Made by a program: the position numbers and the translations under genes
Shown: piece after piece, positions 1 through 64,000 of the stretch
Numbering within the stretch: position 1 is the stretch's first letter
Layout of the letters: every line of letters begins with the position of its first letter
The notes under the pieces: generated by a model
Database searches by the model: none
What the model was told of the DNA's origin: nothing
What the model saw: the letters and a program-made list of their open reading frames with translations, nothing else
From: a virus
Virus record (IMG/VR): IMGVR_UViG_3300047089_000113
Span: 16,595 to 80,594 of that record
Direction: 5' to 3' (one strand)
Length of the DNA stretch: 64,000 nucleotides

Positions 1-192
1 CATCTTCACCGTGGCACCCGACCTGGCTGCGGCCCGCAGCTCGGCAAGCTGGCTCTCCAGGTCAGCCACCTGGGTTGACAGATCCTCCGCTGGCGCTGCC
101 GGTGCAGGCGCTGCCGGTGCAGTCATGTCCGGTACAGGCGCATCCGGGTCAGCCGGAATAGCGGGGATGACCTCTGTCGGCGCATCTGCCAT
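1..192 (-). CDS. Virion/tail-region protein, truncated at the window edge (MADAPTEVIPAIPADPDAP...)
   Basis: Not in the ORF track. ATG at 192 follows a purine-rich RBS (GAGAGGAAG), the frame is open to position 1, and it is co-directional with the neck genes. Confidence 0.6.
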   Translation of the reverse strand, partial: MADAPTEVIPAIPADPDAPVPDMTAPAAPAPAAPAEDLSTQVADLESQLAELRAAARSGATVKM

Positions 193-205
193 CAGTTTCT
201 TCCTC

Positions 206-688
206 TCACGGCTGGACCGGGATGAGCGAGTAGGCGCGCAGCGCTAGCGTGGTCGTCGTGGTGAAGTCCACGACCACGCAGCCCTGCGCGGCGGTGGTGA
301 GCGCCTGGGTGTTGATCGCGCCCGCGTAGGTGACCTGCGCCGGGGCCTGCTGGTTGTAGGTGAGCGGCGACCACGGCCCCAGCCAGCCCACGGTGTTGGC
401 CGCGATCGTCCCGGCGATGGCAGTACCGGCGGCGACCTGGCCGGTGTTGCCGATCAGGTCCCCGACGAGCACCTGGAACGCGCCAGCGGGGGTGGCCCCG
501 CAGGCGAAGCCGAGGATGACCTGGCCGTTGTTCGGGACCTGCACGCCGAGCTGGCCAGCCCACGCGGTGATCGCGCTCGGGCTGCCCAGGTCGTAGCCGG
601 GCGTGGTGGCGACGATGAACAGGCCCGGCCCGGACGGGTTGAGGTTCAGCGGAATCGGCTGAAGGGTAACGCGGGGTCCGGCAGGCAT
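206..688 (-). CDS. Putative virion structural protein (beta-rich)
   Basis: 160 aa, G/A/T/V-rich, tightly coupled downstream of the tail-terminator-like gene. Confidence 0.55.
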   Translation of the reverse strand: MPAGPRVTLQPIPLNLNPSGPGLFIVATTPGYDLGSPSAITAWAGQLGVQVPNNGQVILGFACGATPAGAFQVLVGDLIGNTGQVAAGTAIAGTIAANTVGWLGPWSPLTYNQQAPAQVTYAGAINTQALTTAAQGCVVVDFTTTTTLALRAYSLIPVQP

Positions 689-689
689 C

Positions 690-1112
690 TCACACTCCAG
701 CTATCACGATGTAGGAACAGGTGAACTCATGCCGCAGGTCATTCGGGTCGAGCGGCAGCGGCGTCGGCGGGCTCCCGGCCCGGTTCGCGGCCAGCACCCG
801 CACGCCGTCCACGGTCAGCGGGTACGGCGCTCCCAGCAGCATCTGGTCCAGCCGCAGTGCCATGATCTCGGGCTCGTAGGGCTCATCGGTGGGTCCGCGC
901 ACGCGGGCCTGGAAGGACCAGGCGTCGGTGGCCGCTTCCTCGGTGGTGAAGCCCGGCCCGCCGGTAGCGGTGATGAACACCGCCCGGTCAGGCTCGGTCA
1001 GGATCTCGATGCCGGGATACAGCGGGTAACCCAGCTCCTGCGCCCCGTCCCAGCCCATGGCAGTGAGCAGGTCGATCACGACCTTGGTCATGGCGACAGT
1101 CGGCGTGCTCAT
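690..1112 (-). CDS. Tail terminator / tail completion protein
   Basis: Start MSTPT overlaps the upstream stop. GGPG...FQARVRG...LDPNDLRHEFTCSY pattern, about 140 aa, neck-gene position. Confidence 0.65.
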   Translation of the reverse strand: MSTPTVAMTKVVIDLLTAMGWDGAQELGYPLYPGIEILTEPDRAVFITATGGPGFTTEEAATDAWSFQARVRGPTDEPYEPEIMALRLDQMLLGAPYPLTVDGVRVLAANRAGSPPTPLPLDPNDLRHEFTCSYIVIAGV

Positions 1113-1615
1113 CCGCGCCTCCCGCCCAGGTGCGGCGGCGGCTCCTGCTTGTGCATCACGTGCCACCAGATCCAGCCGATCAGCTCGGGCGGCAGGTGCC
1201 GCAGCCGGGCCTTGATCCGCAGCTCGCCCTCGGTCAGCCGGTGCTGCTTGGGCTGCCGGTCGTAGACCTGGCGCTGCCCGGAGTAGACCTCGGGGTGCCC
1301 GGAGCGCCGCAGGTCAGCGAACTCCACGGGTGCCTCGATCTCCACCCGGTAGCTCAGGTGGTTCATCGCCTGGGCCATCGCGTCCTGGCCGCCGTTGTCC
1401 AGCACCTCGCGGGCGTAGCCGCCCAGGTACCCGTTGTAGTACTCGTACAGCGGGGACTGGAGGTAGAGCGCGTGCCCGCCGCGCGGGTGCCGGAACTCCA
1501 GGTGCTCGTGCTGGTAGTGGGCGTAGATCTGGTCCACGGTGACCTGCCCGCGCAGCGTATGCGGAGCGCCGGTCATCCGGCGAAGCTCCGCTATCCGCGC
1601 GCTGAAGGTCTCCAT
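1109..1615 (-). CDS. Neck / HK97 gp10-like head-tail completion protein
   Basis: YAHYQHE...HPRGG.A.YL..PL and APV....LRRSG motifs; start METFS lies just past the upstream stop. Confidence 0.6.
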   Translation of the reverse strand: METFSARIAELRRMTGAPHTLRGQVTVDQIYAHYQHEHLEFRHPRGGHALYLQSPLYEYYNGYLGGYAREVLDNGGQDAMAQAMNHLSYRVEIEAPVEFADLRRSGHPEVYSGQRQVYDRQPKQHRLTEGELRIKARLRHLPPELIGWIWWHVMHKQEPPPHLGGRRG

Positions 1616-1616
1616 G

Positions 1617-2159
1617 TCACCCCTGGCTGCTGCTCCAGCCCATGGCCCGAGGCGACCACAGACCGGCTGGCACATCGACTTCTAGCTGGTTGTTCACGAC
1701 CCGCGTGTTGCTGTCTTCCCCGGTGAAGATGTTCGGGATGCGATTGATGGGATGCGAGGTCTCGCTTGGCCCGACACCGCTCCCGGCCACCATGACGTCC
1801 AGGTCGATCTTGTTCTCGCGGACGTCGTTGAGCATCTGCTGGGCGCTCTGGTAGGCCACGAACACCGGATGGTCGGCGGCCATGACCTTGCCCTTGAGGT
1901 AGGTCCGCCAGGCGAAGAACGCGGCCAGGTCGAGCGTGAGGTCATGGAAGACCGGCGGCGGGGTGGCCGCCGCCGTGCTGCCGTCGTAGATGCCGCCGCC
2001 GTAGACGCTGACCCGGTTGGACGCCGAGTACAGGCACAGCGACAGTTGATCGTCGCTGAGCTGGGCTGGCGTGCCGGTCCCGGAATCAGTACCGCTCACC
2101 CACTCCTTCAGGTCATTGACCGAGGCGTAGAGCGGCCCGGTGGGCAGGGGAGTAGTCAT
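1617..2159 (-). CDS. Head-to-tail adaptor (Mu gp36-like)
   Basis: N-terminal YASVNDL, AS..V..Y, L..DLAA, and Y..A...L..V....DL pattern; position after the capsid cluster. Confidence 0.65.
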   Translation of the reverse strand: MTTPLPTGPLYASVNDLKEWVSGTDSGTGTPAQLSDDQLSLCLYSASNRVSVYGGGIYDGSTAAATPPPVFHDLTLDLAAFFAWRTYLKGKVMAADHPVFVAYQSAQQMLNDVRENKIDLDVMVAGSGVGPSETSHPINRIPNIFTGEDSNTRVVNNQLEVDVPAGLWSPRAMGWSSSQG

Positions 2160-2356
2160 GGCACCGACCAGGCCAGGAAGAACGCCGAGAGGCCGCCAGC
2201 TCCCCAGGCCCAGCCCATGTCAGCGCCGCCGTGCAGGATGCGGGAGAACTCCAGCGCGGCGATGAACAGGCAGACGGCGGCGACCAGGCACAGCAGCCGG
2301 AACACGAACCACGGCGACCGGCCGGTGTAGGCGGGAGCGGGAGCGGGTGCGGTCAC
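2156..2356 (-). CDS. Small two-TM membrane protein
   Basis: 66 aa with two hydrophobic segments; coupled to both neighbours by 4-nt overlaps. Confidence 0.55.
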   Translation of the reverse strand: MTAPAPAPAYTGRSPWFVFRLLCLVAAVCLFIAALEFSRILHGGADMGWAWGAGGLSAFFLAWSVP

Positions 2357-2574
2357 AGGTTGCCGCCTCCCGAGTCCCCTACGGGCTCTGTGTCGCCGGA
2401 CACTACCTGGGCGCTGGTCGGCCCGAGCGCGACCAGGTTGCCAGCGCCGCCGTAGGCCGCCTCCAGGGGTCCGCCGGGCGGGATGTCCACGATGGTGCCT
2501 CGCCTGACGAGGGTCGAGACGAGATCCCAGGCCACGATGACGTCATTGGCGACAATGCGCGGGCTGGCGGCCAT
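2353..2574 (-). CDS. Small virion protein, paralog of 5679-5882 (MAASPRIV...GAGNL)
   Basis: ATG at 2574 overlaps the TGA of the upstream gene; shares the G.xVD..P...GAGN motif. Confidence 0.55.
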   Translation of the reverse strand: MAASPRIVANDVIVAWDLVSTLVRRGTIVDIPPGGPLEAAYGGAGNLVALGPTSAQVVSGDTEPVGDSGGGNL

Positions 2575-2933
2575 CAGTTGCACACCCCCACGCCCCAGCC
2601 GGTGAAGCCGGACAGGGAATGCGCCGCGTACGGCATCGCGGTGATCGGGCTGTATCCAGGCCCCGAGGCACCGGAGTTGTAGGCCGAGTAGCCGGGCGTG
2701 TAGCTGGTGGCGATCGGCGCGGTCCAGGTCCAGGTGGGCGCGACCGTATAGGTCATCGAGATGGTGCCGCCGGGCGGCAGCGAGTAGTTGCCCGCGCCCG
2801 CGCCAGCGGTCACCCCGTTGATGCTCACGTTGGTCATAGTGCCGCCGACGATGGCGACCGAGACATACTGGCCGGTGGTGTTGGTCACCACGACCGTGGT
2901 GAGCGGGACCGCAGGTGTCGAGACAGCCATCAT
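2574..2933 (-). CDS. Small beta-rich virion protein
   Basis: AGGAGG RBS, T/G/V-rich 119 aa, ends GWGVGVCN. Confidence 0.6.
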   Translation of the reverse strand: MMAVSTPAVPLTTVVVTNTTGQYVSVAIVGGTMTNVSINGVTAGAGAGNYSLPPGGTISMTYTVAPTWTWTAPIATSYTPGYSAYNSGASGPGYSPITAMPYAAHSLSGFTGWGVGVCN

Positions 2934-2939
2934 GCCCTC

Positions 2940-3213
2940 CTAAATTCCCGAGCGCGGCGTGGCCAACATCGTCCTGGCCCTGCACGTAGGCTCGCAGGTT
3001 CCCGGCCCCGATCGCGGTGTACAGCGGGCTCGCCGGGTCGAGCACGATCGCCGTGTTCTTGACGAAAGTCGCCGGGTACAGCGGGCCTCCGGTGGTGCTG
3101 GCGTTGCCGAAGCCAGCCGCGCCGCCGGTTCCGGGCTCCCCGGCGACCAGCGTGGAGGCCGTGCCTGGGGCAACCGTCACGGTGGCGGTCAGGACGTACT
3201 TGTTCAGCGCCAT
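2940..3213 (-). CDS. Small virion protein, paralog of 5679-5882; stop codon apparently lost through one extra T
   Basis: MALNKYVLT...GAGNLRA matches MAKYILT...GAGNMRA. The frame reads GGG AAT TTA GGA where AAT TAG would end the gene just before the next RBS. Confidence 0.5.
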
Positions 3214-3620
3214 CAGAAGCCCCAGCCAGCCGCTGGCGGTACCCGCTCGGAGGCGAGCTGCGACGGGGTGAGCAGGAGCTGGCCGAACGCAGCGCCGCCG
3301 CCGTGCGCGCGGTAAAACTTGGCCACCGGGACCGACGTGCCGGTCGGCACGCCGCTGACCCGGACGATCTCGGCGTTAGCCGCCGTGTCGTACAGCAGCG
3401 ACATGCCGTTGGTGAAGGCCGCGCCGCCGCTGGCCACGGTGATCGCGGTCGATGCGGTGGTCACCGCGCCCGTGCCGGTCCCGGTCGGGGCCACCGTGCT
3501 CGCCGTGAACGCCCACTCGCACGCGCCGCACAGGTAGGCCGTGCCGGTGCCGATGAGCGTCCGCAGTATGTTGCAGCGCGGGCACGGGGCGAAGACGTTG
3601 GCTGGCACCAGTGGCGGCAT
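3213..3620 (-). CDS. Zn-ribbon plus beta-rich virion-associated protein
   Basis: CPRC...CGAC followed by a T/A/G-rich beta region; GGAGG RBS. Confidence 0.55.
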   Translation of the reverse strand: MPPLVPANVFAPCPRCNILRTLIGTGTAYLCGACEWAFTASTVAPTGTGTGAVTTASTAITVASGGAAFTNGMSLLYDTAANAEIVRVSGVPTGTSVPVAKFYRAHGGGAAFGQLLLTPSQLASERVPPAAGWGF

Positions 3621-3626
3621 GAGCGG

Positions 3627-4241
3627 TTACCTCCCGGCCTGAGCTTGCGCTGCCCTCGCTCGGGTGCGCTCGGGCAGGATGTCCTCGGCGCTGACGTACG
3701 TGCCGCCCGCGCCGGGGTCACCGTCGCTGTTCTCGCTGCCCGGCACCGGCTCACCGGTCTCCGGGACCTCCTGCTGGAGGATCGCGGATGCGCCAGCCGG
3801 GTCGGGCAGCGGCATGCCCGAGCCCGGAGCGGGCGTTGCGGGCTGCCGCAACGCCCCCGAGACCGCGCGTGGGGGGACACGCTGCGGTGCCTCGCTGCTG
3901 GACTTCGGGCCGGTCGCGGGCCGGATAACCGGCACCCTGCGTCCGTCTCCCGGCCCGTGCCGCATGTAGCCAGCCGCTTCCTCGGGCGTGAGATTGACCG
4001 TCTCGCCCGCCATCACCAGGTCCGAGCCGCGCAGCGGGTCAGTCCCGCGCCGGGGCACGTTCAGGTTGATCAGCGCGATGTACGGGTCGCCGGGCCTGGA
4101 GGCAGGCGTCTGCACCTGGCTCTCCCGCGCGAGCAGCTTGTTCATCACCTCGCGCTCGGCCTCGGACAGCGGGGTCATCTCCGATGCCTCGTTGATGACC
4201 GGCATTGGGCGTCCTGCGCCTGGCCGTGTCTGCGGGGGCAT
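3627..4241 (-). CDS. Hypothetical protein directly after the capsid gene
   Basis: 204 aa, TGATG-coupled to the major capsid gene. Confidence 0.55.
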   Translation of the reverse strand: MPPQTRPGAGRPMPVINEASEMTPLSEAEREVMNKLLARESQVQTPASRPGDPYIALINLNVPRRGTDPLRGSDLVMAGETVNLTPEEAAGYMRHGPGDGRRVPVIRPATGPKSSSEAPQRVPPRAVSGALRQPATPAPGSGMPLPDPAGASAILQQEVPETGEPVPGSENSDGDPGAGGTYVSAEDILPERTRARAAQAQAGR

Positions 4242-5152
4242 CAGACTCCGCTCAGCAGCACGATGGCCAGCGGCTGGTCCAGGCCGATGGCAGCGGCGCG
4301 CTGCGTGTCCGACCGCCAGGTCTTGCGCGGCTCGTCGCGGTAGAGCGGGCCTGCCATGAACGGCAGCTCGTCCGCGAAGAAGCCCGCCCGCTGGCGCTGC
4401 ATGATGAGCGCGTTGCCCGCCGGGACCTGGCGGGAGACCATCACGTCCAGGTTGAGGATCTGCTGCGGGAGCGTGCCCGTGTACAGCAGGTTCTCGCTGG
4501 CGATGTCACCGATGTACGGCGCGGCGAACGTGGCGCTCTGGAGCAGCGTGTTCTTGGTGCCGTGGTTGATGATCAGCGTGTCGGCCTCGAATCCGAGCCA
4601 CTGCGTCACGCCGCTCGGGGACACGATGTTGGCGTTCTCGATCAGGTAGACCGCCTGCATGATGTCGGCCCGGATGGTCGCAGCCGCGCTGGCCCAGGCG
4701 TTCGCCACGGCGAGTGTCTGGATCGAGGCGTTGGAGACTACCGCCGAGTAGAAGGCGGTGTTCCACGAGTAGACCATCGTGTTCTTGACCTGCAAGAGCT
4801 GGCGGGTCACCGGGTCGATGGCCTGACGGCGGCGCATCTCATCGGAGACCATGATCGCCATCGCGCGCTCGTGGCTGAAGACCACTCGCGGGATTCCGAC
4901 GCTGGTCGGCACGATCGGGACCTCACCGAACTCAGGCCGGATCTCCGGGTAGTCGTCGGCGTACAGAGGCGTGCTCTCGGCGTACCTGACCGCGCCGGAT
5001 GGTGCCGCCCCGCCCGACCGCAGCACCGAGTCCATGACGAACTCGTTGCGCGTGATATCGAGGATGAGCTGGGGGATGACCAGCGGGTCCTTCAGCAGCT
5101 CGTTGACGGTGATCCGTGGTGCATCGCTATAGCTCCTGGCACCAGTCGGCAT
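4241..5152 (-). CDS. Major capsid protein
   Basis: 303 aa with HK97-fold-like features (EFGEVP, terminal IGLDQPLAIVLLSGV); follows the protease/scaffold and decoration genes; GGGAG RBS. Confidence 0.85.
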   Translation of the reverse strand: MPTGARSYSDAPRITVNELLKDPLVIPQLILDITRNEFVMDSVLRSGGAAPSGAVRYAESTPLYADDYPEIRPEFGEVPIVPTSVGIPRVVFSHERAMAIMVSDEMRRRQAIDPVTRQLLQVKNTMVYSWNTAFYSAVVSNASIQTLAVANAWASAAATIRADIMQAVYLIENANIVSPSGVTQWLGFEADTLIINHGTKNTLLQSATFAAPYIGDIASENLLYTGTLPQQILNLDVMVSRQVPAGNALIMQRQRAGFFADELPFMAGPLYRDEPRKTWRSDTQRAAAIGLDQPLAIVLLSGV

Positions 5153-5163
5153 GACTCACTCCC

Positions 5164-5670
5164 TCAAATCTCGACTCGGCAGCGGCCGAAGAAGTAGGAC
5201 GCGCCGCCCTGGCCGCCGATTTGCTGGGTGAGCATCCCGGCTGAGATGCCGCCGGGGTGCGTGCAGCGAGCGACGATGAGGTCAGCCGTGCCAGCCGCGT
5301 AGGCGACCACGGTCCCGGCGTTGCCGCCGACCGCGCTGATCATCAGCGGCTGGCCGACGTAGGCCGCCCCTGAGTACCAGCAGAAGATGTCCACGCCGCC
5401 GTAGTAGACCGCCACGTAGTCAGTCAGCACGGAGATGTCAATCAGCGGCTGGCCGTAGGTGTTCGGCAGGCCGGTCTGGACGGAGATGGGCGCGGCATCA
5501 CTTCCGGCCACGCCGAGCGCGTAGTTGACCGAGGGTGTCGCAAGCGCCACCGTCAGGTCTGTGGTACCCGGCGTGATCGAGTGGTGCATGACCCACTGAC
5601 CGCCGTAGATCAGGCCGAACACCTGGTAGTTGGACGGGCCAACCTTGTAGTGCGGCAGGGCTCCTGCCAT
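5164..5670 (-). CDS. Capsid decoration/cement protein
   Basis: Gly/Ala-rich 168 aa (LGVAGSDA, G..L.....G.V) between the scaffold and capsid genes. Confidence 0.6.
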   Translation of the reverse strand: MAGALPHYKVGPSNYQVFGLIYGGQWVMHHSITPGTTDLTVALATPSVNYALGVAGSDAAPISVQTGLPNTYGQPLIDISVLTDYVAVYYGGVDIFCWYSGAAYVGQPLMISAVGGNAGTVVAYAAGTADLIVARCTHPGGISAGMLTQQIGGQGGASYFFGRCRVEI

Positions 5671-5678
5671 CGTTCCTC

Positions 5679-5882
5679 CTAAGAGCCGTTCGATACGCCG
5701 ACAGCTTCACCTTGCTGGTCGTGGACGGTGGCGGTGGCGACCGCCCGCATGTTGCCAGCCCCGAGAGCGGTGACCTCGGCTGGCGACAGGTCCACGGTCT
5801 GCCCCTTGACGTGCACACGGCCGGGTTGCAGGTAGTTGACGAACGCCACCTGCGCTGCCGTGGTGAGGATGTACTTGGCCAT
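5679..5882 (-). CDS. Small virion protein (GAGN family)
   Basis: 67 aa with paralogs at 2940-3213 and 2353-2574; ends GEAVGVSNGS. Confidence 0.6.
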   Translation of the reverse strand: MAKYILTTAAQVAFVNYLQPGRVHVKGQTVDLSPAEVTALGAGNMRAVATATVHDQQGEAVGVSNGS

Positions 5883-5885
5883 CGG

Positions 5886-6545
5886 CTACAGGCCCATCTG
5901 CTGCCTGGCGCGGTCGATGACCTCGCTGCGCGCCGTCTGCTCCGCGCTCGGCTGCGCGCCGGGCGGCTCGTCCATCGGGGTGCCCAGCTCCGCGCCCAGG
6001 TCGAGCATCTGCGCCATCTTGGCGTACTCGCTCAGCACCTTGCGCATGACCTGGCCGACGTCCACCCGCTGGCCGTTGGCCAGGTCGATGGTGTGCCCGG
6101 AGCCCTGGAGCACCGGCCGGGCCAGGTCGGTGATGTAGGGCGGCACGCCGAGATCCGCGAGCTGCCGCTTCTCCACATCGAACGTCTGCGCCTCGAACCG
6201 CGTCTGGAAGACGCCAAGCTGGCGCTCGGTCTCATCCGCGCGGGAGTTGGCGAGGTCGATGGCCATCTGCGCCTCGGCCGTCAGGCCGGTGGTCTGCATG
6301 GCATCGGCGGTGTCGGCGTCAAGCCCGGCCTCGACGGCGGCCAGCTCGTCATCGTCCAGGGCGGCGATCAGGTCGGCCAGCTCGGCGTCGGTCAGCTCGT
6401 CATCGGCTGGCGGTGCGGGCGGCGTGCTGCCGTTACCAGCAGGCGGGGCTTGCTGCTGCCCGAGCAGCCGGTCCAGGGCAGCCGGGTCCATGTTGAGCAG
6501 CTTGCTCAGGTTGGCCTGCTGCTGGGGGTTCATCTGCTCGGGCAT
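5886..6545 (-). CDS. Probable nested in-frame scaffolding protein (internal start MPEQ)
   Basis: AGGAAGTGGAGACC-ATG at the protease/scaffold junction, analogous to Mu I/Z. Confidence 0.45.
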   Translation of the reverse strand: MPEQMNPQQQANLSKLLNMDPAALDRLLGQQQAPPAGNGSTPPAPPADDELTDAELADLIAALDDDELAAVEAGLDADTADAMQTTGLTAEAQMAIDLANSRADETERQLGVFQTRFEAQTFDVEKRQLADLGVPPYITDLARPVLQGSGHTIDLANGQRVDVGQVMRKVLSEYAKMAQMLDLGAELGTPMDEPPGAQPSAEQTARSEVIDRARQQMGL

Positions 6546-7088
6546 GGTCTCCACTTCCTGTCCGGCGTAACTCGATCCGGTGAGGTCTATAACGAGTGAC
6601 GGCGTGTTGGCCGCCTCGATGGTCTGCCAGGCCCCGAGGCCCGGAATGCGCGGGTCCAGTGTCCCGAGCACGTGCTGAACGGCGGCAGGGTAGAACTTCC
6701 CGTCCGCGCGCTGGTACTGCTCGACTATCCGCGCCGATACGCCCAGGTACGGATTCTCCCTCAGCACCTGCTCGCCAGCCGGGGTCGGGTCGAGCGTGAT
6801 ATAGAGCCCGTCCGGCTCGGTCTGCATGTCCACGATCGTGCCGCGATGACGCTCCGGGTCATTGGTATGACTGTTGCCCGCGTCCGCGAGCTGGAAGGAC
6901 ACCTGGTCATACGCCCGGCTGCGGAACGCCTCTGCCAGCCCCGCCAGGTAGCCCGGCGTGAAGTGCAGCGTGCGGCCCTGGTACTGGATGTCCCCGATCG
7001 GCAGCACCCGCTTGCGCCAGAGCTTGTTGCCCAGCTCGATCGCAGTGCCCCGGTCGAACGGGGTCAGCAGCGCGGCGAAAGCGGTCAT
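5886..7088 (-). CDS. Prohead (capsid maturation) protease fused to scaffold, Mu gpI-like
   Basis: H (NSHTND), GVSARI...Y...G..Y...HV..T..P.I.GL protease motifs, then an acidic helical scaffold region. Confidence 0.75.
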   Translation of the reverse strand: MTAFAALLTPFDRGTAIELGNKLWRKRVLPIGDIQYQGRTLHFTPGYLAGLAEAFRSRAYDQVSFQLADAGNSHTNDPERHRGTIVDMQTEPDGLYITLDPTPAGEQVLRENPYLGVSARIVEQYQRADGKFYPAAVQHVLGTLDPRIPGLGAWQTIEAANTPSLVIDLTGSSYAGQEVETMPEQMNPQQQANLSKLLNMDPAALDRLLGQQQAPPAGNGSTPPAPPADDELTDAELADLIAALDDDELAAVEAGLDADTADAMQTTGLTAEAQMAIDLANSRADETERQLGVFQTRFEAQTFDVEKRQLADLGVPPYITDLARPVLQGSGHTIDLANGQRVDVGQVMRKVLSEYAKMAQMLDLGAELGTPMDEPPGAQPSAEQTARSEVIDRARQQMGL

Positions 7089-7699
7089 GAGGGTGCCCCG
7101 AACGACTGGGCGCGCTTGGCGAACTTGTGCGCCTTGGCGTGGTCCCAGCCCTTGGCCTTCAGCTTCTTCCTGATGCTCAGGCCCTTGGGTGACAACTCGT
7201 TGTCGTCGGCGTCGGGCTCCTTGCCGCCGTTGGCCATGGTGACCCGAGCGCCGTCACCGGCTGAGCGCGCGGGCGTGGCCAGGGCGTTGATAGCGGGCAC
7301 CCCGTACTGCTCCATCAGCGGCGTCTGGACCGGCGGCGGCTGGAGCGCCCCGTCAGCAGGCTGGTCGGTGCCCCGGTTCCACAGGCCCAGCAGCTCGGCC
7401 AGGGCTCCGCGCTGGTGCACATGCGGCCGGGTGGACGTCTTGCCGCCGTAGACCGCCCGCCAGCCGTCCTCGTCCCTGATCTCCCCGATCAGCGTGCCGC
7501 CCCTGCGGTGCCGGATCGACGCGCCGCCGGTTGCGCTGCGGCCGATCAGGACGTCGCCGGGCGACGTGACCGGGTATCGCGGGGTGGCCAGCTCGACCCT
7601 GCTGCCCCTGGTGCGGCTGGCGATGTAGGCGGCTAGATGCTCGGGGTTGCTCACTCCGCGTACGGCTAGTGCTGCGATGGCAGCCTGCCGTGAGGCCAT
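7085..7699 (-). CDS. Putative internal head protein with C-terminal basic helical hairpin
   Basis: AGGAGG RBS before ATG 7699; contains a VELA site; ends KKLKAKGWDHAKAHKFAKR. Confidence 0.6.
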   Translation of the reverse strand: MASRQAAIAALAVRGVSNPEHLAAYIASRTRGSRVELATPRYPVTSPGDVLIGRSATGGASIRHRRGGTLIGEIRDEDGWRAVYGGKTSTRPHVHQRGALAELLGLWNRGTDQPADGALQPPPVQTPLMEQYGVPAINALATPARSAGDGARVTMANGGKEPDADDNELSPKGLSIRKKLKAKGWDHAKAHKFAKRAQSFGAPS

Positions 7700-7784
7700 G
7701 ACGCCTCCTAGACTCTCAACGTCTACTTGAAGGCCATCGTAGGCTGCCGCGTCCAGGAACGCATGACCCGGTATGCAGGAATCT

Positions 7785-7928
7785 TCAGGATTGCTGCTGC
7801 GCGATGGCCTGATCCGTAACCTCGGTGGCAAATTCCTCGGCGCGTTCTTCGTCCATGCCCTTGCTCACCAGAAGCTCTGTCCACACGTCGATGAGGTACT
7901 GGCGATCCTCTGGTTTGACGGTCGCCAT
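7785..7928 (-). CDS. 47-aa acidic protein (MATVKPEDRQYLIDVWTELLVSKGMDEERAEEFATEVTDQAIAQQQS)
   Basis: Below the ORF-track cutoff; translated by hand; ATG overlaps the upstream TGA. Confidence 0.6.
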   Translation of the reverse strand: MATVKPEDRQYLIDVWTELLVSKGMDEERAEEFATEVTDQAIAQQQS

Positions 7929-8797
7929 CACAGCTTCTTAAAGAACTCGATGATGGTCTGGATCAGGAACGGACCCACCGTGGCGATGATCGGCAGGATC
8001 TCGGGAGCGCCCGACTTCACCGCGAGATAGGCCAGGGCACCGCCCGTGACGGCAAGACCGGCCTCGGTGGCGAGCTTCATCTTGGCCTTGCGGCCCGCCC
8101 AGGTGTCTTCTTCCTTCTTGGCCTCTGCCAGCTTCTGGCTTACGAGCTGCTGGGCCTGGGCCACCGCCTGCTGGGCCTTGCTCTCGGCCAGCGGCGCGAC
8201 CTGGGTGGCGATGAGCTGCTGGTGGATAAGCTGCTCGCGCCTGGTCGGCTGCACCTTGCCGCTGACCTGGTAGGCAACCTCGGCCGCCTTGTTCTCGGGC
8301 GCGATGTCCGCCGGGACCTTGATCTGCTTGGCCAGCTCCTGCTGGATGAGCTGGCGCAGGTGCTCGTCGGAGACGTCGCTGCCCGCGCCGAGACTGCCGG
8401 TGCTGCTGGCGTGGCGGGACTGGGCGGCCTGTATCCGCCGCAGCCGTGCCGCCCGCTTGGCTTCCGTGCCGACAGCGCCGCCGGGGCCGACCCACTTCCC
8501 GCCCTTGCCCCGTCGTTCGGTGCGCCAGGCTTCGTTGGCCAGGTCGATGAGCTGGCTGGTGATGGTGTCACCCGCCAACTGCCCCAGGAGCGTGCCTTCT
8601 CCGACCACGGGTCCAGTATCCAGCGTCCCGGCCAATCTGGAAAGCATCACGCCCGCATCCTGGATCTCGCGCAGCTCCGCGCCGGTCGCGGCGATGGCCA
8701 TCTCGCGCACCTGGCTGAGCGCGCTGGCGACCCGGCCCGCCGGGTCTTCCCAGGCCCATTTGGCGATGCTGAGTGCCCGCTGCCCGTCTGGTGTCAT
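7928..8797 (-). CDS. Putative capsid-packaged protein with tag, coiled coil and C-terminal hydrophobic hairpin
   Basis: LIDLANEAWRTERRGKGGKW internal tag, Q/A-rich helix, two hydrophobic segments at the C-terminus. Confidence 0.6.
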   Translation of the reverse strand: MTPDGQRALSIAKWAWEDPAGRVASALSQVREMAIAATGAELREIQDAGVMLSRLAGTLDTGPVVGEGTLLGQLAGDTITSQLIDLANEAWRTERRGKGGKWVGPGGAVGTEAKRAARLRRIQAAQSRHASSTGSLGAGSDVSDEHLRQLIQQELAKQIKVPADIAPENKAAEVAYQVSGKVQPTRREQLIHQQLIATQVAPLAESKAQQAVAQAQQLVSQKLAEAKKEEDTWAGRKAKMKLATEAGLAVTGGALAYLAVKSGAPEILPIIATVGPFLIQTIIEFFKKL

Positions 8798-11700
8798 GCC
8801 GCTTCCGCCATCTCGCGCTGCTTCTCGACCACCTGCTGGAAGGCCGCGCTCTTGGCTGACCTGAACGCCTGCCTGGCCGCGCCCTCCGGGTTATCGGTGT
8901 TCCACTGCTGAAGGATGCTCTCGGTGATCGTGCTGGCCATCTGGTCCATGAACGCCTTGTCCGCGCGCATCTTCGGCTCGTCGGTGGTCATCGCCAGGGC
9001 GAGTTGCGCCGCCATGGCCTGGACCTTGCCGGATGCTCCCTGGCGGTTCACCTGGTTAGCCAGTTCAACGATCCGCGCCCTGCCCTGCGGGCTGTCCAGG
9101 ATCAGGTTCTCCTGCTGGACCACCTGCTGCACCCAGTCCTGGGCGTCCTTGGTCTGCGACGGGTAGTGCCCCCAGGCGTTGCCGTTGTGGATCTCGTCCG
9201 GGTTGTTGATGGTCTCGGCCATCTCCTTCACGGTGTGACCGGGGAACGTCCGGGCCTGCCGGTCCCCGATGCCCATCTGGTCAAAAAACTCGGGAGCGTG
9301 GTGGATCGCGCCCAGCTCGGTGAAGCCTTCCTCGATCTGGGATACGGCGAAGACCTGGTACGCCTTCTCGTTGGCCTTCGCCGTGCCCGCCGGGACCACG
9401 CCGTGGATCATCTCGTGCGCCAGCACCTCGAACGCATCGGGGTAGCGGACGGGATCGTCCGGGCGGTCGCTGGCGTCCTTGATCGCGGCGGCTACGTTGT
9501 CCGCGATGGACAAGGTGCCGTTCCACTCCATCTCGGCCAGGATGTGCGGCTTGGACTCCTTGCGGTAGAGGCTGGCTTCACCGTCCCATTCCTCGTGACT
9601 GCCGCCGAGCAGGCGCGGGATGATGTTCGCCGCCTTGGTCGTCTCGGCCACGACCGCCGTATCCAGCTCCTGCTCATTCGGGATCGGCGGGCCGACGAAC
9701 GGGACAGCCGCCGCGCGCAGCAGCTTGCCGATGTGCATCTGCTCGGTGCGGCCCCTGGTCCAGCGTCCCCGGAAGTCACGCAGCTCATCGGGATGGAACG
9801 CGAGGTCTAGGAGCGGTGCGTCAATCCCGCCTGGACCTGCTCGGCTATCTTCTCCGCTGCCGCCAGCCGCTCGTCCTCCGGGAGGTCCCAGTAGCCAGGC
9901 GGGATAGGCACGATCACCTTCGGCGTTGGCGTGCTCGATGATGCTTCCGCCACCGGTTCCTCCAGTCTGGATCTCCGCGCCGTTGTTCACGTCCCAGATG
10001 GCGATCTGGTTGCGCTCGGCTGCCGCGCGCACCGCCTCGGACTTGCTGGTGATGTTGTCGCTCGGCTCCAGCCATAGCTTACCGCCGTGTACCCACCCGC
10101 CGAGGAACGTGCTCCGGTCCCTGAAGGCCGACTTCTCGGACATCAGCATGTCGTCAATAGCACGGGTCAGGGCCTTGCGATCGTCCAGGACCGACTCGGG
10201 GAAGACGTGCGTGTGATCGGTCTGCGCCACCATGTAGCCGGTCTTCGGCTCACCGCCGGTATGCAGGCTGACGCTGAAGCCCTCGCGGTTCTGGCGCATG
10301 ATGTCGGCGGCCTCGCCTACCGCGCCGAACTTCGCCCAGCGCCCCCGGTCATCGCGGAGCTGGTCCGGGTTGAACGCCATGTCGATCAGCGGCTCGCTGT
10401 CCGTGTTCGCGCCCTCGACCAGCCTGGCGTTGCCCAGCGCCCGGCCGCCGATGCCCATGCCGACAGCGAAGGAGATGGCGTAGGGGATGGCCAGCCGGGC
10501 TGGCAGGCCGATCCGCTGGACCTCGATCTCCTTCGGCCCGAGCCCGGCGTACGCCAGCGCCTCATCTGACGCCCATCGGTGGTGCCCGTCGATCACGTAG
10601 TTGTCGCTGGTGACCCAGATGGGCTCCTTCAGCATCTTCCGCACGGCCGGGACGTTCTTCTCGGCCGCCGCCGTGATGCCCGCCACCGTCGCGGCGGTGA
10701 GCTGGGTCTGGGTGGCGCGCAGGTTACCGGCCGGTACGCGCTCGTTCTTGACGTCGATGCCGTCGCGCCTGAGCTGGTCACGGAACTCGGGGTCCAGCTC
10801 GATGAACTTGTTGGCCCCGCCCGCCAGCAGCGCCGCCTCGGAGCCGGGCCGGGCCGGGCCGTTGAGCTGCGGCATGTCGGTGCGCGGGATGCCCAGGGTC
10901 TGCTCGTTGAACAGCCGGGTGCCCTTGACGCTGACCAGGCCCAGGTCCCAGGGCGGCTCGTTGTCCCGCGTGTAGCCCTGCGCGCTGGCCTTCGCGTTCA
11001 CCGCGTCGAGCAGCGGCTTGATCTCGGCCGGGCTGCTCAGCCGGACGTGGCTGCCAGCCGCCATCAGGTCCACGGCGCGGCCCATGTCGCCCTGGGCGTC
11101 GATCGGGTCCTCGGGGGTACCGGCACCGTCAGGCCGTCCCGGCAAGTTCAGCGGCTTGCGCTGGTCGGCTGCCTCCATCGACGGGATCTGCGGGTCGTAG
11201 CCCTCGAACCGCCCCCGGTAGCCGTGCCGCTCCAGGCTGGCCGCGTGCGACTCCAGCCCGCCGCCGCCGTGGGTCCACCGGCCGGTGATGTCCCGTTCCT
11301 CGTGCAGCCAGCCGGTGCCCATGTCAAGCACCTGGGCGGACAGCAGGCGTTCAGTTTCCTGAACGTTCGAGAACTGCTCGGTCAGCAGCCCGGTGGTGCC
11401 GGGCACCAGCGTGTAGCCGTGCCGGGCGGCTTCCGCCTGCCACTTGTCCCAGGCGTTGCGCAGCATGGTGGACCGGCCCTTGGACAGCCGCCGTCCGCCC
11501 CGGCTGGCGGCCACCGATGAGGACAGCTCGTGCGCGGCCTCGTCCTCGGCCTCGTTGATCCGCTGCTGGCGCAGCCAGGTGATCGCCTGCACCTGGTGCG
11601 GGCTGACCGGCGTGCCCCGCGCGCTGATCTCCAGGGCGGCGTTGCGGTAGGTGTCGGCCACGTACTGGTAGTAGCGGTCCTTGCCGATCGGGGCCTTGTC

Positions 11701-12354
11701 GGCTTCCTTCTTGGGCAGCCGCTCGTCCATAGCCACGGTCATCGCGTGCCGGTCGATGACCACCTGGCCGAGGTGATCGTCCGGCTCGTCACCGCCCGCG
11801 CGGATCAGCCGGGCGAACGCCTTGGTCTTGGAGCTGTTGTTGGCCTCGTCGGCGTCCATGCCGTCGATGGCTTCCTGGGCGTTGGCCTGCATCGAGCCGG
11901 TGATCATGCCCTCGCCCGGCCCGAGCGCCCGGTTCTCGTCCAGCGACCGGTCGGCGTTGAACATGTTGACCGCCCAGCCGGTCTGCGGGGACAGGGCGGC
12001 GATCACGCCCGCGTTCTTCTCGATGTCTCCCTGGTCCATCTTGGCGGCCAGGTTGTGCGCGTCGGCGTACCAGCGCATCCCCTGGGCGCGCTCCTGGGCA
12101 TCGGAATCGTCGTAGGCGGCGACCACGTTGGCCGCGCTGACCGGGTGCTCCTTGAAGAACGGGTGATCGGCGGGGGTGCGGTAGTAGTAGGACCCGCGCC
12201 GCTTGGCCAGGATCAGCCGGTCGGGGTCCGGCGCGGTGTACGCCTCGCCGCCCTTGGTCCAGCGCCCGCGCTCGTCGCGCTTCTCGAACGGGTCGAACCG
12301 CCAGCCCAGCTCCAGCTCATCCGGGCCGGTGAACCACTCCAGCAGCTCGGTCAT
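8794..12354 (-). CDS. Four-module polyvalent protein: HhH-glycosylase-like, ParB/Srx-like, unknown, HExxH zinc peptidase
   Basis: Motifs AALSPQ..W..N/IDRHA/QAITW, IDGHHRW, GYMVA..GGW..NQIAIWD and HEMIH...EEGFTE, each module preceded by an RDxxGRW tag. Confidence 0.7.
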   Translation of the reverse strand: MTELLEWFTGPDELELGWRFDPFEKRDERGRWTKGGEAYTAPDPDRLILAKRRGSYYYRTPADHPFFKEHPVSAANVVAAYDDSDAQERAQGMRWYADAHNLAAKMDQGDIEKNAGVIAALSPQTGWAVNMFNADRSLDENRALGPGEGMITGSMQANAQEAIDGMDADEANNSSKTKAFARLIRAGGDEPDDHLGQVVIDRHAMTVAMDERLPKKEADKAPIGKDRYYQYVADTYRNAALEISARGTPVSPHQVQAITWLRQQRINEAEDEAAHELSSSVAASRGGRRLSKGRSTMLRNAWDKWQAEAARHGYTLVPGTTGLLTEQFSNVQETERLLSAQVLDMGTGWLHEERDITGRWTHGGGGLESHAASLERHGYRGRFEGYDPQIPSMEAADQRKPLNLPGRPDGAGTPEDPIDAQGDMGRAVDLMAAGSHVRLSSPAEIKPLLDAVNAKASAQGYTRDNEPPWDLGLVSVKGTRLFNEQTLGIPRTDMPQLNGPARPGSEAALLAGGANKFIELDPEFRDQLRRDGIDVKNERVPAGNLRATQTQLTAATVAGITAAAEKNVPAVRKMLKEPIWVTSDNYVIDGHHRWASDEALAYAGLGPKEIEVQRIGLPARLAIPYAISFAVGMGIGGRALGNARLVEGANTDSEPLIDMAFNPDQLRDDRGRWAKFGAVGEAADIMRQNREGFSVSLHTGGEPKTGYMVAQTDHTHVFPESVLDDRKALTRAIDDMLMSEKSAFRDRSTFLGGWVHGGKLWLEPSDNITSKSEAVRAAAERNQIAIWDVNNGAEIQTGGTGGGSIIEHANAEGDRAYPAWLLGPPGGRAAGGSGEDSRAGPGGIDAPLLDLAFHPDELRDFRGRWTRGRTEQMHIGKLLRAAAVPFVGPPIPNEQELDTAVVAETTKAANIIPRLLGGSHEEWDGEASLYRKESKPHILAEMEWNGTLSIADNVAAAIKDASDRPDDPVRYPDAFEVLAHEMIHGVVPAGTAKANEKAYQVFAVSQIEEGFTELGAIHHAPEFFDQMGIGDRQARTFPGHTVKEMAETINNPDEIHNGNAWGHYPSQTKDAQDWVQQVVQQENLILDSPQGRARIVELANQVNRQGASGKVQAMAAQLALAMTTDEPKMRADKAFMDQMASTITESILQQWNTDNPEGAARQAFRSAKSAAFQQVVEKQREMAEAA

Positions 12355-15300
12355 GCTGCCTTCGCCCGTGCCTGCTTCTCCAGCTCACCGGCCTCGGCCT
12401 TGCCAGCCGCAGCCCTGACCTCGGGGTGCACCTTGCCGCCGCCCGCTGCCCAGCGCCGGATTGCCGCTCGGGCAATCGCGTACGCCTTGTCCTCGGACAT
12501 GCCGCGCTTCTCGATCAGTGCCTTGACGATCTGCTGGAGGTACGGGGTGTGACCGAGCCCCTTGACGTCATATAGTCCGGGACCGCCGGGCTTCCCGCGC
12601 GGAGCCGGTGTGACACTGAGCACACCCGTCTGCGCGGACAGCTCGGCGGCGAACTGGCTGACGGATGAGACGGTCTCCATCTGCGGGATGCGCAGCGCGC
12701 CGCGCGTCGGGTTGGACGGCAGGCGGGTGCCGACGTAGTGACCCGGATGCGCTGCCCGGCGCGAGATCGGGCTGTAGGTCCGCTCCCGCCAGCCGGTGGC
12801 CTGCTTCGGCACCCGGTCCAGTTGCTTCTCCAGCTCGGCCAGGTCCCTGGTCCACATGCCGCTGGCCTCGGTGACGTTCGCCTGCTTGGCGACCTCCAGG
12901 TGTATCCGCGCCGACTTCATGTCCCGCCCGGCCAGCGAGTGAGCCAGGTTGTGCAGCGCGGTCTGCAAGGTCGATGACCTGTTGCCCGGCGCGGTGTCGG
13001 AGCTGACCGCCTTCGCGCCCAGATCCTCGATCGCGCGCAGGTGCTCGAACGAGCCGGGCTGGAGCCCGGCCGCGAACTTGGTCGGGTCCACCTTGATCCA
13101 GCCGTGGATGTAGCCCTTCGGCCCGACCAGATCGAGCGGCGTGGCGAGATTCCTGGCCCTGGCCAGCACCGCCTGCGCCTTGCTGTGGGACGCGCCGCCC
13201 TTGCGCAGCTTCGCGTACAGCTTCTGCTTGCGCGCATCACCGCCGAACATCGCGCTGAAGCCCCTGGCCTCCTTGCCGGACAGGTGCCTGCCGAACGGGC
13301 CGGGGATGCCCGCCACGCCGGTTACCGCCTCGTTGCGCATCGCCTGCTTGCTGACGTGCCCGCCGCTGACGTGGCCGCGCCTGGCCCCGAGCATGCTGGC
13401 CATGCCCGCTGCCTCGTGCCGGGAGACGTGCTTGCCGGTCAGGGCCGAGATCGGCATCTGCGCGGGGTCCTTGATCCAGCCGTGCCGGTAGCCCTTCGGG
13501 CCTGCCAGCTCGATGGCGTCGGTCACGTCCTCCCAGGACAGCGCGGCAGCCCGCTTCGTGTAGCTGGCGATCTCCCTCGCGTAGGTGCCGATCTGCCGGT
13601 TGATGGCCGCCGCCTCGGACGCGGCGGACAGCGGCCCGGCCGCCTTCTTGGCTCCCGCCGCCTTCCCGGTCTTGGCCCTGGCACCCGCCGCCGAGATGGC
13701 TGCCGCGCCCCTCTTGGCCGGTGCGCCCTTCTTGGCCGGGGTGGACGTGGCGGCCTTGCCGATCTGGCCCGCCTGGGTGGCCTTGTTCCGGGCGTCCAGC
13801 GCGGTGATCCGGCCGCTGGCGAGCGCCTTCAGTATCCGGCGCAGCGTCTCGATCCTGGCCCGGTCATTGGCGATGGCCGCGAGCAGCGCAGACTTCGCCT
13901 GCTGATTCGCTGACTTCTGCGCGGGCTTCTTCTGGGCTGCCCCGCCGCTGCTGCCCTTGATGAACTGCCCGCCGGTAGCGATACCGGCACCCGCGCGGGC
14001 CTGGCCAGGGTTGCCAGCCGGGTTGAACAGCTCTACAACGCGAAAGGGCGCGGCCCCGGTAGGCGTGGCAAAGCCAGCCGGGGGCACGGCCTTTCCCGCG
14101 TCAAAGCTCTTGCCGATGCTCCGCAGCACGGCCATCGCCCGGCTGTGCGAGTGCCCCCTGGCCCGCAGCGTCTTGTAGGCCCGCTGCTTCCTCGGGCTCA
14201 TGCTCCTGACCCGGCTCTCCAGCGGCAGGCCGGTGCCCGCTGCCGCCGCCTCGGTGGCCGAGCCAGCCTGGAACAGCTTGCCCAGTGACCCGCCGGACGC
14301 CGGGACGAAGTGATGCGTCGGGGTCCTGGGGAAGCGCAGGGACGGCGGGCCTTCCACGAACTTGTACTTCTTGCCCCGGATCGTGATCGGCGGCCCGGCC
14401 CCCCTGGCGGCCTCGGCCTTCTTCTGCGCCTCGATGCCCCCGCCGATCTTGATCCAGCCGTGCCTGAAGCGGAACGCCAGATCGACCTCGTTGGAGAACT
14501 GCGCCGTGGCGAGCTGGCGGGCCTGCTCCCGGTGGTTGGCCTCGGAAGCGAAATCGCCGCGCCTGTGCGCCGCGCCCGCTATCTTCAGGTGCAGCGCCAT
14601 GGACAGCTTGCGCTTCTTCTCGCTGCGCCCGGCCGACTGGCTGGCCCCCAGTGCCCTGATCAGCCCGGCTCGCCGGGCCATCTTCATGCTCGCGGTGCCC
14701 GCCATCATGCCGGGGACACCCTGCCACCGGCCGTGCCGGTCGCGCACCTCATCCGGGTTGTACCGCAGCTCGACCACGAAGCGGTCCTCGATGCCGTACG
14801 CGGCCAGGTTGAACTCGCTGCCCATCGTCTTAGCACCGGGCTCGGCCCAGGTGCCCTTCAGGTGGTGCGCCACGCCCATCCGCTTCGCGTTCTTCTGGAT
14901 GGCACGCTTCAGCACTCCGCGCTTGCCCGGCGCGACCCGGCCGACCGCCTTCAGCGCCTTGTGCAGGTAGCTCACGTTCGGCATCGGGTAGCTGGTGCCG
15001 TACGCGGTCTGTCCCTTCTTCTGGAGCGCCCGCCTGCCAGCCGCCGTCTCATGATGGGGCACGGCGGCCAGCTCGATCGCGCCCAGCACATCGCCCCAGC
15101 TTGCGGCGACGTTCATCGGCGGCGGTGCCGGTGCTGATGATGTGCGCATGGCTCTCTCCTGGGCCTGCTGGTCCCGCTCGTCGCGGCGTTCCTGGCCGAT
15201 AGCCCGGTTGGACCCGTGGATGTCCTCGATGTCCTTGACCAGCAGCAGGTGCCGGTGGGCCTGCTGCATGAACGCCTTGCCGCGCATGTGCCCGGCGTCA

Positions 15301-15557
15301 TCGTGCACGCCGTGGCGTCGGAGCTGGACCGGCTGGAGCCCGAAGATCGCGGCGTTCAGGTGACGCTGGGAGCTATTCGTGCGCCCGGCGTCCAGCTCGC
15401 GCGCCGCGTCCCGCAGGTGGTCGTGCACCGCCATCTCGGGGTAGGCATCGGCCATGTCGGCGGCCAGCTTGCGCAGGCTGGCCGATGTTCGCTGCTTCAT
15501 CGGGCCGGTGGAGATGGCCCGGTGGAACCGGGGAGGTCCCTGCGGCTGCTCGGACAT
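12351..15557 (-). CDS. Large basic multi-module head-associated polyprotein
   Basis: 1068 aa, K/R/A/G-rich, repeated [IVL][ED]L sites followed by YNPDEVRDRHGRW or GPKGY.HGWIK; lies directly after MuF. Confidence 0.65.
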   Translation of the reverse strand: MSEQPQGPPRFHRAISTGPMKQRTSASLRKLAADMADAYPEMAVHDHLRDAARELDAGRTNSSQRHLNAAIFGLQPVQLRRHGVHDDAGHMRGKAFMQQAHRHLLLVKDIEDIHGSNRAIGQERRDERDQQAQERAMRTSSAPAPPPMNVAASWGDVLGAIELAAVPHHETAAGRRALQKKGQTAYGTSYPMPNVSYLHKALKAVGRVAPGKRGVLKRAIQKNAKRMGVAHHLKGTWAEPGAKTMGSEFNLAAYGIEDRFVVELRYNPDEVRDRHGRWQGVPGMMAGTASMKMARRAGLIRALGASQSAGRSEKKRKLSMALHLKIAGAAHRRGDFASEANHREQARQLATAQFSNEVDLAFRFRHGWIKIGGGIEAQKKAEAARGAGPPITIRGKKYKFVEGPPSLRFPRTPTHHFVPASGGSLGKLFQAGSATEAAAAGTGLPLESRVRSMSPRKQRAYKTLRARGHSHSRAMAVLRSIGKSFDAGKAVPPAGFATPTGAAPFRVVELFNPAGNPGQARAGAGIATGGQFIKGSSGGAAQKKPAQKSANQQAKSALLAAIANDRARIETLRRILKALASGRITALDARNKATQAGQIGKAATSTPAKKGAPAKRGAAAISAAGARAKTGKAAGAKKAAGPLSAASEAAAINRQIGTYAREIASYTKRAAALSWEDVTDAIELAGPKGYRHGWIKDPAQMPISALTGKHVSRHEAAGMASMLGARRGHVSGGHVSKQAMRNEAVTGVAGIPGPFGRHLSGKEARGFSAMFGGDARKQKLYAKLRKGGASHSKAQAVLARARNLATPLDLVGPKGYIHGWIKVDPTKFAAGLQPGSFEHLRAIEDLGAKAVSSDTAPGNRSSTLQTALHNLAHSLAGRDMKSARIHLEVAKQANVTEASGMWTRDLAELEKQLDRVPKQATGWRERTYSPISRRAAHPGHYVGTRLPSNPTRGALRIPQMETVSSVSQFAAELSAQTGVLSVTPAPRGKPGGPGLYDVKGLGHTPYLQQIVKALIEKRGMSEDKAYAIARAAIRRWAAGGGKVHPEVRAAAGKAEAGELEKQARAKAA

Positions 15558-15560
15558 GGC

Positions 15561-16235
15561 TCACACTCCCGCCATAGCTGGCTCGGGACTGGTGCTGGGT
15601 AGCATTCTCGCACCGATGCGCGGCGGCCCCGCGTAGCACCGGCAGTGCGGGTGCACCGAGCCGGGGTAGCCGATCAGCGGCACCGAGCTGGCCCGGAAGT
15701 TCGCGCCGTTCGCGGCCCGGCAGTCGGCGCTGGTCCGGGAGTCGAGCACCGTGTTCCAGCCGAGCATGTCGCCCCAGGTCCACGCGGCCATGTCCACCTG
15801 CATGGCCGCCTGGGCACGCTGCCAGATGGCGTCCCGGTGCTGGCCGAAATAAAGGCGCTCGCGGGCCATCCCAGCCGCGAGCGCCTTTATCACTGCCTCC
15901 CCGCGTGACCGGGCCTCAACCATGTCCCTGGTCAGCCGCCGGGCTGCGGCCAGGGCGAACTGGGCGCGGCGGATCAGGTTGGTGCGGCTGGCGTTCATCG
16001 TGGCCGATCCCGCGACCCCGGTCTGCTCGGGCGGCATCGCCATCACGACCTCCAGCGCGGCCCGCATCGCGCCCCGGCTGACCTTCCAGGTGACCAGCGC
16101 CGCGCCGCCGAGCATGGTCAGCGCGGCGACCGCGCTGGCCGCGCCGACCAGCGCGGTGGCGATGGCCGTCACCGCCGCCGCGTCAGCCGCCGCGTCCTGC
16201 TGCGGCTCCGGTGGCGGCTGCTGCGGGGTGCTCAC
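15561..16235 (-). CDS. MuF-like (SPP1 gp7) minor head protein
   Basis: W....DSRTS..C...G...PG.VHPHCRC motif; follows the portal gene. Confidence 0.75.
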   Translation of the reverse strand: MSTPQQPPPEPQQDAAADAAAVTAIATALVGAASAVAALTMLGGAALVTWKVSRGAMRAALEVVMAMPPEQTGVAGSATMNASRTNLIRRAQFALAAARRLTRDMVEARSRGEAVIKALAAGMARERLYFGQHRDAIWQRAQAAMQVDMAAWTWGDMLGWNTVLDSRTSADCRAANGANFRASSVPLIGYPGSVHPHCRCYAGPPRIGARMLPSTSPEPAMAGV

Positions 16236-17809
16236 GCCAGCCGTCCGGGCGGCGGGACACTCGGCGGCTTAGCAGGCGGTGTCCGCTGCTGTGCCGGGGC
16301 CAGCGGCGCTCCGGGCGGCGGTCGCATCTGCGCGCCCTGCGGACGCCCGGCCGCGCGGTTGGCGATGGCAACGCCCGCGCCCGCCAGGCCCTGGAGCCCG
16401 CCGAGCGCCCCGGCGGCCTCGGGCGGCATGCCGGGCGGCGGCTGGGCCTGCAACTGCTCGGCCCGCTGGCTGGAGGTGGACATCAGCGCGGCGTGCACCT
16501 GGTCCACGTCGAGCTGGAGGACCGAGGCCATCCGCTCGGTGATCAGGTCCACCACCTGGATCGGGATGTGCAGCGCGGGTGCCGCCACGATCTGGCCGAA
16601 CAGGGTCAGCAGCGCCTGCTCCTGCTCATCCTGGAGCGGGCCGAACTTGGCCTGCGGGATCGCGGCCTCGGGACCGAAGTTGAGCACGGTCAGCGGCATG
16701 ATGACCTGGTTGGAGTACGCCTGCGCGATCTCGGCAGCCACGCCCTGCCGGGACTTGAGGTAGAAGCTGGACTGGTCCTGGCTCAGTGCGTAGGAGCCCT
16801 TGCCGCCTGTTGCCGAGCTGGTCAGCGCCATGAAACCGGCCAGCACCGAGTGCACCTGCCAGCCCTCCAGGAAGTTCAGCGCCTCCACGAAGAACTTGCC
16901 GCCGTCGCCGCTGTTCTCCATCATCTCGAACGCCTTCTGGCCCGCCTGCGGCTGCTCCATGCCGACCACGCCCGAGGACTTCAGCGAGGCGATCGAGTCG
17001 GCGCGGTTGTTGGCGGACGGCTGGTCCGGCCCGTACACGACCACGCGGGGCAGCGCCTGGGTCTCCAGGAAGTGGTACCAGAGGTAGAGCAGCTTCATCT
17101 TGGTCTGGTAGCACCAGTAGCTGACCTCCATCTCCGACGCGCCGGTCAGCGGCTCGCGGTGCTTGCCGTGCGTGTAGATGAAGCTGCGGACGTGCGGGAT
17201 GTCCACGTAGCCGGGGACCTTCTGCTTGGACGCCGTGCTCATGAGCTGCCCGCCGAACAGCCACACCTGCTGGCGGAAGCCGTGCGGCGCGGCGGTCTTG
17301 GCGTTGTAGCGGGCCTGGCAGGTGGCGCTCGGCCGGAACGCGATCTTGTCGTAGATGATCTTGCCGTCGCTCTCGCGGATCTTCCAGACCTTCTCGAAGA
17401 ACGCGCGCCGGTAGATCTGGCCGGACGTGATCTGGCCGATCAGGTCCACGTTGGGCGTCTTCATGCCGCCGATGTGGTCCGGCGTCAGCAGGACGCTGGT
17501 AGCCAGCTCCAGCTCGCCCTTGTCGCCCTTGGCCCCGGTGATGTCAAAGTCGGCCTCGCGGATCGGCAGGGTCAGCGCGGCCTCGACGGCTGAGCACAGC
17601 CCGTCGCGGCTGAACATCACCTTCATGTCCCGGCTTGACCACTCGCCGTAGTCAAAGACGTCGCCCTCGCCGTAGTAGGCGAATAGCCGCTGGCCCCAGT
17701 CGAACTGCGTGCCGATCTCCGGTCCCAGGAGCTGGCCCTTGGTCGCCTTCAGGTCCGGCAGCTTCAGCACCTGCGCGAGCGTGCCGGTGGCGTTCTGGCG
17801 AGGCGGCAT
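16232..17809 (-). CDS. Portal protein (Mu gp29/DUF935-like)
   Basis: 525 aa after TerL; FEKVW and GSYALSQDQS...LNFG motifs. Confidence 0.85.
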   Translation of the reverse strand: MPPRQNATGTLAQVLKLPDLKATKGQLLGPEIGTQFDWGQRLFAYYGEGDVFDYGEWSSRDMKVMFSRDGLCSAVEAALTLPIREADFDITGAKGDKGELELATSVLLTPDHIGGMKTPNVDLIGQITSGQIYRRAFFEKVWKIRESDGKIIYDKIAFRPSATCQARYNAKTAAPHGFRQQVWLFGGQLMSTASKQKVPGYVDIPHVRSFIYTHGKHREPLTGASEMEVSYWCYQTKMKLLYLWYHFLETQALPRVVVYGPDQPSANNRADSIASLKSSGVVGMEQPQAGQKAFEMMENSGDGGKFFVEALNFLEGWQVHSVLAGFMALTSSATGGKGSYALSQDQSSFYLKSRQGVAAEIAQAYSNQVIMPLTVLNFGPEAAIPQAKFGPLQDEQEQALLTLFGQIVAAPALHIPIQVVDLITERMASVLQLDVDQVHAALMSTSSQRAEQLQAQPPPGMPPEAAGALGGLQGLAGAGVAIANRAAGRPQGAQMRPPPGAPLAPAQQRTPPAKPPSVPPPGRLA

Positions 17810-17812
17810 CAG

Positions 17813-19468
17813 CTACTTCCATTCCCGCCGGTTGGGGCTCTGCCCGTCCGGGGTGTCATCCTCGGCCGGGGCGAACGTATCCAGGGACCAGTCACTGCCG
17901 CCATCGTAGGCTCCCCCGTGAGCCTCGGCCAGCCTGCGCTGCGCCCTGGTGCCGGTCGGGCTGAACGTCGAGTCGGCCAGGTGACCGGTCACGTCGGTGC
18001 CGGTGTTCAGGTCATCGGCGCGTATCCACTCGCGCTTGCCGCCTGCTACCGGCGGGCCGAACCAGGTGTCCAGGAACGGGTAGCAGCCCCAGACGAGGGA
18101 GTCGAGCCGGTCGGGGGAGCGCTCACCAGCCGCCCCGGTGAAGCTGCACATCTGGTCTTCCAGCTCCACGAAGCGCTCGGTGTCGGTGTGCCAGATCCGC
18201 TCGCTGGTCCTGGCGTCGGTGATCTGGTAGGTGACCTGCCGCTGGCAGTGCCGGACGATCTTGCGCTCGTACAGCGCGCTCACCGGCTCGGCGCGGGTCC
18301 GCTTGGCCTGGCTGGCGTGCACCTCGCGGTACTTGCACCGGCCGGTCTCCTTCATCACCTGCTCGAACGTGGCGCTCAGCCAGCCGCCGCCGTGGTTCTT
18401 CTCCACCACCAGCGTGGCGTCCAGCTCCTGGGCCTTCTTGATCACCCGCTTGGCGAACATGACCGGGCTCTCCTGCCCGCCCCAGCTCTCGATCACGTAC
18501 AGGTGCGGGTCGTCTATCAGCCCGCGCGCCACGATGGTGTACGCCTGCTCGTCGGAGTCCTCCCGGCCGTCGCTCGGGTCCACGCCGATGAAGACCTGGG
18601 TCAGCCAGGGCGGCCCGCCTTCCTCGCCCACGGCCGGGCACTGGCTGGCCTCGATCAGCTCGCGGGTCCACAGCGCGTTGGCGACGTCATCCAGCAGCTC
18701 GCCTTCCAGCTCCTGGCGCTCCAGCCGGGTGCCGCGCGCCGCGCCGACCACGGCGCGGTAGAACGCCTCGGACAGGTTGGCGATGTTGTCGATGGTGCGC
18801 AGCCGCCGGGTGATCACGCCGCCGTGCTCGGGCTCGTCGCGGATCAGCGACCGGATCAGCTTGCGTGCGCTCATCGAGACCTTCGGGGTGCCGGTGGCGA
18901 TGATCTTGGACACGCCCTGCCGGACGGCGAACTTCAGCGACTCGCCCCAGGCCACCTCCCACTTCTTCCACAGCCCGATCTCGTCGCACCAGGCGGCGCG
19001 CAGGTTGCGGCCCTGGATGCGCAGGCCCCCCTCGTCCGCTGAGTCCACGTAGACGATCAGCCCGGAGTGCAGCACCACCTGCCCGTAGGTGCGCCAGGCG
19101 CTGCGCACGATGTGCGACTTGTGGTCCTTGACCTCGGCCATCGAGGTGCCCAGCGCCCGCAGGATGCCGGATTCGCCCTCGACGCACTTGGTCCAGGCGT
19201 CGGCGTAGGTGGGCGCGATGATGCCGTACTCGCCCTCGGTGTCGGTGTCGTCCAGGATGATGTCTGCCAGCCCCTGAGCCCCGGCGCGGGTCTTGCCGCT
19301 GCCCCGGCCGCCCTGGAGATAGAACACGCGCCACGGGTCGGCCAGCGGCGGCAGCACCTGCTCGGGCCGGGCCACCCCGGAGCGCCAGCGGACGCGCGGG
19401 TCCTTGACCGGCTCAGCCAGCCGCTCGTCCCACTCGGCCAGGATGACGTCATCAGCAGTGGCAGTCAT
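17813..19468 (-). CDS. terL: Terminase large subunit
   Basis: Walker A GGRGSGKT, Walker B WCDE, nuclease IGVDPS, VEKNHGG, K..RA.P and SPDRLDSLVW. Confidence 0.95.
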   Translation of the reverse strand: MTATADDVILAEWDERLAEPVKDPRVRWRSGVARPEQVLPPLADPWRVFYLQGGRGSGKTRAGAQGLADIILDDTDTEGEYGIIAPTYADAWTKCVEGESGILRALGTSMAEVKDHKSHIVRSAWRTYGQVVLHSGLIVYVDSADEGGLRIQGRNLRAAWCDEIGLWKKWEVAWGESLKFAVRQGVSKIIATGTPKVSMSARKLIRSLIRDEPEHGGVITRRLRTIDNIANLSEAFYRAVVGAARGTRLERQELEGELLDDVANALWTRELIEASQCPAVGEEGGPPWLTQVFIGVDPSDGREDSDEQAYTIVARGLIDDPHLYVIESWGGQESPVMFAKRVIKKAQELDATLVVEKNHGGGWLSATFEQVMKETGRCKYREVHASQAKRTRAEPVSALYERKIVRHCQRQVTYQITDARTSERIWHTDTERFVELEDQMCSFTGAAGERSPDRLDSLVWGCYPFLDTWFGPPVAGGKREWIRADDLNTGTDVTGHLADSTFSPTGTRAQRRLAEAHGGAYDGGSDWSLDTFAPAEDDTPDGQSPNRREWK

Positions 19469-19567
19469 ATCAAGTGTCCGCTAGACACTTGGTCTGGTCA
19501 GTCGCGGCGGTCATCGGTGACCAGCGTCCGGTTGAACAGCCGCCACAGCGCGCCTCTCAGGCCGTGG

Positions 19568-20317
19568 CTATGACGCCATCTTGATGTGCTTGCGGAAGGT
19601 CTCACGTGCCGCTTCCATCTTCTCGGGCGGGACGTTGGCCCTGGTGAACGCCAGGGTCAGCGCCCGGTCGAGCATGTCCAGGGTGTTCTGGCGGATGCCG
19701 ACCAGCCGGGCGTCCAGGTTGAGCTTGGCGATGGCGACCAGCATCGAGCCCAGCCGTTCCATGGCCCGCTCGTACAGCACGATCTCGGCCCGCATCTGCT
19801 CGCCGGTCCTGCCCGCGTAGCGGTACTGGGCTGGCTTCAGGAGCTGCACCCGCCCCCGCAGCAGGTTCTTCCACTCGCGCATCTCCCCGGCCAGCAGCAT
19901 CAGCTCAACGTAGGGGTCCTCGACCGGCCGGGGATTGGCCAGGTCGGCACCGTACTCCGCGATGATCTCGCCAGCCCGCTCGTCCGCCTGGCCGTTGATC
20001 AGCCGCAGCGCCGCGCCCTTGGACGTGTTGGAGCCCTCGTTGGCCCCGTGGTTCTTGCAGCGCGGCGGCTCGGTCCCGGCGACCGCGAAGAAGTGGCAGG
20101 CGGCCGGGGTGCCGTATTCGTGGCGGCAGCGCCGGAAGCCGGTGGCCTGCTCGGCTTCCTCCAGCAGCTCGTCGGGCATGTGGTGCAGGCAGTACTCCAG
20201 GCCCTCGACCTCGACGTTGCCGCACCGGCCGCCGCCGCGCTTGGTTCCGGCGCAGAGCGCGGTGCCGAAACCGGGAGGCGTGGGAGGTGTGCTCGGCATG
20301 CCCTCATTGTGCAACAC
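19568..20317 (-). CDS. Probable terminase small subunit (Cys/His-rich N-terminus)
   Basis: Directly upstream of TerL; C...C...C..H repeats (RCKNHGA) plus a helical C-terminus. Confidence 0.6.
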   Translation of the reverse strand: MLHNEGMPSTPPTPPGFGTALCAGTKRGGGRCGNVEVEGLEYCLHHMPDELLEEAEQATGFRRCRHEYGTPAACHFFAVAGTEPPRCKNHGANEGSNTSKGAALRLINGQADERAGEIIAEYGADLANPRPVEDPYVELMLLAGEMREWKNLLRGRVQLLKPAQYRYAGRTGEQMRAEIVLYERAMERLGSMLVAIAKLNLDARLVGIRQNTLDMLDRALTLAFTRANVPPEKMEAARETFRKHIKMAS

Positions 20318-20319
20318 GA

Positions 20320-20347
20320 GAGCCCCGCAGCCGTAGCTGCGGGGCTC
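20320..20347. terminator. GC-rich hairpin, probable terminator of the secreted-protein cassette
   Basis: GAGCCCCGCAGC-cgta-GCTGCGGGGCTC, a perfect 12-bp stem. Confidence 0.55.
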
Positions 20348-20401
20348 CCAGTAACCGCGTTGCCTGCCGCCCTCCGGTGCCGGGCGGCTGCGGTTAGTAC
20401 C

Positions 20402-21148
20402 TCAGCGGCGGGCGAGCCCGGTGGCCCACACCTGGATGTTGGTGTAGCGCGGCGTGATCCGGTTCTGGAGGATCGGGTTGCCGCGCAGGAAGCGCAGCGA
20501 GCAGACGCCCCTGATGGTCGGGAACACCCACTGGCCGGTCAGCAGGAAGGTGCCGTTGCCGACCGCGTTGCGGAACAGCCCGGTGCCACGGTTGAACCTC
20601 CACAGGCCGAGCTGGTTGACCGAGGCCACGCACAGCCGCAGGTCGATGCTCGGGAACGCGAGACCGGTGTGGTCCACGTTGACCGAGCGGAAGAAGCCCG
20701 GCAGGTCGAACACGTCGCGCGTGTTGGTCTGGAGGGACAGGTCATCGGAGCCGGTACCGAAGACGGGGCCGGACGCGATGACGCGGTTCTGGACCACGGT
20801 GCTGCCCAGCGCCGTGATCTGGGCGACGAACTGCTCAGGCGAGCACCGCAGCGGGTTGACCACGGGGCGCTGGTGATCGGTCGGCTTGCCGGTCGGGCTG
20901 ACCGTGCGGAGATCCGGCTGGCTGGACAGGCCGTCAGTCGGGCTGACCTCATCGGTCGGGCTGACCGTGGGTGCGAAGGTGATCGGCCGGGTCGGCGCGC
21001 AGGTCTGCACCGGGCGCGGCGGCGGGGTGAACGTCTCGGTGACGGACGGCTCGGGGGTCGGCGTACCGGCGAATGCGGCAGTCGATCCCAGGCCGACCAT
21101 CATGCAGGATGCGGCAGCTACTGCCAGCACATTGGTCCTGACGGACAT
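20402..21148 (-). CDS. Secreted protein with Pro/Thr linker and beta-barrel-like domain
   Basis: Signal peptide ending AAFA, PT-rich linker, GTGLFRNAVGNG (dirigent/AOC-like) motif; AAAGGGA RBS. Confidence 0.6.
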   Translation of the reverse strand: MSVRTNVLAVAAASCMMVGLGSTAAFAGTPTPEPSVTETFTPPPRPVQTCAPTRPITFAPTVSPTDEVSPTDGLSSQPDLRTVSPTGKPTDHQRPVVNPLRCSPEQFVAQITALGSTVVQNRVIASGPVFGTGSDDLSLQTNTRDVFDLPGFFRSVNVDHTGLAFPSIDLRLCVASVNQLGLWRFNRGTGLFRNAVGNGTFLLTGQWVFPTIRGVCSLRFLRGNPILQNRITPRYTNIQVWATGLARR

Positions 21149-21336
21149 ACTTGTCCCTTTCGTTGTTTTACCGTGGCTGACCGAGATCCGCCCCCCCTGT
21201 ATCAGCGAGGCTTTCCAGGTCATCGTGATCTCCATCGTGATCGTGGTACCAGGGCACACACCGGGTGCCCGCGTTTACACTACACGCCCCCCAGGGGGTG
21301 TTGACACGCTTCCGATCACGAAACGATCACGAACGC

Positions 21337-21783
21337 TCATATAAAACGCATAGCCATCGTAGGCTCGTAGCTTCCCGGCCACCACCGTGACCAGCCCACT
21401 GTTGTCCCGCTGTGATGCGCGCCGAAGCTCATGTTCGTCCAGATCGTGGCGAACTCGACGTGCCCGGAGCCGAAGAACAGCAGGTCACCGCGCCGGGCAT
21501 CGGCAAGCGGTATCCGCACCAGGTGAGCGGTGCCGCCGAGCATGGCGTAGGTGGAGTGCGGCAGGCTGATGCCGTGCTGCGCCGCCGCCCAGACCACGAG
21601 CCCGGAGCAGTCGAACGCGCCCGGCCCGGCCGCGCCGTAGGAGTACCAGGCACCGGTACGCGATTCGGCGGTGTCCAGGATCGAGCCGCCGAGGCTGCCG
21701 GTGCTAGCGTGCGCGGCCGGTGCGGTGATCAGGAAGCTGGCCATCAGCGTGATGGCAGCCAGCAACCACGCATAGCGCCGCAT
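21337..21783 (-). CDS. Secreted NlpC/P60 peptidoglycan endopeptidase
   Basis: Signal peptide (AAHA), Y.YG..GP..FDCSGL, GDLLFF, GHV. Confidence 0.9.
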   Translation of the reverse strand: MRRYAWLLAAITLMASFLITAPAAHASTGSLGGSILDTAESRTGAWYSYGAAGPGAFDCSGLVVWAAAQHGISLPHSTYAMLGGTAHLVRIPLADARRGDLLFFGSGHVEFATIWTNMSFGAHHSGTTVGWSRWWPGSYEPTMAMRFI

Positions 21784-21786
21784 GGC

Positions 21787-22671
21787 TCAGCACCCGCCGC
21801 TGGCGGCCCAGGCCGAGTAGCCGGACTGGGCCACCTGCTGGTGGTACGCCTGGTTCTGCTCGGCCACGCTGGCGTTCTGAGCCAGCCCGGAGTGCCCGAG
21901 CCCCTGCCAGGTCGATGGCAGGAACTGGTAGAGACCGCCCGCCCCGCTGGACGGGTTGACCGCGCGGGCGTTGCCGCCGGACTCGTCCGCGATGATGTGC
22001 GACTGGCAGCCGCCCGAGCCCCGGTAGCTGGAGTTGCTGTAGCTCCTGGACCTGCTGCCCCGGTAGACGGTTACCGCGCGGTAGGCGTGGCCGCTGCTGC
22101 GGGGCTGCGCCCACCCGGCTGGCGGGTGGTCCAGGTCGAGCCCGTCGCCGTCGCCGTCGCCCCACAGGAACGGGCCGTGGTGCGCGGGCTGCGCGTGCCA
22201 GGTATAGGCCGCCGTGGTGACCGCTCTCGGCGTCATCGACTGGGCGTACTTCAGCTCGGCTGGCAGGTAGGCGCAGTTGAGCGCCAGTTCCTGGCCGATC
22301 CTCAGCACGTTGGCGTTGCGCGCGGTCAGGTGCGCGGCGCGGCTGGCGGCGTAGATGCCGGTCCACATCCGGGCCTGGCCGTGGCAGGCGTTGACCGCTA
22401 CCGATGAGATCGACTCGCCAGCCCGCACCGTGTGCAGGGCCAGTGCCCGGTCGGCGTGCGCGCGGGCGGCGTGCAGCACCGATCGCACGGCCAGCCGCAT
22501 CACGCTGGCATCCCGGCTAGAGTGCAGGTCAGGGGTGTCCCGTACGCCCGTGGCAGCCGCGTGGGACGGGGCGGCGCTGATCAGGCCGGGCAGCACCGCG
22601 ATGAGAGAGATCCAGGCCCACCGGAGATTACGGCGGATAGCGGCGGGCAGGTGCGCAGATATGCGCTGCAT
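21787..22671 (-). CDS. Secreted LysM plus Rpf-like lytic transglycosylase
   Basis: Signal peptide, LysM (HTVRAGESISSVA...NVLRIGQEL), C...ESGGN....NPSSGAGGLYQFLPSTW...ASVAEQ...W....C. Confidence 0.85.
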   Translation of the reverse strand: MQRISAHLPAAIRRNLRWAWISLIAVLPGLISAAPSHAAATGVRDTPDLHSSRDASVMRLAVRSVLHAARAHADRALALHTVRAGESISSVAVNACHGQARMWTGIYAASRAAHLTARNANVLRIGQELALNCAYLPAELKYAQSMTPRAVTTAAYTWHAQPAHHGPFLWGDGDGDGLDLDHPPAGWAQPRSSGHAYRAVTVYRGSRSRSYSNSSYRGSGGCQSHIIADESGGNARAVNPSSGAGGLYQFLPSTWQGLGHSGLAQNASVAEQNQAYHQQVAQSGYSAWAASGGC

Positions 22672-22798
22672 GTGTACCCTTTTCGCAGAGATGGCCGCTA
22701 CTCGGGGGGATTTCCAGGTCTTGCCCCTTGCAGCGCTGTGTCCTCACCGACGATAACAAGACGGCCTCGCGCTGTCCTGGCTTTGCCGGTGTCACATG

Positions 22799-22840
22799 CG
22801 AGAGCCCAGGACCCGCCGCTAAGGCGGGCCTGGGCTCTCG
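22799..22840. terminator. Long hairpin upstream of the Rpf-like gene
   Basis: CGAGAGCCCAGG(a)CCCGCC-gctaa-GGCGGG-CCTGGGCTCTCG. Confidence 0.5.
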
Positions 22841-22901
22841 TTCAGGCACGAGCTGATTTTGACCGCATGGCCAGCCAGCCTAACCCCGTGTACCCGGCTC
22901 A

Positions 22902-23189
22902 TCAAGCGTGCGGGTACCGGCACAGCGCCTCGATGCACCGCCCGTCGTTGTGGAAGAACAAGCTGACCTGGGACGCGATGTCGCACACCCGGCAGGCCGG
23001 GTCCTCCTTGTCGTGCGCGGGGCAGATGACGTCCACGCAGAGGACCGGCCAGGCGCGACCGCCCGGACACGTTCTCCAGCCGGTGGCGATGTGGTACCAG
23101 TCAGGCACCGTGACCAGCACGTACCCGCTCCGCGCGAAGCCGGTGCAGTCGCGGATGCGCTCGCCGCAGCGGGCGCAGCGCGAGATCAC
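22902..23189 (-). CDS. Cys-rich hypothetical protein
   Basis: GTG start overlaps the upstream stop; several CxxC pairs. Confidence 0.45.
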   Translation of the reverse strand: MISRCARCGERIRDCTGFARSGYVLVTVPDWYHIATGWRTCPGGRAWPVLCVDVICPAHDKEDPACRVCDIASQVSLFFHNDGRCIEALCRYPHA

Positions 23190-23785
23190 TTCAGCTTGAA
23201 GCGGTAGATGACCCCCGCGATCCAGACCAGCAGCCCGATCAGGTGCTGCCCGGCGGCCATCAGCGCGCACCCGGAGAACACGATGGCCATCGCGGTGGCC
23301 CGGTCCCAGTGCCGCTCCCGCCGTGGTGCCGGGACGGGCCTCGGCGGGAGCGGGGCCGGGGCCATGATGCGCAGCTCGTCGCACCACTGGCACAGCTCCG
23401 CGCCAGCCGGTCCCTTGACCTGCTCGTTCTCGGTCCCGCAGCCGGTGCAGGCACCGTCATGCCAGCCCTCGGCCAGCCTGCGGCGGTGCTCGCGCAGCGC
23501 GGCTTCCTCGACCGGCAGCGGGACGCCAAGGCCGTACGATGCCCGCATGTTGGCCTCGTTCGCCCGGATGTGCCAGTGGAACGGGCACTGGCAGTCCGGC
23601 CCGCCGTCGCAGGCCGGGTACGGCGGGTACTTCGGCCGGGCCTCGTTCTCCAGCCGCCTGACCTCAGCGGCCAGCTCCCGGTTATCCCGCATGAGCTGGT
23701 CGGCCGCCTCGGTGTCGAGCTTGCGCATCGCCTCGCGCAGCGCGTTCTCGGCCTGGCGCTCGGGGTGCTCTACCTCGCCGTCCAT
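23186..23785 (-). CDS. Hypothetical protein with Cys clusters and C-terminal TM segments
   Basis: CTGC...CQWC and a hydrophobic C-terminus. Confidence 0.5.
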   Translation of the reverse strand: MDGEVEHPERQAENALREAMRKLDTEAADQLMRDNRELAAEVRRLENEARPKYPPYPACDGGPDCQCPFHWHIRANEANMRASYGLGVPLPVEEAALREHRRRLAEGWHDGACTGCGTENEQVKGPAGAELCQWCDELRIMAPAPLPPRPVPAPRRERHWDRATAMAIVFSGCALMAAGQHLIGLLVWIAGVIYRFKLK

Positions 23786-24048
23786 GTCTGGTCCTCGCCT
23801 AGCACGTAGTCCCGCCGCTGGCCGTCAGTCTCGCGCAACACGGTACCGGGGTCTTCCTCGCGGCAGATCGCCATGGCTTCCTGGATATGGCTGGTCTTGA
23901 CGTGGATCGTGTGGTGGTCGGCCTGCATGTTGTCCATCTCGCCGCGCAGCCGGGCGGTCTCGGCCTCCAGCTCCGCGATGCGCTCGCGCATCCACTGGAG
24001 CCGGGCGACCGGGACCTCCACCATCGGCTCGTCGTCAAGTGCTGTCAT
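23770..24048 (-). CDS. Hypothetical coiled-coil protein
   Basis: Coupled ORF with phage-like codon usage. Confidence 0.5.
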   Translation of the reverse strand: MTALDDEPMVEVPVARLQWMRERIAELEAETARLRGEMDNMQADHHTIHVKTSHIQEAMAICREEDPGTVLRETDGQRRDYVLGEDQTWTAR

Positions 24049-24571
24049 CGTGCACCGCCTCGGGCTCGTCGGCCATGACGTTGGCCGCGTGCGCCATCAG
24101 CGTCAGGAGCTGGTCGGCCCCCTCGATGGCGCTGCGCTTGATCTCCCTCGGCTCGACCGCGCCGGGGTGGGTGTCCGACATCCACCCCGCGAACGCGGCG
24201 AACCGCTCCGGGTCGCTGTGCACCCACTCCGTGGTGAAGGACCCGACCGCCAGCGCCCCGGCGCTCTGCTCCAGGCCGTCATCGTCCGGCGTGTGCGGGA
24301 TCACGACCTGGAACGTCGCCAGCGGCCCCTGGTGGCGCAGCAGCTTCTGCCCGATGATGGTCAGCGCCATCTCGGACATCTCCAGCGCCTTGGCGTCCAC
24401 CCGGTCAGGGTTGAACGGGGTCTTGGCCTTCCTGGCGGCCTGCTGGAGCTGTACGACCAGCACGGGGTCCTCGCGGATCATCTGGAGCGCGATCACCGCG
24501 ATCATGTGCGCGGTGCTGGCGGACGCCGCCGCCTGGCTGGTGCCCATCTTGATGCGGTCTCCCATCGTCAT
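24035..24571 (-). CDS. Hypothetical protein
   Basis: Start MTMGDRIK overlaps the upstream stop. Confidence 0.5.
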   Translation of the reverse strand: MTMGDRIKMGTSQAAASASTAHMIAVIALQMIREDPVLVVQLQQAARKAKTPFNPDRVDAKALEMSEMALTIIGQKLLRHQGPLATFQVVIPHTPDDDGLEQSAGALAVGSFTTEWVHSDPERFAAFAGWMSDTHPGAVEPREIKRSAIEGADQLLTLMAHAANVMADEPEAVHDDST

Positions 24572-24888
24572 CGTGTCTTGGCTTTCCCGGCGGCGGATTC
24601 CAGCCGGGCGACGGCGGCCTTCTCGTACGGCGTCAGCGTGACCTGGTGCTTCACGCGCTCCAGGATCAGCTCGATGTCGCGGACCTGCACGGTGCCGCCC
24701 AGCAGGACGACGTTGTTCGCCCACTCCAGCGGCGGGGATTCCTTGCCGTCGCGCATCAGCGCGTCCAGCTCGGCCCAGGCGCGGGTGAACGCCTCGGCCG
24801 CCTCGTGCTCAGGGCGCGAGCGCGGCTCGGTCTGCTCCCATTCGAGCATCTGGGCGTTGACCTCGTTGCGCAGGTCGTCGGCCTTCAC
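24568..24888 (-). CDS. Hypothetical protein
   Basis: GTG start overlapping the upstream stop, with a GAGGGG RBS. Confidence 0.5.
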   Translation of the reverse strand: MKADDLRNEVNAQMLEWEQTEPRSRPEHEAAEAFTRAWAELDALMRDGKESPPLEWANNVVLLGGTVQVRDIELILERVKHQVTLTPYEKAAVARLESAAGKAKTR

Positions 24889-25175
24889 TGTCCCCTCACC
24901 ACGACTTTCGCGGGCCAGGAGTACAGGTGCCACACCAGGCCCTCGCGGGTGCGCGGCGCGGTGCCGACGTACGTCCCGCCCTCGGGGACGGGGTGACCGG
25001 TGCCGATCACCAGGAACTTGAATGCGTACTCGGGCAGGGTGTCGTCGTGCTCGGCCCAGAACTCCACGTCGCGGGGCTCGCCCGGCCCGTTGGCCACCGA
25101 TAGCAGCCTGCCGGTCAGCTTGTGCTCGTGCACCCGGTCATCCACCGGCACCTTGTAGCGGTAGATCGTCCTCAT
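24885..25175 (-). CDS. Conserved small phage protein (IY.Y...GTGH...YVGT...LVWHLY family)
   Basis: Recognisable motif pattern common in phage genomes. Confidence 0.6.
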   Translation of the reverse strand: MRTIYRYKVPVDDRVHEHKLTGRLLSVANGPGEPRDVEFWAEHDDTLPEYAFKFLVIGTGHPVPEGGTYVGTAPRTREGLVWHLYSWPAKVVVRGQ

Positions 25176-25397
25176 GACTGCGCCGCCGTCTCGTAGGTCT
25201 TGGTCAGCTCGCCGTAGAGCCCGGCCAGCTCGTCGTAGAGCCTGGCCTGCTCCAGGGTCAGGCGCTCGATCTCGCGGTAGATCCTCACGCGCTCGTTCAC
25301 GGTATGTTCTCCCTCATCGTTGCCGCCGGGTCTCGGCGGGTGTTTACACCCTACAGCGTATCGTGGGCTTGTGACATTCCCGGCTAGCCCCGTCCTG

Positions 25398-25622
25398 ATG
25401 AAGGCCCTGCGTCCTCTCAAGCGCTGGTCGCAGGCCGGGCCGTGCCCGCCGGTCCCGACTAACGGGATCTTCTGGGCGACCGCGAAGCAGGCCCCGCTGC
25501 TGGCCGCCGGGAACCTGGCGATCTACGCGCCGGACGGCACCCCGGTCCCGCCAGCCGAGCCCCCGCTGACCGTCAACATGGTGCCGGGCCTGGCAGCGGG
25601 CGTGAGCAACGCCAGCCGGTAG
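25398..25622 (+). CDS. Isolated plus-strand small protein resembling the GAGN virion family
   Basis: AAGNL motif and C-terminal GLAAGVSN; fills an otherwise non-coding gap. Confidence 0.45.
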   Translation: MKALRPLKRWSQAGPCPPVPTNGIFWATAKQAPLLAAGNLAIYAPDGTPVPPAEPPLTVNMVPGLAAGVSNASR

Positions 25623-25691
25623 TTGTCGAGCGATCGACAATTATTGCCGGTCGGGCTGGTCCTGGCGGCTAGTAGGTAGGGAGATCCCTAC

Positions 25692-25958
25692 TTACCGCCC
25701 TGGCAGGCCCGGCGGCGGCGCTCCCCCTTCCGGCGGCTGCACCGGGGCCAGGTCCGGGCGGTGCGTGTGCGGCGAGAAGTAGGCGGCTACCGCGCCGAGC
25801 AGCCAGGCGATGATGACCGGCAGGTTCTGCTTCTGGTCGGCGGTCAGGTTGTCCCGCAGCCACGGCACGATCTCGACCAGTAGCCCGGACAGGTACCCGG
25901 CGGCCAGGTACGTGACGCTGCCAGCCGCTACCTTGGTCTCGATCCCGCCGCCGCTCAT
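25692..25958 (-). CDS. Holin
   Basis: 88 aa, two TM helices, IETKVAA...AY..PHT.R pattern; within the lysis region. Confidence 0.65.
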   Translation of the reverse strand: MSGGGIETKVAAGSVTYLAAGYLSGLLVEIVPWLRDNLTADQKQNLPVIIAWLLGAVAAYFSPHTHRPDLAPVQPPEGGAPPPGLPGR

Positions 25959-26287
25959 CAGCCGGGCGGCTTGTTCTCGGTCACCTGGGAGAGCTGCTGC
26001 CGCAGCAGGTAACCTTCCAGCTCCCAGATCTTGTCGCGGGCCTCGGTGTAGGCGATGGACCGGCCCAGCTCGGCGTCGAAGTTCTCCTGGCTGGCGGCGG
26101 CGCTGTGCCCGACCGTGGTGAACCCGTTGGCCAGGGTCAGCGCGCAGACGGTGACCGTGGTGCCGGGGAAGACGTGGTAGTCCTCGCGCACGATCTTGCC
26201 GGTGACCTGCTCGGGCGTGACGCGCGGCGCGGTCAGGCCCTTGTCCTGCACGGCCTGCTCGATCGCGGCCTCGTTGGATGTGATCAC
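25958..26287 (-). CDS. N4 Gp49 / Sf6 gp66 family protein (possible cyclic-nucleotide sponge)
   Basis: APRVTP...TVC.L.L.NGF...G.SA..S.ENFD.E.G..IA...A..KIW.LEGYLL family signature. Confidence 0.8.
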   Translation of the reverse strand: MITSNEAAIEQAVQDKGLTAPRVTPEQVTGKIVREDYHVFPGTTVTVCALTLANGFTTVGHSAAASQENFDAELGRSIAYTEARDKIWELEGYLLRQQLSQVTENKPPG

Positions 26288-26649
26288 TGCTTCCTCCGGG
26301 AGTTGAGCTGGGCGGCCTGGCCGAACATGGCCGCTTCCTGCGGGCTGGCGGGAGCAACGCCGCCGGGCATCAGCTCCAGCCCCAGCGAATGGCTCCAGCA
26401 GACCGGCAGCGCGCCGAACTGCGGCACGACGGTGCTGATCGCGTGGGTGACGGCGGGCTTCAGCTCGGTCCCGGCCAGGTCCCGCGCCATGTTCACCCGC
26501 ACCGCCGGGGCGTCTTCCGCCGACCGGCTGGCCAGGGAGACCATCGCCTGCTGCTCGTGCACCACGTGCTGCTTGGCCAGCATCACGCAGACCGCGCACC
26601 ACTCCTTGCCCTCGGGCGGTTCCGGGCCGTCGAAATACAGGTCAGCCAT
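26284..26649 (-). CDS. Hypothetical protein (CxxC...CxxH)
   Basis: AAGGAGAG RBS, 121 aa. Confidence 0.55.
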   Translation of the reverse strand: MADLYFDGPEPPEGKEWCAVCVMLAKQHVVHEQQAMVSLASRSAEDAPAVRVNMARDLAGTELKPAVTHAISTVVPQFGALPVCWSHSLGLELMPGGVAPASPQEAAMFGQAAQLNSRRKQ

Positions 26650-26679
26650 CTGCTCTCCTTGCTCGTGTCCGCACCTACT

Positions 26680-27012
26680 CTAGCCACCGGGCGGCGGACA
26701 TGGCATCAGGGCCGTGCCGGGGATCGCGGGCAGCCCGTGGGCGATGAGCTGCATCTCCAGCTCGACGGCTGCCTGCTGGTACAGGCACACCGTGCCGGAC
26801 AGGCGCGCGACCTGGGCCTGGAGCTGGGCGTTCTCGTTGTGCAGCGACCAGATCAGCCAGAACTGCCAGCCCAGGAAGCACCCGAGCAGCACCGCCAGGC
26901 CGATCACGGCGTACTGCCAGCCGGTTATCCGTGCCGGTGGAAGAACACCGTCACCGATGTCAGCAGCAGGGGCAGCGCCAGGCCCGTCAGGATTATCGTG
27001 ACCAGGGTCCAT
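26680..27012 (-). CDS. Membrane-anchored coiled-coil lysis accessory protein
   Basis: One TM segment followed by a coiled coil, downstream of the endolysin; start uncertain. Confidence 0.45.
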   Translation of the reverse strand: MDPGHDNPDGPGAAPAADIGDGVLPPARITGWQYAVIGLAVLLGCFLGWQFWLIWSLHNENAQLQAQVARLSGTVCLYQQAAVELEMQLIAHGLPAIPGTALMPCPPPGG

Positions 27013-27239
27013 ATCCGCTGCTTCCGCTCATCGACCTGCTTGCGCAGCAGGTCAACCCGCTCGGACAGGCTGCGCCGGTTTTCCTCGGCGGTGGCCAGCG
27101 AGTCGCCGTACCGTTCGAGCAGGATGGACTGGGCCTGGTTCTGGTCCCGGAGCGCGGCCAGCCGGTCATCGAACGCCTCCATCTCGGCGGAATAGCGTCC
27201 CCAGGTGACCGGTGAGTCATCCGGGTGGCTGTTCGGCAC
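26925..27239 (-). CDS. Coiled-coil protein with C-terminal TM (lysis accessory)
   Basis: Directly after the endolysin; heptad region followed by a TM helix. Confidence 0.55.
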   Translation of the reverse strand: MPNSHPDDSPVTWGRYSAEMEAFDDRLAALRDQNQAQSILLERYGDSLATAEENRRSLSERVDLLRKQVDERKQRIWTLVTIILTGLALPLLLTSVTVFFHRHG

Positions 27240-27242
27240 GGC

Positions 27243-28262
27243 TCACAGCGCGCCGAGAGCTGCCCACGTGGCCGGGCCGATCACGCTGTCCGCCGTCAGC
27301 TTGTGGCTGGCCTGGAAGGTGTGCACGGCGGCACTGGTGGCCGGGCCGAATCCGCCGTCCGTGGCGATGCCCGCGCTGGTCTTGTTCAGGTCGTGCTGGG
27401 CCAGGCGCACCCACCCGCTGGCATCGCCCTGGCGCAGCAGCGGGCCGTCGCCCGCGATGATGGTGACCGTCGTGCCGGGCTTGACGTCGGAGCCGATCAC
27501 GGGGGCCAGGCCCGAGCAGATCTGGCTGGCCTTCTGCCCGGTGGCCGCCGCCGGGATCATGTGCGCGGCCACCAGCCGGTTGTGCGCGTTCCCGGCGGTC
27601 TTGCCCGCGCAGTCCGGCACGGTGAGCATGCCCGCCGGGGCGGGGTGCGGCGGCTGCGGGCCGGGCGCTGCGGCATGCCCGCCGACCATGGCGGCGAGCT
27701 GGGCGAAGGTGCCCTTGTAGGCGTTGCAGTCCACCTGGCCGAACCCGCCGGTCCTCATCGTGGACGTGTACTGCCACACGTCCGGCCGCATCCCGCCGTA
27801 GGGAGCCCAGCCGCCGCCGTGGTCGGAGTAGGCGCTGTACGCGGAGCTGACCAGGTGCAGGTGCCGGTTGATGAACGGCGTGAGGGACGGCGACCCGATC
27901 TGCTGCCAGTACCAGTGCGGCAGGTAGACCATGTTCACGATGCCGCCGCGAGCCCGCAGCCGGTCGCAGAAGGAGATCGCGTCCCCCATGCCGGGCCGGG
28001 TGTTGCTCGGCTCGAAGTCGATCATGGCGGGCAGCCTTCCGGCCCTGGACCAGTAGTAGTCGGCCTGGCCAGCGCCGTTGCCTGCGGTCAGGAAGTGGTA
28101 GCCGAAGAAGTACGCGCCGACGTTGGCGGCGCTGCCCTTGAAGCGGGTCCAGTAGGGGTTGGTGTAGCCGGTGCCCTGGGAGATCTTGGCGCAGACGGTG
28201 TGCCAGCCAGCGAGGTTGATCCCGGCCTGGTACGAGCTGATGTCGATGTAGAAGACGGTCAC
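27243..28262 (-). CDS. Endolysin: GH25 muramidase, PASTA-like segment and peptidoglycan-binding domain
   Basis: IDISSYQ, K.SQG, GYHF, IDFE, WQYTS, VDCN; L..GD....V...Q...DG.FGP.T..AV..FQ. Confidence 0.9.
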   Translation of the reverse strand: MTVFYIDISSYQAGINLAGWHTVCAKISQGTGYTNPYWTRFKGSAANVGAYFFGYHFLTAGNGAGQADYYWSRAGRLPAMIDFEPSNTRPGMGDAISFCDRLRARGGIVNMVYLPHWYWQQIGSPSLTPFINRHLHLVSSAYSAYSDHGGGWAPYGGMRPDVWQYTSTMRTGGFGQVDCNAYKGTFAQLAAMVGGHAAAPGPQPPHPAPAGMLTVPDCAGKTAGNAHNRLVAAHMIPAAATGQKASQICSGLAPVIGSDVKPGTTVTIIAGDGPLLRQGDASGWVRLAQHDLNKTSAGIATDGGFGPATSAAVHTFQASHKLTADSVIGPATWAALGAL

Positions 28263-28311
28263 CTGGGTCCTCCTTCAGCGGCGGATAACCCCATGGTGCC
28301 ATCGCCCAGTG

Positions 28312-31300
28312 TCAACAGCCAGCGCTGTCCCAGGGCCGCACCCCGCCCGAGCGCTCATACCAGCGGTCGCACATCGGGGTGCGCGGCGGCCGGGCTATCG
28401 CCGCGATGTCATCCTTGATGCCCGTGTACCCAGGATCTGCCCACGGGCTGTCCGCGTAAATGCAGCCGCACTCGGGACATGGGCAGTGCCCGATGAAGGA
28501 CAGCGTGCCCTCATCGGCGGTGGACCGGATGCCGCAGTGATGGCCGCAGGCGGGAGACAGGTGCTCCCCCGGCAGCGCCTGCCGGGTGCTCATGCGTGGC
28601 ACCGCTCCCGCAGCCAGCAGGTGACCGCCTGCGGGTGCTCCCGCCAGCCGCAGTGCTCCGGGCTCGGCCAGGGCGTGGTCCAGGTGCACGCCACGAAGGC
28701 GTGATCAGCCGCGAGCTGGCGGCACTTCAGCCCGAGCTTGTGCCGCAGCCAGTCGGTCATGACGCCGGGTAGAACGGCTCGGGCACCACCTGGGCCAGGG
28801 CCGTGTCCTGCGGTCCCTGGTCATAGTGGTGCACGACCAGCGCATCGCCCAGGAACGCGCGGATCTCGTCAATGCAGCCGCCGCACAGGTCGAACGGCTT
28901 GTAGTCATCCTGGCTGACCACCTCGCCGCCCGCCCTGGCGTGCATCTCGGCCAGGTGCAGGTGCCCGGTCCTGTACGCGCACTCGGCCCCGCACCGGTCG
29001 CAGTAGGTCTTGCGGCTCACAGGATTCCGCCTCCCCCGATGTTCGTGATCGCCTTCGGGTCGTTGATGTTCATGCCCGCGATGGCGTGCTGCCGCAGCCG
29101 CTCGACCCGCGCCTGCTCGGCCGCGTCCTCGCGCGCCCAGCGCTCCAGCACCCAGCCGATCGCCTGCGCTGCGGTGTCCGCGTCGTAGATCAGGACGCTG
29201 CGCATCGTGGTCTCCAGGTGCCAGTGCACCTCGCTGCCGGACTCGACGGTGCGCTGGCCCCAGCCAGCCCCCGGCAGGTCACGGCTCGCGTACAGCCGGA
29301 TCTTCCCGTCCGGCTTGCGTACCCAGGTCAGGATGCACTCGGGCTCGGCGTTGCTCGCCTGGACCTGGATCTCGTTGCTGGCCAGGTTCTGGTAGTAGTC
29401 CACTGCGGGCGTCCCTTCTCAGTTGTGCCGCGCCGATCCGCAGCATCTCGCGGGTGGCGTGCGCGGTCGGGTCCATCATCACCTGGGCGTAGAACCGCCG
29501 TTCGAGCACGCCGATCGCGCGCTCCAAGATGATGGCGTCGGCTTCCATTCGCTGGTGATCTGCGCAGGTCATTCCTAGAATCCCCCCTGACTCGGGCTAG
29601 ACGGTGACGGAGACGGGGCCGTCACGCCAGGGGTCGGGTTATCCGTGCTAGGCGGCGGTGGCTCACCTCCGGTGGTGCTCGGCGGGATGTACCCCGGCAC
29701 GCCGGGGATGTTCGCAGAGCCGGATGACGGCCGGGTCAGGCTCGGCTGCGGCCGGGCGGCTGGCTGCTGATGGCTAGGTCGCACAATGACAGGCGGCTCA
29801 GTGACATACCGCGTGCTGGCGTGCGGCGCTGGCGCGCGGATAGTGGAGTGGATGACCTGCGGCGGCGGGGTGATCACCTCAACCGGGGCGGGCCGGACAG
29901 CGTAGTAGTAGGCGGTGACGCCTCCCATCCCGAGCAGGGCCGAGGTGATCAGCACAGCCAGCAGCAGCGGCCAGCCGCCAGCCGGTCGCCACTTCCTGCT
30001 CCACCTCACCGGCTTAGCCACGAGATCACGGACGGGTGCGCCCTGGCCTTCTCCGCGTGCCTGCGGACGTAGTGCCGCCGGTACCGGGCCAGCGTCCTGC
30101 CCCTGCGCCGCCTGCTCCAGTCGCAGCGCGGGCAGCTCAGGTGGCCGCCGCCCAGGACGGGCGGCTCGGACTTCACAGCTTCCCGGCCAGCCAGGTCATC
30201 CAGCGCGGCGGCGCGTACCGCCTGCCGTGGCAGCTCGTGCACGAGCAGCAGTAGCCGTACCGGTCGCGCGCAGATACCGGGCGGCAGTGCGGGCCGCAGT
30301 CAGGGGTGCTCATCGGCGGTGATCTTCTCCTTCTTGATGAAGCGGGCCAGCACGACCCCGCCGCCCCTGTCCCAGCACAGCGAGCACCGCCAGCCGAACT
30401 CGGCCTGCTCGACCTCGGTTATGTGCCTGTCGCAGACCCCGGACGGCGCGATGTGCTCGTGCGGGCAGCCGATCCAGGCTTTCCATGCCTCGGGCTGGTC
30501 ACAGCGCCGGGTGCCGTGGTAGACCACGCAGCCGCTGTCGGTATGGCGGCGGGCCGCGCGGTTGTCCCAGTGCGGGTAGAGCCCGCCGCCGGTAGCACGG
30601 TCCAGGGCCTGCTGAATAGGGTCACCGGGATCGCCCATGGTGAGCATGCCCGGCGGCGGGCCTAGCAGCTCGTCGTCACGATCGCGTTGATCGGACACCG
30701 TTGATCCGCTCATCAGTCACCTTGCCCAGCAGGCAGATCACGAAGTCGGCGTACCGGGGCAGGTTCAGGAACGCATTGAGCACGTCCAGCCGCTCGGCCT
30801 CGCTGGTGGTAGACACGGTGATCATCTACAGCGCCTTGATCAGGACGCCGAGCTGGGTGAACGTCCACTTGATGCCGGTCCCGACGCCGCTCATGAACGG
30901 GGCACCGCTGGTGCCGGGCGTGCTGATGATGCCGATGATCCAGAACACGATCAGCACCGCCGCGATGGTCAGCGCCGCGCCGAAGACCTTGATCGCGCCT
31001 TCCAGGATGCTGCTCATGACGGCTCGGCGCTCACGTCGATGTTGTCCCCCAGCTCGCCCAGGCGGTCGCAGATGATGTTGTAACCGTCCGAGGTGATGCC
31101 CATCTCGTGCCCGGCGTCCTCATACTCGGGGTCGATCGTCATCGTGATGCGGATCTTCACGACCGCCCCCAGAACCAGTCAGCGCGGCAGGAGACCTGCT
31201 CGTGCCGGGAGTCGCCCGGCGCGACGGGCAGGACGCTCTGCCAGTAGTAGGTGCCGCCAGCCTGGCCGGTGAACCGGTACCGCGTTCTCGCCATCATCGT

Positions 31301-34300
31301 TCCTCATCGTTGCCGTCTCGGAGCAGGGTATCAGGCCGGTGTCCTCACTTCTTGCCCTTCTTCGCCCCGCCGCCTCGCCCGCCCCTGCCCTTGGCGTGCT
31401 GTTCCCTGCGGGCCTTGCTGATCTTCGCCCGGTAGGCCGGGTCCTTCCAGGTGGCCGCCGCACCCTGGGACTGGCGCTTGCGAAATTCCTCATCCTCGTA
31501 GTGCTTCTTCATCGCCGCCGCCTTCTTGGCGGCTATCTCGGCCTTCTTGGCTTCGTCATCGTCGGCCACTGGCCTATGACCGCAGCCAGTCCTCGACGCC
31601 CGGCGTCATGCTGCCGAAGTCCGGGCCGGGCACCAGCCCGATCGACTCGGACGTGATGACGCCCGCGTGGATCAGCACCACGATCACGCGCGCCAGCTTG
31701 GAGACGTTCAGCACTTCCACCTGGTGCGGCTGCTGGGCCATGTACAGGTCGGGGAACTCCCGCTCGTTGCGCTCGGCGTCGGCTGTCGCCCAGGCGGGCG
31801 GCTCCGGGACGGGCTGCGGCCGGTCATCGCCCAGCACCTGCCGCATCACCTCGGCTTGCGCCTCGGTCGGCGTGGTCTGCCCCCTGCGCACCCGCTCGCG
31901 GAGCTGGCTGATGTCGTAGCCAGCCTCGGCCTCGGCCGCCCATCGCTCGATCATCGCCTCGGTGATGATCTTGCCGCTCTTGGTGCGGTACAGCGGCGGG
32001 GGCAGCCAGCCCTCGGCCTCGGCCTGGGTCTGCGCCATGGCAGTATCCAGGCGCTGCTGCTCGGGCGGCGTCAGCTCGTGCTCGCTGCCGACATAGCGGA
32101 ACCGCAGCACCGGACGCCCGGCTACCGGGTACTCCATGCCGGTGAGGGTCATCCGGTACTCGCCAGCCGGTAGCTGGCCGGGCAGCCCGTCGATCCTGAT
32201 CTCGCAGTGCCGGGCGCTGGCCAGGTCGGTCGGCTCGTCGCCGTGCCGCTCGCGGTATGTCTCGTCGCTCTCACCGGGCTGCGGGCCGTCCGGGTCAGGG
32301 GCCAGGCCCTCGCAGCCCGCGTCGTTGCTCATCATCAGGTCCAGTGCCTCCAGACGTGGGCGACGGTGATCACGAAGATCGCCGCCAGCAGGACGATGAC
32401 GGTCGTCAGGTCGGTGCCGATGCTCATCATCGCTGCGTCTCTCCGTTTTTGTGCTCGCGCTTCCAGCGGTGCCGGTCAGCGATCCTGAACAGGACCGGCC
32501 GGGCCGCGAGGATCGCCAGGATCGCCAGCGTGACCAGCACGCCCGTCCACAGAGCCGGGCTCATGAGTCATCCTCCGGGAGGAACACCCAGGCTTGGGGC
32601 ACGGTTTTCAGCGCCTCATCGCCCAGGAAGTAGACGTTGGACCGGAAGACCTCGATGCCCTTGGTGATCTGCTCGTGGCCGCCTTCCACGATGGCCAGCG
32701 CCGTAGCGCGCGGCATCGGGGTGCCCTCAGTGTCGGCGTAGTTCTCCATCAGGTAGCGGACCACCTGGCTGAAGCTGGTGCAGGGCTCGGTGCCCTCGTA
32801 CCGCTCGCTCATCGTTTATCCTCATCGTCGTGCGGGTGCGTCTCACCCGCTTCCGGTGTAAACATAGCAGGCTGCACGGGCATTCCTGGCAGGACCGGCT
32901 GGCCGGTGTAGGGGTGGCTCATCATCATGCCGTGGATCGGGCAGTGGATCTGCGGCGGGTAGGGGTCCTCGCGGTCGTACGCCATCGCGCAGTTGCACAG
33001 GATCGGCGCGAAGAACTGGACCAGCTCGATCCGCTTCAGCATCTCGGAGCGTTCATACTCCTGAACGCGCTCCATGTGCTCGCGCTGAGCGCGGGTCAGC
33101 CGCTGCTGCGGCTGGCCGAACAGCTCGCTCAGGTCGTTGATCTCCGTCATGCCGCCCGCCGGGCCGCGCGGCCGATCTTGCGCCGGATGCGCCCGCGCTG
33201 GGCGGGCGTCTGGTGGCCGGTGACCGCTCCTGTCTCCAGGTCGCGCAGCCCGTAACTGGCCAGCCGCCGCTCGTAGCTCATCGGCACCGTGTCCGGGGTG
33301 CCCTTCTTGCCGAGCCGGGTGCCCCGCCTGCGCCCGCGCACCCTGCGCCTGCTCGTGCTCATCGTGTATCACTCCCTCATCGTAGAGATGCTGCCGCCAG
33401 GCGGCGACAGCATCTGCGGCCTTCAAGCGTACCCCCGCGATCAGCGCAGATCCGCAGGTACAGCCGATCTCGGCCCGCCAGCCGTACCCGTGGATCGTGA
33501 TCGCGTGACCGCGCATGGATCAGGTCCGCCGCCGTCCCCGCGTCCGCGCCCGGATGGCGCGCAGCCCCGGCATGTTCTTCTGCAAGATCCGGTTCTCGAC
33601 AACGTGTATGCCTATCCGGTTTGACCTGGCCCTTCGCAGCAGGAAATCCTGCTTGGCCTTGCCTCTCACCGCGCCTCCTAGTGTTGGATCGTGTTGATTC
33701 TCACCCTGCGTAGATAACCGCAGCTCACCCTAGCCGCAGGTCGTAGATGCCGAGCACGCCGCCATCGGCGGGCACGGTGCCGAGGCTCGGCACGCGGTTG
33801 TGCTCGAACGTGGACGCCTGCCAGGCGTCGGCGGCGGCCTGGTCGCGGTAGACGTACCCGGCCACCTGCGCCGGATCGACATCCTGCCGCCCGAGGTCCG
33901 CCAGCGCCTGGATCACCACCCCGGCGGGGGCTCGCACCGGCCTGCCGTGCGTCCGCTCCAGCTCGGCGCGGCGGCGGTTCCGCCCGGTCTCCCGCTGGTA
34001 ATCGTCCCAGGTCATGGCGCATCTGAGCACCGGTCACGCCCCAGGAACTTCTCCATGCAGCGCTGCATCGCGCCGGGCTTGCCGCAGCGGTCCATCCCGC
34101 GCAGCGGGGCCTGGCACGTCTTCGGCTCGGGCAGCGGCGGCGCTTCGGCGTACGTTTCCGAGCGCCTGAGAGCCGCTGAGAGCCGCGCCCGCTCGCCGGG
34201 GTCCAGGGCTGCGGTTGCGTCCCCCAGGGGGCCGTCAGCGGCTCTCAGGGCCTCGCGCAGGGCCGTCCGCGCCATGGCCGCGTCGGTCTGCTCGGCGCTG

Positions 34301-34529
34301 GTCGCGCTCACGACGGGATCACCCGCTCGGGCAGCGCGGCGGTGATCTTCCGCAGCCGCCCGCCCTGGCCCTCGGTCATGACCACCGGCTCGACCGCGAC
34401 GGAGCGGGCATCGCCAGCCGCCATCGTGTCCACGGCAAGATCCCAGACGCGCACGAATGTCCGCAGGTCAGCCATGGTGAGCCAGCCCTGCTTGGTCTCG
34501 GTGACGACTTGCACGGACGTCGTGCTCAC
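28312..34529 (-). other. Array of about 20 small, translationally coupled hypothetical genes (Zn-finger, membrane and basic proteins)
   Basis: ORFs include 28757-29020, 29017-29403, 29575-30021, 30300-30713, 30826-31017, 31345-31569, 31574-32335, 32561-32812, 32809-33150, 33147-33362, 34012-34311 and 34308-34529, with frequent 4-nt overlaps. Confidence 0.6.
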
Positions 34530-35035
34530 TCGGCCACGGCTTCGTGGTCGGCCGCGTCCCAGGCCGCCTGCCAGTCGATCGGCTCGAACGGCGTCTCGAC
34601 CGGCATGACCGGCTGCGCGATGCCCAGGTGCGCCAGGATCGCGTTCAGCTTGGCGTCCAGGCCCGCCAGGCTCACGCCGGGGCTCGGCACCCGCGCCCCC
34701 GCCAGGACACCCGCCTGGGTGGCGCTGGCGACGATCTCGCCGGGGCTCGGCATGCCGGGCAGCGGGTCGGGCTGCGCGAGCTGTTCCGGGGTGATCCCGG
34801 CATCGCGCGCCGAGGCCACGATCCGCTGCTGGCGGTACTCGGTCATGGTCACTTCCCACGCCTCTGCCAGCCCTTCCTGTGACTCGAACAGCCCTCTGTC
34901 GCGCATGTGGCGCTCGATGTTTCCGGGGTTGCTGAGCTTCGGCGTATCGGCCAGGTCCCGCCAGTACTTCGCAGCCCATCCCACCTGGTCAGACCGGTCG
35001 CGCTGCTCCTTGAGCCAGCCGCTAAAAGTTACCAC
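34526..35035 (-). CDS. YozE/SAM-like domain protein
   Basis: TF..WL..Q..R.D.VG..A...AW.EY-like pattern. Confidence 0.5.
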   Translation of the reverse strand: MVTFSGWLKEQRDRSDQVGWAAKYWRDLADTPKLSNPGNIERHMRDRGLFESQEGLAEAWEVTMTEYRQQRIVASARDAGITPEQLAQPDPLPGMPSPGEIVASATQAGVLAGARVPSPGVSLAGLDAKLNAILAHLGIAQPVMPVETPFEPIDWQAAWDAADHEAVAE

Positions 35036-35223
35036 CTGTAATCATCTGCTCCCTCATCGTTGCCGAGCGTGCTGCATGCCCGTCCCAGGCTGTCCCAGGA
35101 TGTCTCGCGCCGGTCACGGGCTCACGGGCTGAGGCCCGCGACCGGCACTCCCGATCCTACCGCCTGAGTACACCGCTCGCATCTCATCCTCTCAAGTTCT
35201 ACATGAATCCTCGGAATCCTCGC

Positions 35224-35418
35224 TGCGGGTGTGTGCGCAGTTTTCCTTACTTACTACCCCCTTAAATTCTCCGGTCCATAAAGGTAAGAGAAAAGATGCC
35301 CGCACCCCCGCATACACCCGCACACACCCGCACCGAACTTCTACTTACAACACCCGCACACCCGCATTCCTGTGTTTACACGCTTCAGGATTGCGGGTGT
35401 TGGTTTTGTACACCCGCA
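35224..35418. repeat. Probable replication origin: CACCCGCA iterons with an AT-richer tract
   Basis: About nine direct or inverted copies of (CA)CCCGCA around TTTTCCTTACTTACTA...ATAAAGGTAAGAGAAAA at the 3' end of the helicase gene. Confidence 0.65.
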
Positions 35419-36866
35419 ACGTAGATTCCGCTCAATCCTGGAGGCGGAACCAGCATGATCCGGCGTGATTTCTTGTGACCGTCAAGCGGCCTGGAGACCA
35501 TCCAGCCGCTGTCCCTCAGCGCCGCCGTGCACCGGTCCAGCCGGGCACTGACAAGCCTCGGCGTCCACTCCCGCCCGCTCATCAGCGGGAGCTGGAGCTT
35601 GATCAGCAGGTCCCGCGCGGTGCCTTCCCACGGCTGCGTGATCTTCTCCGTGATGTACCAGGACACCGGGTCATCATCGAGCTGATCGGTGTAGCTGATC
35701 GCCTGCCCGGCCTTCCACGTGCCCAGCGCCTGCGTGCCCCACATCGCGTCACACGCCATCAGCACCCGCGCGAAGTCGGGCATGGTCTCGCCCTGCGGCG
35801 CATTAATCCTCGGCAGCATGGCCATCACCGTGCACAGCGTGTCGAACAGCCAGCCCAGGGCTTCCGGGTGCGCCCGCTCCCACGCCGCCGCCAGCTCGAC
35901 GTCCCCGAGGAAGGTCCCCGGCGGCATCAGCTCGTGCACAGCCGCGCGCCGCACCAGGTCCCCGCGAATGCTCATCTCGATGGTGTTGATGATCACCGAC
36001 ACCGGGTCGAACTGGACGGCGAACAGCTCGGCGTCCTTGTAGAGCTTGCGCGCGGTGAAGCTGTCCCCGCTGGCCGCCTTGCAGATCAGGTCCGACTGGT
36101 AGCCGCTCAGCCCGCTCACGTTGTCATGGCCGATGCAGTGCGTGTTGGACGCCAGCGCCGCCCAGTCCTTCGGGTCCTTGCCGAGCTGGGCCATGTAGCC
36201 GCCCAGCCAGCCGACCGTCATCCTCGTAGTGCCTGTCTTGGCGGTTCCCGGCTGGCCGGTGAAGATCTCGACCGGCAGCGTGCAGCCGGGCATGCACGCC
36301 ATCAGGCGGCAGGCCGAGTAGACCGCCTTGGCATCCCAGTCCCGCAGGTTGACCAGGGAAAGCGCGGGCACTCCGCTGCCGCCTGGCACCGGCACGGGCA
36401 GCGGAGCGGTGAAGGAGTTGCGCCGGAACAGCGCGTTTCCGCGCGTGCTGATCTCCCAGCCGTATGGCCCGGCGAGCACGGCGGCACCGTCATCGCGCCC
36501 GAGGTCGATGGCGATCCGGCCGTCACTGAGCCGGGCGGTGCGCAGGTGGGGCTTGACCTTCGGGGCGTCCCCGGCCTCGCCCTTGATGATGCTCATGACC
36601 GCGCCCAGCGCCTCGGAGCTGGTGGTCATGCCGAGCAGTTTGTACAGGTGAGCGGACAGCAGGTCTTTCAGGCCGATCGTGCCGTCCAGCGGGATCGCCA
36701 CGCCGGGCACGGCCTGGTTCACCACGTAGGGATCACCGCCGGTTGACGCGCCGATCCGGTAGTTGTCCTTGAAGATGGCCAGCAGTGCCCGCTGCGGCGG
36801 GATCTTGGCACCGGTCGGCGCGGCGGCGGCGACCTCGGCCGCCCAGGCGTCCCCCAGCCTGGCCAT
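35385..36866 (-). CDS. Replication ATPase/helicase (SF3-like)
   Basis: Walker A GQPGTAKT, DNVS, R.LY.D.E; partnered with prim-pol and iterons. Confidence 0.75.
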   Translation of the reverse strand: MARLGDAWAAEVAAAAPTGAKIPPQRALLAIFKDNYRIGASTGGDPYVVNQAVPGVAIPLDGTIGLKDLLSAHLYKLLGMTTSSEALGAVMSIIKGEAGDAPKVKPHLRTARLSDGRIAIDLGRDDGAAVLAGPYGWEISTRGNALFRRNSFTAPLPVPVPGGSGVPALSLVNLRDWDAKAVYSACRLMACMPGCTLPVEIFTGQPGTAKTGTTRMTVGWLGGYMAQLGKDPKDWAALASNTHCIGHDNVSGLSGYQSDLICKAASGDSFTARKLYKDAELFAVQFDPVSVIINTIEMSIRGDLVRRAAVHELMPPGTFLGDVELAAAWERAHPEALGWLFDTLCTVMAMLPRINAPQGETMPDFARVLMACDAMWGTQALGTWKAGQAISYTDQLDDDPVSWYITEKITQPWEGTARDLLIKLQLPLMSGREWTPRLVSARLDRCTAALRDSGWMVSRPLDGHKKSRRIMLVPPPGLSGIYVAGVQNQHPQS

Positions 36867-37267
36867 CAGACTGTAACCGCTGAGTACACGACAAATCGGC
36901 GCTGGTCAGCTAGGATCGTCATCGTCAGTGTCTCCTGTTCTCGGCATGGAGTGCTGGCCTCGCGGGTGCTTCTGCCAGGAAGCGCCCGAAGGCGTAGGCG
37001 CGGGCTGATAGCCAATGCGACTCGGGGATCAGCCCGCCCGGCCCACACTAGTCCGCGACCGGCCGGTAGGGCAGGCCCGGCACCGGGTGATTTCACGGGT
37101 CCACCCCGCAGCACTCGGCCAGCCAGCCCATCTCGCCGTCATACCACCGGATCAGCTCCCCGGCTCCGAACCGCGCGCCGCAGCCCCGGCAGAAGCCGTC
37201 ATACAGGGACAGCCGCCAGGAGCCCAGGCCGGTGGCCCGCTGGGACATCCGCCACAGTGACTCCCAG

Positions 37268-37474
37268 TCATAGCTGTGCGGCGTGCCGCGCGACGGCATG
37301 GGCGTCCATCCAGTCGTACCAGCGGGCTCCGTGCACGTCGGGGCTGGGCGTGCCGTTGACGGTGCCGTTGCGCCCGGTATAGGAGACGCACATCTCGCCC
37401 TTGGCCGCGCCGCAGGCCCGGCACGCGATGGCCGCCCTGATCCGGGTGCGGATGCCCGGATGCCTACTGCCCAC
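37268..37474 (-). CDS. Small zinc-finger protein
   Basis: C..C.A..G..C......H..R motif. Confidence 0.5.
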   Translation of the reverse strand: MGSRHPGIRTRIRAAIACRACGAAKGEMCVSYTGRNGTVNGTPSPDVHGARWYDWMDAHAVARHAAQL

Positions 37475-38414
37475 TGCCCCGCCAGGACGCGAAGGCCATG
37501 TGCTCCTGCTGCCGCTGGCGGCTGATGAACTTGCGTGCACTCTCCACGCACACCAGCACCTCCCGCCACGTGAAGTCCCGTTGATCACTGGCTTCCCAGA
37601 TCTCGCGGATGATGCCGACCACGATCGACGCGACGTCCGGCTCAGTCCCGTACCGGCGGTAGAGAGAGCACGCGACCCGGTAGACCGTGTGGTTGCGCTC
37701 CCCCACCGGGACACCGGTCTTGCGCAGCTCGCCCACGTCCGGCGGCGGATTAGCAGTGCTTCCCTGCTGCTGCTGCTGCGGCGCGGACATCGCCCACGCA
37801 GGCAGCCAGGCCGGTGCCCACGGTGCTCCCGCCATGCACGGGCAGCCGTGCTCCCAGGCGTACGGCACCGGGACCGGCTCGACCCGCTCGCCGTCCCTCC
37901 CGTCCGGCATGATCAGCCGCGCGGACGGGGCCGCGAGCACGTAGCCGCCGTCCCCCTTCAGGTCCACGCCGGGCAGGATGCCGGGACGCTCGGGGACGGC
38001 CAGGCCGGGCGGCAGCCGCATCCACAGGTGCACGCCACCGCTAGGCGTCCGCGCTACCGGGTGACCGGCCATGGTGCTGATGGGGCTGCCGTGCAGAAAT
38101 TCAACCAGCGAGTCCATGCCGTTGGCCGTGCCCTTGACGTCGCAGTCGATCACGGCGAGCGCGGAGACCTGCCCCGTCGCAACCCCGATGCCCGCCGCCG
38201 GGTCGTTGCTCCACCAGCGGCGTATCTGTGCCGGGTCAGTGCTGGCCCAGTGCACCCCGCCTTCCGGCGGGAGCATCCGGTGCGGCTTCTTGCCTCCGCG
38301 CTCGCACGGAAGGACAGCGTATCCCCAGGACGCATAGCGCAGGGCCATAACGCCGAAGCCGATCTGGCCGACCTCCCCGCCAGCCGGTACCGCCCAGCTA
38401 TGCCCGCAGTTCAC
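37464..38414 (-). CDS. Bifunctional DNA primase/polymerase (prim-pol plus PriCT-like)
   Basis: G..V.P....K.P, ASTD, IG.ATG, IDCD, TPSGG.H, D.KG.GGYV.A.PS, G.RN; exact start uncertain. Confidence 0.9.
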   Translation of the reverse strand: MNCGHSWAVPAGGEVGQIGFGVMALRYASWGYAVLPCERGGKKPHRMLPPEGGVHWASTDPAQIRRWWSNDPAAGIGVATGQVSALAVIDCDVKGTANGMDSLVEFLHGSPISTMAGHPVARTPSGGVHLWMRLPPGLAVPERPGILPGVDLKGDGGYVLAAPSARLIMPDGRDGERVEPVPVPYAWEHGCPCMAGAPWAPAWLPAWAMSAPQQQQQGSTANPPPDVGELRKTGVPVGERNHTVYRVACSLYRRYGTEPDVASIVVGIIREIWEASDQRDFTWREVLVCVESARKFISRQRQQEHMAFASWRGSGQ

Positions 38415-38933
38415 GGCTCGCCGCCTGCCACAGAGTCTCCCAGTCAATCGGCGGCGGTGTCCCGGTCAGCGACCAGTGTCTGAGGATGTCTCCTTGAGGT
38501 GGCTCCATCCTGTCGGCCAGGCGGTTGATGGCGGTAGCCAGCCCGTCGATCGACTCAGCCACCGTGCTGAGCCCTTCGTATGCTGCCGAGCCCGCGCCTT
38601 CTATCGCCGGGCCGACAGGACTGCGCAGGCCCTGGCCGCCAAGCGCCATGGCCACGCCTTCCAGCATCTCGGCTATGTCGTGCGGGTTGACGCCGGTCAC
38701 TGCGCCGCCTGCTGGGCCTCGGCGGTGAGCAGCCGGGCGAACAGGGTGCCGAAGTCCACGATGCCGGTCTGCACCGACGCGATCACCAGCCGCCGCTGGA
38801 AGACCTCGACCAGCGCGAACGTGTAGATATCCTCGGTGCCGGGCACCTGGTACATCCCCTGCTCGACCGCGCCGGGCGAGACCTCGTGCACCTTGCCCGC
38901 GAACGGGCCGTCCATCCATACCGGGCTGACCAT
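38398..38933 (-). CDS. Two small coupled hypothetical genes (38697-38933 and 38398-38700) heading the leftward arm
   Basis: GAGGGAG RBS before ATG 38933; GTG/stop overlap between the two. Confidence 0.45.
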
Positions 38934-38981
38934 GTTCTCTCCCTCATCGTGATCGGCGTACTCAGGCACCACTGTACCGGC

Positions 38982-39013
38982 GGAATCGCTAGGATGTCCT
39001 TGGTGTTTACACC
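38982..39013 (+). promoter_or_regulatory. GGAAT-N18-GTT promoter with palindromic operator at the divergence point
   Basis: GGAAT 38982, GTT 39005, GGTGTTTACACC 39002-39013. Confidence 0.75.
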
Positions 39014-39063
39014 AGTGACCGGCGCATCCCGCGACCGGGGATGACGTTAAAGGAGAGAGTCAA

Positions 39064-40011
39064 ATGGGAGAGCGCCCGAGAGGCCCGCTGCCCGGCTGGC
39101 AGCCGCAGCCCGGCTTCCAGGCCGCGCTGCTGGCCGACATCATGGACCGGCTGAACCAGCACGACCGCGAGGGAACGCTGCCGCGCTCCCCGCGCGGGCT
39201 GTTCTACGACCTGCGCCCGTCCGGCTACGGCCGGGGCATCACCTACACCAAGTACCCGGCGATGCACCGGGTGGGCACCCAGCAGCGCAAGGTCAACCCG
39301 ATGGACGCCTCCGTATCTCACGTGCAGGAAGTCCTGGCCCTGGCCCGGCGAGCCGGGCTCGTGCGCGAGAGCTGGATAGAGGACACCCGCGCCCCGCTCC
39401 CGGCGGTGCCGTCCTACGACACCGAGACCGCCGAGCAGGTGGCCGGGCAGCTAGCCGATATGGTCCGCAACCCGGCCCTGGAGTACAGCCCGCAGGAGGA
39501 CCAGGAGACCTACCTGGAGGTGCTGGTGGAGGCCGCCGGGCTGATCAGCCGCCTGGAGCGGATCGCCGCGCCGTACGGCGTGCCGGTCTACTCCGGTGGC
39601 GGGTACGGCGGCATCAAGGGCAAGCGGGCGGCAGGTGGCCGCGCCGCGCGCCGCGAGGTGCCGACCGTGGTGCTCCAGGTCACCGACTACGACGACCACG
39701 GGCTGAGGATCGCCCGCGCGTCAACGGAGGACAGCACCGCCTGGGCCGAGCAGTACTACGACGCGGAGCCGGGCTGGCTGACGTTCGAGCGGATCGCGCT
39801 GACCGAGGACCAGGCCGCCAGCGCCGACCTGCTCGACCAGTTCGGCAAGGCCGAGGCGGACGGGCTGCCGGTGCCGGTCATGGACCAGATCCTGCGCGAT
39901 GCGATCGAGGGCTACCAGGACCCGGCCCTGCGCGAGCAGACCATCGCCCGCGCCGCCGGGGAGCGCGAGCGCGTCCCGGATCTGGTCCGGGAGCTGCTGG
40001 CCCAGGACTAG
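39064..40011 (+). CDS. Toprim-domain protein (Topo VI-A/JetD-like)
   Basis: R.LFY winged-helix Tyr motif, EV.VE, DYDDHG, RIALT..Q, E.D.L; AAGGAG RBS. Confidence 0.7.
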   Translation: MGERPRGPLPGWQPQPGFQAALLADIMDRLNQHDREGTLPRSPRGLFYDLRPSGYGRGITYTKYPAMHRVGTQQRKVNPMDASVSHVQEVLALARRAGLVRESWIEDTRAPLPAVPSYDTETAEQVAGQLADMVRNPALEYSPQEDQETYLEVLVEAAGLISRLERIAAPYGVPVYSGGGYGGIKGKRAAGGRAARREVPTVVLQVTDYDDHGLRIARASTEDSTAWAEQYYDAEPGWLTFERIALTEDQAASADLLDQFGKAEADGLPVPVMDQILRDAIEGYQDPALREQTIARAAGERERVPDLVRELLAQD

Positions 40012-40024
40012 TGATAGCCTCCGG

Positions 40025-40056
40025 GGAATGCCTGGTGTACGCAGGGTGTTGACACC
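40025..40056 (+). promoter_or_regulatory. GGAAT-N18-GTT promoter with operator
   Basis: GGAAT 40025, GTT 40048, GGTGTTGACACC. Confidence 0.7.
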
Positions 40057-40158
40057 AACTGCGGCCACCAGGCCGCCAAGGTCACGATCAAGATCAAGAT
40101 GATCCTGGCCAGTCTCTATGCCCCGTCCTGGGGCTGACTAGCAAAGGAAGTACCACAA

Positions 40159-41079
40159 GTGGAAAACGAGGACTTCAAGGTCCCGTGCAAGGCCGCGTTC
40201 GAGTTCATCACGCCCGAGAAGGCGAAGCAGATGCTCGACACCGGCATCAACCGGCGCAACCGGAAGGTGACGGAGCCCGCCAAGAAGCGGCTCCAGGGCA
40301 TCATCGAGCGCGGCGAGTGGATGTTCGACTCCACCGACGCGATCGGCACGGCCAAGGACGGCTCTGTCGTCAACGGCCAGCACCGCCTCACCGCGATCTC
40401 CGAGGGCAGCAAGGGAGTCTGGGCACTGGTTGTCCGGGGCGTCCGGCCCGAGATCATCAAGGTGATCGACCAGCCGACGATGCGGACGATCCAGCAGGCG
40501 CTGGAAATCGACGGCCGGTTCCCCGAGCCGGGTCCGCTGGCATCTGCGCTGAAGGACACCCACAAGTACCTGATCCACGGGTTCAAGAAGACCCTGCCGA
40601 CCGAGTACAAGCCCACCATCCCGCAGCTCCTGGAGCTGCTGGCTGAGCACCCGCACCTGGTAGACAGCCTCGGCCTGGCCGGGAAGGTCTACCGCAACCC
40701 CTACAAGGCGCTCCCCAAGGGAGCCTGGACCGCCCTGCACTACGCCTTTAGCTGCGCCGACGCGGAGCTGGCTGACCAGTTCCTCACGGCCATCGCTACC
40801 GGCGAGGACATCAACGACGGCGATCCCGCCTACCTGCTCCGGGAGCGGTTCTTCATCACCGAGCCCAGCAAGGCCAACGACACGCGCAAGCGGACCCTGG
40901 AGGTTCACGAGGCCGTGTCCCTGGCCATCATGGCGTGGGAGGCAACCCGCGCTGGCGGGCTGACCGTCAAGGAGACCAAGGTGCTCCGCACCGGCTTCCC
41001 GCTGGCGGCTGCCCCGATGCCGGTCGTGACCGGCGTGCCGTGGCTGGCCCGCGACGACAACGGGAAGGCGGCTGCCTGA
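40159..41079 (+). CDS. ParB/Srx-like N-terminal domain protein
   Basis: ITP..A..L...NR...G.W...NGQHRL.AI. Confidence 0.7.
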   Translation: MENEDFKVPCKAAFEFITPEKAKQMLDTGINRRNRKVTEPAKKRLQGIIERGEWMFDSTDAIGTAKDGSVVNGQHRLTAISEGSKGVWALVVRGVRPEIIKVIDQPTMRTIQQALEIDGRFPEPGPLASALKDTHKYLIHGFKKTLPTEYKPTIPQLLELLAEHPHLVDSLGLAGKVYRNPYKALPKGAWTALHYAFSCADAELADQFLTAIATGEDINDGDPAYLLRERFFITEPSKANDTRKRTLEVHEAVSLAIMAWEATRAGGLTVKETKVLRTGFPLAAAPMPVVTGVPWLARDDNGKAAA

Positions 41080-41080
41080 G

Positions 41081-41998
41081 ATGAACACCCGCCACCTCGC
41101 GGTGGTGGACTCGGCGGGCCGGGGCGATTCAGCCCCGGCCCTGCCGGGCTCTGGCCGCGAATATGACAGGATCGTGGCCGCCGCGCTCGATGAAGACGAG
41201 AAGAAGGGCAGCTACTTCAAGTTCCGCACAGCCGAAGCCCTGGCGCTGGATATCCCGGAAATAGGCGGCGGCAACCGGCGGCCTGAGAAGGACATCCCCG
41301 CGAGGCTTGCCGAAGCTCGCCAGGCCATCATCGACGCTGGCGGGAAAGCACGGTCAGCGGGGACACTAAAGGACTACCGCCTGGCCGCTCTGTGGGTCAT
41401 AGATAGGGATCTCCCTACTTATGCTTTCCGGTGGGTAACCGGGGCGGCGATCAACACGCACGCCGAGGCTCGCAAGTATGGCATGTCCTATGAGGACTTT
41501 GCCACCTTGCCCCCGGAAGACCGGAAGGTGGACAGGATACGCGAGATGCACGGTGCCGCGACAACTCACGGCAGCCCGAGCGGCAGGAAGCCCGCCAAGG
41601 TGGCTAAGGCCGAGGTCAGCGCTCGCAAAGAGAAGCGCAAGGCTGAGCTAGCTGAAAGCGCGAAGTCCAGGGACGCCATCCGCGAGAACGCCTACAACAC
41701 GATGCGCAACGCCCCGCCCGGAGCGCAGAATAACCCGATGTTCTGGCGCGCGTCCAAGGTGGAAGCGCTGATCAACGAGCTGCGCTCGATCGAGCCCGAG
41801 GTTGCGGCCAGTAATCTCGTCCCGCCCGCGTTCCGCTTCTTCACCGCCGAGAACCGCGACTGGTGGGACCGGTTTGTCACGGCCTGCGAGAAGCGGCTGG
41901 CGGATGAGATGCCAGGTGAGAAGCCGCTGAAGCGGCACCCGGCACGGGCTCCGTGGGCCGAGTCGGGCCTGGACACCGGGCGGGAGTCACCGTCATGA
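41081..41998 (+). CDS. Hypothetical protein
   Basis: 305 aa, coupled; more A/T-ending codons than its neighbours. Confidence 0.55.
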   Translation: MNTRHLAVVDSAGRGDSAPALPGSGREYDRIVAAALDEDEKKGSYFKFRTAEALALDIPEIGGGNRRPEKDIPARLAEARQAIIDAGGKARSAGTLKDYRLAALWVIDRDLPTYAFRWVTGAAINTHAEARKYGMSYEDFATLPPEDRKVDRIREMHGAATTHGSPSGRKPAKVAKAEVSARKEKRKAELAESAKSRDAIRENAYNTMRNAPPGAQNNPMFWRASKVEALINELRSIEPEVAASNLVPPAFRFFTAENRDWWDRFVTACEKRLADEMPGEKPLKRHPARAPWAESGLDTGRESPS

Positions 41999-42267
41999 AC
42001 AGCGAGCTGGTCAAGCGGCTGCTGGACATCGGGGACACCATGATGGAGCCCGAGCAGCAGCGTGTCCTGCACGGCAGCATGATCATGGAGATGCTGGCCG
42101 AGGCGCAGCAGGCCCGCGATGACTACCTGGCCGACATCCAGATGCTGCGCGAGCGCGGCCACGATTTCGAGCCCGACCAGAAGCTGCTGACCGCCCTGTC
42201 CGATGTGATCACCGCACTTGCCGAGCACGCGACGGCCCTGTTCGAGGGCGGCGAGGACGGTGAGTAA
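41995..42267 (+). CDS. Hypothetical acidic helical protein
   Basis: ATGA overlap with the upstream stop. Confidence 0.5.
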   Translation: MNSELVKRLLDIGDTMMEPEQQRVLHGSMIMEMLAEAQQARDDYLADIQMLRERGHDFEPDQKLLTALSDVITALAEHATALFEGGEDGE

Positions 42268-42472
42268 GCGCCGGTTCCAGAACAAGGCGGCGAAGGAGCT
42301 GGCTGACCAGATCCGGGCGGCCGACCCGTCTGCGGTGATCGAGTTCAACCGGCTCGGACATCTCAAGGTCACCGGCCCGGCCGGGACCGCCGTGATCCCC
42401 GGCAAGCCGAAGTTCCCGGCCAAGTCGCGGGTGCGGCTGGCCCGTTACGCTGGCATCTACCTGGCCGCCTGA
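42260..42472 (+). CDS. Small basic HicA-like protein
   Basis: About 70 aa; helix, then GHLKV..P.G..V.P, then helix. Confidence 0.45.
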   Translation: MSKRRFQNKAAKELADQIRAADPSAVIEFNRLGHLKVTGPAGTAVIPGKPKFPAKSRVRLARYAGIYLAA

Positions 42473-42537
42473 GCACCGAGCGCCCGTCACTTTCAGGTCC
42501 CCCAGTGGCGGGCGTTCGGCATTCCCGCAGGCCAGCG

Positions 42538-42568
42538 GGAAGACCGGCGTCAGTTACCCTGTTTACAG
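42538..42568 (+). promoter_or_regulatory. GGAAG-N18-GTT promoter variant with TGTTTACA core
   Basis: Exact 18-nt spacing; lies after the hairpin at 42481-42514. Confidence 0.5.
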
Positions 42569-42597
42569 GAAGATGACGATGAGGAATAGGTGCTGAG

Positions 42598-43101
42598 ATG
42601 GCTGTTACCGTTGCCGGTCGCGTGATCGAGGGCCACCTGGCGTGCCCGCCGGTCAGCACCGAGCTGGACGAGGAAACCGGGCGCAAGCGCGAGCGCTTCG
42701 TGACCATGGAGCTGTACGCCCTGGATGACGGCGGCTGGCTGGCGCACCGTACCGGCTGGTCGGTGATCTACCACCGCCGCGATACCTTCTGCACCACGCG
42801 CGGGGGCCGCAAGAGCGGGGACCTGGCCAGCGTCGATGACCTGCCCGACGACGCGATGCCGTGCCCGCAGTGCCAGCCCCCCGCTCCCCGCAGGCTGCCC
42901 GATGGGCCGGGCGTGGTCCGGTTCGAGTTCCCCCGGCATAGCTGGGACCAGTGCCCGACGCCTGAGCTGATCAAGATGCGGCTGACCACGGTGCGGTCCC
43001 GCGACGGCGGGATCAGCGAGTTCATGAGCGAGCCGGTGGCCGAGCTGCTGCGCAACGCCGCCGCGATCTACCCTGAGTTTGCGCCGCTGCTCGCGGCGTG
43101 A
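42598..43101 (+). CDS. Hypothetical protein with Cys motif
   Basis: H...C...CPQC, 167 aa. Confidence 0.55.
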   Translation: MAVTVAGRVIEGHLACPPVSTELDEETGRKRERFVTMELYALDDGGWLAHRTGWSVIYHRRDTFCTTRGGRKSGDLASVDDLPDDAMPCPQCQPPAPRRLPDGPGVVRFEFPRHSWDQCPTPELIKMRLTTVRSRDGGISEFMSEPVAELLRNAAAIYPEFAPLLAA

Positions 43102-43180
43102 CGTAGGGTGTAAACACCTGGCTCGCGCTCTCCCCCCCAGGCGCGGGCCAGGTCTGATAACGATGAGGAAGGCCGCAGCC

Positions 43181-43759
43181 GTGAACACCGATATCGACAA
43201 GCTGGAGCCCGGCACGTTCGGCGTCAGCCACGGCGGCGGCACCGCCGGGGAGCTGATCCGGCACGCTACCGGCTCCTGGGCCGGGCACGCCTTCCTGTAC
43301 CTGGGCGGCGGGCTGATCGTGCAGGGCCAGCCCCCGCAGGCGGCCACCGCGCCCGCAGCCAGCCACGGTGACGCCATCTGGGCCTGGCGGATGTGGGACT
43401 ACCTGCGCGAGAACGGCTGGACCGCCGACCAGGCCGCCGCCGCCCAGGCCAAGGTGGTCGAGCGCGGCAGGCAGCTCATCGGGTGCAGCTACGATTTCGA
43501 GGCGTACGGCGCGTTCACCCTGATGGTGCTGAAGCTGCGCACCGCCGGGCAGCTCTCCCCGCTGTTCCGCCGGGACGCCTGGCGGGTGTGCTCGGCGCTG
43601 GTGGCCGATGCCGTGGAGTACGGCGGGGTGCCGCTGCACTTTGAGTCCGGCGACGGGCCGGGCCTGGCGCAGCAGGAAGACCTGAAGGTGATCATGCCGC
43701 CCAACCTGGTGGCCCCCGGCATGCTGCTGGGCCTGTCCCAGCGGCTCGGCTGGTCCTGA
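43181..43759 (+). CDS. Permuted papain-like NlpC/P60 (YiiX/YaeF-like) enzyme
   Basis: His before Cys: WAGHAFLYLG...G..YD...CSALVA; start may be 43163. Confidence 0.75.
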   Translation: MNTDIDKLEPGTFGVSHGGGTAGELIRHATGSWAGHAFLYLGGGLIVQGQPPQAATAPAASHGDAIWAWRMWDYLRENGWTADQAAAAQAKVVERGRQLIGCSYDFEAYGAFTLMVLKLRTAGQLSPLFRRDAWRVCSALVADAVEYGGVPLHFESGDGPGLAQQEDLKVIMPPNLVAPGMLLGLSQRLGWS

Positions 43760-43901
43760 TGGCCGACGATGATCCTCGGGCGCACTACGCCGTCAGGGTG
43801 ACCGATCTCCCGCCCACCGAGATCGTCTGCAAGTGCGGCGAGACGTTCACCGGAGACGACACGATCGGCCAGGTCAAGGCCCACATGGACGCGCTCAACT
43901 G

Positions 43902-45659
43902 ATGCCCGGAGCCCTGGACTCGGTGCGGCTTCACCTCGTTTCCAGCCTGGACGAGCTGGAAGCCTGCCGCCGCTGGGCTGGCGAGCGCCGCGACGTGCCG
44001 CTGTTCGCGGACACCGAGTCCGCCGGGCTCAATCCCCATCATGACCGGATGCGGATGGTGCAACTGGGGGACCTGAACCACGGCTGGGCGTTCCCGCGCG
44101 GCTGGTGGGGAGGCGCGATCGAGCTGCTGACCCGGTACGCCGGGGCCATCGGCTTCCACAACTCCCCGTACGACTGGCGGGTGCTGGCCGTCCACGAGCA
44201 GGTTGAGCCGCAGTGGCACAAGACCGAGGACACGCTGCTGCTCGGGCACATCGCGGACTCACTGCGGCTGGCCGGGCTGAAGCCGAGGGCCACCCAGGAA
44301 GTGGACCCTCGGGCGCTGCGCGGCGAGCAGGTACTGAGCGAGGGCATGAAGGCCCGGCACTGGACCTGGGATGACGTGCCGGATACCTGGGCTCCCTACT
44401 GGATGTACGCCGCCCTGGACCCGGTGCTGGCCGCGCACCTGTGGGCCGCGCCGTCCTTCACCCGCGCCCGGACCATCTACCGCGAGGCGTACGACCTGGA
44501 GCGCGCGACCGCGCGGATCTGCGCCCGGATGATGCTCACCGGGATGAGGCTCGACGTCCCCTACATCACCGAGCGGATCTCCGAGATCCAGGACTACACG
44601 CACCGCGCCGGGAGCTGGCTGAGCGGCACGTTCGGGATCAATAATCCGGGGTCAACGAAGCAGGTCACGGCGGCGATGGCCGAGTGGGGCATCCCGGTCT
44701 CGGTGTACACCGAGAAGGGCAACCCGAGCCTGAACAAAGAGGCGCTGGGCTATTACGCGCTGGCGTACCCGCAGCACAAGGAGCTGTTCGACGCCGTTCG
44801 CTGGTGCCGCAAGGGCAACTCGATGGTGAACAACTACCTGGGCAAGTTCCTGACCTTGCGCAATGACGACATCCTGCACTACAACATCCACTCCTGCCGC
44901 GCCCGCACGACGCGGATGAGCATTACCGACCCGGCCATGCAGACCTTTGACCGCGACGTCCCGGCTATCCGGGGCGGCTTCCAGCCGCGTGAGGGCTACG
45001 CGCTGATCACCATTGACGCCGATCAGATAGAGGCACGGCTTACTGCTCATTACGCCAATGACCCGCGCATGATCGCGGACTTCCGCTATGCCGATGAGCA
45101 CAAGCTGAAGTTCTTCATCGAGATGGCCAGCCGCATTTACGCCGAGCGGATATCCAAGCGCGACCCCCGGTACACCTGGACCAAGAACGCCACCTACGGC
45201 CAGATTTACGGTGCCGGGCTGGCGAAGGCGGCGGTAACCGCCGGGGTGCCGGTGGAGGTCATGAGGCCCGCTTACGAGGGCCTGAGCCAGATGTACCCGA
45301 ACGTCGCCCGGTACATGAACTACCTGATCCGCACCGGCAAGAGCGGTCGGCCGAAAGTGCAGACCATCGACGGCCGGTGGCTGTACACCAACCGGGGGCA
45401 TGAGTACGCGCTGCTCAACACGCAGATCCAGGCCAACGCCGCGATCGTGCTGAAGCGCGGCATCATCAACCTGGACGCGGGCGGCCTGGGCGAGTTCCTG
45501 CGGCTGCCGGTGCACGACGAGCTGTTGCTTGAGGCCCCGGTCGCCATGGCGGCCGACGTGCTGCGCGAGGCCGAGCGCATCCTGACCGACCGCGAGAGCT
45601 TCAGAGTTCCAATTACTTGGAGCGGCAGCATCCTCACCGAGAGATGGGTGAAAACCTGA
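43902..45659 (+). CDS. polA: Family A DNA polymerase with 3'-5' exonuclease
   Basis: Exo DTES, HN..YD, YAALD; motif A DADQIEAR, motif B KNATYGQIYG, motif C VHDE. Confidence 0.93.
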   Translation: MPGALDSVRLHLVSSLDELEACRRWAGERRDVPLFADTESAGLNPHHDRMRMVQLGDLNHGWAFPRGWWGGAIELLTRYAGAIGFHNSPYDWRVLAVHEQVEPQWHKTEDTLLLGHIADSLRLAGLKPRATQEVDPRALRGEQVLSEGMKARHWTWDDVPDTWAPYWMYAALDPVLAAHLWAAPSFTRARTIYREAYDLERATARICARMMLTGMRLDVPYITERISEIQDYTHRAGSWLSGTFGINNPGSTKQVTAAMAEWGIPVSVYTEKGNPSLNKEALGYYALAYPQHKELFDAVRWCRKGNSMVNNYLGKFLTLRNDDILHYNIHSCRARTTRMSITDPAMQTFDRDVPAIRGGFQPREGYALITIDADQIEARLTAHYANDPRMIADFRYADEHKLKFFIEMASRIYAERISKRDPRYTWTKNATYGQIYGAGLAKAAVTAGVPVEVMRPAYEGLSQMYPNVARYMNYLIRTGKSGRPKVQTIDGRWLYTNRGHEYALLNTQIQANAAIVLKRGIINLDAGGLGEFLRLPVHDELLLEAPVAMAADVLREAERILTDRESFRVPITWSGSILTERWVKT

Positions 45660-45904
45660 TGACTGACTACTACACCAAGCGCCCCGTCAAGGGAACCGGC
45701 ACTGGCGGCCAGGCAACCGTGACGCAGCCGAAGGTCCAGGAAGTTCTCAGGTGGATCAGGGCGCTACCGATGGGGGCAGGGCCGAGACGCGCCGACTACC
45801 CGTCTTCGCATCATGTGGCGGATCTTGCCCGCCAGGTTGCCGTGGCGGACGGGCTCATGGTGCATACGGGGGGCCGCTACGTCCGCACCAGCAAGCTGGC
45901 CTAG

Positions 45905-46216
45905 ATGATCGGCTACCTGCACATCGGCAAGGTCCGCACCGAGATCGAGAGCATCACCTTCAACGAGGACTGCATGGTGGTGCGGGCCACGCTCGGGCCG
46001 GAAGTCGCGGCCGAGCTGAGAGGCCACGTGAAGATCGAGGGCCTGGACGGCACGGTCTGCTGGCGCGGCACCAAATGGCACGACTACGGCGTCAAGACAG
46101 CCGGGGGCGCGTTCGGGCCGAGCACCTGGACGATCGTGCTCAACGCCGACCTGTTCGACCGGACCAGCGCCACGATCACGGCCAGGTACGAGAACGGGCC
46201 GCTGGAGATCCCGTGA
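45905..46216 (+). CDS. Hypothetical protein
   Basis: Coupled ORF after a small gene at 45660-45904. Confidence 0.45.
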   Translation: MIGYLHIGKVRTEIESITFNEDCMVVRATLGPEVAAELRGHVKIEGLDGTVCWRGTKWHDYGVKTAGGAFGPSTWTIVLNADLFDRTSATITARYENGPLEIP

Positions 46217-46218
46217 CG

Positions 46219-46795
46219 TCAGACGGCGGGCGGGGCGTCGGGAGGCGCGGCTGGCGGGGTCACCAGCCCGCTGACGCCCTGCGTAGCCGTGTCGAGCGAT
46301 GTCTGCACGCTCTGGGCTCGGGCCGCGAGCGCGTCGAGCTGGGTGGTGTCCACGGGGGTACCGGCGGCTACCTGGGTAGCGAGGGCCTGGGTATCGGTGA
46401 CGAGCTGGGCTGCGTCCGCCGCGACTGCATCCATCATCGAGCTGATGGCTGCGACGTCGGCCTGGATCTGCTGTTCTGACATGAGGATCTGGTTTACCTT
46501 CCCGTGCATACGGTCAACGGAGGTCTGGAGGTTGGACAGTGCCGTGGTCACCTGGACGTACCAGGCTTGCGACGGGGCACGAGACGGGAACACGGCGGCG
46601 AGCCGCCTACGCAGGCGGTGCTGGCGGGACACTCTCGGCAGCCGGTGCAGTCTCGGCAACCTCATCGGCGCTGGCGCTGGCCTCGGCCACGACAGGCGTC
46701 TCCTGCGCGGCAGTGGCTTCCTCATCCCTGGCGCGCTGCTCCGCGATCTCGGCAGCTACGGCCTCGCGGTCTTGCGGCATGGTCATGATGACCTC
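46219..46795 (-). CDS. Two small reverse-strand genes (an acidic 46607-46795 and a coiled-coil gene ending at 46219)
   Basis: GGGAGG RBS before 46795; A/Q/D-rich helical products; antisense to the surrounding arm. Confidence 0.45.
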
Positions 46796-46837
46796 CCTTC
46801 GCCCTGAGCATTGCACCTACCCCTGAAGGAGGCAAAT

Positions 46838-47284
46838 ATGCCAGCCCCGCCGCCGGTCACGCTCTGGATAGACCCCGGTGGTCAGACCGGCTTCGCCTGC
46901 CTGGAGTTCAGCACGTTCTGGGCCGAGGAACACCCGTGGGACCGTGCCTGCGACAAGCTCACCGGCATGGCCAGCTACTACCGCACCGCGCTCTACATCG
47001 GCTGGGAGACGTTCACCATCCTGCCGAGCACGCACAAGCTGAGCCCGCAGCCCGAGGCGTACGAGTTCCCCGGCGTGATCAAGTACGTCGCCCGGACGTG
47101 GGGGTGCCGCCTGCTGCCGCCAGCCCGGCCGTCTGAGCGGAATGTGGCCACGCCCGAGATGCTGAAGCGGGTCGGCTGGTGGGTGCCCGGCAAGGATGAC
47201 GCCCAGTCCGCCAGCCAGCATCTGCTGGCCTTCTGCCTCCGCGAGAATTGCGTGCCGCACGCCATTGCGCCGATGATACGGTAG
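46838..47284 (+). CDS. RuvC-like Holliday junction resolvase
   Basis: IDPGGQTG, central E, DDAQSA..H; AAGGAGG RBS. Confidence 0.75.
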   Translation: MPAPPPVTLWIDPGGQTGFACLEFSTFWAEEHPWDRACDKLTGMASYYRTALYIGWETFTILPSTHKLSPQPEAYEFPGVIKYVARTWGCRLLPPARPSERNVATPEMLKRVGWWVPGKDDAQSASQHLLAFCLRENCVPHAIAPMIR

Positions 47285-47328
47285 GCTGTTTACACCGTCC
47301 GACCAACGATCACGATAAGGGACAGAAG

Positions 47329-47757
47329 ATGGCATCAAAGTCATCGCTTGCCGAGCGCCCGCGCATGCCCAAAGGCACGCCCGCTCAGCGCAAGCGCAAG
47401 GCGACCAAGATCAGCGAGATCCCGGTAACCCAGCGGGCCTGCCGAGCCGGACGCCACCCGTGGCCGTCCGACGAGCTGGAGACCGGCAAGGTGCTGCCGA
47501 AGGGCCTATCCGCCTTCTCCACCGAGACGTCCGGTGTCTACCAGCTCATCGACCAGTGCCAGCGGTGCGGCAAGGTCCGCTGGAAGCTGACGCTACCGGG
47601 CCACATCTACGACCCCGGCGCGAGCTGGCGCTACATCGACCCGCGCAACCAGCCCGGTTACGAGGACTGGGTGACGCTGGATGAATCCCTGGAAGTCACC
47701 AAGGGGGACCTGAAGGCGTACGCCATCGCGGAGCACGCGGAGGCGCTGTTCTCATGA
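47329..47757 (+). CDS. Hypothetical basic Zn-binding protein
   Basis: C....H.W...C.RCG. Confidence 0.55.
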   Translation: MASKSSLAERPRMPKGTPAQRKRKATKISEIPVTQRACRAGRHPWPSDELETGKVLPKGLSAFSTETSGVYQLIDQCQRCGKVRWKLTLPGHIYDPGASWRYIDPRNQPGYEDWVTLDESLEVTKGDLKAYAIAEHAEALFS

Positions 47758-47887
47758 GCACGCAGCAGATCATGCTGGTCATCCCGAAGGATCTGGCCGA
47801 TCGCATCCTGAAAGACCTGTCCATCCTGGACAGCCTGGCCCCGAAGTCCTTCGCCATCCTCGGTGACTACATCCGGGCTGAGATCTC

Positions 47888-48352
47888 ATGAAGAAGATCG
47901 TCGCCATAGACGACCTGGCCTACTACCGCAGCCAGGCCGAGATCGAGGCACCGCACGAGTTCACCTTCACCTGGGAGGGCACCACCTACGTGCTCGACCT
48001 GGGCGAGGGCAACCACGCCGACGTCACCAAGTACTTCACCGAACTGGCCAACGCGGCGACCATCCTGCGGAACAGGCCGGGAGCCAAGAACCCCGGCGGC
48101 AGCGGTCCCGGCACGTCCAACGGCGGCAGGAGCCGGAAGGAAAACGGGGAGCTGCGCGTCTGGGTCCGCGCAAACAACATAATGGCCAGGGAGGGCAAGC
48201 CACGGCTGGCGTTCCTGACCCCCGAGGGCAAGCACCGCTATCCCGAATGGCTATGGAGCGCTTACGACATGCGGGAGGCAGTCAATGGCCTGGGCGGCGA
48301 TCGACCCGAACAGCGGGCGGCCGATGCTGGCAATCGGGGCAGCAAAGGCTGA
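47888..48352 (+). CDS. lsr2: Lsr2-like nucleoid-associated protein
   Basis: IDDL...F...G..Y.LDL...N dimerisation domain and R.W...N....G...P.....AY DNA-binding domain. Confidence 0.75.
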   Translation: MKKIVAIDDLAYYRSQAEIEAPHEFTFTWEGTTYVLDLGEGNHADVTKYFTELANAATILRNRPGAKNPGGSGPGTSNGGRSRKENGELRVWVRANNIMAREGKPRLAFLTPEGKHRYPEWLWSAYDMREAVNGLGGDRPEQRAADAGNRGSKG

Positions 48353-50141
48353 GCACCACCTGTGCCTGGCAATACCCGGCTGTAATTACAGCAAGGCCGA
48401 CCGGATCTGGCGGCTGCCGCTGAGCTGGCCGGGCTACGTCTGCTTCCGCACCGCCTGGGCGTCGATGCCCGTCTTCATCTACCCGGACCTGCTGGCCTAC
48501 GGCGAGAGCGCCTGGCTGGCTACCCAGCAGCGGTTCGCTGACCGGGTGCGGATCGACGCCACGATCGAGTACGGCGCGCTGATCCGGGACGCCGAGGCCG
48601 ACAACGCGATGGAGCTGCGGCCGGACCAGCGGGGAGCGGTCGAGTGGCTGGTCAAGTACGGCCGGGTCGGCATCGAGGACCCGACCGGCAACGGCAAGAC
48701 GCCGATCGTGATCCGGGCTCTCCAGGTTCAGCAGCAGGTGACCGGTACTGCCCTGCCAGCCCTGTACATCGGCAACGGGTCGGCTCTCTACCCGATCCGG
48801 GACAAGTTCCGCGACTGGGCACCGGAGCTGCGCGTCTCGGTGGTCACCGGCACCGCCAAGATGCGCGAGACCGCGCTGGCGCGCGAGGCCGACGTCTACC
48901 TGATCGCCTGGGACAACCTGCGGATGCACACCCGGCTGGCCAAGTACGGATCACAGAAGCTGGTGCGGTGCAGCGCCTGCGCGGGCACCGAGACCAAGAC
49001 CACGCCGGGCCGGTGCGAGGCGCACGAGAAGGAGCTGAACATCAACCCGGACGGCTCGCCCCGGCGCTGGGGCACCGTGATCCCCGATGAGGCGCACAAG
49101 ATGCGCGACCCGAACACCAAGCAGACCCGCGCCGCCTGGTGGCTGATGCACCACAGCGAGTTCTGCTGGCCGATGACCGGCACGCTGGTGGCTTCCAACG
49201 TGGCCGATCCGTGGGGGCCGCTGCACGGGCTCGATCCGAGGGCGTGGCCGAGCCGCAGCCGCTATATCGACATGTTCGCGCAGAAGGAGTACGCCTGGAA
49301 CCGGGGCGCTGAGATCCTGGGCTTCCGGCCCGAGCACGCCTACCAGGCGCAGACGATCATCCAGCCGTACTGGCGGCGCATCCCGCGCGAGATCGCCAGG
49401 CCCGGCCAGCCGATGCGCGGCGAGCCCGAGTTCCGCTACCCGGAGATGACCCCGGCGCACCGCAAGGTGTACGACCAGCTCACCAAGGAGGCGCTGGCCG
49501 ACCTGGAGGGCGCGTCGATGGTCACCGGTAATGACCTGGTGAAGTACACCCGGCTCTGCCAGCTCGCCAGCTCGATGGTCGAGCAGTACGACGGCGAGGA
49601 CGCGGCCGGATTCACCGTGCCGCGCTACCGGCTGGCGCTGCCCTGCCCGAAGGCCGATGACCTGATCGAGTTCCTGGACGGCATAGACGGCCAGGTGGTG
49701 GTCGCGGCCATCAGCCCCGAGCTGATCGCGCTGGCCGAGCGCAAGCTGCACGACAAGGGGGTCACCTACGCGCACATCATCGGCGGGATGAGCCGCGAGG
49801 CCCAGTACGAGGCCAACATGGCGTTCCTGAACGGCCAGGTCCGGGTGATGTTCATCAATGAGGCCGGGGCCGAGTCGATCGACCTCCAGAGCGCGTCCGT
49901 GATCTACTTCCTGGAGCCCGACACGTCGTTCCTGGCCCGCGAGCAGAAGACCGGCCGGGTGGACCGGTACGGCCAGCTCTACCCGGTGCGGCAGGTCTAC
50001 GCGCTGTGCAAGGGCACCGTGGACGAGCACCGCTACCAGCTCGGCACCGAGAAGAACGAGCGGCACGATTCCGTGGCCCGCGACCCCGACCTGCTGCGCT
50101 GGATACTGACCGGCGAGCACGTGGACTGGAGCACACGATGA
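48285..50141 (+). CDS. SNF2-like SF2 helicase
   Basis: PTGNGKT, DEAH, MTGT, Q..GRVDR.GQ. Confidence 0.9.
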   Translation: MAWAAIDPNSGRPMLAIGAAKAEHHLCLAIPGCNYSKADRIWRLPLSWPGYVCFRTAWASMPVFIYPDLLAYGESAWLATQQRFADRVRIDATIEYGALIRDAEADNAMELRPDQRGAVEWLVKYGRVGIEDPTGNGKTPIVIRALQVQQQVTGTALPALYIGNGSALYPIRDKFRDWAPELRVSVVTGTAKMRETALAREADVYLIAWDNLRMHTRLAKYGSQKLVRCSACAGTETKTTPGRCEAHEKELNINPDGSPRRWGTVIPDEAHKMRDPNTKQTRAAWWLMHHSEFCWPMTGTLVASNVADPWGPLHGLDPRAWPSRSRYIDMFAQKEYAWNRGAEILGFRPEHAYQAQTIIQPYWRRIPREIARPGQPMRGEPEFRYPEMTPAHRKVYDQLTKEALADLEGASMVTGNDLVKYTRLCQLASSMVEQYDGEDAAGFTVPRYRLALPCPKADDLIEFLDGIDGQVVVAAISPELIALAERKLHDKGVTYAHIIGGMSREAQYEANMAFLNGQVRVMFINEAGAESIDLQSASVIYFLEPDTSFLAREQKTGRVDRYGQLYPVRQVYALCKGTVDEHRYQLGTEKNERHDSVARDPDLLRWILTGEHVDWSTR

Positions 50142-51121
50142 CGATACAGATTTCAAACAGCGAGCTGTTCACCTTCCAGCGCTGCCTGCGGATGTGGATG
50201 CTGAAGTACTACCTGGGCTACGTGCCCGACGCCGAGGAAGTGACCGGCAGCCGTATCCTGGGCATCCGCGTCCACTGCGCCCTGGAGGGCTACTACGGCT
50301 ACGGCCTGGACCCGCTGGTGGTGCTGCACCTGCTCTACAAGATCGCGCTGGAAGCCTTCCCTGACTACGAGGCCGCGCTGATCACCGAGCGGGACCTGTC
50401 CAGCGCCATGGTGGAGGGCTACATCGAGTGGCTGGCCGAGACCGGCAAGGACGCCGGGCTGTCCGTGGTGGGCACCGAGACCGAGGTCACCGTGCCGCTG
50501 CCCGGCGTGGAGGGCGTCATCCTGCGCGCCAAGCTGGACCGGGTGCAGCTCGATGAGGCCACCGGCCTGCTGAGCTTCGTGGACGACAAGACCGCCGCGT
50601 CGTTCGAGCGGCACGAGATCCTGGCGATCAACCCGCAGTTCCGGTTCTACTCGCTGGTGCAGAAGCTGGCCGCGCGGGAGGTGCCCGGAGCGCCGCGCGT
50701 GCTCGGCGGCGTGGTCAACACGCTGCGCCGGGTCAAGCGCACCGACCGGTCCAAGCCGCCCTACTACCAGCGCGACCCGTTCCGCTACAACGAGACCGAC
50801 ATCAACTCCACCTTGCTGAAGGTCACCGGGCTGGCGAAGAAGATCGTCGCCGCCCGCCAGGCGCTGGACTGGATCTACACCGAGGGCAAGGGCGACCTGG
50901 CGCTGCTGAACAGCTTCCAGGCGCTGAACCTGCCGCCCACGGTGATCGAGACGGACTGTAGCTGGCGGTGCCCGTTCCTGACGCTCTGCCCGATGCTCGA
51001 TGACGGGTCTGACTGGGTGGGATCATTGGTACGATCCGGCCACTACCGGCAAGAGGACCCCTACTCCTACTACGACCGCGACCCGCTGGGCCGGGTCCGC
51101 CAGATGCTGGCGGCGCAGTAA
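50138..51121 (+). CDS. PD-(D/E)xK exonuclease (RecB/Cas4-like)
   Basis: S.S....F..C, G..VH, E...K.D...D.KT, Q...Y, C.W.CPF..LC. Confidence 0.85.
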   Translation: MTIQISNSELFTFQRCLRMWMLKYYLGYVPDAEEVTGSRILGIRVHCALEGYYGYGLDPLVVLHLLYKIALEAFPDYEAALITERDLSSAMVEGYIEWLAETGKDAGLSVVGTETEVTVPLPGVEGVILRAKLDRVQLDEATGLLSFVDDKTAASFERHEILAINPQFRFYSLVQKLAAREVPGAPRVLGGVVNTLRRVKRTDRSKPPYYQRDPFRYNETDINSTLLKVTGLAKKIVAARQALDWIYTEGKGDLALLNSFQALNLPPTVIETDCSWRCPFLTLCPMLDDGSDWVGSLVRSGHYRQEDPYSYYDRDPLGRVRQMLAAQ

Positions 51122-51567
51122 TGCCCGGCAGGGGACCGCTGAACTACACCACGTCGGTCCCTGCGGACAAGTCCGCGATGGAGTGCATCGCCATCCTGGT
51201 CAAGCACGGGGCCAGGAACGTCGGCCTGTCGATAAGCGAGGCCAGGGTGCCGGACGGCCTGGACTTCATCGTCACCACGCCGTGGGGGCCGCAGCAGTTC
51301 TCGCTGCCGGTCAACATATCCGGCACCGAGAAGGCGCTGAAGCAAGCCTGGCGTGAGCACCGGATCGAGCCCCGGTTCGCCACCCCCGAGCAGGCCCGGC
51401 GGGTAGCCTGGCGGGTGATCAAGGACTGGCTGGAATCGCAGCTCGCGCTGGTGGAGGCCGGGGTCGCTGACCTGCCGCAAGTCATGCTCTCGTTCATGAA
51501 GGTGGGCGTGGACAAGACCATGTACCAGGCCGTGGTCGAGAACCAGATGCAGGCGCTGGAAGCGTAA
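51121..51567 (+). CDS. Conserved phage hypothetical protein
   Basis: Y.T.V....S..E...L..HGA...QA.RVAWR..KDW pattern. Confidence 0.6.
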   Translation: MPGRGPLNYTTSVPADKSAMECIAILVKHGARNVGLSISEARVPDGLDFIVTTPWGPQQFSLPVNISGTEKALKQAWREHRIEPRFATPEQARRVAWRVIKDWLESQLALVEAGVADLPQVMLSFMKVGVDKTMYQAVVENQMQALEA

Positions 51568-51621
51568 TGTCAGACCCCTGTGCTCTGATAGGGTGAGTAC
51601 ACCCGCAAGGGAAAGGTCACG

Positions 51622-52413
51622 ATGACGATACAGACGTACACGCCCGCGCAAGTGCAGCAGTACCGCCAGCCGCAGCCGCAGCGCCGGGTCCAGGGCATCA
51701 GCGCGCTGGTCTACGGCTTCGCCAAGGCGGGCAAGTCATCACTGGCCGATAGCGGGCCGGTACCCCGGCTGATCGTGGACATCGAGGGCACGAGCTTCTG
51801 GACACCGAGCCGGAAGGTCTACTGGAATCCGATGACCGAGATGATCCCCCGGCCGGACGGCACCTGGGACACCTGCGTGGTCCTGACCAGGGACGTGAAC
51901 ACGATCGACCTGGTGTACCGCATCCTGGCCAGCGGCAACCACCCGTTCAACTCGGTCAGCCTGGACTCGGTGACCGAGATGCAGCAGCGCATCATTGACG
52001 AGCAGGTCGGCTGGAAGAAGGTCGAGCGCGACCACTGGGGCATGCTGCTGCGCCGGGTGAGCTGGGTGACCAGGCAATGGCGTGATCTGGTCACGCACCC
52101 GGTTCACCCGATCTGGACGCTCACGTTCGTGGCCGGGGTGCACATGGACGGTCGCACCGGCCGGTGGCGTCCGCTCGTGCAGGGCCAGGTGGGCGACTTC
52201 CTGCCCTACTACGTTGACGTGCTCGGCTACCTCGGCGCGATGCCCGACCAGAGCAGGCACCTGCTAGTCGGCCCGCACCCGCAGTACGAGACCGGCGAGC
52301 GCGTCGGCGGTCGGCTGCCCTACTCGCTGCCGATCGCCTACAAGACAGACCAGGGCACCTGGCCTGGCTTCACGATGGAATCCATGCTCAGCCAGGTGCT
52401 GGCAGGAAGGTAG
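51622..52413 (+). CDS. Sak4-like (AAA_24) recombination ATPase
   Basis: LVYGFAKAGKS, D.E, LDS.T; lies between the exonuclease and SSB. Confidence 0.8.
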   Translation: MTIQTYTPAQVQQYRQPQPQRRVQGISALVYGFAKAGKSSLADSGPVPRLIVDIEGTSFWTPSRKVYWNPMTEMIPRPDGTWDTCVVLTRDVNTIDLVYRILASGNHPFNSVSLDSVTEMQQRIIDEQVGWKKVERDHWGMLLRRVSWVTRQWRDLVTHPVHPIWTLTFVAGVHMDGRTGRWRPLVQGQVGDFLPYYVDVLGYLGAMPDQSRHLLVGPHPQYETGERVGGRLPYSLPIAYKTDQGTWPGFTMESMLSQVLAGR

Positions 52414-52419
52414 AGAACG

Positions 52420-53724
52420 ATGGGATACCCGCAGGGACCGCCGCCGCAGCAAGGCCCGCCGCAGGGCCAGCCGGGGCCGTACGGACAGCAGCAGGGCGGC
52501 TGGCAGCAGCAGGGTCCGCCGCCGCAGCAAGGCGGCTGGCAGCAGCAGGGGCCGCCCCAGGGCCAGGGCTTTGACCCGTACGCCCAGCAGGGCCAGGGCG
52601 GCTACGCGCCGTTCCAGGGCGGCCAGCCGATGGGCGGCGGCGCTGGCAGCTATGACTGGGGCACGATGTACGGCATGGCCGACCACACCGTTGGCCAGCT
52701 CATCGACAAGGGCCTGTACACCGCGATCGTCAAGTCAGCGGACTGGGACCGGACCAAGGACGGCAGCAAGTCCGCCTGGACCATCGTGTTCGGGCTGACC
52801 AGCGGGCCGAAGCCCGGCATGAAGATGACGATGACGATGGCGGTCAGCCCTAAGAAGCTCGACGGCACCGACAATGAGCAGGGGATGGGCATCCTGTTCC
52901 GCCAGCTCGCCTCGATGGGCATCCCGGTGCCGCCGCCGTACGGCCAGCAGGGCTGGTGGCAGATGGGGTGGAACGAGCAGCAGGTGGGCCAGGCCATGGT
53001 CGGCAAGCCGGTGCTGCTCCAGGTGGTCCAGGACGAGTACGACGGCGTGACCCGGAACAAGGTGCGCGACATCCAGCCGCCGCCGCCCGGTGCCCCGACC
53101 CAGCTCCCGAACCTCACCCAGCAGCAGGCCCCGCAGCCGTACGGCCAGCAGCAGGGACCGCCCCAGGGATACCAGCAGGGTCCGCCGCAGCAGCAGCCCG
53201 GCCAGGCCCCGGCACCGTGGCAGCCGCCGCAGCAAGGCCCGCCGCAGCAGCAGCCGCAGTTCGAGGGCCAGGGCTACGGCCAGGGCTTCGGCCAGCAGCA
53301 GCAGGGTCCGCCGCAGGGCCAGGGGTATGCCCAGGGTCCGCCGCCGCAGCAGTGGCAGCAGCAGCAGGGACCGCCTCCCGGCCAGTACCCGCAGGGCTAC
53401 CAGCAGCAGCAGCAGGGACCACCCCAGGGCTACCAGGGTCCGCCCCAGGGCTATGACCCGAGCGTGCCGCCGCACGCCCAGCAGGCCAATCCCGGCGCAC
53501 CGGGCACCGGCCAGTTCACCGGCCAGGGCCAGGCGTGGCAGCCCGGCGTCAACCAGCAGCAGGAGCAGCAGGCCGCGCAGCAGATGGGCCAGCAGCCGTG
53601 GGCCAACCCGAACGGGATGCCGGGCCAGCAGCAGCAGCAGCAGCCGCCGCAGCAGCAGCCGCAGCAGCAGGGCGAGCAGGGTCCGCCGCAGGCTCCGGGA
53701 TGGGCAGGCGGCCAGCCGCAGTAG
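52420..53724 (+). CDS. Single-stranded DNA-binding protein (DUF669-like core) with long Q/G/P tails
   Basis: G.Y...V...T..G...VGKPV...V....YDG..RNKV core; position after Sak4. Confidence 0.7.
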   Translation: MGYPQGPPPQQGPPQGQPGPYGQQQGGWQQQGPPPQQGGWQQQGPPQGQGFDPYAQQGQGGYAPFQGGQPMGGGAGSYDWGTMYGMADHTVGQLIDKGLYTAIVKSADWDRTKDGSKSAWTIVFGLTSGPKPGMKMTMTMAVSPKKLDGTDNEQGMGILFRQLASMGIPVPPPYGQQGWWQMGWNEQQVGQAMVGKPVLLQVVQDEYDGVTRNKVRDIQPPPPGAPTQLPNLTQQQAPQPYGQQQGPPQGYQQGPPQQQPGQAPAPWQPPQQGPPQQQPQFEGQGYGQGFGQQQQGPPQGQGYAQGPPPQQWQQQQGPPPGQYPQGYQQQQQGPPQGYQGPPQGYDPSVPPHAQQANPGAPGTGQFTGQGQAWQPGVNQQQEQQAAQQMGQQPWANPNGMPGQQQQQQPPQQQPQQQGEQGPPQAPGWAGGQPQ

Positions 53725-53726
53725 AC

Positions 53727-53872
53727 GTGACCGGCTGCACCCCGGCCTGGCGGTAGAAAACCGTTCTCGTGCTACCGGCGCTTGCACCACGGGGAGCGCA
53801 CACACACGGTATGCGGTAGTCACGCGACAGAGGGCAGCCGGTCACCCCTGGCTAGCCGAGACCCGGCTGGCC
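53727..53872 (+). ncRNA. Candidate structured RNA or leader
   Basis: A 12-bp closing stem (53727-53738 with 53834-53845) encloses several internal hairpins, followed by another hairpin. Confidence 0.4.
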
Positions 53873-53897
53873 GACGACACCACACAGAAGGAAGACG

Positions 53898-54686
53898 ATG
53901 CAGATAACCCGAACCGAGACATCGACGGGCACCGAGGACCGGACGCGGCGCGAGGAAATCGTGCCGCTGAACACCGGCACCCGCGAGGTCGAGCCCGAGA
54001 TGTACCTGGACTGCTCCGAGTCCGAGGGCTGGCCCTGGAGCAGCCAGCCCAGCCTCAACACCTGGGGCATCCAGATCGAGGCCGTGCGCGGCTTCATCGT
54101 CCCGTTCGAGGCGCTGGACAGCCAGGCCGCCGCCGAGCAGGCCGGTGGCGACGATGAGAAGGGCGGCGTCTACGCCTACCCCTTCAGCAACGCCTTCCTG
54201 CCGATCGGGAAGGGCGACGATGACGGCGACCTGAACAGCTCCAACTTCACCGAGAAGCTGGCCGCGTTCATGGCCAAGTACTTCCGGGACGGCCTGCCGC
54301 GCGGCGGCACCGAGGCGATGACCGCGATCCGCGCCGGGGATGAGCACTTCATGGGCGAGTTCCGCTCCGACCCGCGTGACGAGCGGCCGGTGCGCGCCCG
54401 CGTGATGTGGACGGACGGCATGCTCAACGATGCCAGCCAGTTCCAGAGGTACCTGGCCCAGGCCACCCTGACGCCCGAGGGCTACGGCGCTCACGGCGAC
54501 TGGGACGAGGTGTGGGCGGTCGCTATCCTGGGCGAGCCCGGCGGCGGCGGCAAGGCTGCCTACGAGCAGTACGTGGCCCTGGCCAAGGACCACCCGTGGA
54601 TACACGCCTACTACTTTGAGGGCGTGACCAACCCGGCCGAGGTCGCGGAGGACATGGCCGTCGCGGTGGTCCCCACCGCCGCGTAG
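53898..54686 (+). CDS. Stand-alone vWA-domain protein
   Basis: MIDAS-like DCSES, GGT, TDG; acidic. Confidence 0.7.
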   Translation: MQITRTETSTGTEDRTRREEIVPLNTGTREVEPEMYLDCSESEGWPWSSQPSLNTWGIQIEAVRGFIVPFEALDSQAAAEQAGGDDEKGGVYAYPFSNAFLPIGKGDDDGDLNSSNFTEKLAAFMAKYFRDGLPRGGTEAMTAIRAGDEHFMGEFRSDPRDERPVRARVMWTDGMLNDASQFQRYLAQATLTPEGYGAHGDWDEVWAVAILGEPGGGGKAAYEQYVALAKDHPWIHAYYFEGVTNPAEVAEDMAVAVVPTAA

Positions 54687-54693
54687 CCGCAGA

Positions 54694-54846
54694 TCGTGCC
54701 CGCGCCAGCCGGGCTCTCAGCAGTGCACGGGACTGCGGGAGTTTACGGACGATCGGCTGGCGCGGGCACACCCGCAGCCCCGCAGGCTCTCTGAATGCGC
54801 GCGGGTGCGAGAGCACCCCGACCTGGCACAACCTGCGGGGCTGCGG
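54694..54846. ncRNA. Two long stem-loops (candidate RNA or terminators)
   Basis: GTGCCCGCGCCAGCCG pairs with CGGCTGGCGCGGGCAC (16 bp); CCGCAGCCCCGCAGG pairs with CCTGCGGGGCTGCGG (15 bp). Confidence 0.4.
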
Positions 54847-54849
54847 CCT

Positions 54850-54881
54850 GGAATAGATCACGGGCCTGGGGTGTTTACACC
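54850..54881 (+). promoter_or_regulatory. GGAAT-N18-GTT promoter with operator
   Basis: GGAAT 54850, GTT 54873, GGTGTTTACACC. Confidence 0.75.
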
Positions 54882-54903
54882 ATCGAAGGGCAAAGAGCCC
54901 GGA

Positions 54904-55956
54904 ATGTCAGACCCGAAGGACACGATACAGATCATGAGTCAGGAAACGAGCGAGTGGCTGAACAACTACACGTTGATCGGCTTCACCGACAAGCGCGGCA
55001 AAGCGTGGCACTACCGCGAGAGCGCGCAGGGCGCTGAGCCCAACCACTACCCCCAGGAGATCCCGGTGCCGGACATCAAGCGCCGCCTGTTCGACTGGGA
55101 GCCCGCCATCGGCACGTCGCAGTCCACCTGGACCGACGCTGACGGCAAGACCCGCACCAGCACGTGGCAGGACCGGATCACCCTGATCCACCCGCACACC
55201 GGCTTCCGCCTCGGTGAGTTCACCGATGGCTTCACGCCGCACAGCTTCAGCCAGTGGCTGGTGGACCTGAGCCAGGACGTCATGGACTCCGACGTCGGGG
55301 CCAGCTCGGCAGGACTGCTGAAGGGCGGCAAGCTCGCCTGGGTGCAGTTCGAGCTGCCCGAGACGCTGGACACGCCCGAGGGCATCAGCTACCGGCCGTT
55401 CTTCCTGGCCGCAGACAGCCTCGACGGCTCGCTGAGCACCACGCACCAGCGTGGCGTGCAGCTCGTGGTGTGCGACAACACGCTGGCGGCAGGGCTGTCC
55501 GAGGGCAACGCCCTGAAGGTCAAGACCCGGCACAGCAAGTACTCCAACGCCAACATCGGTGACGTCCGCGCCAAGCTGGACATCATCTACCAGGCGGGCG
55601 ACGACTTCGCCGCCGAGGTGGCCAAGCTCTCCGCGACACAGGTCAGCGACCCGCAGTGGGACGCCTTCCTGAAGGCCCACCTGGGCGACCGCCCGGAGGA
55701 CAAGGGCCGTGGGCAGACCAACTACGACAACCACCGTGACGGTCTCCAGAACCTCTGGGACAACGACATGCGGGTTGCCCCGTGGTCCAACACCGCGATG
55801 GGGGTCGTGCAGGCGGTCAACACCTACGCGCACCACATCCAGACCGTGAAGGGCGCAGAGCGCGCCGAGCGGAACATGACCAAGATGGTGACCGGCGAGT
55901 TCGAGAAGCTGGACGCCGCCACCCTGGACCAGCTCAACCTGGTGCTGGCGGCCTGA
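54904..55956 (+). CDS. DUF932-family protein
   Basis: AWH, FDW, SAG.L.GGK..W, S.DGS, VVCDNTL, RH, T..G..QAV..Y. Confidence 0.85.
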   Translation: MSDPKDTIQIMSQETSEWLNNYTLIGFTDKRGKAWHYRESAQGAEPNHYPQEIPVPDIKRRLFDWEPAIGTSQSTWTDADGKTRTSTWQDRITLIHPHTGFRLGEFTDGFTPHSFSQWLVDLSQDVMDSDVGASSAGLLKGGKLAWVQFELPETLDTPEGISYRPFFLAADSLDGSLSTTHQRGVQLVVCDNTLAAGLSEGNALKVKTRHSKYSNANIGDVRAKLDIIYQAGDDFAAEVAKLSATQVSDPQWDAFLKAHLGDRPEDKGRGQTNYDNHRDGLQNLWDNDMRVAPWSNTAMGVVQAVNTYAHHIQTVKGAERAERNMTKMVTGEFEKLDAATLDQLNLVLAA

Positions 55957-55996
55957 CCCGGTTGCGACCGGTAGGCTGATTACACCAGACTGAGGG

Positions 55997-56027
55997 GGCC
56001 AGGCAGCGCGAGAGCGCCGCCTGGCCT
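55997..56027 (+). terminator. Hairpin after DUF932
   Basis: GGCCAGGC...GCCTGGCC stem. Confidence 0.4.
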
Positions 56028-56048
56028 CTGGTCGTTAGGGAGGCAACC

Positions 56049-56354
56049 ATGCAGCAGGCCGAGGTCAGGCACGATGAGGCGTGGCGCTCGGCTGTCTCGT
56101 TTTCCAAGCTAGCGGAGCTGCTGAGTGCTCATTACGGCGAGACGATCACCCGTCAGCGGGTGTACGAATGGTGGAAACGGGAGACGAAGAACGCAGCCGG
56201 GCAGCCGTTCCCGCGCGAGGCGGGGATCATCCCGCACGCGCCGGTCAACCGCCCGAGCCGCAATTTCGACTACCGGGCCGTGCTGACCTGGACCACGCAC
56301 GGGGTGCCAGCCCGCTACGGCAACGGCTGGCGGCAGCTAGGGAGCCAGGAATAG
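56049..56354 (+). CDS. Helix-turn-helix DNA-binding protein (excisionase/AlpA-like)
   Basis: FSKLAELL....TITRQRVYEWWK...FP...F....V..W; GGGAGG RBS. Confidence 0.65.
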   Translation: MQQAEVRHDEAWRSAVSFSKLAELLSAHYGETITRQRVYEWWKRETKNAAGQPFPREAGIIPHAPVNRPSRNFDYRAVLTWTTHGVPARYGNGWRQLGSQE

Positions 56355-56379
56355 ATCAGCCACCTGGAGTGTTTACACC
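56348..56379 (+). promoter_or_regulatory. GGAAT-N18-GTT promoter with operator
   Basis: GGAAT 56348, GTT 56371. Confidence 0.75.
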
Positions 56380-56429
56380 AGAGTAAGGCCCCACCAGGGG
56401 GCCGAGCAAACAGAAGGACAACGATACAG

Positions 56430-59400
56430 ATGACGATCACCGGATACCCGTACGACGATTACGACGGGACCGACGAAGCGTTCGAGCGGCTGCTGGCCAG
56501 CGATCCCGCGTACGAGGCCGACGCCAGGAACTACCTGGCTACCGGCAAGTGCCGAGGGCACCAGTTCCCGAGCGAGATATCCGCTCGCGCCGACGCCGAG
56601 GCCGACTTCACCGCAGCATCCGAGCGGACAGTAGCACCCGGACGGTGCACCGGCTGTGAGGCCGACGCCGCCGAGCTGCTGCCCTGGACCTCCAGGGAGC
56701 GGCTGTGCTGGCGCTGCGTAGACCTCCAGCTCGACCTGCTGGCCGGGGCGATCAGCGAGGGCAACGCCCTGGCGATCAACACCAGCCCGAAGGTGGTGTG
56801 GGCATGAGGGCCGACGATGCGGTCAGGTTCGTGAACGGCCTGGCCTTCAAGCCCGGCTGGCGGCCGGTAGCCGAGGTCTACACGACCGGCTACATCCAGA
56901 TCAGCTTCCTGATCGAGACCGTGGACACCAGCTACCCGGACGGCGACGGCATCTGCCGCAAGCCCATCCGCATCTTCGGCCAGGACAAGCTGGTCAACGT
57001 GACCAGCCTGGACGATGAGGGCCTGCTGGCCGAGGTGCTGAAGTGCGCGGCCGAGAACGACGAGCACGAAAACCGCGAGTTCCTGAAGGTCCGCCAGCCC
57101 GATGGGTCCTGGCAGGCCCCGCTGCACCCCCACACCGACGCGGGCAACCGCGCGTGGAGGCGGCACCAGCGGCCAGCAACCGGCGCAGCCGGGCTGCTCC
57201 AGTACCTGGAGTCGTAATGAGCCAGCCTGTCTTTGACGGGCCGGACAACTTGGAGGTGCAGGCCATCGGACTCGATGGCCGCACCGCCGAGTGGCGGGTC
57301 CGGCGGCACGGGATCTGGATGCCCTACACCGCGCCCTACTACCAAGGCCCGGATGCGCGCAACCCGCGCACCATTGCCGAGCTGGCCACCCTGGTCGATC
57401 TCGGCACCCTGAAGGAGAGAGAGCATGCTGACGCCGACCGAGCGCCGCACCCTGACCCGAACCGTGGTCAAGTCGATGCGGGCGCACCAGGTCTGGATGA
57501 CGCCCGAGCTGCGTGACCGCCCGGACGCCCTGCGCGAGCGCGATGAGGCGCTGCACCAGGCCCGTAAGGCACTGGTCGCGCTGATCAATGACCACACCGA
57601 TGAAGTCAAGGCCCGGCTGCGAGCCCGGCCGCAAGAAGGAGACCGAGATGACCACCGCGCAGCAAGCGCCTGAGCAACTGACCTGGAAGCGCCAGCCGAT
57701 GGGCGAGTACGTCGCCCGGCACGGCTTCTGGGTGTACACCGTGTTCCGCAACACCCAGGCCGCGAAAGGCCGTCAGTGGGTCCTGGAGGCATACCCCGAG
57801 GGCAACATGGACGACTCCCATGCGCGCACCGGCTTTGACACCGCCCGGACGGCCAAGACTGCGGCACTGGGCACCCACTGCTTTATCTGCGGCCGGACCA
57901 GGCCGTTCGGCACGCTGAAGCGCCAGCCCGGCCGCAGCCAGCTCTCCTACCCGACCTGGGTGTGCCGTGACGAGAAGCCGTGCCGCGCCGAGCGCGACCG
58001 GCTGACCGCCGAGCGCGAGCGGAAACTTGCCCCCGGCAACTACGCCAGCGCGCTCCAGGAGGTCGTGAGCCTCAAGGCCCGCGTCCGCAAGATGGAGACC
58101 GACGCGCTGACGCTGCGGACCAGGGCGATCGAGGTCGGCGTTCCCGAGGACGAGATCCGCCAGATCGAGTCGGCGCACTCGACCTCGGCCAAGGTGTGCA
58201 TAGCCTGCGAGCAGCCCCAGAGCGAGCCGCACCTGAGCTGGTGCCCGGTAGTCACCGGCAAGCTCAGCACGCTTCCCACAGACTGGAAATAAAACCCTGG
58301 CCTGCGGTGTTTACACCATTGAAAGGAACGCTTGAGTCACCGGGGCCGGACAGCCCGGCCCCGTATCAAGCCCGACGATGACTGAGAATAACGTCCCGGT
58401 TGAGGACATCATGACCTACGAGCAGGGCGACCTGCCCGAGGACGAGACGGTCGCCATGTTCCAGAAGCTGGTCAACAGCGGGATGGCCTGGCGGCTCCAG
58501 GGTCACTACGGCCGGACAGCCGCAGCCCTGATAGAGGCCGGGCTAGTCCAGCCAGCCGAGTAAGAGAGAAGGACAACGATGCAGATCGAGATCACCAAGG
58601 AAGACCTGATCCACGCCCGCGATGAGGGCACGATCATCGTCTTCACCGGCACCGACGATGAGACCGGTGACCGGGTGACGTTCGGAGCGGACCACCGCCC
58701 CGCCACCGCGCTGTACGAGGCGGCGCTGGAGCAGTCCGAGCCGGTCGCGGCCGAGGTCGAGCCCTACCAGGTGCTCAGCCGTATCCCGCTGCGGCGGGGC
58801 CGGATCGCCCGGACCAGGGGCGGCAACCCGGTCTCGGAGACCGCAGCGGCCTACCTGCCGCGCAACTACCAGGTGACCGGTGAGGATGACGAGTTCGTCT
58901 ACTTCGCGGGCCACGACAACGCCGGGTGGACGCTGGATGACTACGTGATCCCGCGCCTGGCCAGCGGCCTGATCTGGGCCGAGGAAGTGACGGCATGACG
59001 ATGAGCGAGAAGCCCGGCCAGTGGGGGTCGGGCCAGGTGTCCGGCCCCGCACCGAGTGGAGGACCACCATGCCCCCCGCCCCCCGGCACCTGACCGCCTC
59101 CGAGAACGGCATCATCACCAAGGCCCTGGCTGAGTACGCCCTGAAGATGGCACGCCTGGCCGCCAGCCGCAAGAACGCCGGGTCAGACAAGATCGAGCAC
59201 CGCGCCCGGCTCCGTGAGCTGTCCCGCAAGGCGGGCAACCTGGCCCGAGAGTTCGAGAAGGAGATATGACGATGGACTGCTCGCAGTGCCACGCCGACGT
59301 GCCCCGGCTCAGTGACCGGGAGGGCCACAAGATGGACTGCACCCGGCACGCCGTCACCGTGCACCTGAGCACCGGCCAGGACGGCAACATATTTGCGATC

Positions 59401-60229
59401 ATCGGGGCCGTCCGGCGCGCGATGCGCCAGGCGGGCCTGGAGCCCGCCGAGCTGGATGCGTTCACCAAGGCAGTGATGCTCACCGGCTCCTACGACGAAG
59501 CCCTACAGACCGTCATGAAGTGGGTGCACGTCACGTGAGCATCAGCCCGATCGACCGGAGCCTGGCCTTCACCGCGCTGCTCGACCAGGGCCAGTTCGCT
59601 GGCATCAGCGGGGAGCGCGGCACCGAGATGATCACCGTCTTCCTGCACGACTACTACCGGTCCTGCGACCGCTACCAGGCGGCCGGGCAGCAGTTCCCGA
59701 CCATGTACGAGTTCGCCCGGTCCTGGGAGATGCACGATGCTCCCTGAGACCGAGGACGTGCTGACCGACTGGGACCGGCTGGCTGACGCCGAGCTGACCC
59801 ACGACAAGCCGCTGGCCGACACCGAGCTGGCGCACATAGGAGCACACGATGAGCAAGCCTGAGTGGACCGAGGACCAGCTACGGGACTGGATCACGCACC
59901 AGGGCGAGGATGACGCCGCCTGGACGGCCAGCGCGCTGGACCTGACCGGGCGCTGGCTGGCCCGTGGCGACGGCGCAGCCGTTTACGAGAACCACGACAT
60001 GGGTCACCGCGACCTGGGCCTGGGCAGGCTGATCTCCTTCGGGTCGCCAGCCGCCCAGATCGAGACGGAGTACCCGCCCGACCGGCTGCCGGACTTCCCC
60101 GGCGAGATCAACTGGCGGTACGTGCTGATCGCCACCTGCAAGCGGGTGCCCGCCGAGACCGTGCCGGTGGACGTGGACCTCACGCCCGCTAAGCCAGGCC
60201 CGGACTGGGTGTGGCCCGATGAGCAATGA
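56430..60229 (+). other. Cluster of small, probably early hypothetical genes
   Basis: 56430-56807, 56804-57217, 57217-57516, 57425-57673, 57648-58292, 58378-58563, 58579-58998, 59069-59269, 59266-59538, 59535-59747 and 59849-60229, mostly with RBSs or coupling. Confidence 0.6.
58286..58317 (+). promoter_or_regulatory. GAAAT-N18-GTT promoter with operator
   Basis: GAAAT 58286, GTT 58309, GGTGTTTACACC. Confidence 0.7.
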
Positions 60230-61256
60230 GCAGTACCAGGTGGCGCGGCGGGAAGACCTGGATGCCTTCGGCCAGGTCTGCCCGCGCACGCTGAGCGCCC
60301 GCGACGTGCTGGACCTGCACGCCGACCTCCAGCGCGAGCTGGCCAGGCCGGAAATCTGGTACCGGGAGGGCCTGCTGGACTACGCGGTCAGGGACGTGGG
60401 CGACAAGCCCCAGTGGATGGCCAGTCACCTGCACCCGTCCACCTCCATGAAGAACCTGGAGCCGTGGCTGGCCTCCCTCGGCACCGACCTGTTCGGCGCG
60501 ACCACTTACCAGGTCACCGCCGAGATGATCGACCTGGCTGAGGCGCTGGCTGAGGCCAACCCGAGTATCGGCGCGATCCAGAAGGAAGACCTGCCGTCCG
60601 ACTACGGGTTCATGTGGCTGGACAAGCCGATCCCGCGTCCCTCACTTGAGGACGGGGACCGCGATCCGCTGCTGATGCACGCGGTGAGCTGGGCTCTGGT
60701 ACCCGCGATGCCCGTACGGATCGGTGACTCTGAGTCCGGCAGGCTCCACGACCGCCACGGCCTGATCGGGTTTACCGGCGTCATGCCAGCCATCCGGGTC
60801 CGCGAGTGGGGCTACAACAACAGCCCCGACGTCCGGCCCCGGCCGCTGCACCTGATGGGCCAGGCCACCATCCCGATCACGGGCGGGGTTTACACGAACC
60901 TGAAGGAGCACTGGCACGTCCACATGCTGTGGATATTGATGGGGATGGAGATCACCGCCATCCGCACCGAGCTGCCCGGTCGGCAGGGCGCGAAGCGCGC
61001 CGCCAGCCTCAAGCACAAGCTGATCCGCGTGGTCACGCTGCGCCGTCCCGAGCATAAGGACAGCGGCAAGTCCAGCGCCACGCCCCGGCACATCGACTGG
61101 AGCTGCACCTGGCTGGTACGCGGCCACTACCGCAAGGCCCCGCACGGCGGGACGTTCGCGGACGGCCGGGACGAGACCTGGGTCCGGCCGCACATCAAGG
61201 GGCCGGACGGCCTGCCGCTGCGAGCCCGCGACATCCTCTACCGGCTGGCACGCTAG
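60219..61256 (+). CDS. Conserved phage hypothetical protein
   Basis: 345 aa with a C-terminal W.VRGH.R...WV.PH.KGP motif. Confidence 0.65.
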   Translation: MSNEQYQVARREDLDAFGQVCPRTLSARDVLDLHADLQRELARPEIWYREGLLDYAVRDVGDKPQWMASHLHPSTSMKNLEPWLASLGTDLFGATTYQVTAEMIDLAEALAEANPSIGAIQKEDLPSDYGFMWLDKPIPRPSLEDGDRDPLLMHAVSWALVPAMPVRIGDSESGRLHDRHGLIGFTGVMPAIRVREWGYNNSPDVRPRPLHLMGQATIPITGGVYTNLKEHWHVHMLWILMGMEITAIRTELPGRQGAKRAASLKHKLIRVVTLRRPEHKDSGKSSATPRHIDWSCTWLVRGHYRKAPHGGTFADGRDETWVRPHIKGPDGLPLRARDILYRLAR

Positions 61257-61287
61257 GAATAAACGCCTGACCTGCGGTGTTTACACT
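61256..61287 (+). promoter_or_regulatory. GGAAT-N18-GTT promoter with operator; probable leaderless transcript
   Basis: GGAAT 61256, GTT 61279; GTG start at 61291 with no RBS. Confidence 0.75.
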
Positions 61288-61290
61288 AGT

Positions 61291-61842
61291 GTGAGCAACA
61301 ACGACAAGTACCTGATCCCCCTGGCGGGAGCCGCCCTGGCGATAGCGCTGGCTGGCTGCTCGTCTGCCAGGCCGAGCCCGGCCCCCGCGCCGACCGTCAC
61401 CGTGACGGCACCCGCGAGCCCGCGCCCGTCGCAGAGCCCGGCCCCGCCGGTTCAGCAGCCCGCACCGGTTACTACTCCTACTCAGCAGCCTGCACCGGCT
61501 AGTGATCCGGTGAGCATCCTGAAGGGGATGGGAGCGGTCCCGCTGACCGGCAACACCCGCGATGACTACGGCGACCGGATGGCCAGCGGGGTCTTCCTCG
61601 GCGCGTCCGGCTGGTCCGGCAAGATCGTCCAGCAGACCGTGAACGTCTACACCGGCAAGGACACCGCCGCCTACGCCGGGCTCACCGAGCGCCTGAATCC
61701 GGGCGACCAGGGAGCCGAGACCGGTGTCATCGAGATCCCGGCGAGCCGGGCAGTGATCATCACCTGGGCGACGGCCAGCAAGCCCGCCTGGGTGATCACG
61801 CCGCAGGCCATCGCCCAGCGAGTGCACGGCCAGCTCGCATGA
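61291..61842 (+). CDS. Lipoprotein
   Basis: Lipobox LAGC after a hydrophobic signal, then a Pro-rich linker. Confidence 0.75.
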   Translation: MSNNDKYLIPLAGAALAIALAGCSSARPSPAPAPTVTVTAPASPRPSQSPAPPVQQPAPVTTPTQQPAPASDPVSILKGMGAVPLTGNTRDDYGDRMASGVFLGASGWSGKIVQQTVNVYTGKDTAAYAGLTERLNPGDQGAETGVIEIPASRAVIITWATASKPAWVITPQAIAQRVHGQLA

Positions 61843-61852
61843 AACTTGGCGG

Positions 61853-61884
61853 GGAATAACCCCGTCACGTGTGGTGTTTACACC
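61853..61884 (+). promoter_or_regulatory. GGAAT-N18-GTT promoter with operator
   Basis: GGAAT 61853, GTT 61876; palindrome extended to GTGGTGTTTACACCAC. Confidence 0.75.
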
Positions 61885-61935
61885 ACGTAGGGCTCATCCC
61901 GAGCCCGACCACGATAGAAGATGAGGAAAACCGAT

Positions 61936-62661
61936 ATGCGCGTCAAGAGCGCCCTCGGCTGGGCCACTGCTGCGGTCATCGCAGCCGGTGTCCCCGCCAC
62001 CCTGCTCGCTGGCTCTGCCAGCGCGGCAGTCCATCACCCGGTCACCTCCGTGACCCACATCGTCAACCGGCTCGACGGCGGGGGCAACGGCCCCTGGGCG
62101 TACGACACGTTCAACCGCACCCTGACCGTCAACTACCTGGGCAAGGTCACCCCGGCGCAGATCGCCGCGAACCCCGCCCTGGCGACCACGCCGTACATCT
62201 ACAACGCGGGCATCAGCGACCAGGGCAGCTTCCGGGACATCCCCGGTGCCTACACCCCTGACCAGGGCGGCCGGGACCTCGGCAAGGTGCTGAAGCCGGT
62301 TCAGGTCTCCGGTCCCATGTCCGGCTACGGCCAGTTCGGCGTGTTCTATGCGTCGGCCAAGGCCCACAACGGGCTGGTCCCGACCTCGCTGCGCGGCGCA
62401 GCCGTCAACGCGCTCTATCCGTCGAGCACCTTCCCCGAGCTGGCGTTCCCGGCCGGGACCACGTTCAGCGGAGTCAACGAGGCCGCGTACGACTACAACT
62501 ACCAGGCGGTGCCGTTCACCAAGCACGTCGCCAGGTTCGTCAACGGCAAGTGGGTCATCCAGACGATCCACGGCTTCAAGCAGCACTGGGAGGACAGCGC
62601 CTGGAACGGCGATGGCCAGCTCCCCCGGTTCGACGGCAACATCACCGGGCTCAACCACTGA
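61936..62661 (+). CDS. Secreted beta-rich protein
   Basis: Signal peptide ending ASA; aromatic/Gly-rich. Confidence 0.65.
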   Translation: MRVKSALGWATAAVIAAGVPATLLAGSASAAVHHPVTSVTHIVNRLDGGGNGPWAYDTFNRTLTVNYLGKVTPAQIAANPALATTPYIYNAGISDQGSFRDIPGAYTPDQGGRDLGKVLKPVQVSGPMSGYGQFGVFYASAKAHNGLVPTSLRGAAVNALYPSSTFPELAFPAGTTFSGVNEAAYDYNYQAVPFTKHVARFVNGKWVIQTIHGFKQHWEDSAWNGDGQLPRFDGNITGLNH

Positions 62662-62681
62662 GGTAAGCCCGGCAGTAACCG

Positions 62682-62710
62682 AGGCCCGCCAGCCTAGCTG
62701 GCGGGTCTTT
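62682..62710. terminator. Terminator between convergent arms
   Basis: AGGCCCGCCAGC-cta-GCTGGCGGGTCT followed by TT. Confidence 0.65.
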
Positions 62711-62975
62711 GGCGTGCAGCGACGGACTTGCAGCCGGTGATCGGGTCCAGGTCGGCGGTGTCTTCCGCGCCCACCTGCGCCATCGGCTCGGTGGCCTGGT
62801 CGATGTAGCGCCACATCCCCCTCGGGTTGAGCAGGTCGAGCACCTTGGCCGAGCTGACCATGATCGTCCGGCCGTGCATGGCCTGGATCTGCTCCAGCTC
62901 GACCTGGACGCGGGCAACGGCTTCGCGGTACTCGCACGTGTGCGGCGGCGCTGGCAGGCGCAATCTGCGGGGCAT
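62694..62975 (-). CDS. Hypothetical protein
   Basis: Last ORF of the incoming tail operon. Confidence 0.4.
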   Translation of the reverse strand: MPRRLRLPAPPHTCEYREAVARVQVELEQIQAMHGRTIMVSSAKVLDLLNPRGMWRYIDQATEPMAQVGAEDTADLDPITGCKSVAARQRPAS

Positions 62976-62991
62976 GGGCTCAGCCTACGGC

Positions 62992-63264
62992 TCAGCAGCC
63001 CAGGACGAGCAGGTACCCGGTGCTCCTGTTCAGCCCGGCTGGCATGGTCACGACGGTGCCCGCGAAGTTGGCGGCGATCTCCACGAAGTCCGACTCGCCC
63101 ATCACCACGGCGCTCTTGATCACCATGAAGCTCGCGTTCTCCCCGATGGTAGCCAGGTCAATGGTGTCGTTCAGGGTGACATCGGCCAGCGCGTACAGCG
63201 CCGCCTTGTTAGCCTGCCCGGCCTGCCACTGCGGCTTGACGTTGACCCCGGTCAGGACGGCCAT
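62992..63264 (-). CDS. Small tail-associated protein
   Basis: AGGAGG RBS, MAVLTGVNV..., beta-rich 90 aa. Confidence 0.55.
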   Translation of the reverse strand: MAVLTGVNVKPQWQAGQANKAALYALADVTLNDTIDLATIGENASFMVIKSAVVMGESDFVEIAANFAGTVVTMPAGLNRSTGYLLVLGC

Positions 63265-63275
63265 TTGGGTACCTC

Positions 63276-64000
63276 CTAGTGCGAGTACTTGACGATGAGC
63301 TGCGGCATGGAGTCGGTCGAGCCGCCGCCGCCGTAGAAATAGCCGTAGCGGTCCAGCGACGTGCTGCCCGCCTTCAGCACCGTCCACCGCCCGGCCGTCT
63401 TCCACGCCGCCCAGTCCGCCGATCCGATCGTGTGCGTGAGCTTCTGGCCCTCGTTGATGTGCCAGCTCGTCAGCTCGGCGCTGATATTCGACGGGCTGCC
63501 GGGCGACCCGGCGTTCCCGTAGCGCAGCGAGACGGTCATCCCGGAGTTGTACCAGGAGTGCAGGTTGAGCAGCCGCAGCGTGACGGACTGGACCGTGTAG
63601 TTCAGCACCGTGGACAGGCCGTTGCCCCGGTTGCCGTTGGCCCACACGATCCAGGAGTGCTGGTCGTAGCTCGACCCGGAGTAGGCCCCCTGGTACATCG
63701 ACCCGTTGTGGTTCTTCTGCCCCCACTGGTCGTAGGTGTAGGTGTTCGCCGGGTAGAAGGTCTCGGTGTAGGACTGGACAGTGGTGCCGCCGCCCGAGCC
63801 GGTGCCCAGGGACAGGCCGTTGTTGACGAACTGCTGGCTGATCCAGTTGCCCAGATCCTCGATGCGCAGCTCCAGCGAGCCCTGGTACTGGAAGGTGCCA
63901 GCCTGGACGTTGGCCGTCACCAGCAGCCGGTACAGCGTGTCGGACGTCAGGTTGCCGGGGATGTACTCGCAGATCGGGGTCATGTGGTTCAGGTTGGCGT
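63276..64000 (-). CDS. Minor tail / receptor-binding protein C-terminus (5' truncated)
   Basis: G/S/Y/W-rich beta domain ending PQLIVKY, typical of actinophage minor tail proteins; frame continues to the window edge. Confidence 0.65.
   Translation of the reverse strand, partial: ANLNHMTPICEYIPGNLTSDTLYRLLVTANVQAGTFQYQGSLELRIEDLGNWISQQFVNNGLSLGTGSGGGTTVQSYTETFYPANTYTYDQWGQKNHNGSMYQGAYSGSSYDQHSWIVWANGNRGNGLSTVLNYTVQSVTLRLLNLHSWYNSGMTVSLRYGNAGSPGSPSNISAELTSWHINEGQKLTHTIGSADWAAWKTAGRWTVLKAGSTSLDRYGYFYGGGGSTDSMPQLIVKYSH

What the first reader, a model, noticed from the sequence alone, without database searches (positions are those of the whole stretch)
7085..15557. Tag-and-cut polyprotein system: candidate capsid-packaged effector cargo between MuF and the prohead protease
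Seen: unrelated domains in these genes each start with a two-part signal, a [ILV]-[DE]-[LM] site followed by a short tag. In 8794-12354 the junctions are LELGWRFDPFEKRDERGRW (about 12255-12318), VLDMGTGWLHEERDITGRW (about 11275-11332), LIDMAFNPDQLRDDRGRW (about 10336-10390) and LLDLAFHPDELRDFRGRW (about 9760-9813). In 12351-15557 they are IELA, VELRYNPDEVRDRHGRW, VDLAFRFRHGWIK, VELFNP...GGQF, IELAGPKGYRHGWIK and LDLVGPKGYIHGWIK. In 7928-8797 it is LIDLANEAWRTERRGKGGKW. The same site without a tag recurs in the protease/scaffold (IELG, IDLT at the domain junction, IDLA twice, LDLG). Known: prohead proteases cleave scaffold and internal proteins at short motifs (T4 gp21, phiKZ gp175), T4 internal proteins carry a capsid-targeting sequence, and MuF proteins can carry toxin extensions. 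Inference: these are polyproteins loaded into the prohead and cut into roughly a dozen tagged proteins that are ejected with the DNA. The tag lies C-terminal to the presumed cut, so it would stay on the mature cargo as a docking, DNA-binding or ejection signal. This would be a plug-in delivery system.
Basis: partly seen in the sequence, partly recalled or inferred. Interest (0 to 1): 0.92.

Follow-up and report, generated by a model that had tools for sequence, protein, structure and literature searches.

The report
Junction tags on phage capsid cargo
An uncultured 80-kb high-GC phage encodes, between its head genes, long multi-enzyme proteins in which each module starts with the same short two-part signal: a probable cut site for the phage's own head protease, followed by a conserved peptide tag. 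I found no description of this tag, although it occurs in about a thousand other large phage protein families, so it probably marks proteins that are packed into the capsid, cut apart and injected with the DNA.

Summary
RDxxGRW (5 copies) and HGWIK (3 copies) occur only in the two giant genes 12351-15557 and 8794-12354 of a 98-ORF proteome. Every copy lies 8-16 residues after [ILV][DE][LM].

Module gains, losses and swaps between related phages break exactly at these junctions. The tags lead modules: 85 of 149 tagged proteins have one at the N-terminus and 1 has one at the C-terminus.

The gene at 5886-7088 is a real prohead serine protease. It has the T4 gp21/herpesvirus fold and invariant His74, Ser118 and His139. 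The same [ILV]-[DE]-[LM]-[AST] motif sits, nearly invariant, at its own protease/scaffold junction and at three points in its scaffold part.

A profile of the tag finds 950 protein clusters, mostly 1000-3800 aa with 2-13 tags. They carry ADP-ribosyltransferases, GNATs, kinases, Zeta toxin, Acb1, MuF and portal domains. In distant lineages the tag is kept but the upstream site changes.

No cutting, packaging or ejection has been measured, and the tag's function is unknown. A C-terminal gluzincin module is a rival processing enzyme.

I found no Pfam, NCBIfam, PDB or literature record of the tag. Other agents of this scan noted similar "cut site plus tag" cassettes on other phage DNA.

The parts
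15561..16235 (-). MuF-like minor head protein. It follows the Mu-type portal (16232-17809) and the large terminase (17813-19468).
   Evidence: Pfam PF04233, PF06074, and PF03237/PF17289.
12351..15557 (-). Cargo polyprotein 1 (P0001, 1068 aa; the start is probably 15500). Six junctions would give about seven small, basic, mostly helical products. The conserved C-terminal domain of about 110 aa is shared with the N-termini of Araceli gp9 and the giant protein of Mwe-JY05.
   Evidence: No Pfam, PHROG or NCBIfam hit.
15069..15077 (-). Junction IEL|A, preceded by SWGDVLGA; no class A or B tag follows.
   Evidence: The SW.DV..AIEL context recurs in homologues.
14724..14774 (-). Junction VEL + class A tag (RYNPDEVRDRHGRW).
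14448..14486 (-). Junction VDL + class B tag (AFRFRHGWIK).
13962..14036 (-). Junction VEL + degenerate tag (FNP...GGQF).
   Evidence: This is the weakest tag of the set.
13470..13514 (-). Junction IEL + class B tag (AGPKGYRHGWIK).
13092..13136 (-). Junction LDL + class B tag (VGPKGYIHGWIK).
8794..12354 (-). Cargo polyprotein 2 (P0002, 1186 aa): a 16-aa leader, then four tagged modules.
12259..12315 (-). Junction 1: LEL + class A tag, 13 residues from the N-terminus.
11572..12135 (-). Module 1: DUF7178 domain. It occurs as a stand-alone protein in other phages, where some records annotate it as a glycosylase.
   Evidence: PF23802, E = 2e-34; tblastn hits.
11275..11328 (-). Junction 2: LDM + class A tag.
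   Evidence: The homology block shared with L009 ends here.
10387..11274 (-). Module 2: ParB/Srx-like. This rests on a DGHHR motif and phrog_2859 only.
   Evidence: No Pfam or PDB sequence match.
10336..10386 (-). Junction 3: IDM + class A tag.
9811..10335 (-). Module 3: small domain of unknown function (phrog_17808). It is absent from the L005 polyprotein and is flanked by tags on both sides.
9760..9810 (-). Junction 4: LDL + class A tag.
8797..9759 (-). Module 4: gluzincin-type metallopeptidase (HEMIH ... EEGFTE). It is the usual C-terminal module of this lineage's polyproteins.
   Evidence: Invariant H116/E117/H120 and E144-E149. AF2 pLDDT 87.6. The top structural matches are M1, thermolysin and DPP III peptidases, Z 8-9.7. 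Found in 34 of 150 tagged representatives, and only in the site dialect.
7928..8797 (-). P0003 (289 aa): conserved N-terminal region of about 85 aa, then junction plus tag (8492-8548), a coiled region, and two C-terminal hydrophobic helices.
   Evidence: The tag position is conserved in four relatives while its sequence varies.
7085..7699 (-). P0004 (204 aa from the likely start). It has a leader of variable length, the site VEL (7589-7597), and then the conserved ATPRYPVTSP... with no class A or B tag.
5886..7088 (-). Prohead serine protease (residues 1-150, nt 6639-7088) fused to an acidic scaffold-like C-terminal part. Motif copies are at 6582-6590 (IDL|T, the domain junction), 6252-6260, 6081-6089 and 5997-6005.
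   Evidence: ESM Atlas neighbours are PF10123. H74, S118 and H139 are 100% conserved in 116 homologues, and D168/L169 are 100% conserved. AF2 pLDDT 82. Foldseek top hit is T4 gp21, 5jbl, E = 2e-4, followed by HCMV and EBV proteases.
4241..5152 (-). Major capsid protein. It has no site and no delta domain. The scaffold-like gene 5164-5670 lies upstream.
   Evidence: phrog_1650, E = 1e-73, and PF25209; zero sites.

Best explanation
Genes 12351-15557, 8794-12354, 7928-8797 and 7085-7699 encode capsid-internal cargo of the phage-type polyvalent protein kind. They are organised as polyproteins. Each module is preceded by a composite junction with two halves.

The upstream (P-side) half has a core of [ILV]-[DE]-[LM] followed by a small residue. 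It has extended contexts such as IS.Q.., SW.DV..AI.. or [LF][AS]N-x3-5. I read it as the recognition site of the phage's own prohead serine protease (5886-7088, T4 gp21 / Mu gpI fold). That protease carries the same motif at its own protease/scaffold junction.

The downstream half is a conserved peptide tag:
- class A: [FY][ND]P.[EQ].RD..G[RK]W
- class B: GP[KH]GY.HGW[IV]K

The tag would remain at the new N-terminus.

Inferred course of events: the polyproteins are co-assembled into the prohead and cut there into about 13 products. These products stay in the head and leave with the DNA.

Shown: the motif, its statistics, its position at module boundaries and recombination breakpoints, the protease fold and catalytic residues, and the effector-like content of tagged proteins.

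Inferred: cleavage, the scissile bond, packaging, ejection, and what the tag binds.
For: 1. Specificity. The tags occur only in these head genes in two complete genomes.
2. Coupling of site and tag is far above chance.
3. Homology blocks between the window and the L005/L009 polyproteins start and end at junctions. Module 3 is an insertion flanked by two tags.
4. In 149 tagged proteins, 85 have a tag within 45 aa of the N-terminus and only 1 within 45 aa of the C-terminus. The median spacing between tags is 249 aa. Module families occur in many ordinal positions with many different neighbours.
5. The protease is real. Its junction V-[ILV]-D-L-[TS] is 100% conserved at D and L. Three further copies in the scaffold part show the same D/E and L/M interchange as the cargo junctions.
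6. In the 7085-7699 family the site sits between a leader of variable length (37-116 aa) and a strongly conserved mature start. This is typical of a propeptide.
7. Araceli and Mwe-JY05 keep the sites in their protease/scaffold and cargo genes. Neither has an HExxH peptidase in its head module or a homologue of module 4. This ties the site to the serine protease.
8. In distant lineages the tag is kept while the P-side changes, for example to K-[FYW]. The P-side stays uniform within each protein, as expected if it co-evolves with the resident protease.
9. Tagged proteins carry ART, GNAT, PI3/4-kinase-like, Zeta toxin, Acb1, NUDIX, HD and 2H domains. The tag also links portal to MuF (L018) and portal to an RNase (L042).
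10. Virion packaging of large polyvalent proteins is documented elsewhere: phi24B gp47 (bioRxiv 10.64898/2026.04.10.717836); Iyer et al. 2017, PMC5512222.
Against: - There is no proteomic, N-terminal or genetic evidence for any cut.
- The acidic residue is missing at some junctions (VLL|A and IQM|A; IGL/ISL/INL).
- Spacing between site and tag is nearly fixed, so the two halves could be one structural or binding unit, such as a hairpin, rather than a cut site plus a tag.
- One motif copy in the protease (residues 17-19) is buried in a beta strand. Two scaffold copies lie in or at the end of helices.
- Module 4 is a gluzincin that co-occurs with the site dialect: 34 of 69 site or mixed proteins against 0 of 80 others.
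- The tag also occurs in chromosomal, apparently non-phage proteins next to housekeeping genes. It is therefore not strictly a capsid address.
- Some large virion proteins, such as N4 vRNAP, are packaged uncut (PMC5512222).
Confidence: 0.55

Rival explanations
1. No cleavage. The whole junction, site plus tag, is a repeated short linear motif or hairpin that binds the capsid interior, scaffold, portal or MuF. It would load the intact polyvalent protein by avidity, as encapsulin cargo-loading peptides do. The copies in the scaffold part of 5886-7088 would be the same capsid-binding motif, not cut sites.
For: - Spacing between site and tag is fixed.
- The full site is kept even at the extreme N-terminus, where nothing needs to be severed.
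- There are up to 13 copies per protein.
- The motif is enriched in the scaffold region.
- Large polyvalent proteins can be packaged uncut (PMC5512222; phi24B gp47).
Against: - In the 7085-7699 family the site occurs without any tag, between a variable leader and a conserved start.
- The best-conserved copy lies exactly at the protease/scaffold boundary, in a linker.
- Portal-tag-toxin fusions need a cut for the toxin to leave.
- The P-side is lineage-specific whereas the tag is universal.
Confidence: 0.2
2. The polyproteins are cut, but by the embedded C-terminal gluzincin (module 4, 8797-9759), as Iyer et al. proposed for polyvalent proteins, and not by the prohead serine protease.
For: - Module 4 has an invariant HExxH...E signature and a gluzincin-like model.
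- It is the near-constant terminal module of this lineage. It is found only in proteins using the [ILV][DE][LM] dialect.
- The proposal is made in PMC5512222. It was also raised in scan note e1-6093106.
Against: - Araceli and Mwe-JY05 conserve the sites in protease/scaffold and cargo but have no module-4 homologue and no HExxH in head-module proteins.
- The site is conserved inside the serine protease's own gene at its domain boundary.
- The co-occurrence may simply reflect shared ancestry of the lineage.
Confidence: 0.12
3. The tag acts after delivery, not in the capsid. It would be an epitope on each effector that engages a target-cell factor or a translocation step. The upstream site is then only the release point.
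For: - The same tag separates an N-terminal domain from variable toxin-like C-termini (Tox-REase-5, lysozyme-like, CHAP) in chromosomal proteins of Alphaproteobacteria, next to housekeeping genes.
- The tag is followed by a Gly-rich flexible stretch.
- From memory only, D..G.W followed by Gly-rich disorder loosely recalls the colicin TolB-box region. This is a lead, not a test.
Against: - The tag spans hosts with very different envelopes and factors: Actinomycetota, Alphaproteobacteria and others.
- It also links portal to MuF, which are structural parts rather than effectors.
Confidence: 0.08
4. The junctions are only conserved linkers that promote domain shuffling by recombination. They have no role in targeting or processing.
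For: Breakpoints of module gain and loss coincide with the tags.
Against: - The tag DNA is not conserved beyond what the peptide requires. Synonymous positions differ.
- R, G and W are 97-100% invariant across 612 copies in very distant proteins.
- The N-terminal bias of 85 to 1 is not explained.
Confidence: 0.03

Closest known systems
Phage-type polyvalent proteins (Iyer, Burroughs, Anand, de Souza, Aravind 2017, PMC5512222)
   Same: Giant multi-domain proteins encoded with portal/terminase/MuF head genes. They combine effector domains (ART, ParB-like, zincin peptidase, kinases) and are predicted to be packaged and injected, with processing proposed.
   Different: That paper proposes processing by embedded zincins. 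A full-text search of it found no inter-module tag or shared cut site. Here each module has a defined junction: a lineage-specific site shared with the prohead protease gene, plus a conserved peptide.
T4 internal proteins and Alt with the capsid targeting sequence, cut by gp21 (reviews PMC3012670, PMC9958956, listed but not read; details from established knowledge)
   Same: A prohead protease of the same fold. Short N-terminal leaders end in a hydrophobic-x-acidic type site. Cargo is retained and ejected.
   Different: In T4 the targeting peptide lies before the cut and is discarded, and each cargo is a separate gene. Here the conserved peptide lies after the presumed cut and would be kept, and cargo is strung into polyproteins.
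Ejection and inner-body proteins of giant phages phiKZ and SPN3US, processed by gp175/gp245 (PMC5694885, PMC7411985, PMC10052503, listed but not read)
   Same: Many head-internal proteins are cut by the prohead protease at a short motif ending in Glu, and are ejected into the host.
   Different: Those proteins are mostly separate genes, and I know of no retained common tag in them. The phage here is 80 kb with a Mu-like head module.
MuF polymorphic toxins (Jamet et al. 2017, PMC5576092)
   Same: Variable toxin or effector modules are associated with the MuF head protein of phages.
   Different: Here MuF is a separate 224-aa gene. That paper's text contains none of the words motif, cleavage, linker or junction. 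Fusions of portal or MuF to cargo through the tag do exist in other genomes.
Encapsulin cargo-loading peptides (established knowledge, not tested here)
   Same: A short conserved peptide marks unrelated enzymes as cargo of an HK97-fold shell.
   Different: Encapsulin peptides are usually C-terminal and single. Binding of the present tag to the capsid is unproven.

Membership tests
Phage-type polyvalent proteins (Iyer et al. 2017) | Two or more unrelated effector-type domains in one polypeptide | tested here: met
   DUF7178, a gluzincin module and two further modules in the 8794-12354 product. Relatives add PI3/4-kinase-like modules.
Phage-type polyvalent proteins (Iyer et al. 2017) | Encoded in a phage next to portal/terminase/MuF late genes | tested here: met
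   The gene order is TerL, Portal_Mu, MuF, cargo genes, protease, scaffold, MCP.
Phage-type polyvalent proteins (Iyer et al. 2017) | Packaged in the virion and delivered to the host | not testable with these tools
   No virion proteome exists for this uncultured phage.
Mu gpI-like prohead proteases (Pfam PF10123, Mu-like_Pro) | Match to the family profile | tested here: not met
   No Pfam hit at E <= 1 for residues 1-175. The ESM Atlas neighbours are PF10123 clusters (score 0.95; TM by query 0.71), which is a lead only.
Prohead / assemblin-fold serine proteases (T4 gp21, herpesvirus proteases) | Assemblin fold | tested here: met
   The Foldseek top three hits are chains of 5jbl (T4 gp21), E = 2e-4 to 6e-4, probability 1.0, TM 0.5 by target. 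HCMV and EBV proteases follow.
Prohead / assemblin-fold serine proteases (T4 gp21, herpesvirus proteases) | Conserved catalytic Ser and His residues | tested here: met
   H74, S118 and H139 are 100% conserved in 116 homologues. Their spatial arrangement in the model could not be inspected.
T4-type capsid targeting sequence system | Short N-terminal leader ending in the prohead protease site | tested here: inconclusive
   Leaders of 5-25 aa ending in [DE][LM] are common, but no cleavage data exist.
T4-type capsid targeting sequence system | The conserved targeting peptide lies before the cut and is removed | tested here: inconclusive
   The most conserved peptide lies after the presumed cut. 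A weaker conserved P-side (IS.Q.., SW.DV..) could be the analogue of the targeting sequence.
MuF polymorphic toxins (Jamet et al. 2017) | N-terminal MuF domain and C-terminal toxin in one protein | tested here: not met
   MuF is a separate gene, 15561-16235. The cargo genes have no MuF domain.
Zincin MPTase of polyvalent proteins | HExxH plus a downstream Glu ligand in a zincin fold | tested here: met
   Invariant HExxH and EEGFTE. The best structural matches are gluzincin catalytic domains, Z 8.1-9.7 over 176-209 residues. Foldseek alone gave nothing significant, and Pfam gave no MPTase-family hit at E <= 1.

The most novel reading that the evidence does not exclude
The peptide [FY][ND]P.[EQ]PRD..G[RK]W, with sister classes such as GPKGY.HGWIK, is a portable and near-universal address or ejection signal for proteins carried inside tailed-phage heads. 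Placed behind a lineage-specific protease site, it would let any domain be plugged in, loaded, released and injected. If so, the tag is both a sequence marker for discovering injected effectors and anti-defence proteins in metagenomes and a handle for loading chosen proteins into phage capsids.
Probability: 0.3. Interest if true: 0.9.

Novelty: new variant of a known kind. Interest (0 to 1): 0.72.

Why it matters
Phages are known to carry proteins in the head and inject them with the DNA. Outside T4 and the giant phages, the rules for loading and releasing them are unknown.

A short conserved junction would give three things:
- It would be a simple sequence marker for injected effectors. Tagged modules already include ADP-ribosyltransferases, Zeta toxin, kinases and the anti-CBASS enzyme Acb1. 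Many module families have no known function: 246 families among 645 modules here.
- It would show how giant polyvalent proteins are turned into separate working enzymes.
- It would allow a testable plug-in design for loading proteins into capsids.

The tag is absent from Pfam, NCBIfam and the PDB. It is also absent from the two key papers on polyvalent proteins and MuF toxins.

Tried and rejected
- **Close cultured relatives.** Megablast of the head region found none, and tblastn of the 12351-15557 product against phages found nothing.
- **Family searches.** Pfam at E <= 1 or 10 found nothing on the seven segments of P0001, on modules 2-4 of P0002, on the protease domain, or on the tag itself. 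NCBIfam also found nothing.
- **Tag in solved structures.** The PDB profile search with the tag gave only chance-level hits, such as chimallin at E = 0.08.
- **Modules 2 and 3.** PDB sequence searches found nothing, so the ParB-like label rests on a motif only.
- **Distant tagged proteins.** tblastn of a distant 8-tag protein against cultured phages hit only an HNH segment. The search for related loci with a 3010-aa tagged protein gave only weak relatives.
  - The tag alignment was too variable for the search for related loci on genomes, so I used a degenerate DNA pattern instead.
- **Structure searches.** Foldseek on the module-4 model gave no significant match. The wide structural search gave gluzincins at modest Z.
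- **ESM Atlas.** The C-terminal domain of P0001 gave only sub-threshold hits.
- **Literature.** Searches for QPRD, for polyvalent protein with capsid and proteolysis, for Streptomyces phage virion proteomics, and for virion-packaged anti-defence found no description of the tag.
- **Rejected mechanisms.**
  - Self-cleavage at Asn-Pro or Asp-Pro: the position before the Pro is N 29%, D 28%, S 17%, W 13%.
  - A recent DNA duplication as the origin of the repeats.
- **Scissile-bond hint.** One homologue is called from the Met that occupies the [LM] position (MAFNP...). This hints at a cut after [LM], but it may be a gene-calling artefact.


Full report
**Setting.** The window is part of an 80,594-bp, 69% GC virus record. 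On the minus strand lies a Mu-type head module:
- large terminase, 17813-19468
- Portal_Mu, 16232-17809
- MuF, 15561-16235
- four genes without family names: P0001 12351-15557, P0002 8794-12354, P0003 7928-8797, P0004 7085-7831
- a 400-aa gene, P0005 5886-7088
- a scaffold-like gene, 5164-5670
- the major capsid protein, 4241-5152

Most neighbouring genes overlap by a few bases, as in one operon. The likely true starts are 15500 for P0001 and 7699 for P0004.

**The observation.**
- In a greedy set of 98 ORFs, RDxxGRW (5 copies) and HGWIK (3 copies) occur only in P0001 and P0002.
- A profile of 20 tag copies finds six matches in the whole genome, all in P0001-P0003. It finds seven in the related 83.8-kb genome behind L009, again all in the homologous genes.
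- Each of the nine tags has [ILV][DE][LM] 8-16 residues upstream. Chance is about 3e-10 for all nine.
- The tripeptide is enriched 2.8-fold in the five head genes, and 4.2-fold with a following small residue. Both figures are well above the expectation from composition.
- The tag DNA differs at synonymous sites, so selection acts on the peptide.

- Class A junctions read roughly I-S-x-Q-h-h-[DE]-[LM]-[AG]-[FW]-x-P-x-E-x-R-D-x-x-G-R-W-x-x-G.
- Class B junctions, seen in 94 homologues of P0001, read [AG]-[IV]-E-L-[VA]-G-P-[KH]-G-Y-x-H-G-W-[IV]-K. They are often preceded by SW.DV..A.
- A further upstream element, [LF]-[AS]-N followed by 3-5 residues, recurs before many sites. One of these is the protease's own junction, A-N-T-P-S-L-V-I-D-L-T.
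- The acidic residue is preferred but not obligatory.

**Modules and shuffling.** IMG/VR relatives fetched through P0005 (L005, L006, L007, L009) have the same gene order but different cargo.
- The window has tag-DUF7178, tag-ParB-like, tag-small domain, tag-gluzincin.
- L005 has tag-(unknown + kinase-like), tag-ParB-like, tag-gluzincin.
- L009 has five tagged modules, including two kinase-like ones.
- BLASTP blocks begin and end at the junctions. Window residues 14-364 match L009 695-1027, which runs from one site to just past the next tag. Window module 3 is an insertion bounded by two tags.

**The protease.**
- P0005 has no Pfam hit. Its nearest ESM Atlas clusters are Mu-like_Pro, PF10123.
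- The AF2 model (pLDDT 82; residues 1-145 above 90) has T4 gp21 as its top three PDB matches. Herpesvirus proteases follow.
- In 116 homologues, H74, S118 and H139 are invariant.
- In the same alignment, the motif after the protease domain is V-[ILV]-D(100%)-L(100%)-[TS]. It lies in a linker next to a low-confidence stretch.
- Three further copies in the scaffold part are I-[DE]-[LM]-A-N, [VI]-[DE]-L-[AS]-N-G and [LM]-D-L. They show the same D/E and L/M interchange as the cargo junctions.
- The copy at residues 17-19 is a strand inside the fold and is probably structural.

**A tag-independent case.** In 62 homologues of P0004, the site lies between a leader of 37-116 residues (with or without a zinc ribbon) and an invariant start, [AST]x-P-R-Y-P-V. 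This is the layout of a propeptide.

**How widespread the tag is.**
- The tag profile, searched against 1.84 billion representatives, finds 950 proteins at E <= 1e-3 and 200 at E <= 1e-10. Most are 1000-3800 aa with 2-13 copies.
- From 612 copies the consensus is [KA]-[FY]-[ND]-P-x-[EQ]-P-R-D-x-x-G-[RK]-W-[TS]-x-G-G-G, with R 98%, G 100% and W 97%.
- Only 154 copies follow [ILVM][DE][LMF]. These cluster in 46 proteins. Another 80 proteins use other P-sides, often K-[FYW], and the P-side is uniform within each protein.
- Tags lead modules: 85 of 149 proteins have one at the N-terminus and 1 at the C-terminus. The median spacing is 249 aa.
- The 645 inter-tag segments fall into 246 families, which occupy many positions with many different neighbours.
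- Pfam on 37 such proteins finds DUF7178, ADP-ribosyltransferases, GNATs, PI3/PI4-kinase, Zeta toxin, Acb1, NUDIX, HD, 2H, MuF and a portal.
- A degenerate DNA pattern for the tag hits 29 genome contigs, mostly Alphaproteobacteria MAGs. Two of them stand out:
  - a Nocardioidaceae Portal_Mu-tag-MuF fusion;
  - a portal-tag-RNase fusion.

**Which enzyme cuts.**
- Module 4 of P0002 is a gluzincin. It has invariant HExxH and EEGFTE, and a confident model whose best matches are M1, thermolysin and DPP III catalytic domains at Z 8-9.7.
- It occurs only in proteins of the [DE][LM] dialect, so it is a real rival.
- Against it, the cultured phages Araceli and Mwe-JY05 conserve seven sites each in their protease/scaffold genes and have site-bearing cargo. 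Yet they have no module-4 homologue and no HExxH in their head-module proteins.
- I therefore favour the serine protease.

**Where the cut falls.** This is open.
- By analogy with gp21 and the giant-phage proteases, the cut would follow the acidic residue.
- By analogy with herpesvirus assemblin, with hydrophobic P3 and small P1', it would follow [LM].
- One homologue that starts at the Met in the [LM] position fits the second option weakly.

**What the tag does is unknown.**
- It is kept across lineages that change the P-side.
- It is followed by flexible Gly-rich sequence. The first 21 residues after the tag in the module-4 model have pLDDT below 50.
- It sits on every module.
- It could be a capsid or scaffold docking peptide, a retention or ejection signal, or an epitope used after delivery.
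- It also occurs in chromosomal alphaproteobacterial proteins: an N-terminal domain, the tag, then Tox-REase-5, lysozyme-like or CHAP domains, next to gltB, SHMT or uvrD. So it is not strictly tied to a visible head module.

**Comparison with known systems.** The closest kind is the phage-type polyvalent protein of Iyer et al. 2017. That paper proposes zincin autoprocessing and does not mention an inter-module tag. T4 internal proteins share the protease fold and the leader-plus-site logic, but they discard the targeting peptide and are separate genes. Jamet et al. 2017 on MuF toxins describe no junction motif. Pfam, NCBIfam and the PDB hold nothing for the tag.

**Other notes from this scan.** Notes on other genomes describe similar cut-site-plus-tag cassettes. 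They agree with this report but are not independent evidence.

**Verdict.** I rate it a new variant of a known kind.

Noticed in passing
window 7928-8100 (C-terminus of the 7928-8797 product): Two C-terminal hydrophobic helices (GLAVTGGALAYLAV..., ILPIIATVGPFLIQTIIEFF) are conserved in four relatives. The tagged product may insert into the host membrane as an ejection or pilot protein.
   Followed up: no
window 12354-12680 (C-terminal ~110 aa of the 12351-15557 product); L001 4827-5100; L002 6714-7000: A domain with the pattern PYLQQIVKAL...RRWAAGGG.V is the one constant piece of about 90 otherwise mosaic homologues (best BLASTP segments mostly 55-79% identical over 7-12% of the query, read as this domain). 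It sits at the N-terminus of the giant proteins of phages Araceli (gp9) and Mwe-JY05. It may be the anchor to portal or MuF. The ESM Atlas gave no named neighbour.
   Followed up: partly
window 14100-14190, 13140-13230, 7100-7190: Basic helix-hairpin units (such as RKQRAYKTLRARGHSHSRAMAVL, RKQKLYAKLRKGGASHSKAQAVL and IRKKLKAKGWDHAKAHKFAKRA) end several small modules just before the next site. They look like HeH/SAP-type DNA-binding hairpins, by eye only.
   Followed up: no
L002 (Microcystis phage Mwe-JY05) 5181-6353 and 6714-11723: A third tag type follows VEL in both the MuF-position gene and the 1669-aa protein: ARYVRT.AGA.RYG.PIG..I. This suggests several interchangeable tag classes behind the same kind of site.
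   Followed up: no
L018 2076-4574; L042 131-2200: The tag serves as the link in a Portal_Mu-zinc finger-tag-MuF fusion (Nocardioidaceae MAG) and in a Phage_portal_3-tag-barnase-like RNase fusion (Lichenihabitans MAG).
   Followed up: partly
L016, L022, L023, L027, L029, L032, L035 (Alphaproteobacteria MAG contigs): These are chromosomal proteins of 240-570 aa. They have a shared N-terminal domain of about 130 aa, one canonical tag, a Gly-rich linker, and variable toxin-like C-termini (Tox-REase-5, lysozyme-like, CHAP). They lie next to housekeeping genes such as gltB, SHMT and uvrD. They look like a polymorphic-toxin family that uses the same tag.
   Followed up: partly
proteins P0126-P0270 (tag-bearing representatives): One tagged polyprotein carries an Acb1 anti-CBASS domain (E = 3e-39). 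Others carry Zeta toxin, NUDIX, HD and 2H phosphoesterase domains. 194 of 246 module families are singletons without annotation.
   Followed up: partly
L005 1659-5516; L009 2894-8362: Relatives carry kinase-like modules (LDYLISN.DRH...PID) that the window phage lacks. Pfam PI3_PI4_kinase matches occur in other tagged proteins.
   Followed up: no

Follow-up and report, generated by a model that had tools for sequence, protein, structure and literature searches.

Phages are known to transcribe their genes with the housekeeping sigma factor of the host, with a sigma factor of their own or with their own RNA polymerase. SigH and SigR of actinobacteria are ECF12-type sigma factors, which a zinc anti-sigma factor (RshA/RsrA) sequesters in unstressed cells. 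Repressor sites repeated across actinophage genomes are known as the conserved inverted repeats of phiC31 and the stoperators of L5. In the literature searched, no report was found of a phage that systematically employs an ECF stress sigma factor of its host. Sets of near-identical, non-housekeeping phage promoters are found in the T4 gp55 and phiEco32 gp36 sigma regulons and with the D29 gp53 mimic (D29 gp53 preprint), and the phage described here likewise carries such a set. In contrast to those systems, searches of it turned up neither a sigma gene nor a member of the gp53 family, and its promoter matches a host sigma consensus. For SigH of M. tuberculosis that consensus is GGAAYR-N17-GTT (PMC4803200). 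C. glutamicum has GGAAT-N18-19-GTT, and GGAAGA-N17-GTT has been proven there as a form of SigH promoter; T at -31 is specific for SigH, whereas SigE requires C (PMC10012870).

The phage (G000) is an uncultured actinobacterial soil phage with a record of 80,594 bp (IMGVR_UViG_3300047089_000113), of which a stretch of 64,000 nt is here called the window. Its actinobacterial signs are an Lsr2-like gene, a G+C content of 69% and distant actinophage homologues. Two sister phages, G001 and G004, were used for comparison. Family searches gave no assignment for most G000 proteins. Neither a repressor gene nor, across the 80.6-kb genome, an integrase gene was detected, and the phage may be virulent.

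Number, placement and form of the promoter-type sites

The window holds seven exact matches to GGAAT-N18-GTT, against 0.42 expected (sd 0.71), a number reached by none of 100 shuffles. Six are on the plus strand and one is on the minus strand (32886..32861). Together with the sites at 58286, 42538 and 25380 they make ten promoter-type sites (Table 1), every one of which is intergenic or overlaps the upstream stop codon and is directed into the next gene. The first-pass annotation had proposed eight such promoters, all rightward and at gene boundaries. Its coordinates for the six plus-strand GGAAT sites (38982, 40025, 54850, 56348, 61256 and 61853) were exact, and both of its variants held up: GAAAT at 58286 is backed by the full extended motif (the orthologous G001 site has GGAATA), and GGAAG at 42538 by conservation before the orthologous gene in the sister phages, as GGAAG-N18-GTT in G001 and GGAAT-N18-GTT in G004. 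All eight were thus upheld, and the leftward sites at 32886 and 25380 had been overlooked. Its confinement of the promoters to the rightward arm and to early or accessory genes was contradicted, since two sites are leftward, one of these (25380) heads an operon (start 25300) that runs toward structural genes, and the block headed by the 42538 site contains a DNA polymerase.

Table 1. Predicted promoters and palindromes in the window
Feature	Position	Strand	Context
ECF-type promoter GGAATC-N17-GTT	38982..39007	+	before first rightward gene 39064-40011; palindrome 39003-39012; 5' hairpin 39025-39043
ECF-type promoter GGAATG-N17-GTT	40025..40050	+	before two-gene cassette 40159-41998 (missing in sister phage G001); palindrome GTGTTGACAC 40046-40055; hairpin 40061-40076
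ECF-type variant GGAAGA-N17-GTT	42538..42563	+	before 42598-43101; partial palindrome only (CTGTTTACAG)
ECF-type promoter GGAATA-N17-GTT	54850..54875	+	before DUF932 gene; palindrome 54871-54880; short hairpin 54888-54900
ECF-type promoter	56348..56373	+	TAG stop of upstream gene within GGAATAG; palindrome 56369-56378; hairpin 56387-56403 (compensatory changes in G001 and G004)
ECF-type variant GAAATA-N17-GTT	58286..58311	+	upstream TAA stop within -35; palindrome 58307-58316; hairpin 58341-58363
ECF-type promoter	61256..61293	+	leaderless GTG 61291 of lipoprotein gene 61291-61842; palindrome 61277-61286
ECF-type promoter	61853..61878	+	before secreted-protein gene 61921-62661; palindrome with 7-bp arms 61874-61883; hairpin 61890-61906
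ECF-type promoter GGAATG-N17-GTT	32861..32886	-	-10 region also TATGTT; hairpin 32832-32850; downstream gene 32561-32812
ECF-type promoter GGAATG-N17-GCT	25340..25380	-	core 25380..25355; palindrome 25340-25349; hairpin 25323-25339
Housekeeping-type -10 TAGGCT abutting GTTTACAC	47282..47295	+	no GGAAT; hexamer includes upstream stop codon
Candidate housekeeping-type promoter AGGACA-N18-TACAGT (tentative)	38971..39000	-	for first leftward gene, start 38934
Palindrome GTGTAAACAC	43108..43117	.	between two rightward genes; no upstream promoter elements; one mismatch in G001
Palindrome	35372..35381	.	in loop of 15-bp inverted repeat, within ACACCCGCA repeat cluster 35220-35400
Palindrome GTGTTGACAC	21298..21307	.	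beside GC hairpin, between two leftward genes; conserved in G001

The -35 hexamer reads GGAATA in five cases, GGAATG in three (40025, 32886 and 25380) and GGAATC in one (38982), with GAAATA and GGAAGA at the two variants. GGAAYR fits seven of the eight GGAAT sites (the seven exact matches and 25380); the GGAATC of 38982 misfits at R. A 17-nt spacer follows the hexamer at all ten sites; among the G001 and G004 orthologues only G004 68424 departs from it (N19). The -10 trimer is GTT at nine of the ten and GCT at 25380, where G001 likewise has GCT and G004 has GTT. Position -31 is T at nine sites and G at one. Further conserved blocks are CCTG near -19 and, beyond GTT, TACACCA, giving a unit of about 45 bp. 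Most GGAAT sites show TGnGGT, without the essential A of a housekeeping -10, and the non-GGAAT sites carry a TAnnnT hexamer instead.

Across the eight G000 sites that have orthologues in G001, identity is 47% in the upstream flank and 97% in GGAAT. Within the spacer it is 72% and 85%; the -10 trimer is fully conserved (100%), the following 7 nt reach 86%, and past them identity drops to 45%. G001 has eight sites and G004 at least four. In both sister phages GGAAT and GTT are conserved and the flanks have diverged, the spacer less so. The start of the RNA is indicated indirectly by the GTG at 61291, which lies 9 nt after GTT, lacks a Shine-Dalgarno sequence and opens a product that has a signal peptide followed by the lipobox LAGC, in agreement with its earlier description as a plausible leaderless start. 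An independent leaderless start, of a 56-codon ORF in G001, also lies exactly 9 nt after GTT. Such starts would place GTT at -12..-10 and GGAAT at -35..-31, and the RNA would begin at the 10th nt after GTT, where SigH promoters place theirs. With this start the hexamer at -12..-7 would be GTTTAC, which misfits a housekeeping -10.

The geometry of the sites equals the SigH/SigR consensus published for M. tuberculosis and C. glutamicum. The likeness to promoters of the SigH/SigR regulons covers GGAAYR, the 17-nt spacer, GTT, T at -31, tolerance of GGAAGA and the predicted RNA start. In contrast to those promoters, the phage sites have the extra CCTG and TACACCA blocks and an overlapping palindrome, and the ten copies stand before replication, accessory and probably late genes, not thiol/heat-stress genes. 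In the mechanism that we propose, the ten sites would function as promoters of the ECF12 type known from actinobacteria (SigH in Mycobacterium/Corynebacterium, SigR in Streptomyces), each leading either straight into a leaderless start codon or first into a short GC stem-loop and then a Shine-Dalgarno sequence. The four hairpins described earlier (39025-39043, 56387-56403, 58341-58363 and 61890-61906) are present; hairpin stability is no greater than the GC-rich genome background.

A palindrome shared by two promoter classes

The palindrome (G)GTGT-TT-ACAC(C), 10-14 bp long, overlaps the -10/+1 region in eight sites and lies just downstream in a ninth. GTGT-NN-ACAC occurs in 11 copies against 1.1 expected; all 11 are intergenic, and the palindrome is conserved in G001 and G004. 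The first-pass annotation had overlooked it. The 47282 site, which has the palindrome in all three genomes, heads the core replication block (47329 onward), and its TAnnnT hexamer is conserved as TAGCCT in G001 and TAAGGT in G004. The leftward candidate at 38971..39000 and the rightward promoter overlap and face each other, with the palindrome 2 nt upstream of the candidate's -35; the candidate was missed by the strict sigma-70 scan and is not clearly conserved in G001. At 25380 the palindrome is inverted and 5 nt further downstream than usual. The N18 spacing of the core is constant where the palindrome is displaced (the 25380 site, three genomes) and where it is missing (G004 80300).

Its presence at a housekeeping-type promoter, and its shifted and inverted position at one of the ECF-type promoters, make it probable that the palindrome is an operator in its own right and not a part of the promoter, and it would account for much of the extended similarity among the sites. 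A putative dimeric regulator that binds it would control both promoter classes jointly. We consider it improbable that the palindrome is instead the promoter's own discriminator or initial transcribed region, preserved since the copies were recently duplicated. This would suit its orientation, which is fixed relative to transcription in eight sites (central TT or TG, never AA), and the failure to find a binding protein. It does not fit the presence of the palindrome at 47282, next to another -10 type without GGAAT in three genomes, its displacement and inversion at 25380, its intergenic position without promoter elements at 43108, or the G004 80300 site, where GGAAT-N18-GTT is retained and the palindrome is missing; moreover, dyad arms of 4-7 bp are unexpected from polymerase contacts. 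Family searches detected no HTH_3, HTH_17 or WhiB protein in G000 and identified no candidate for the binding protein; G001 and G004 do have an HTH protein at the head of the right arm, one for which G000 lacks a homologue. Like the phiC31 repeats and the L5 stoperators, the palindrome is one short sequence at many promoters and intergenic sites. Unlike stoperators it is symmetric, and it overlaps two promoter classes in a phage that showed neither a repressor gene nor an integrase gene in the searches.

Candidate readers of the sites

Use of a SigH/SigR-type sigma factor of the host is the best reading of the ten sites, one that we hold with slightly more belief than doubt. Host RNA polymerase with the host SigH/SigR orthologue would be the most likely reader, since no recognisable phage sigma or RNA polymerase gene was found. 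Six-frame searches of the whole 80,594-bp record detected neither Sigma70 region 2 or 4 nor an ECF sigma (TIGR02937) or a T7-type RNA polymerase, with E-value limits of 0.001 for Sigma70_r2, 1 for r4 and r4_2 and 10 for TIGR02937; the controls responded. This agrees with the first-pass annotation, which had seen no sigma gene in the window and had proposed a search of the rest of the genome. The conservation beyond what SigH needs (CCTG, TACACCA) means that another or an additional factor could read the whole 45-bp unit. Such a factor might be an unrecognised phage specificity factor (a protein that mimics or remodels sigma, or a divergent sigma factor) that directs host polymerase, the likeness to SigH/SigR then being shared recognition chemistry or mimicry. 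Most phage proteins lack a family assignment, and actinophages can carry sigma mimics, which sigma-factor profiles would not flag (D29 gp53 preprint). We nevertheless judge this rather unlikely, as the gp53 family also had no match in G000, the sole weak sigma region-4 match, in a sister phage, is a generic HTH protein without a G000 homologue, and five candidate proteins gave no match in sequence searches against solved structures. The single protein that was folded was predicted to be YozE-like, not sigma-like.

The housekeeping sigma factor could also read the sites, through a weak extended -10 (TG-n-GGTGTT) and with an activator on the GGAATA box near -30 to switch them on. T4 middle promoters (MotA box and -10) likewise have a conserved upstream box in place of a -35; in contrast to them, the G000 sites have a -10 region without the housekeeping A, and their spacing favours the ECF-type reading. 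In most sites TG does precede the hexamer by one base, and 32886 and two G004 sites have a proper TAnnnT within or beside the -10 region. However, the essential A at hexamer position 2 is missing in most sites, the distance from GGAAT to the hexamer varies (15 nt at 25380, 12 nt elsewhere) whereas GGAAT-N18-G(T/C)T is constant, the RNA start taken from the leaderless genes is too distant from the TG-n-GGTGTT hexamer, and no activator candidate for the GGAATA box was found, all of which makes this reading very unlikely. Least probable, and only marginally credible to us, is that the sites are not promoters at all and are signals for RNA processing or stability, or recombination boundaries of exchangeable cassettes. 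Cassettes bounded by the sites do differ between G000 and G001, and upstream stop codons lie within the motif, so that it could be transcribed from upstream. On the other hand, two blocks at a rigid 17-nt spacing with a variable spacer are a sigma-recognition signature, an RNA signal would not tolerate a palindrome in both orientations, and the leaderless lipoprotein gene requires an RNA start at its GTG. In addition, a strict scan of 38000-57999 yielded no consensus sigma-70 promoter, and the only promoter candidate in the rightward arm besides the ECF-type sites is the -10-type site at 47282.

Possible stress coupling and a similar array in Bxz1

The earlier proposal that the phage is wired to a host stress sigma factor is borne out in part, as to the promoter-like sites, their SigH/SigR geometry and the failure to find a canonical phage sigma; it does not extend to the core replication block, which has a housekeeping-type -10. 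A fuller picture is conceivable but falls somewhat short of probable. In it, an apparently virulent lineage of soil actinophages would use host SigH/SigR promoters for most of the rightward arm and two leftward operons, gated jointly with housekeeping-type promoters by one palindromic operator, and this two-sigma, one-operator circuit would be coupled to the host thiol/heat-stress response or provoke it. With SigH/SigR sequestered in unstressed cells, dependence of a phage on it would call for stress or for some means of release; no such means was found. The earlier idea of redox stress as the trigger for development gained no support: given that no integrase was detected, a lysogeny decision for redox stress to trigger may not exist. 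If the SigH/SigR reading is true, host redox or heat stress, or release of SigH/SigR from the anti-sigma factor during infection, would pace phage expression in actinobacteria, with a bearing on soil phage-host dynamics and on phage use against mycobacteria. The compact module of promoter, operator and hairpin might in addition be used as a building block for stress-responsive expression in actinobacteria.

Five unrelated cultured actinophages have the motif at chance level only. Mycobacteriophage Bxz1 (cluster C1), which is unrelated to G000, has 18 forward and two reverse GGAAT-N18-GTT matches against none in the control, and no ECF sigma was detected in it. This array appears to be undescribed in the literature searched, and as the host of Bxz1 is cultured, the idea is directly testable in M. 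smegmatis. The Bxz1 sites are largely co-oriented and lie at gene boundaries; they differ from those of G000 in having an extended consensus of their own, GGAATGA..CCATACC..CGTT, without the GTGT-TT-ACAC palindrome.

The ECF-type sites and the case for promoter function

The phage under study, G000, comes from an 80,594-bp IMG/VR virus genome, of which the window covers bases 16595-80594 with a G+C content of 66-71% along its length. Leftward genes run from ~38950 down to the window start and include those for a primase-polymerase, a GH25 lysin, terminase, portal, a Mu F-like protein and structural proteins. Rightward genes, from 39064 to 62661, encode a family A DNA polymerase, an Lsr2-like protein, a SNF2 helicase, a PD-(D/E)XK nuclease, an AAA_24 ATPase and a DUF932 protein, along with numerous small proteins of no family. 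No cultured close relative came up when 8 kb was compared with phage records by megablast, and the best actinophage identity in protein searches was at most 45%. All 24 sequencing runs in which the sequence occurs were of soil or rhizosphere DNA, with no RNA runs among them. When viral contigs were scanned with a pattern of 14 fixed bases, the matches were mostly due to chance; a tighter pattern recovered the records G003 and G004. The related records were of three kinds: G002, a fragment of G000 itself; G001 (81,691 bp), whose polymerase is 86% identical to that of G000, with G003, a fragment close to it; and G004 (83,783 bp), with ~40-90% amino-acid identity across tblastx segments. G001 is colinear with G000 and circularly permuted, and its 127-bp terminal repeat looks like an assembly overlap.

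GGAAT-N18-GTT was observed seven times against 0.42 expected, and no shuffle attained seven. The first-pass annotation had described eight rightward promoters of SigR/SigH type; its six exact plus-strand sites (38982, 40025, 54850, 56348, 61256 and 61853) were all present, and the seventh exact match points leftward. Both of its variants were also upheld, as the GAAAT site at 58286 carries the whole extended motif and is GGAAT in its G001 orthologue, and the GGAAG site at 42538 is GGAAG-N18-GTT in G001 and GGAAT-N18-GTT in G004, ahead of the orthologous gene. A tenth site also points leftward, with GGAAT-N18-GCT shared by G000 and G001 and GGAAT-N18-GTT in its place in G004; the two leftward sites make the array slightly larger than first stated. 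As claimed, the sites lie at gene boundaries: all ten are intergenic or over an upstream stop codon, each aimed at the next gene, and the stop codon of the preceding gene falls within the motif at 56348 (TAG, in GGAATAG) and at 58286 (TAA, in GAAATAA). Taking the three genomes together, the 18 strongest sites conform to the motif GGAATa-N10-cctg-N-gGTGTTTACACCA.

Conservation is concentrated on the sites. In an ungapped profile of eight orthologous sites, identity between G000 and G001 was 47% in the 30 nt upstream, 97% in GGAAT, 72% at spacer positions 1-12, 85% at positions 13-18, 100% in the -10 trimer, 86% in the next 7 nt and 45% in the following 37 nt. In G004, the spacers are mostly diverged and the GGAAT and GTT positions are kept. 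The pattern is identical to the SigH consensus established by experiment, which is GGAAYR-N17-GTT with tightly restricted spacing in M. tuberculosis (PMC4803200) and GGAAT-N18-19-GTT in C. glutamicum, where GGAAGA-N17-GTT has also been proven to be a SigH promoter and a T at -31 marks promoters read by SigH alone, SigE requiring C (PMC10012870). The gene at 61291 has its GTG exactly 9 nt past GTT and no Shine-Dalgarno sequence, supporting the leaderless start proposed earlier; this start codon is secure because the gene encodes a signal peptide with a LAGC lipobox. An unrelated 56-codon gene of G001 (third-position G+C 0.91) likewise has its ATG exactly 9 nt past GTT. Since the RNA of a leaderless gene must begin at the start codon, GTT would lie at -12 to -10 and GGAAT at -35 to -31, the numbering in use for SigH promoters (PMC10012870). 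The hexamer from -12 to -7 would then read GTTTAC, a poor fit to a housekeeping -10. A strict scan of 38000-57999 found no sigma-70 promoter, and TTTACA/TTGACA within the palindrome that overlies most sites was rejected as a housekeeping -35, having no -10 16-19 nt downstream. In five unrelated cultured actinophages, a looser GGAAY pattern gave 0-5 matches, no more than the reversed-pattern control. Judged from sequence, as is every functional claim made here, the sites are very probably promoters.

Table. Coordinates of features (window positions unless another genome is named)
Feature	Position	Sequence	Remark
Seventh exact ECF-type site	32886..32861	GGAAT-N18-GTT	leftward
Tenth ECF-type site	25380..25355		leftward
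Candidate housekeeping-type promoter	divergent region	AGGACA-N18-TACAGT	leftward; tentative
First rightward promoter of G001	L136:10813-10850 (G001 50813-50850)	GCGTAAACAC	inverted palindrome copy in spacer
Tandem pair	21298-21340 (+)	GATCACGAA-ACGATCACGAA	beside palindrome at 21298
Repeat cluster	35220-35400	ACACCCGCA	direct and inverted copies
Octamer examples	25312-25319 (-), 32820-32827 (-), 38942-38949 (-), 42577-42584 (+), 43161-43168 (+)	CGATGAGG	
Exchanged cassettes	40025-42000; G001 L136:10813-12681		promoter-bounded
169-aa protein gene	34526-35035 (-)		beside repeat cluster
154-aa protein gene	47888-48352 (+)		just past housekeeping-type promoter
262-aa protein gene	53898-54686 (+)		
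Lipoprotein gene	61291-61842 (+)		leaderless
Secreted protein gene	61921-62661 (+)		signal peptide

A palindrome common to two promoter classes

The first-pass annotation missed a dyad, GTGT-NN-ACAC, which is the core of the palindrome on the -10/+1 region of most ECF-type sites. It has 11 copies in the genome against 1.1 expected, all of them intergenic, and its arms extend to 6-7 bp at 38982 and 61853. Three arrangements indicate that the palindrome is separable from the ECF core. At 47282, it abuts a TAnnnT hexamer without GGAAT (TAGGCT in G000, TAGCCT in G001, TAAGGT in G004), an arrangement found at more sites in G001 and G004. At 25380, it is inverted and lies 5-8 nt downstream of G(T/C)T in all three genomes, with the GGAAT-N18-G(T/C)T spacing unchanged despite this displacement. 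At G004 80300, GGAAT-N18-GTT is present and the palindrome absent. Sites bearing GGAAT have TGnGGT, lacking the A at the key position, where the others have TAnnnT, so that the two upstream elements are complementary. One symmetric element at -10/+1 is thus common to two promoter classes. A role at the RNA level was ruled against because the element works in both orientations. We consider it reasonably probable that the palindrome is a separate operator, which would be bound by a dimeric regulator and be common to both classes. In the divergent region, it lies on the rightward promoter's -10 and 2 nt upstream of the -35 of the candidate leftward housekeeping-type promoter, an arrangement that could, tentatively, permit a switch.

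Several repeats were seen near palindrome copies. The first rightward promoter of G001 has two overlapping copies, one in the spacer and the other on the -10. The tandem pair beside the copy at 21298 sits between an Rpf-like gene and the next gene and is kept in G001. The repeat cluster, near the primase-polymerase, lies between leftward genes for 169-aa and 493-aa proteins and includes a 15-bp inverted repeat whose loop is occupied by one GTGTTTACAC palindrome copy; the repeat unit of the cluster and the putative operator half-site have ACACC in common. The cluster may serve as a replication origin or a regulatory hub.

Candidate readers of the sites

To ask what reads the sites, the whole record was searched in six frames and ~70 proteins were scanned against Pfam and PHROG. 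The six-frame search found no Sigma70 region 2, 4 or 4_2 and no ECF sigma (TIGR02937), so that the absence of a sigma gene reported earlier for the window holds for the whole 80,594-bp record. Nor did it find a zf-HC2 anti-sigma domain, WhiB, HTH_3 or HTH_17 anywhere in the record. Six-frame searches for a T7-type polymerase and the D29 gp53 family were also blank, results that are weak because the controls of both gave no response anywhere. The single weak sigma region-4 match in G001 proved to be a generic ArsR-type HTH (E 5e-6). The 330-aa protein that carries it heads the right arm of G001; G004 encodes a homologue, and none was found in G000. Five candidate proteins had no matches by sequence among solved structures, and an ESM Atlas query with a 142-aa protein gave nothing informative. 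The model of the 169-aa protein (pLDDT 83) has an N-terminal domain of predicted YozE/UPF0346-like fold (Z 9.0, rmsd 2.5 Å, 73 residues); this protein was rejected as an ECF sigma, the Foldseek rows for ECF sigmas, at E 2-3, being noise.

Given the blank sigma and polymerase searches, a host SigH/SigR orthologue would be the most economical reader of the sites. The serious rival is a cryptic phage-encoded factor. According to a recent preprint, mycobacteriophage D29 encodes a sigma mimic that was found via interaction proteomics and that sigma-factor families do not match, the protein having a dedicated Pfam family to itself; because such a protein escapes those families, the rival keeps its standing despite the same blank searches. 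For the joint reading, that a host SigH/SigR-type sigma reads the sites and the palindrome is an operator, we lean slightly in favour. The first-pass annotation had further proposed stress as the trigger for development. This is not supported by any data, and the six-frame search turned up neither a tyrosine nor a serine integrase. More naturally, the idea would be that lytic expression is coupled to host stress or to stress that the phage induces.

The cultured mycobacteriophage Bxz1 resembles G000 in having an array of GGAAT-N18-GTT (18 forward sites and 2 reverse ones, the control giving 0), located between annotated genes in the stretch examined, and in giving no match to an ECF sigma. A phage promoter array is therefore testable in a cultured system. 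Full-text literature searches yielded no account of SigH/SigR-type promoter arrays in phages. Promoters of this type are already known; what is new is their apparent systematic use on phage genomes, here together with a putative shared operator.

Predicted transcript leaders and genes of the rightward arm

The hairpins noted earlier at about 39025, 56387, 58341 and 61890 were all found. Perfect GC stems of 5 bp or more start no further than 26 nt from the predicted RNA start at 16 of 23 sites, compared to 21% of random positions; the significance of this excess is overstated because the sites are partly orthologous and hence non-independent. Orthologous stems vary in sequence and retain pairing, as at 56348 (GGCCCC/GGGGCC in G000, GGGCCTC/GAGGCCC in G001, GGGCTC/GAGCCC in G004). 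Their free energy is ordinary against the GC-rich genome background, and only position and frequency stand out. Situated in the 5' untranslated region and lacking a U tract, they would most simply be read as a protective 5' stem-loop. An octamer, with 22 copies in the window against 3.5 expected, usually lies on the coding strand just before a start codon, which follows ACGATGAGGA/G at a distance of 5-9 nt. It is an extended Shine-Dalgarno-like motif, recalling the start-associated sequences of cluster K mycobacteriophages; at a few sites the ATG inside the octamer itself may be the start codon.

Within the right arm, conservation is highest for the gene of the 262-aa protein, which has more than 200 metagenomic homologues (54-88% identity). 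Our reading of its consensus is a DxSxS...T...D pattern resembling a vWA/MIDAS domain. A genome-contig scan found it in two uncultured Actinomycetes MAGs, away from related phage context, and the promoter motif was absent at both loci. The 154-aa protein weakly matches the Lsr2 dimerisation domain (E 3e-4, under the Pfam cut-off) and may be a phage-encoded nucleoid-associated protein. Promoter-bounded cassettes are swapped between the sister phages. A two-gene cassette of G000, the first gene of which has a ParB-like GQHR motif by eye only, is absent from G001. The first rightward promoter of G001 is followed by genes for a 251-aa protein and the 330-aa HTH protein, neither of which occurs in G000. 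The gene downstream of the 61256 promoter likewise differs between the two. The last two rightward genes, for the lipoprotein and the secreted protein, have one ECF-type promoter apiece, and a role for their products at the cell surface, such as superinfection exclusion, is conceivable.
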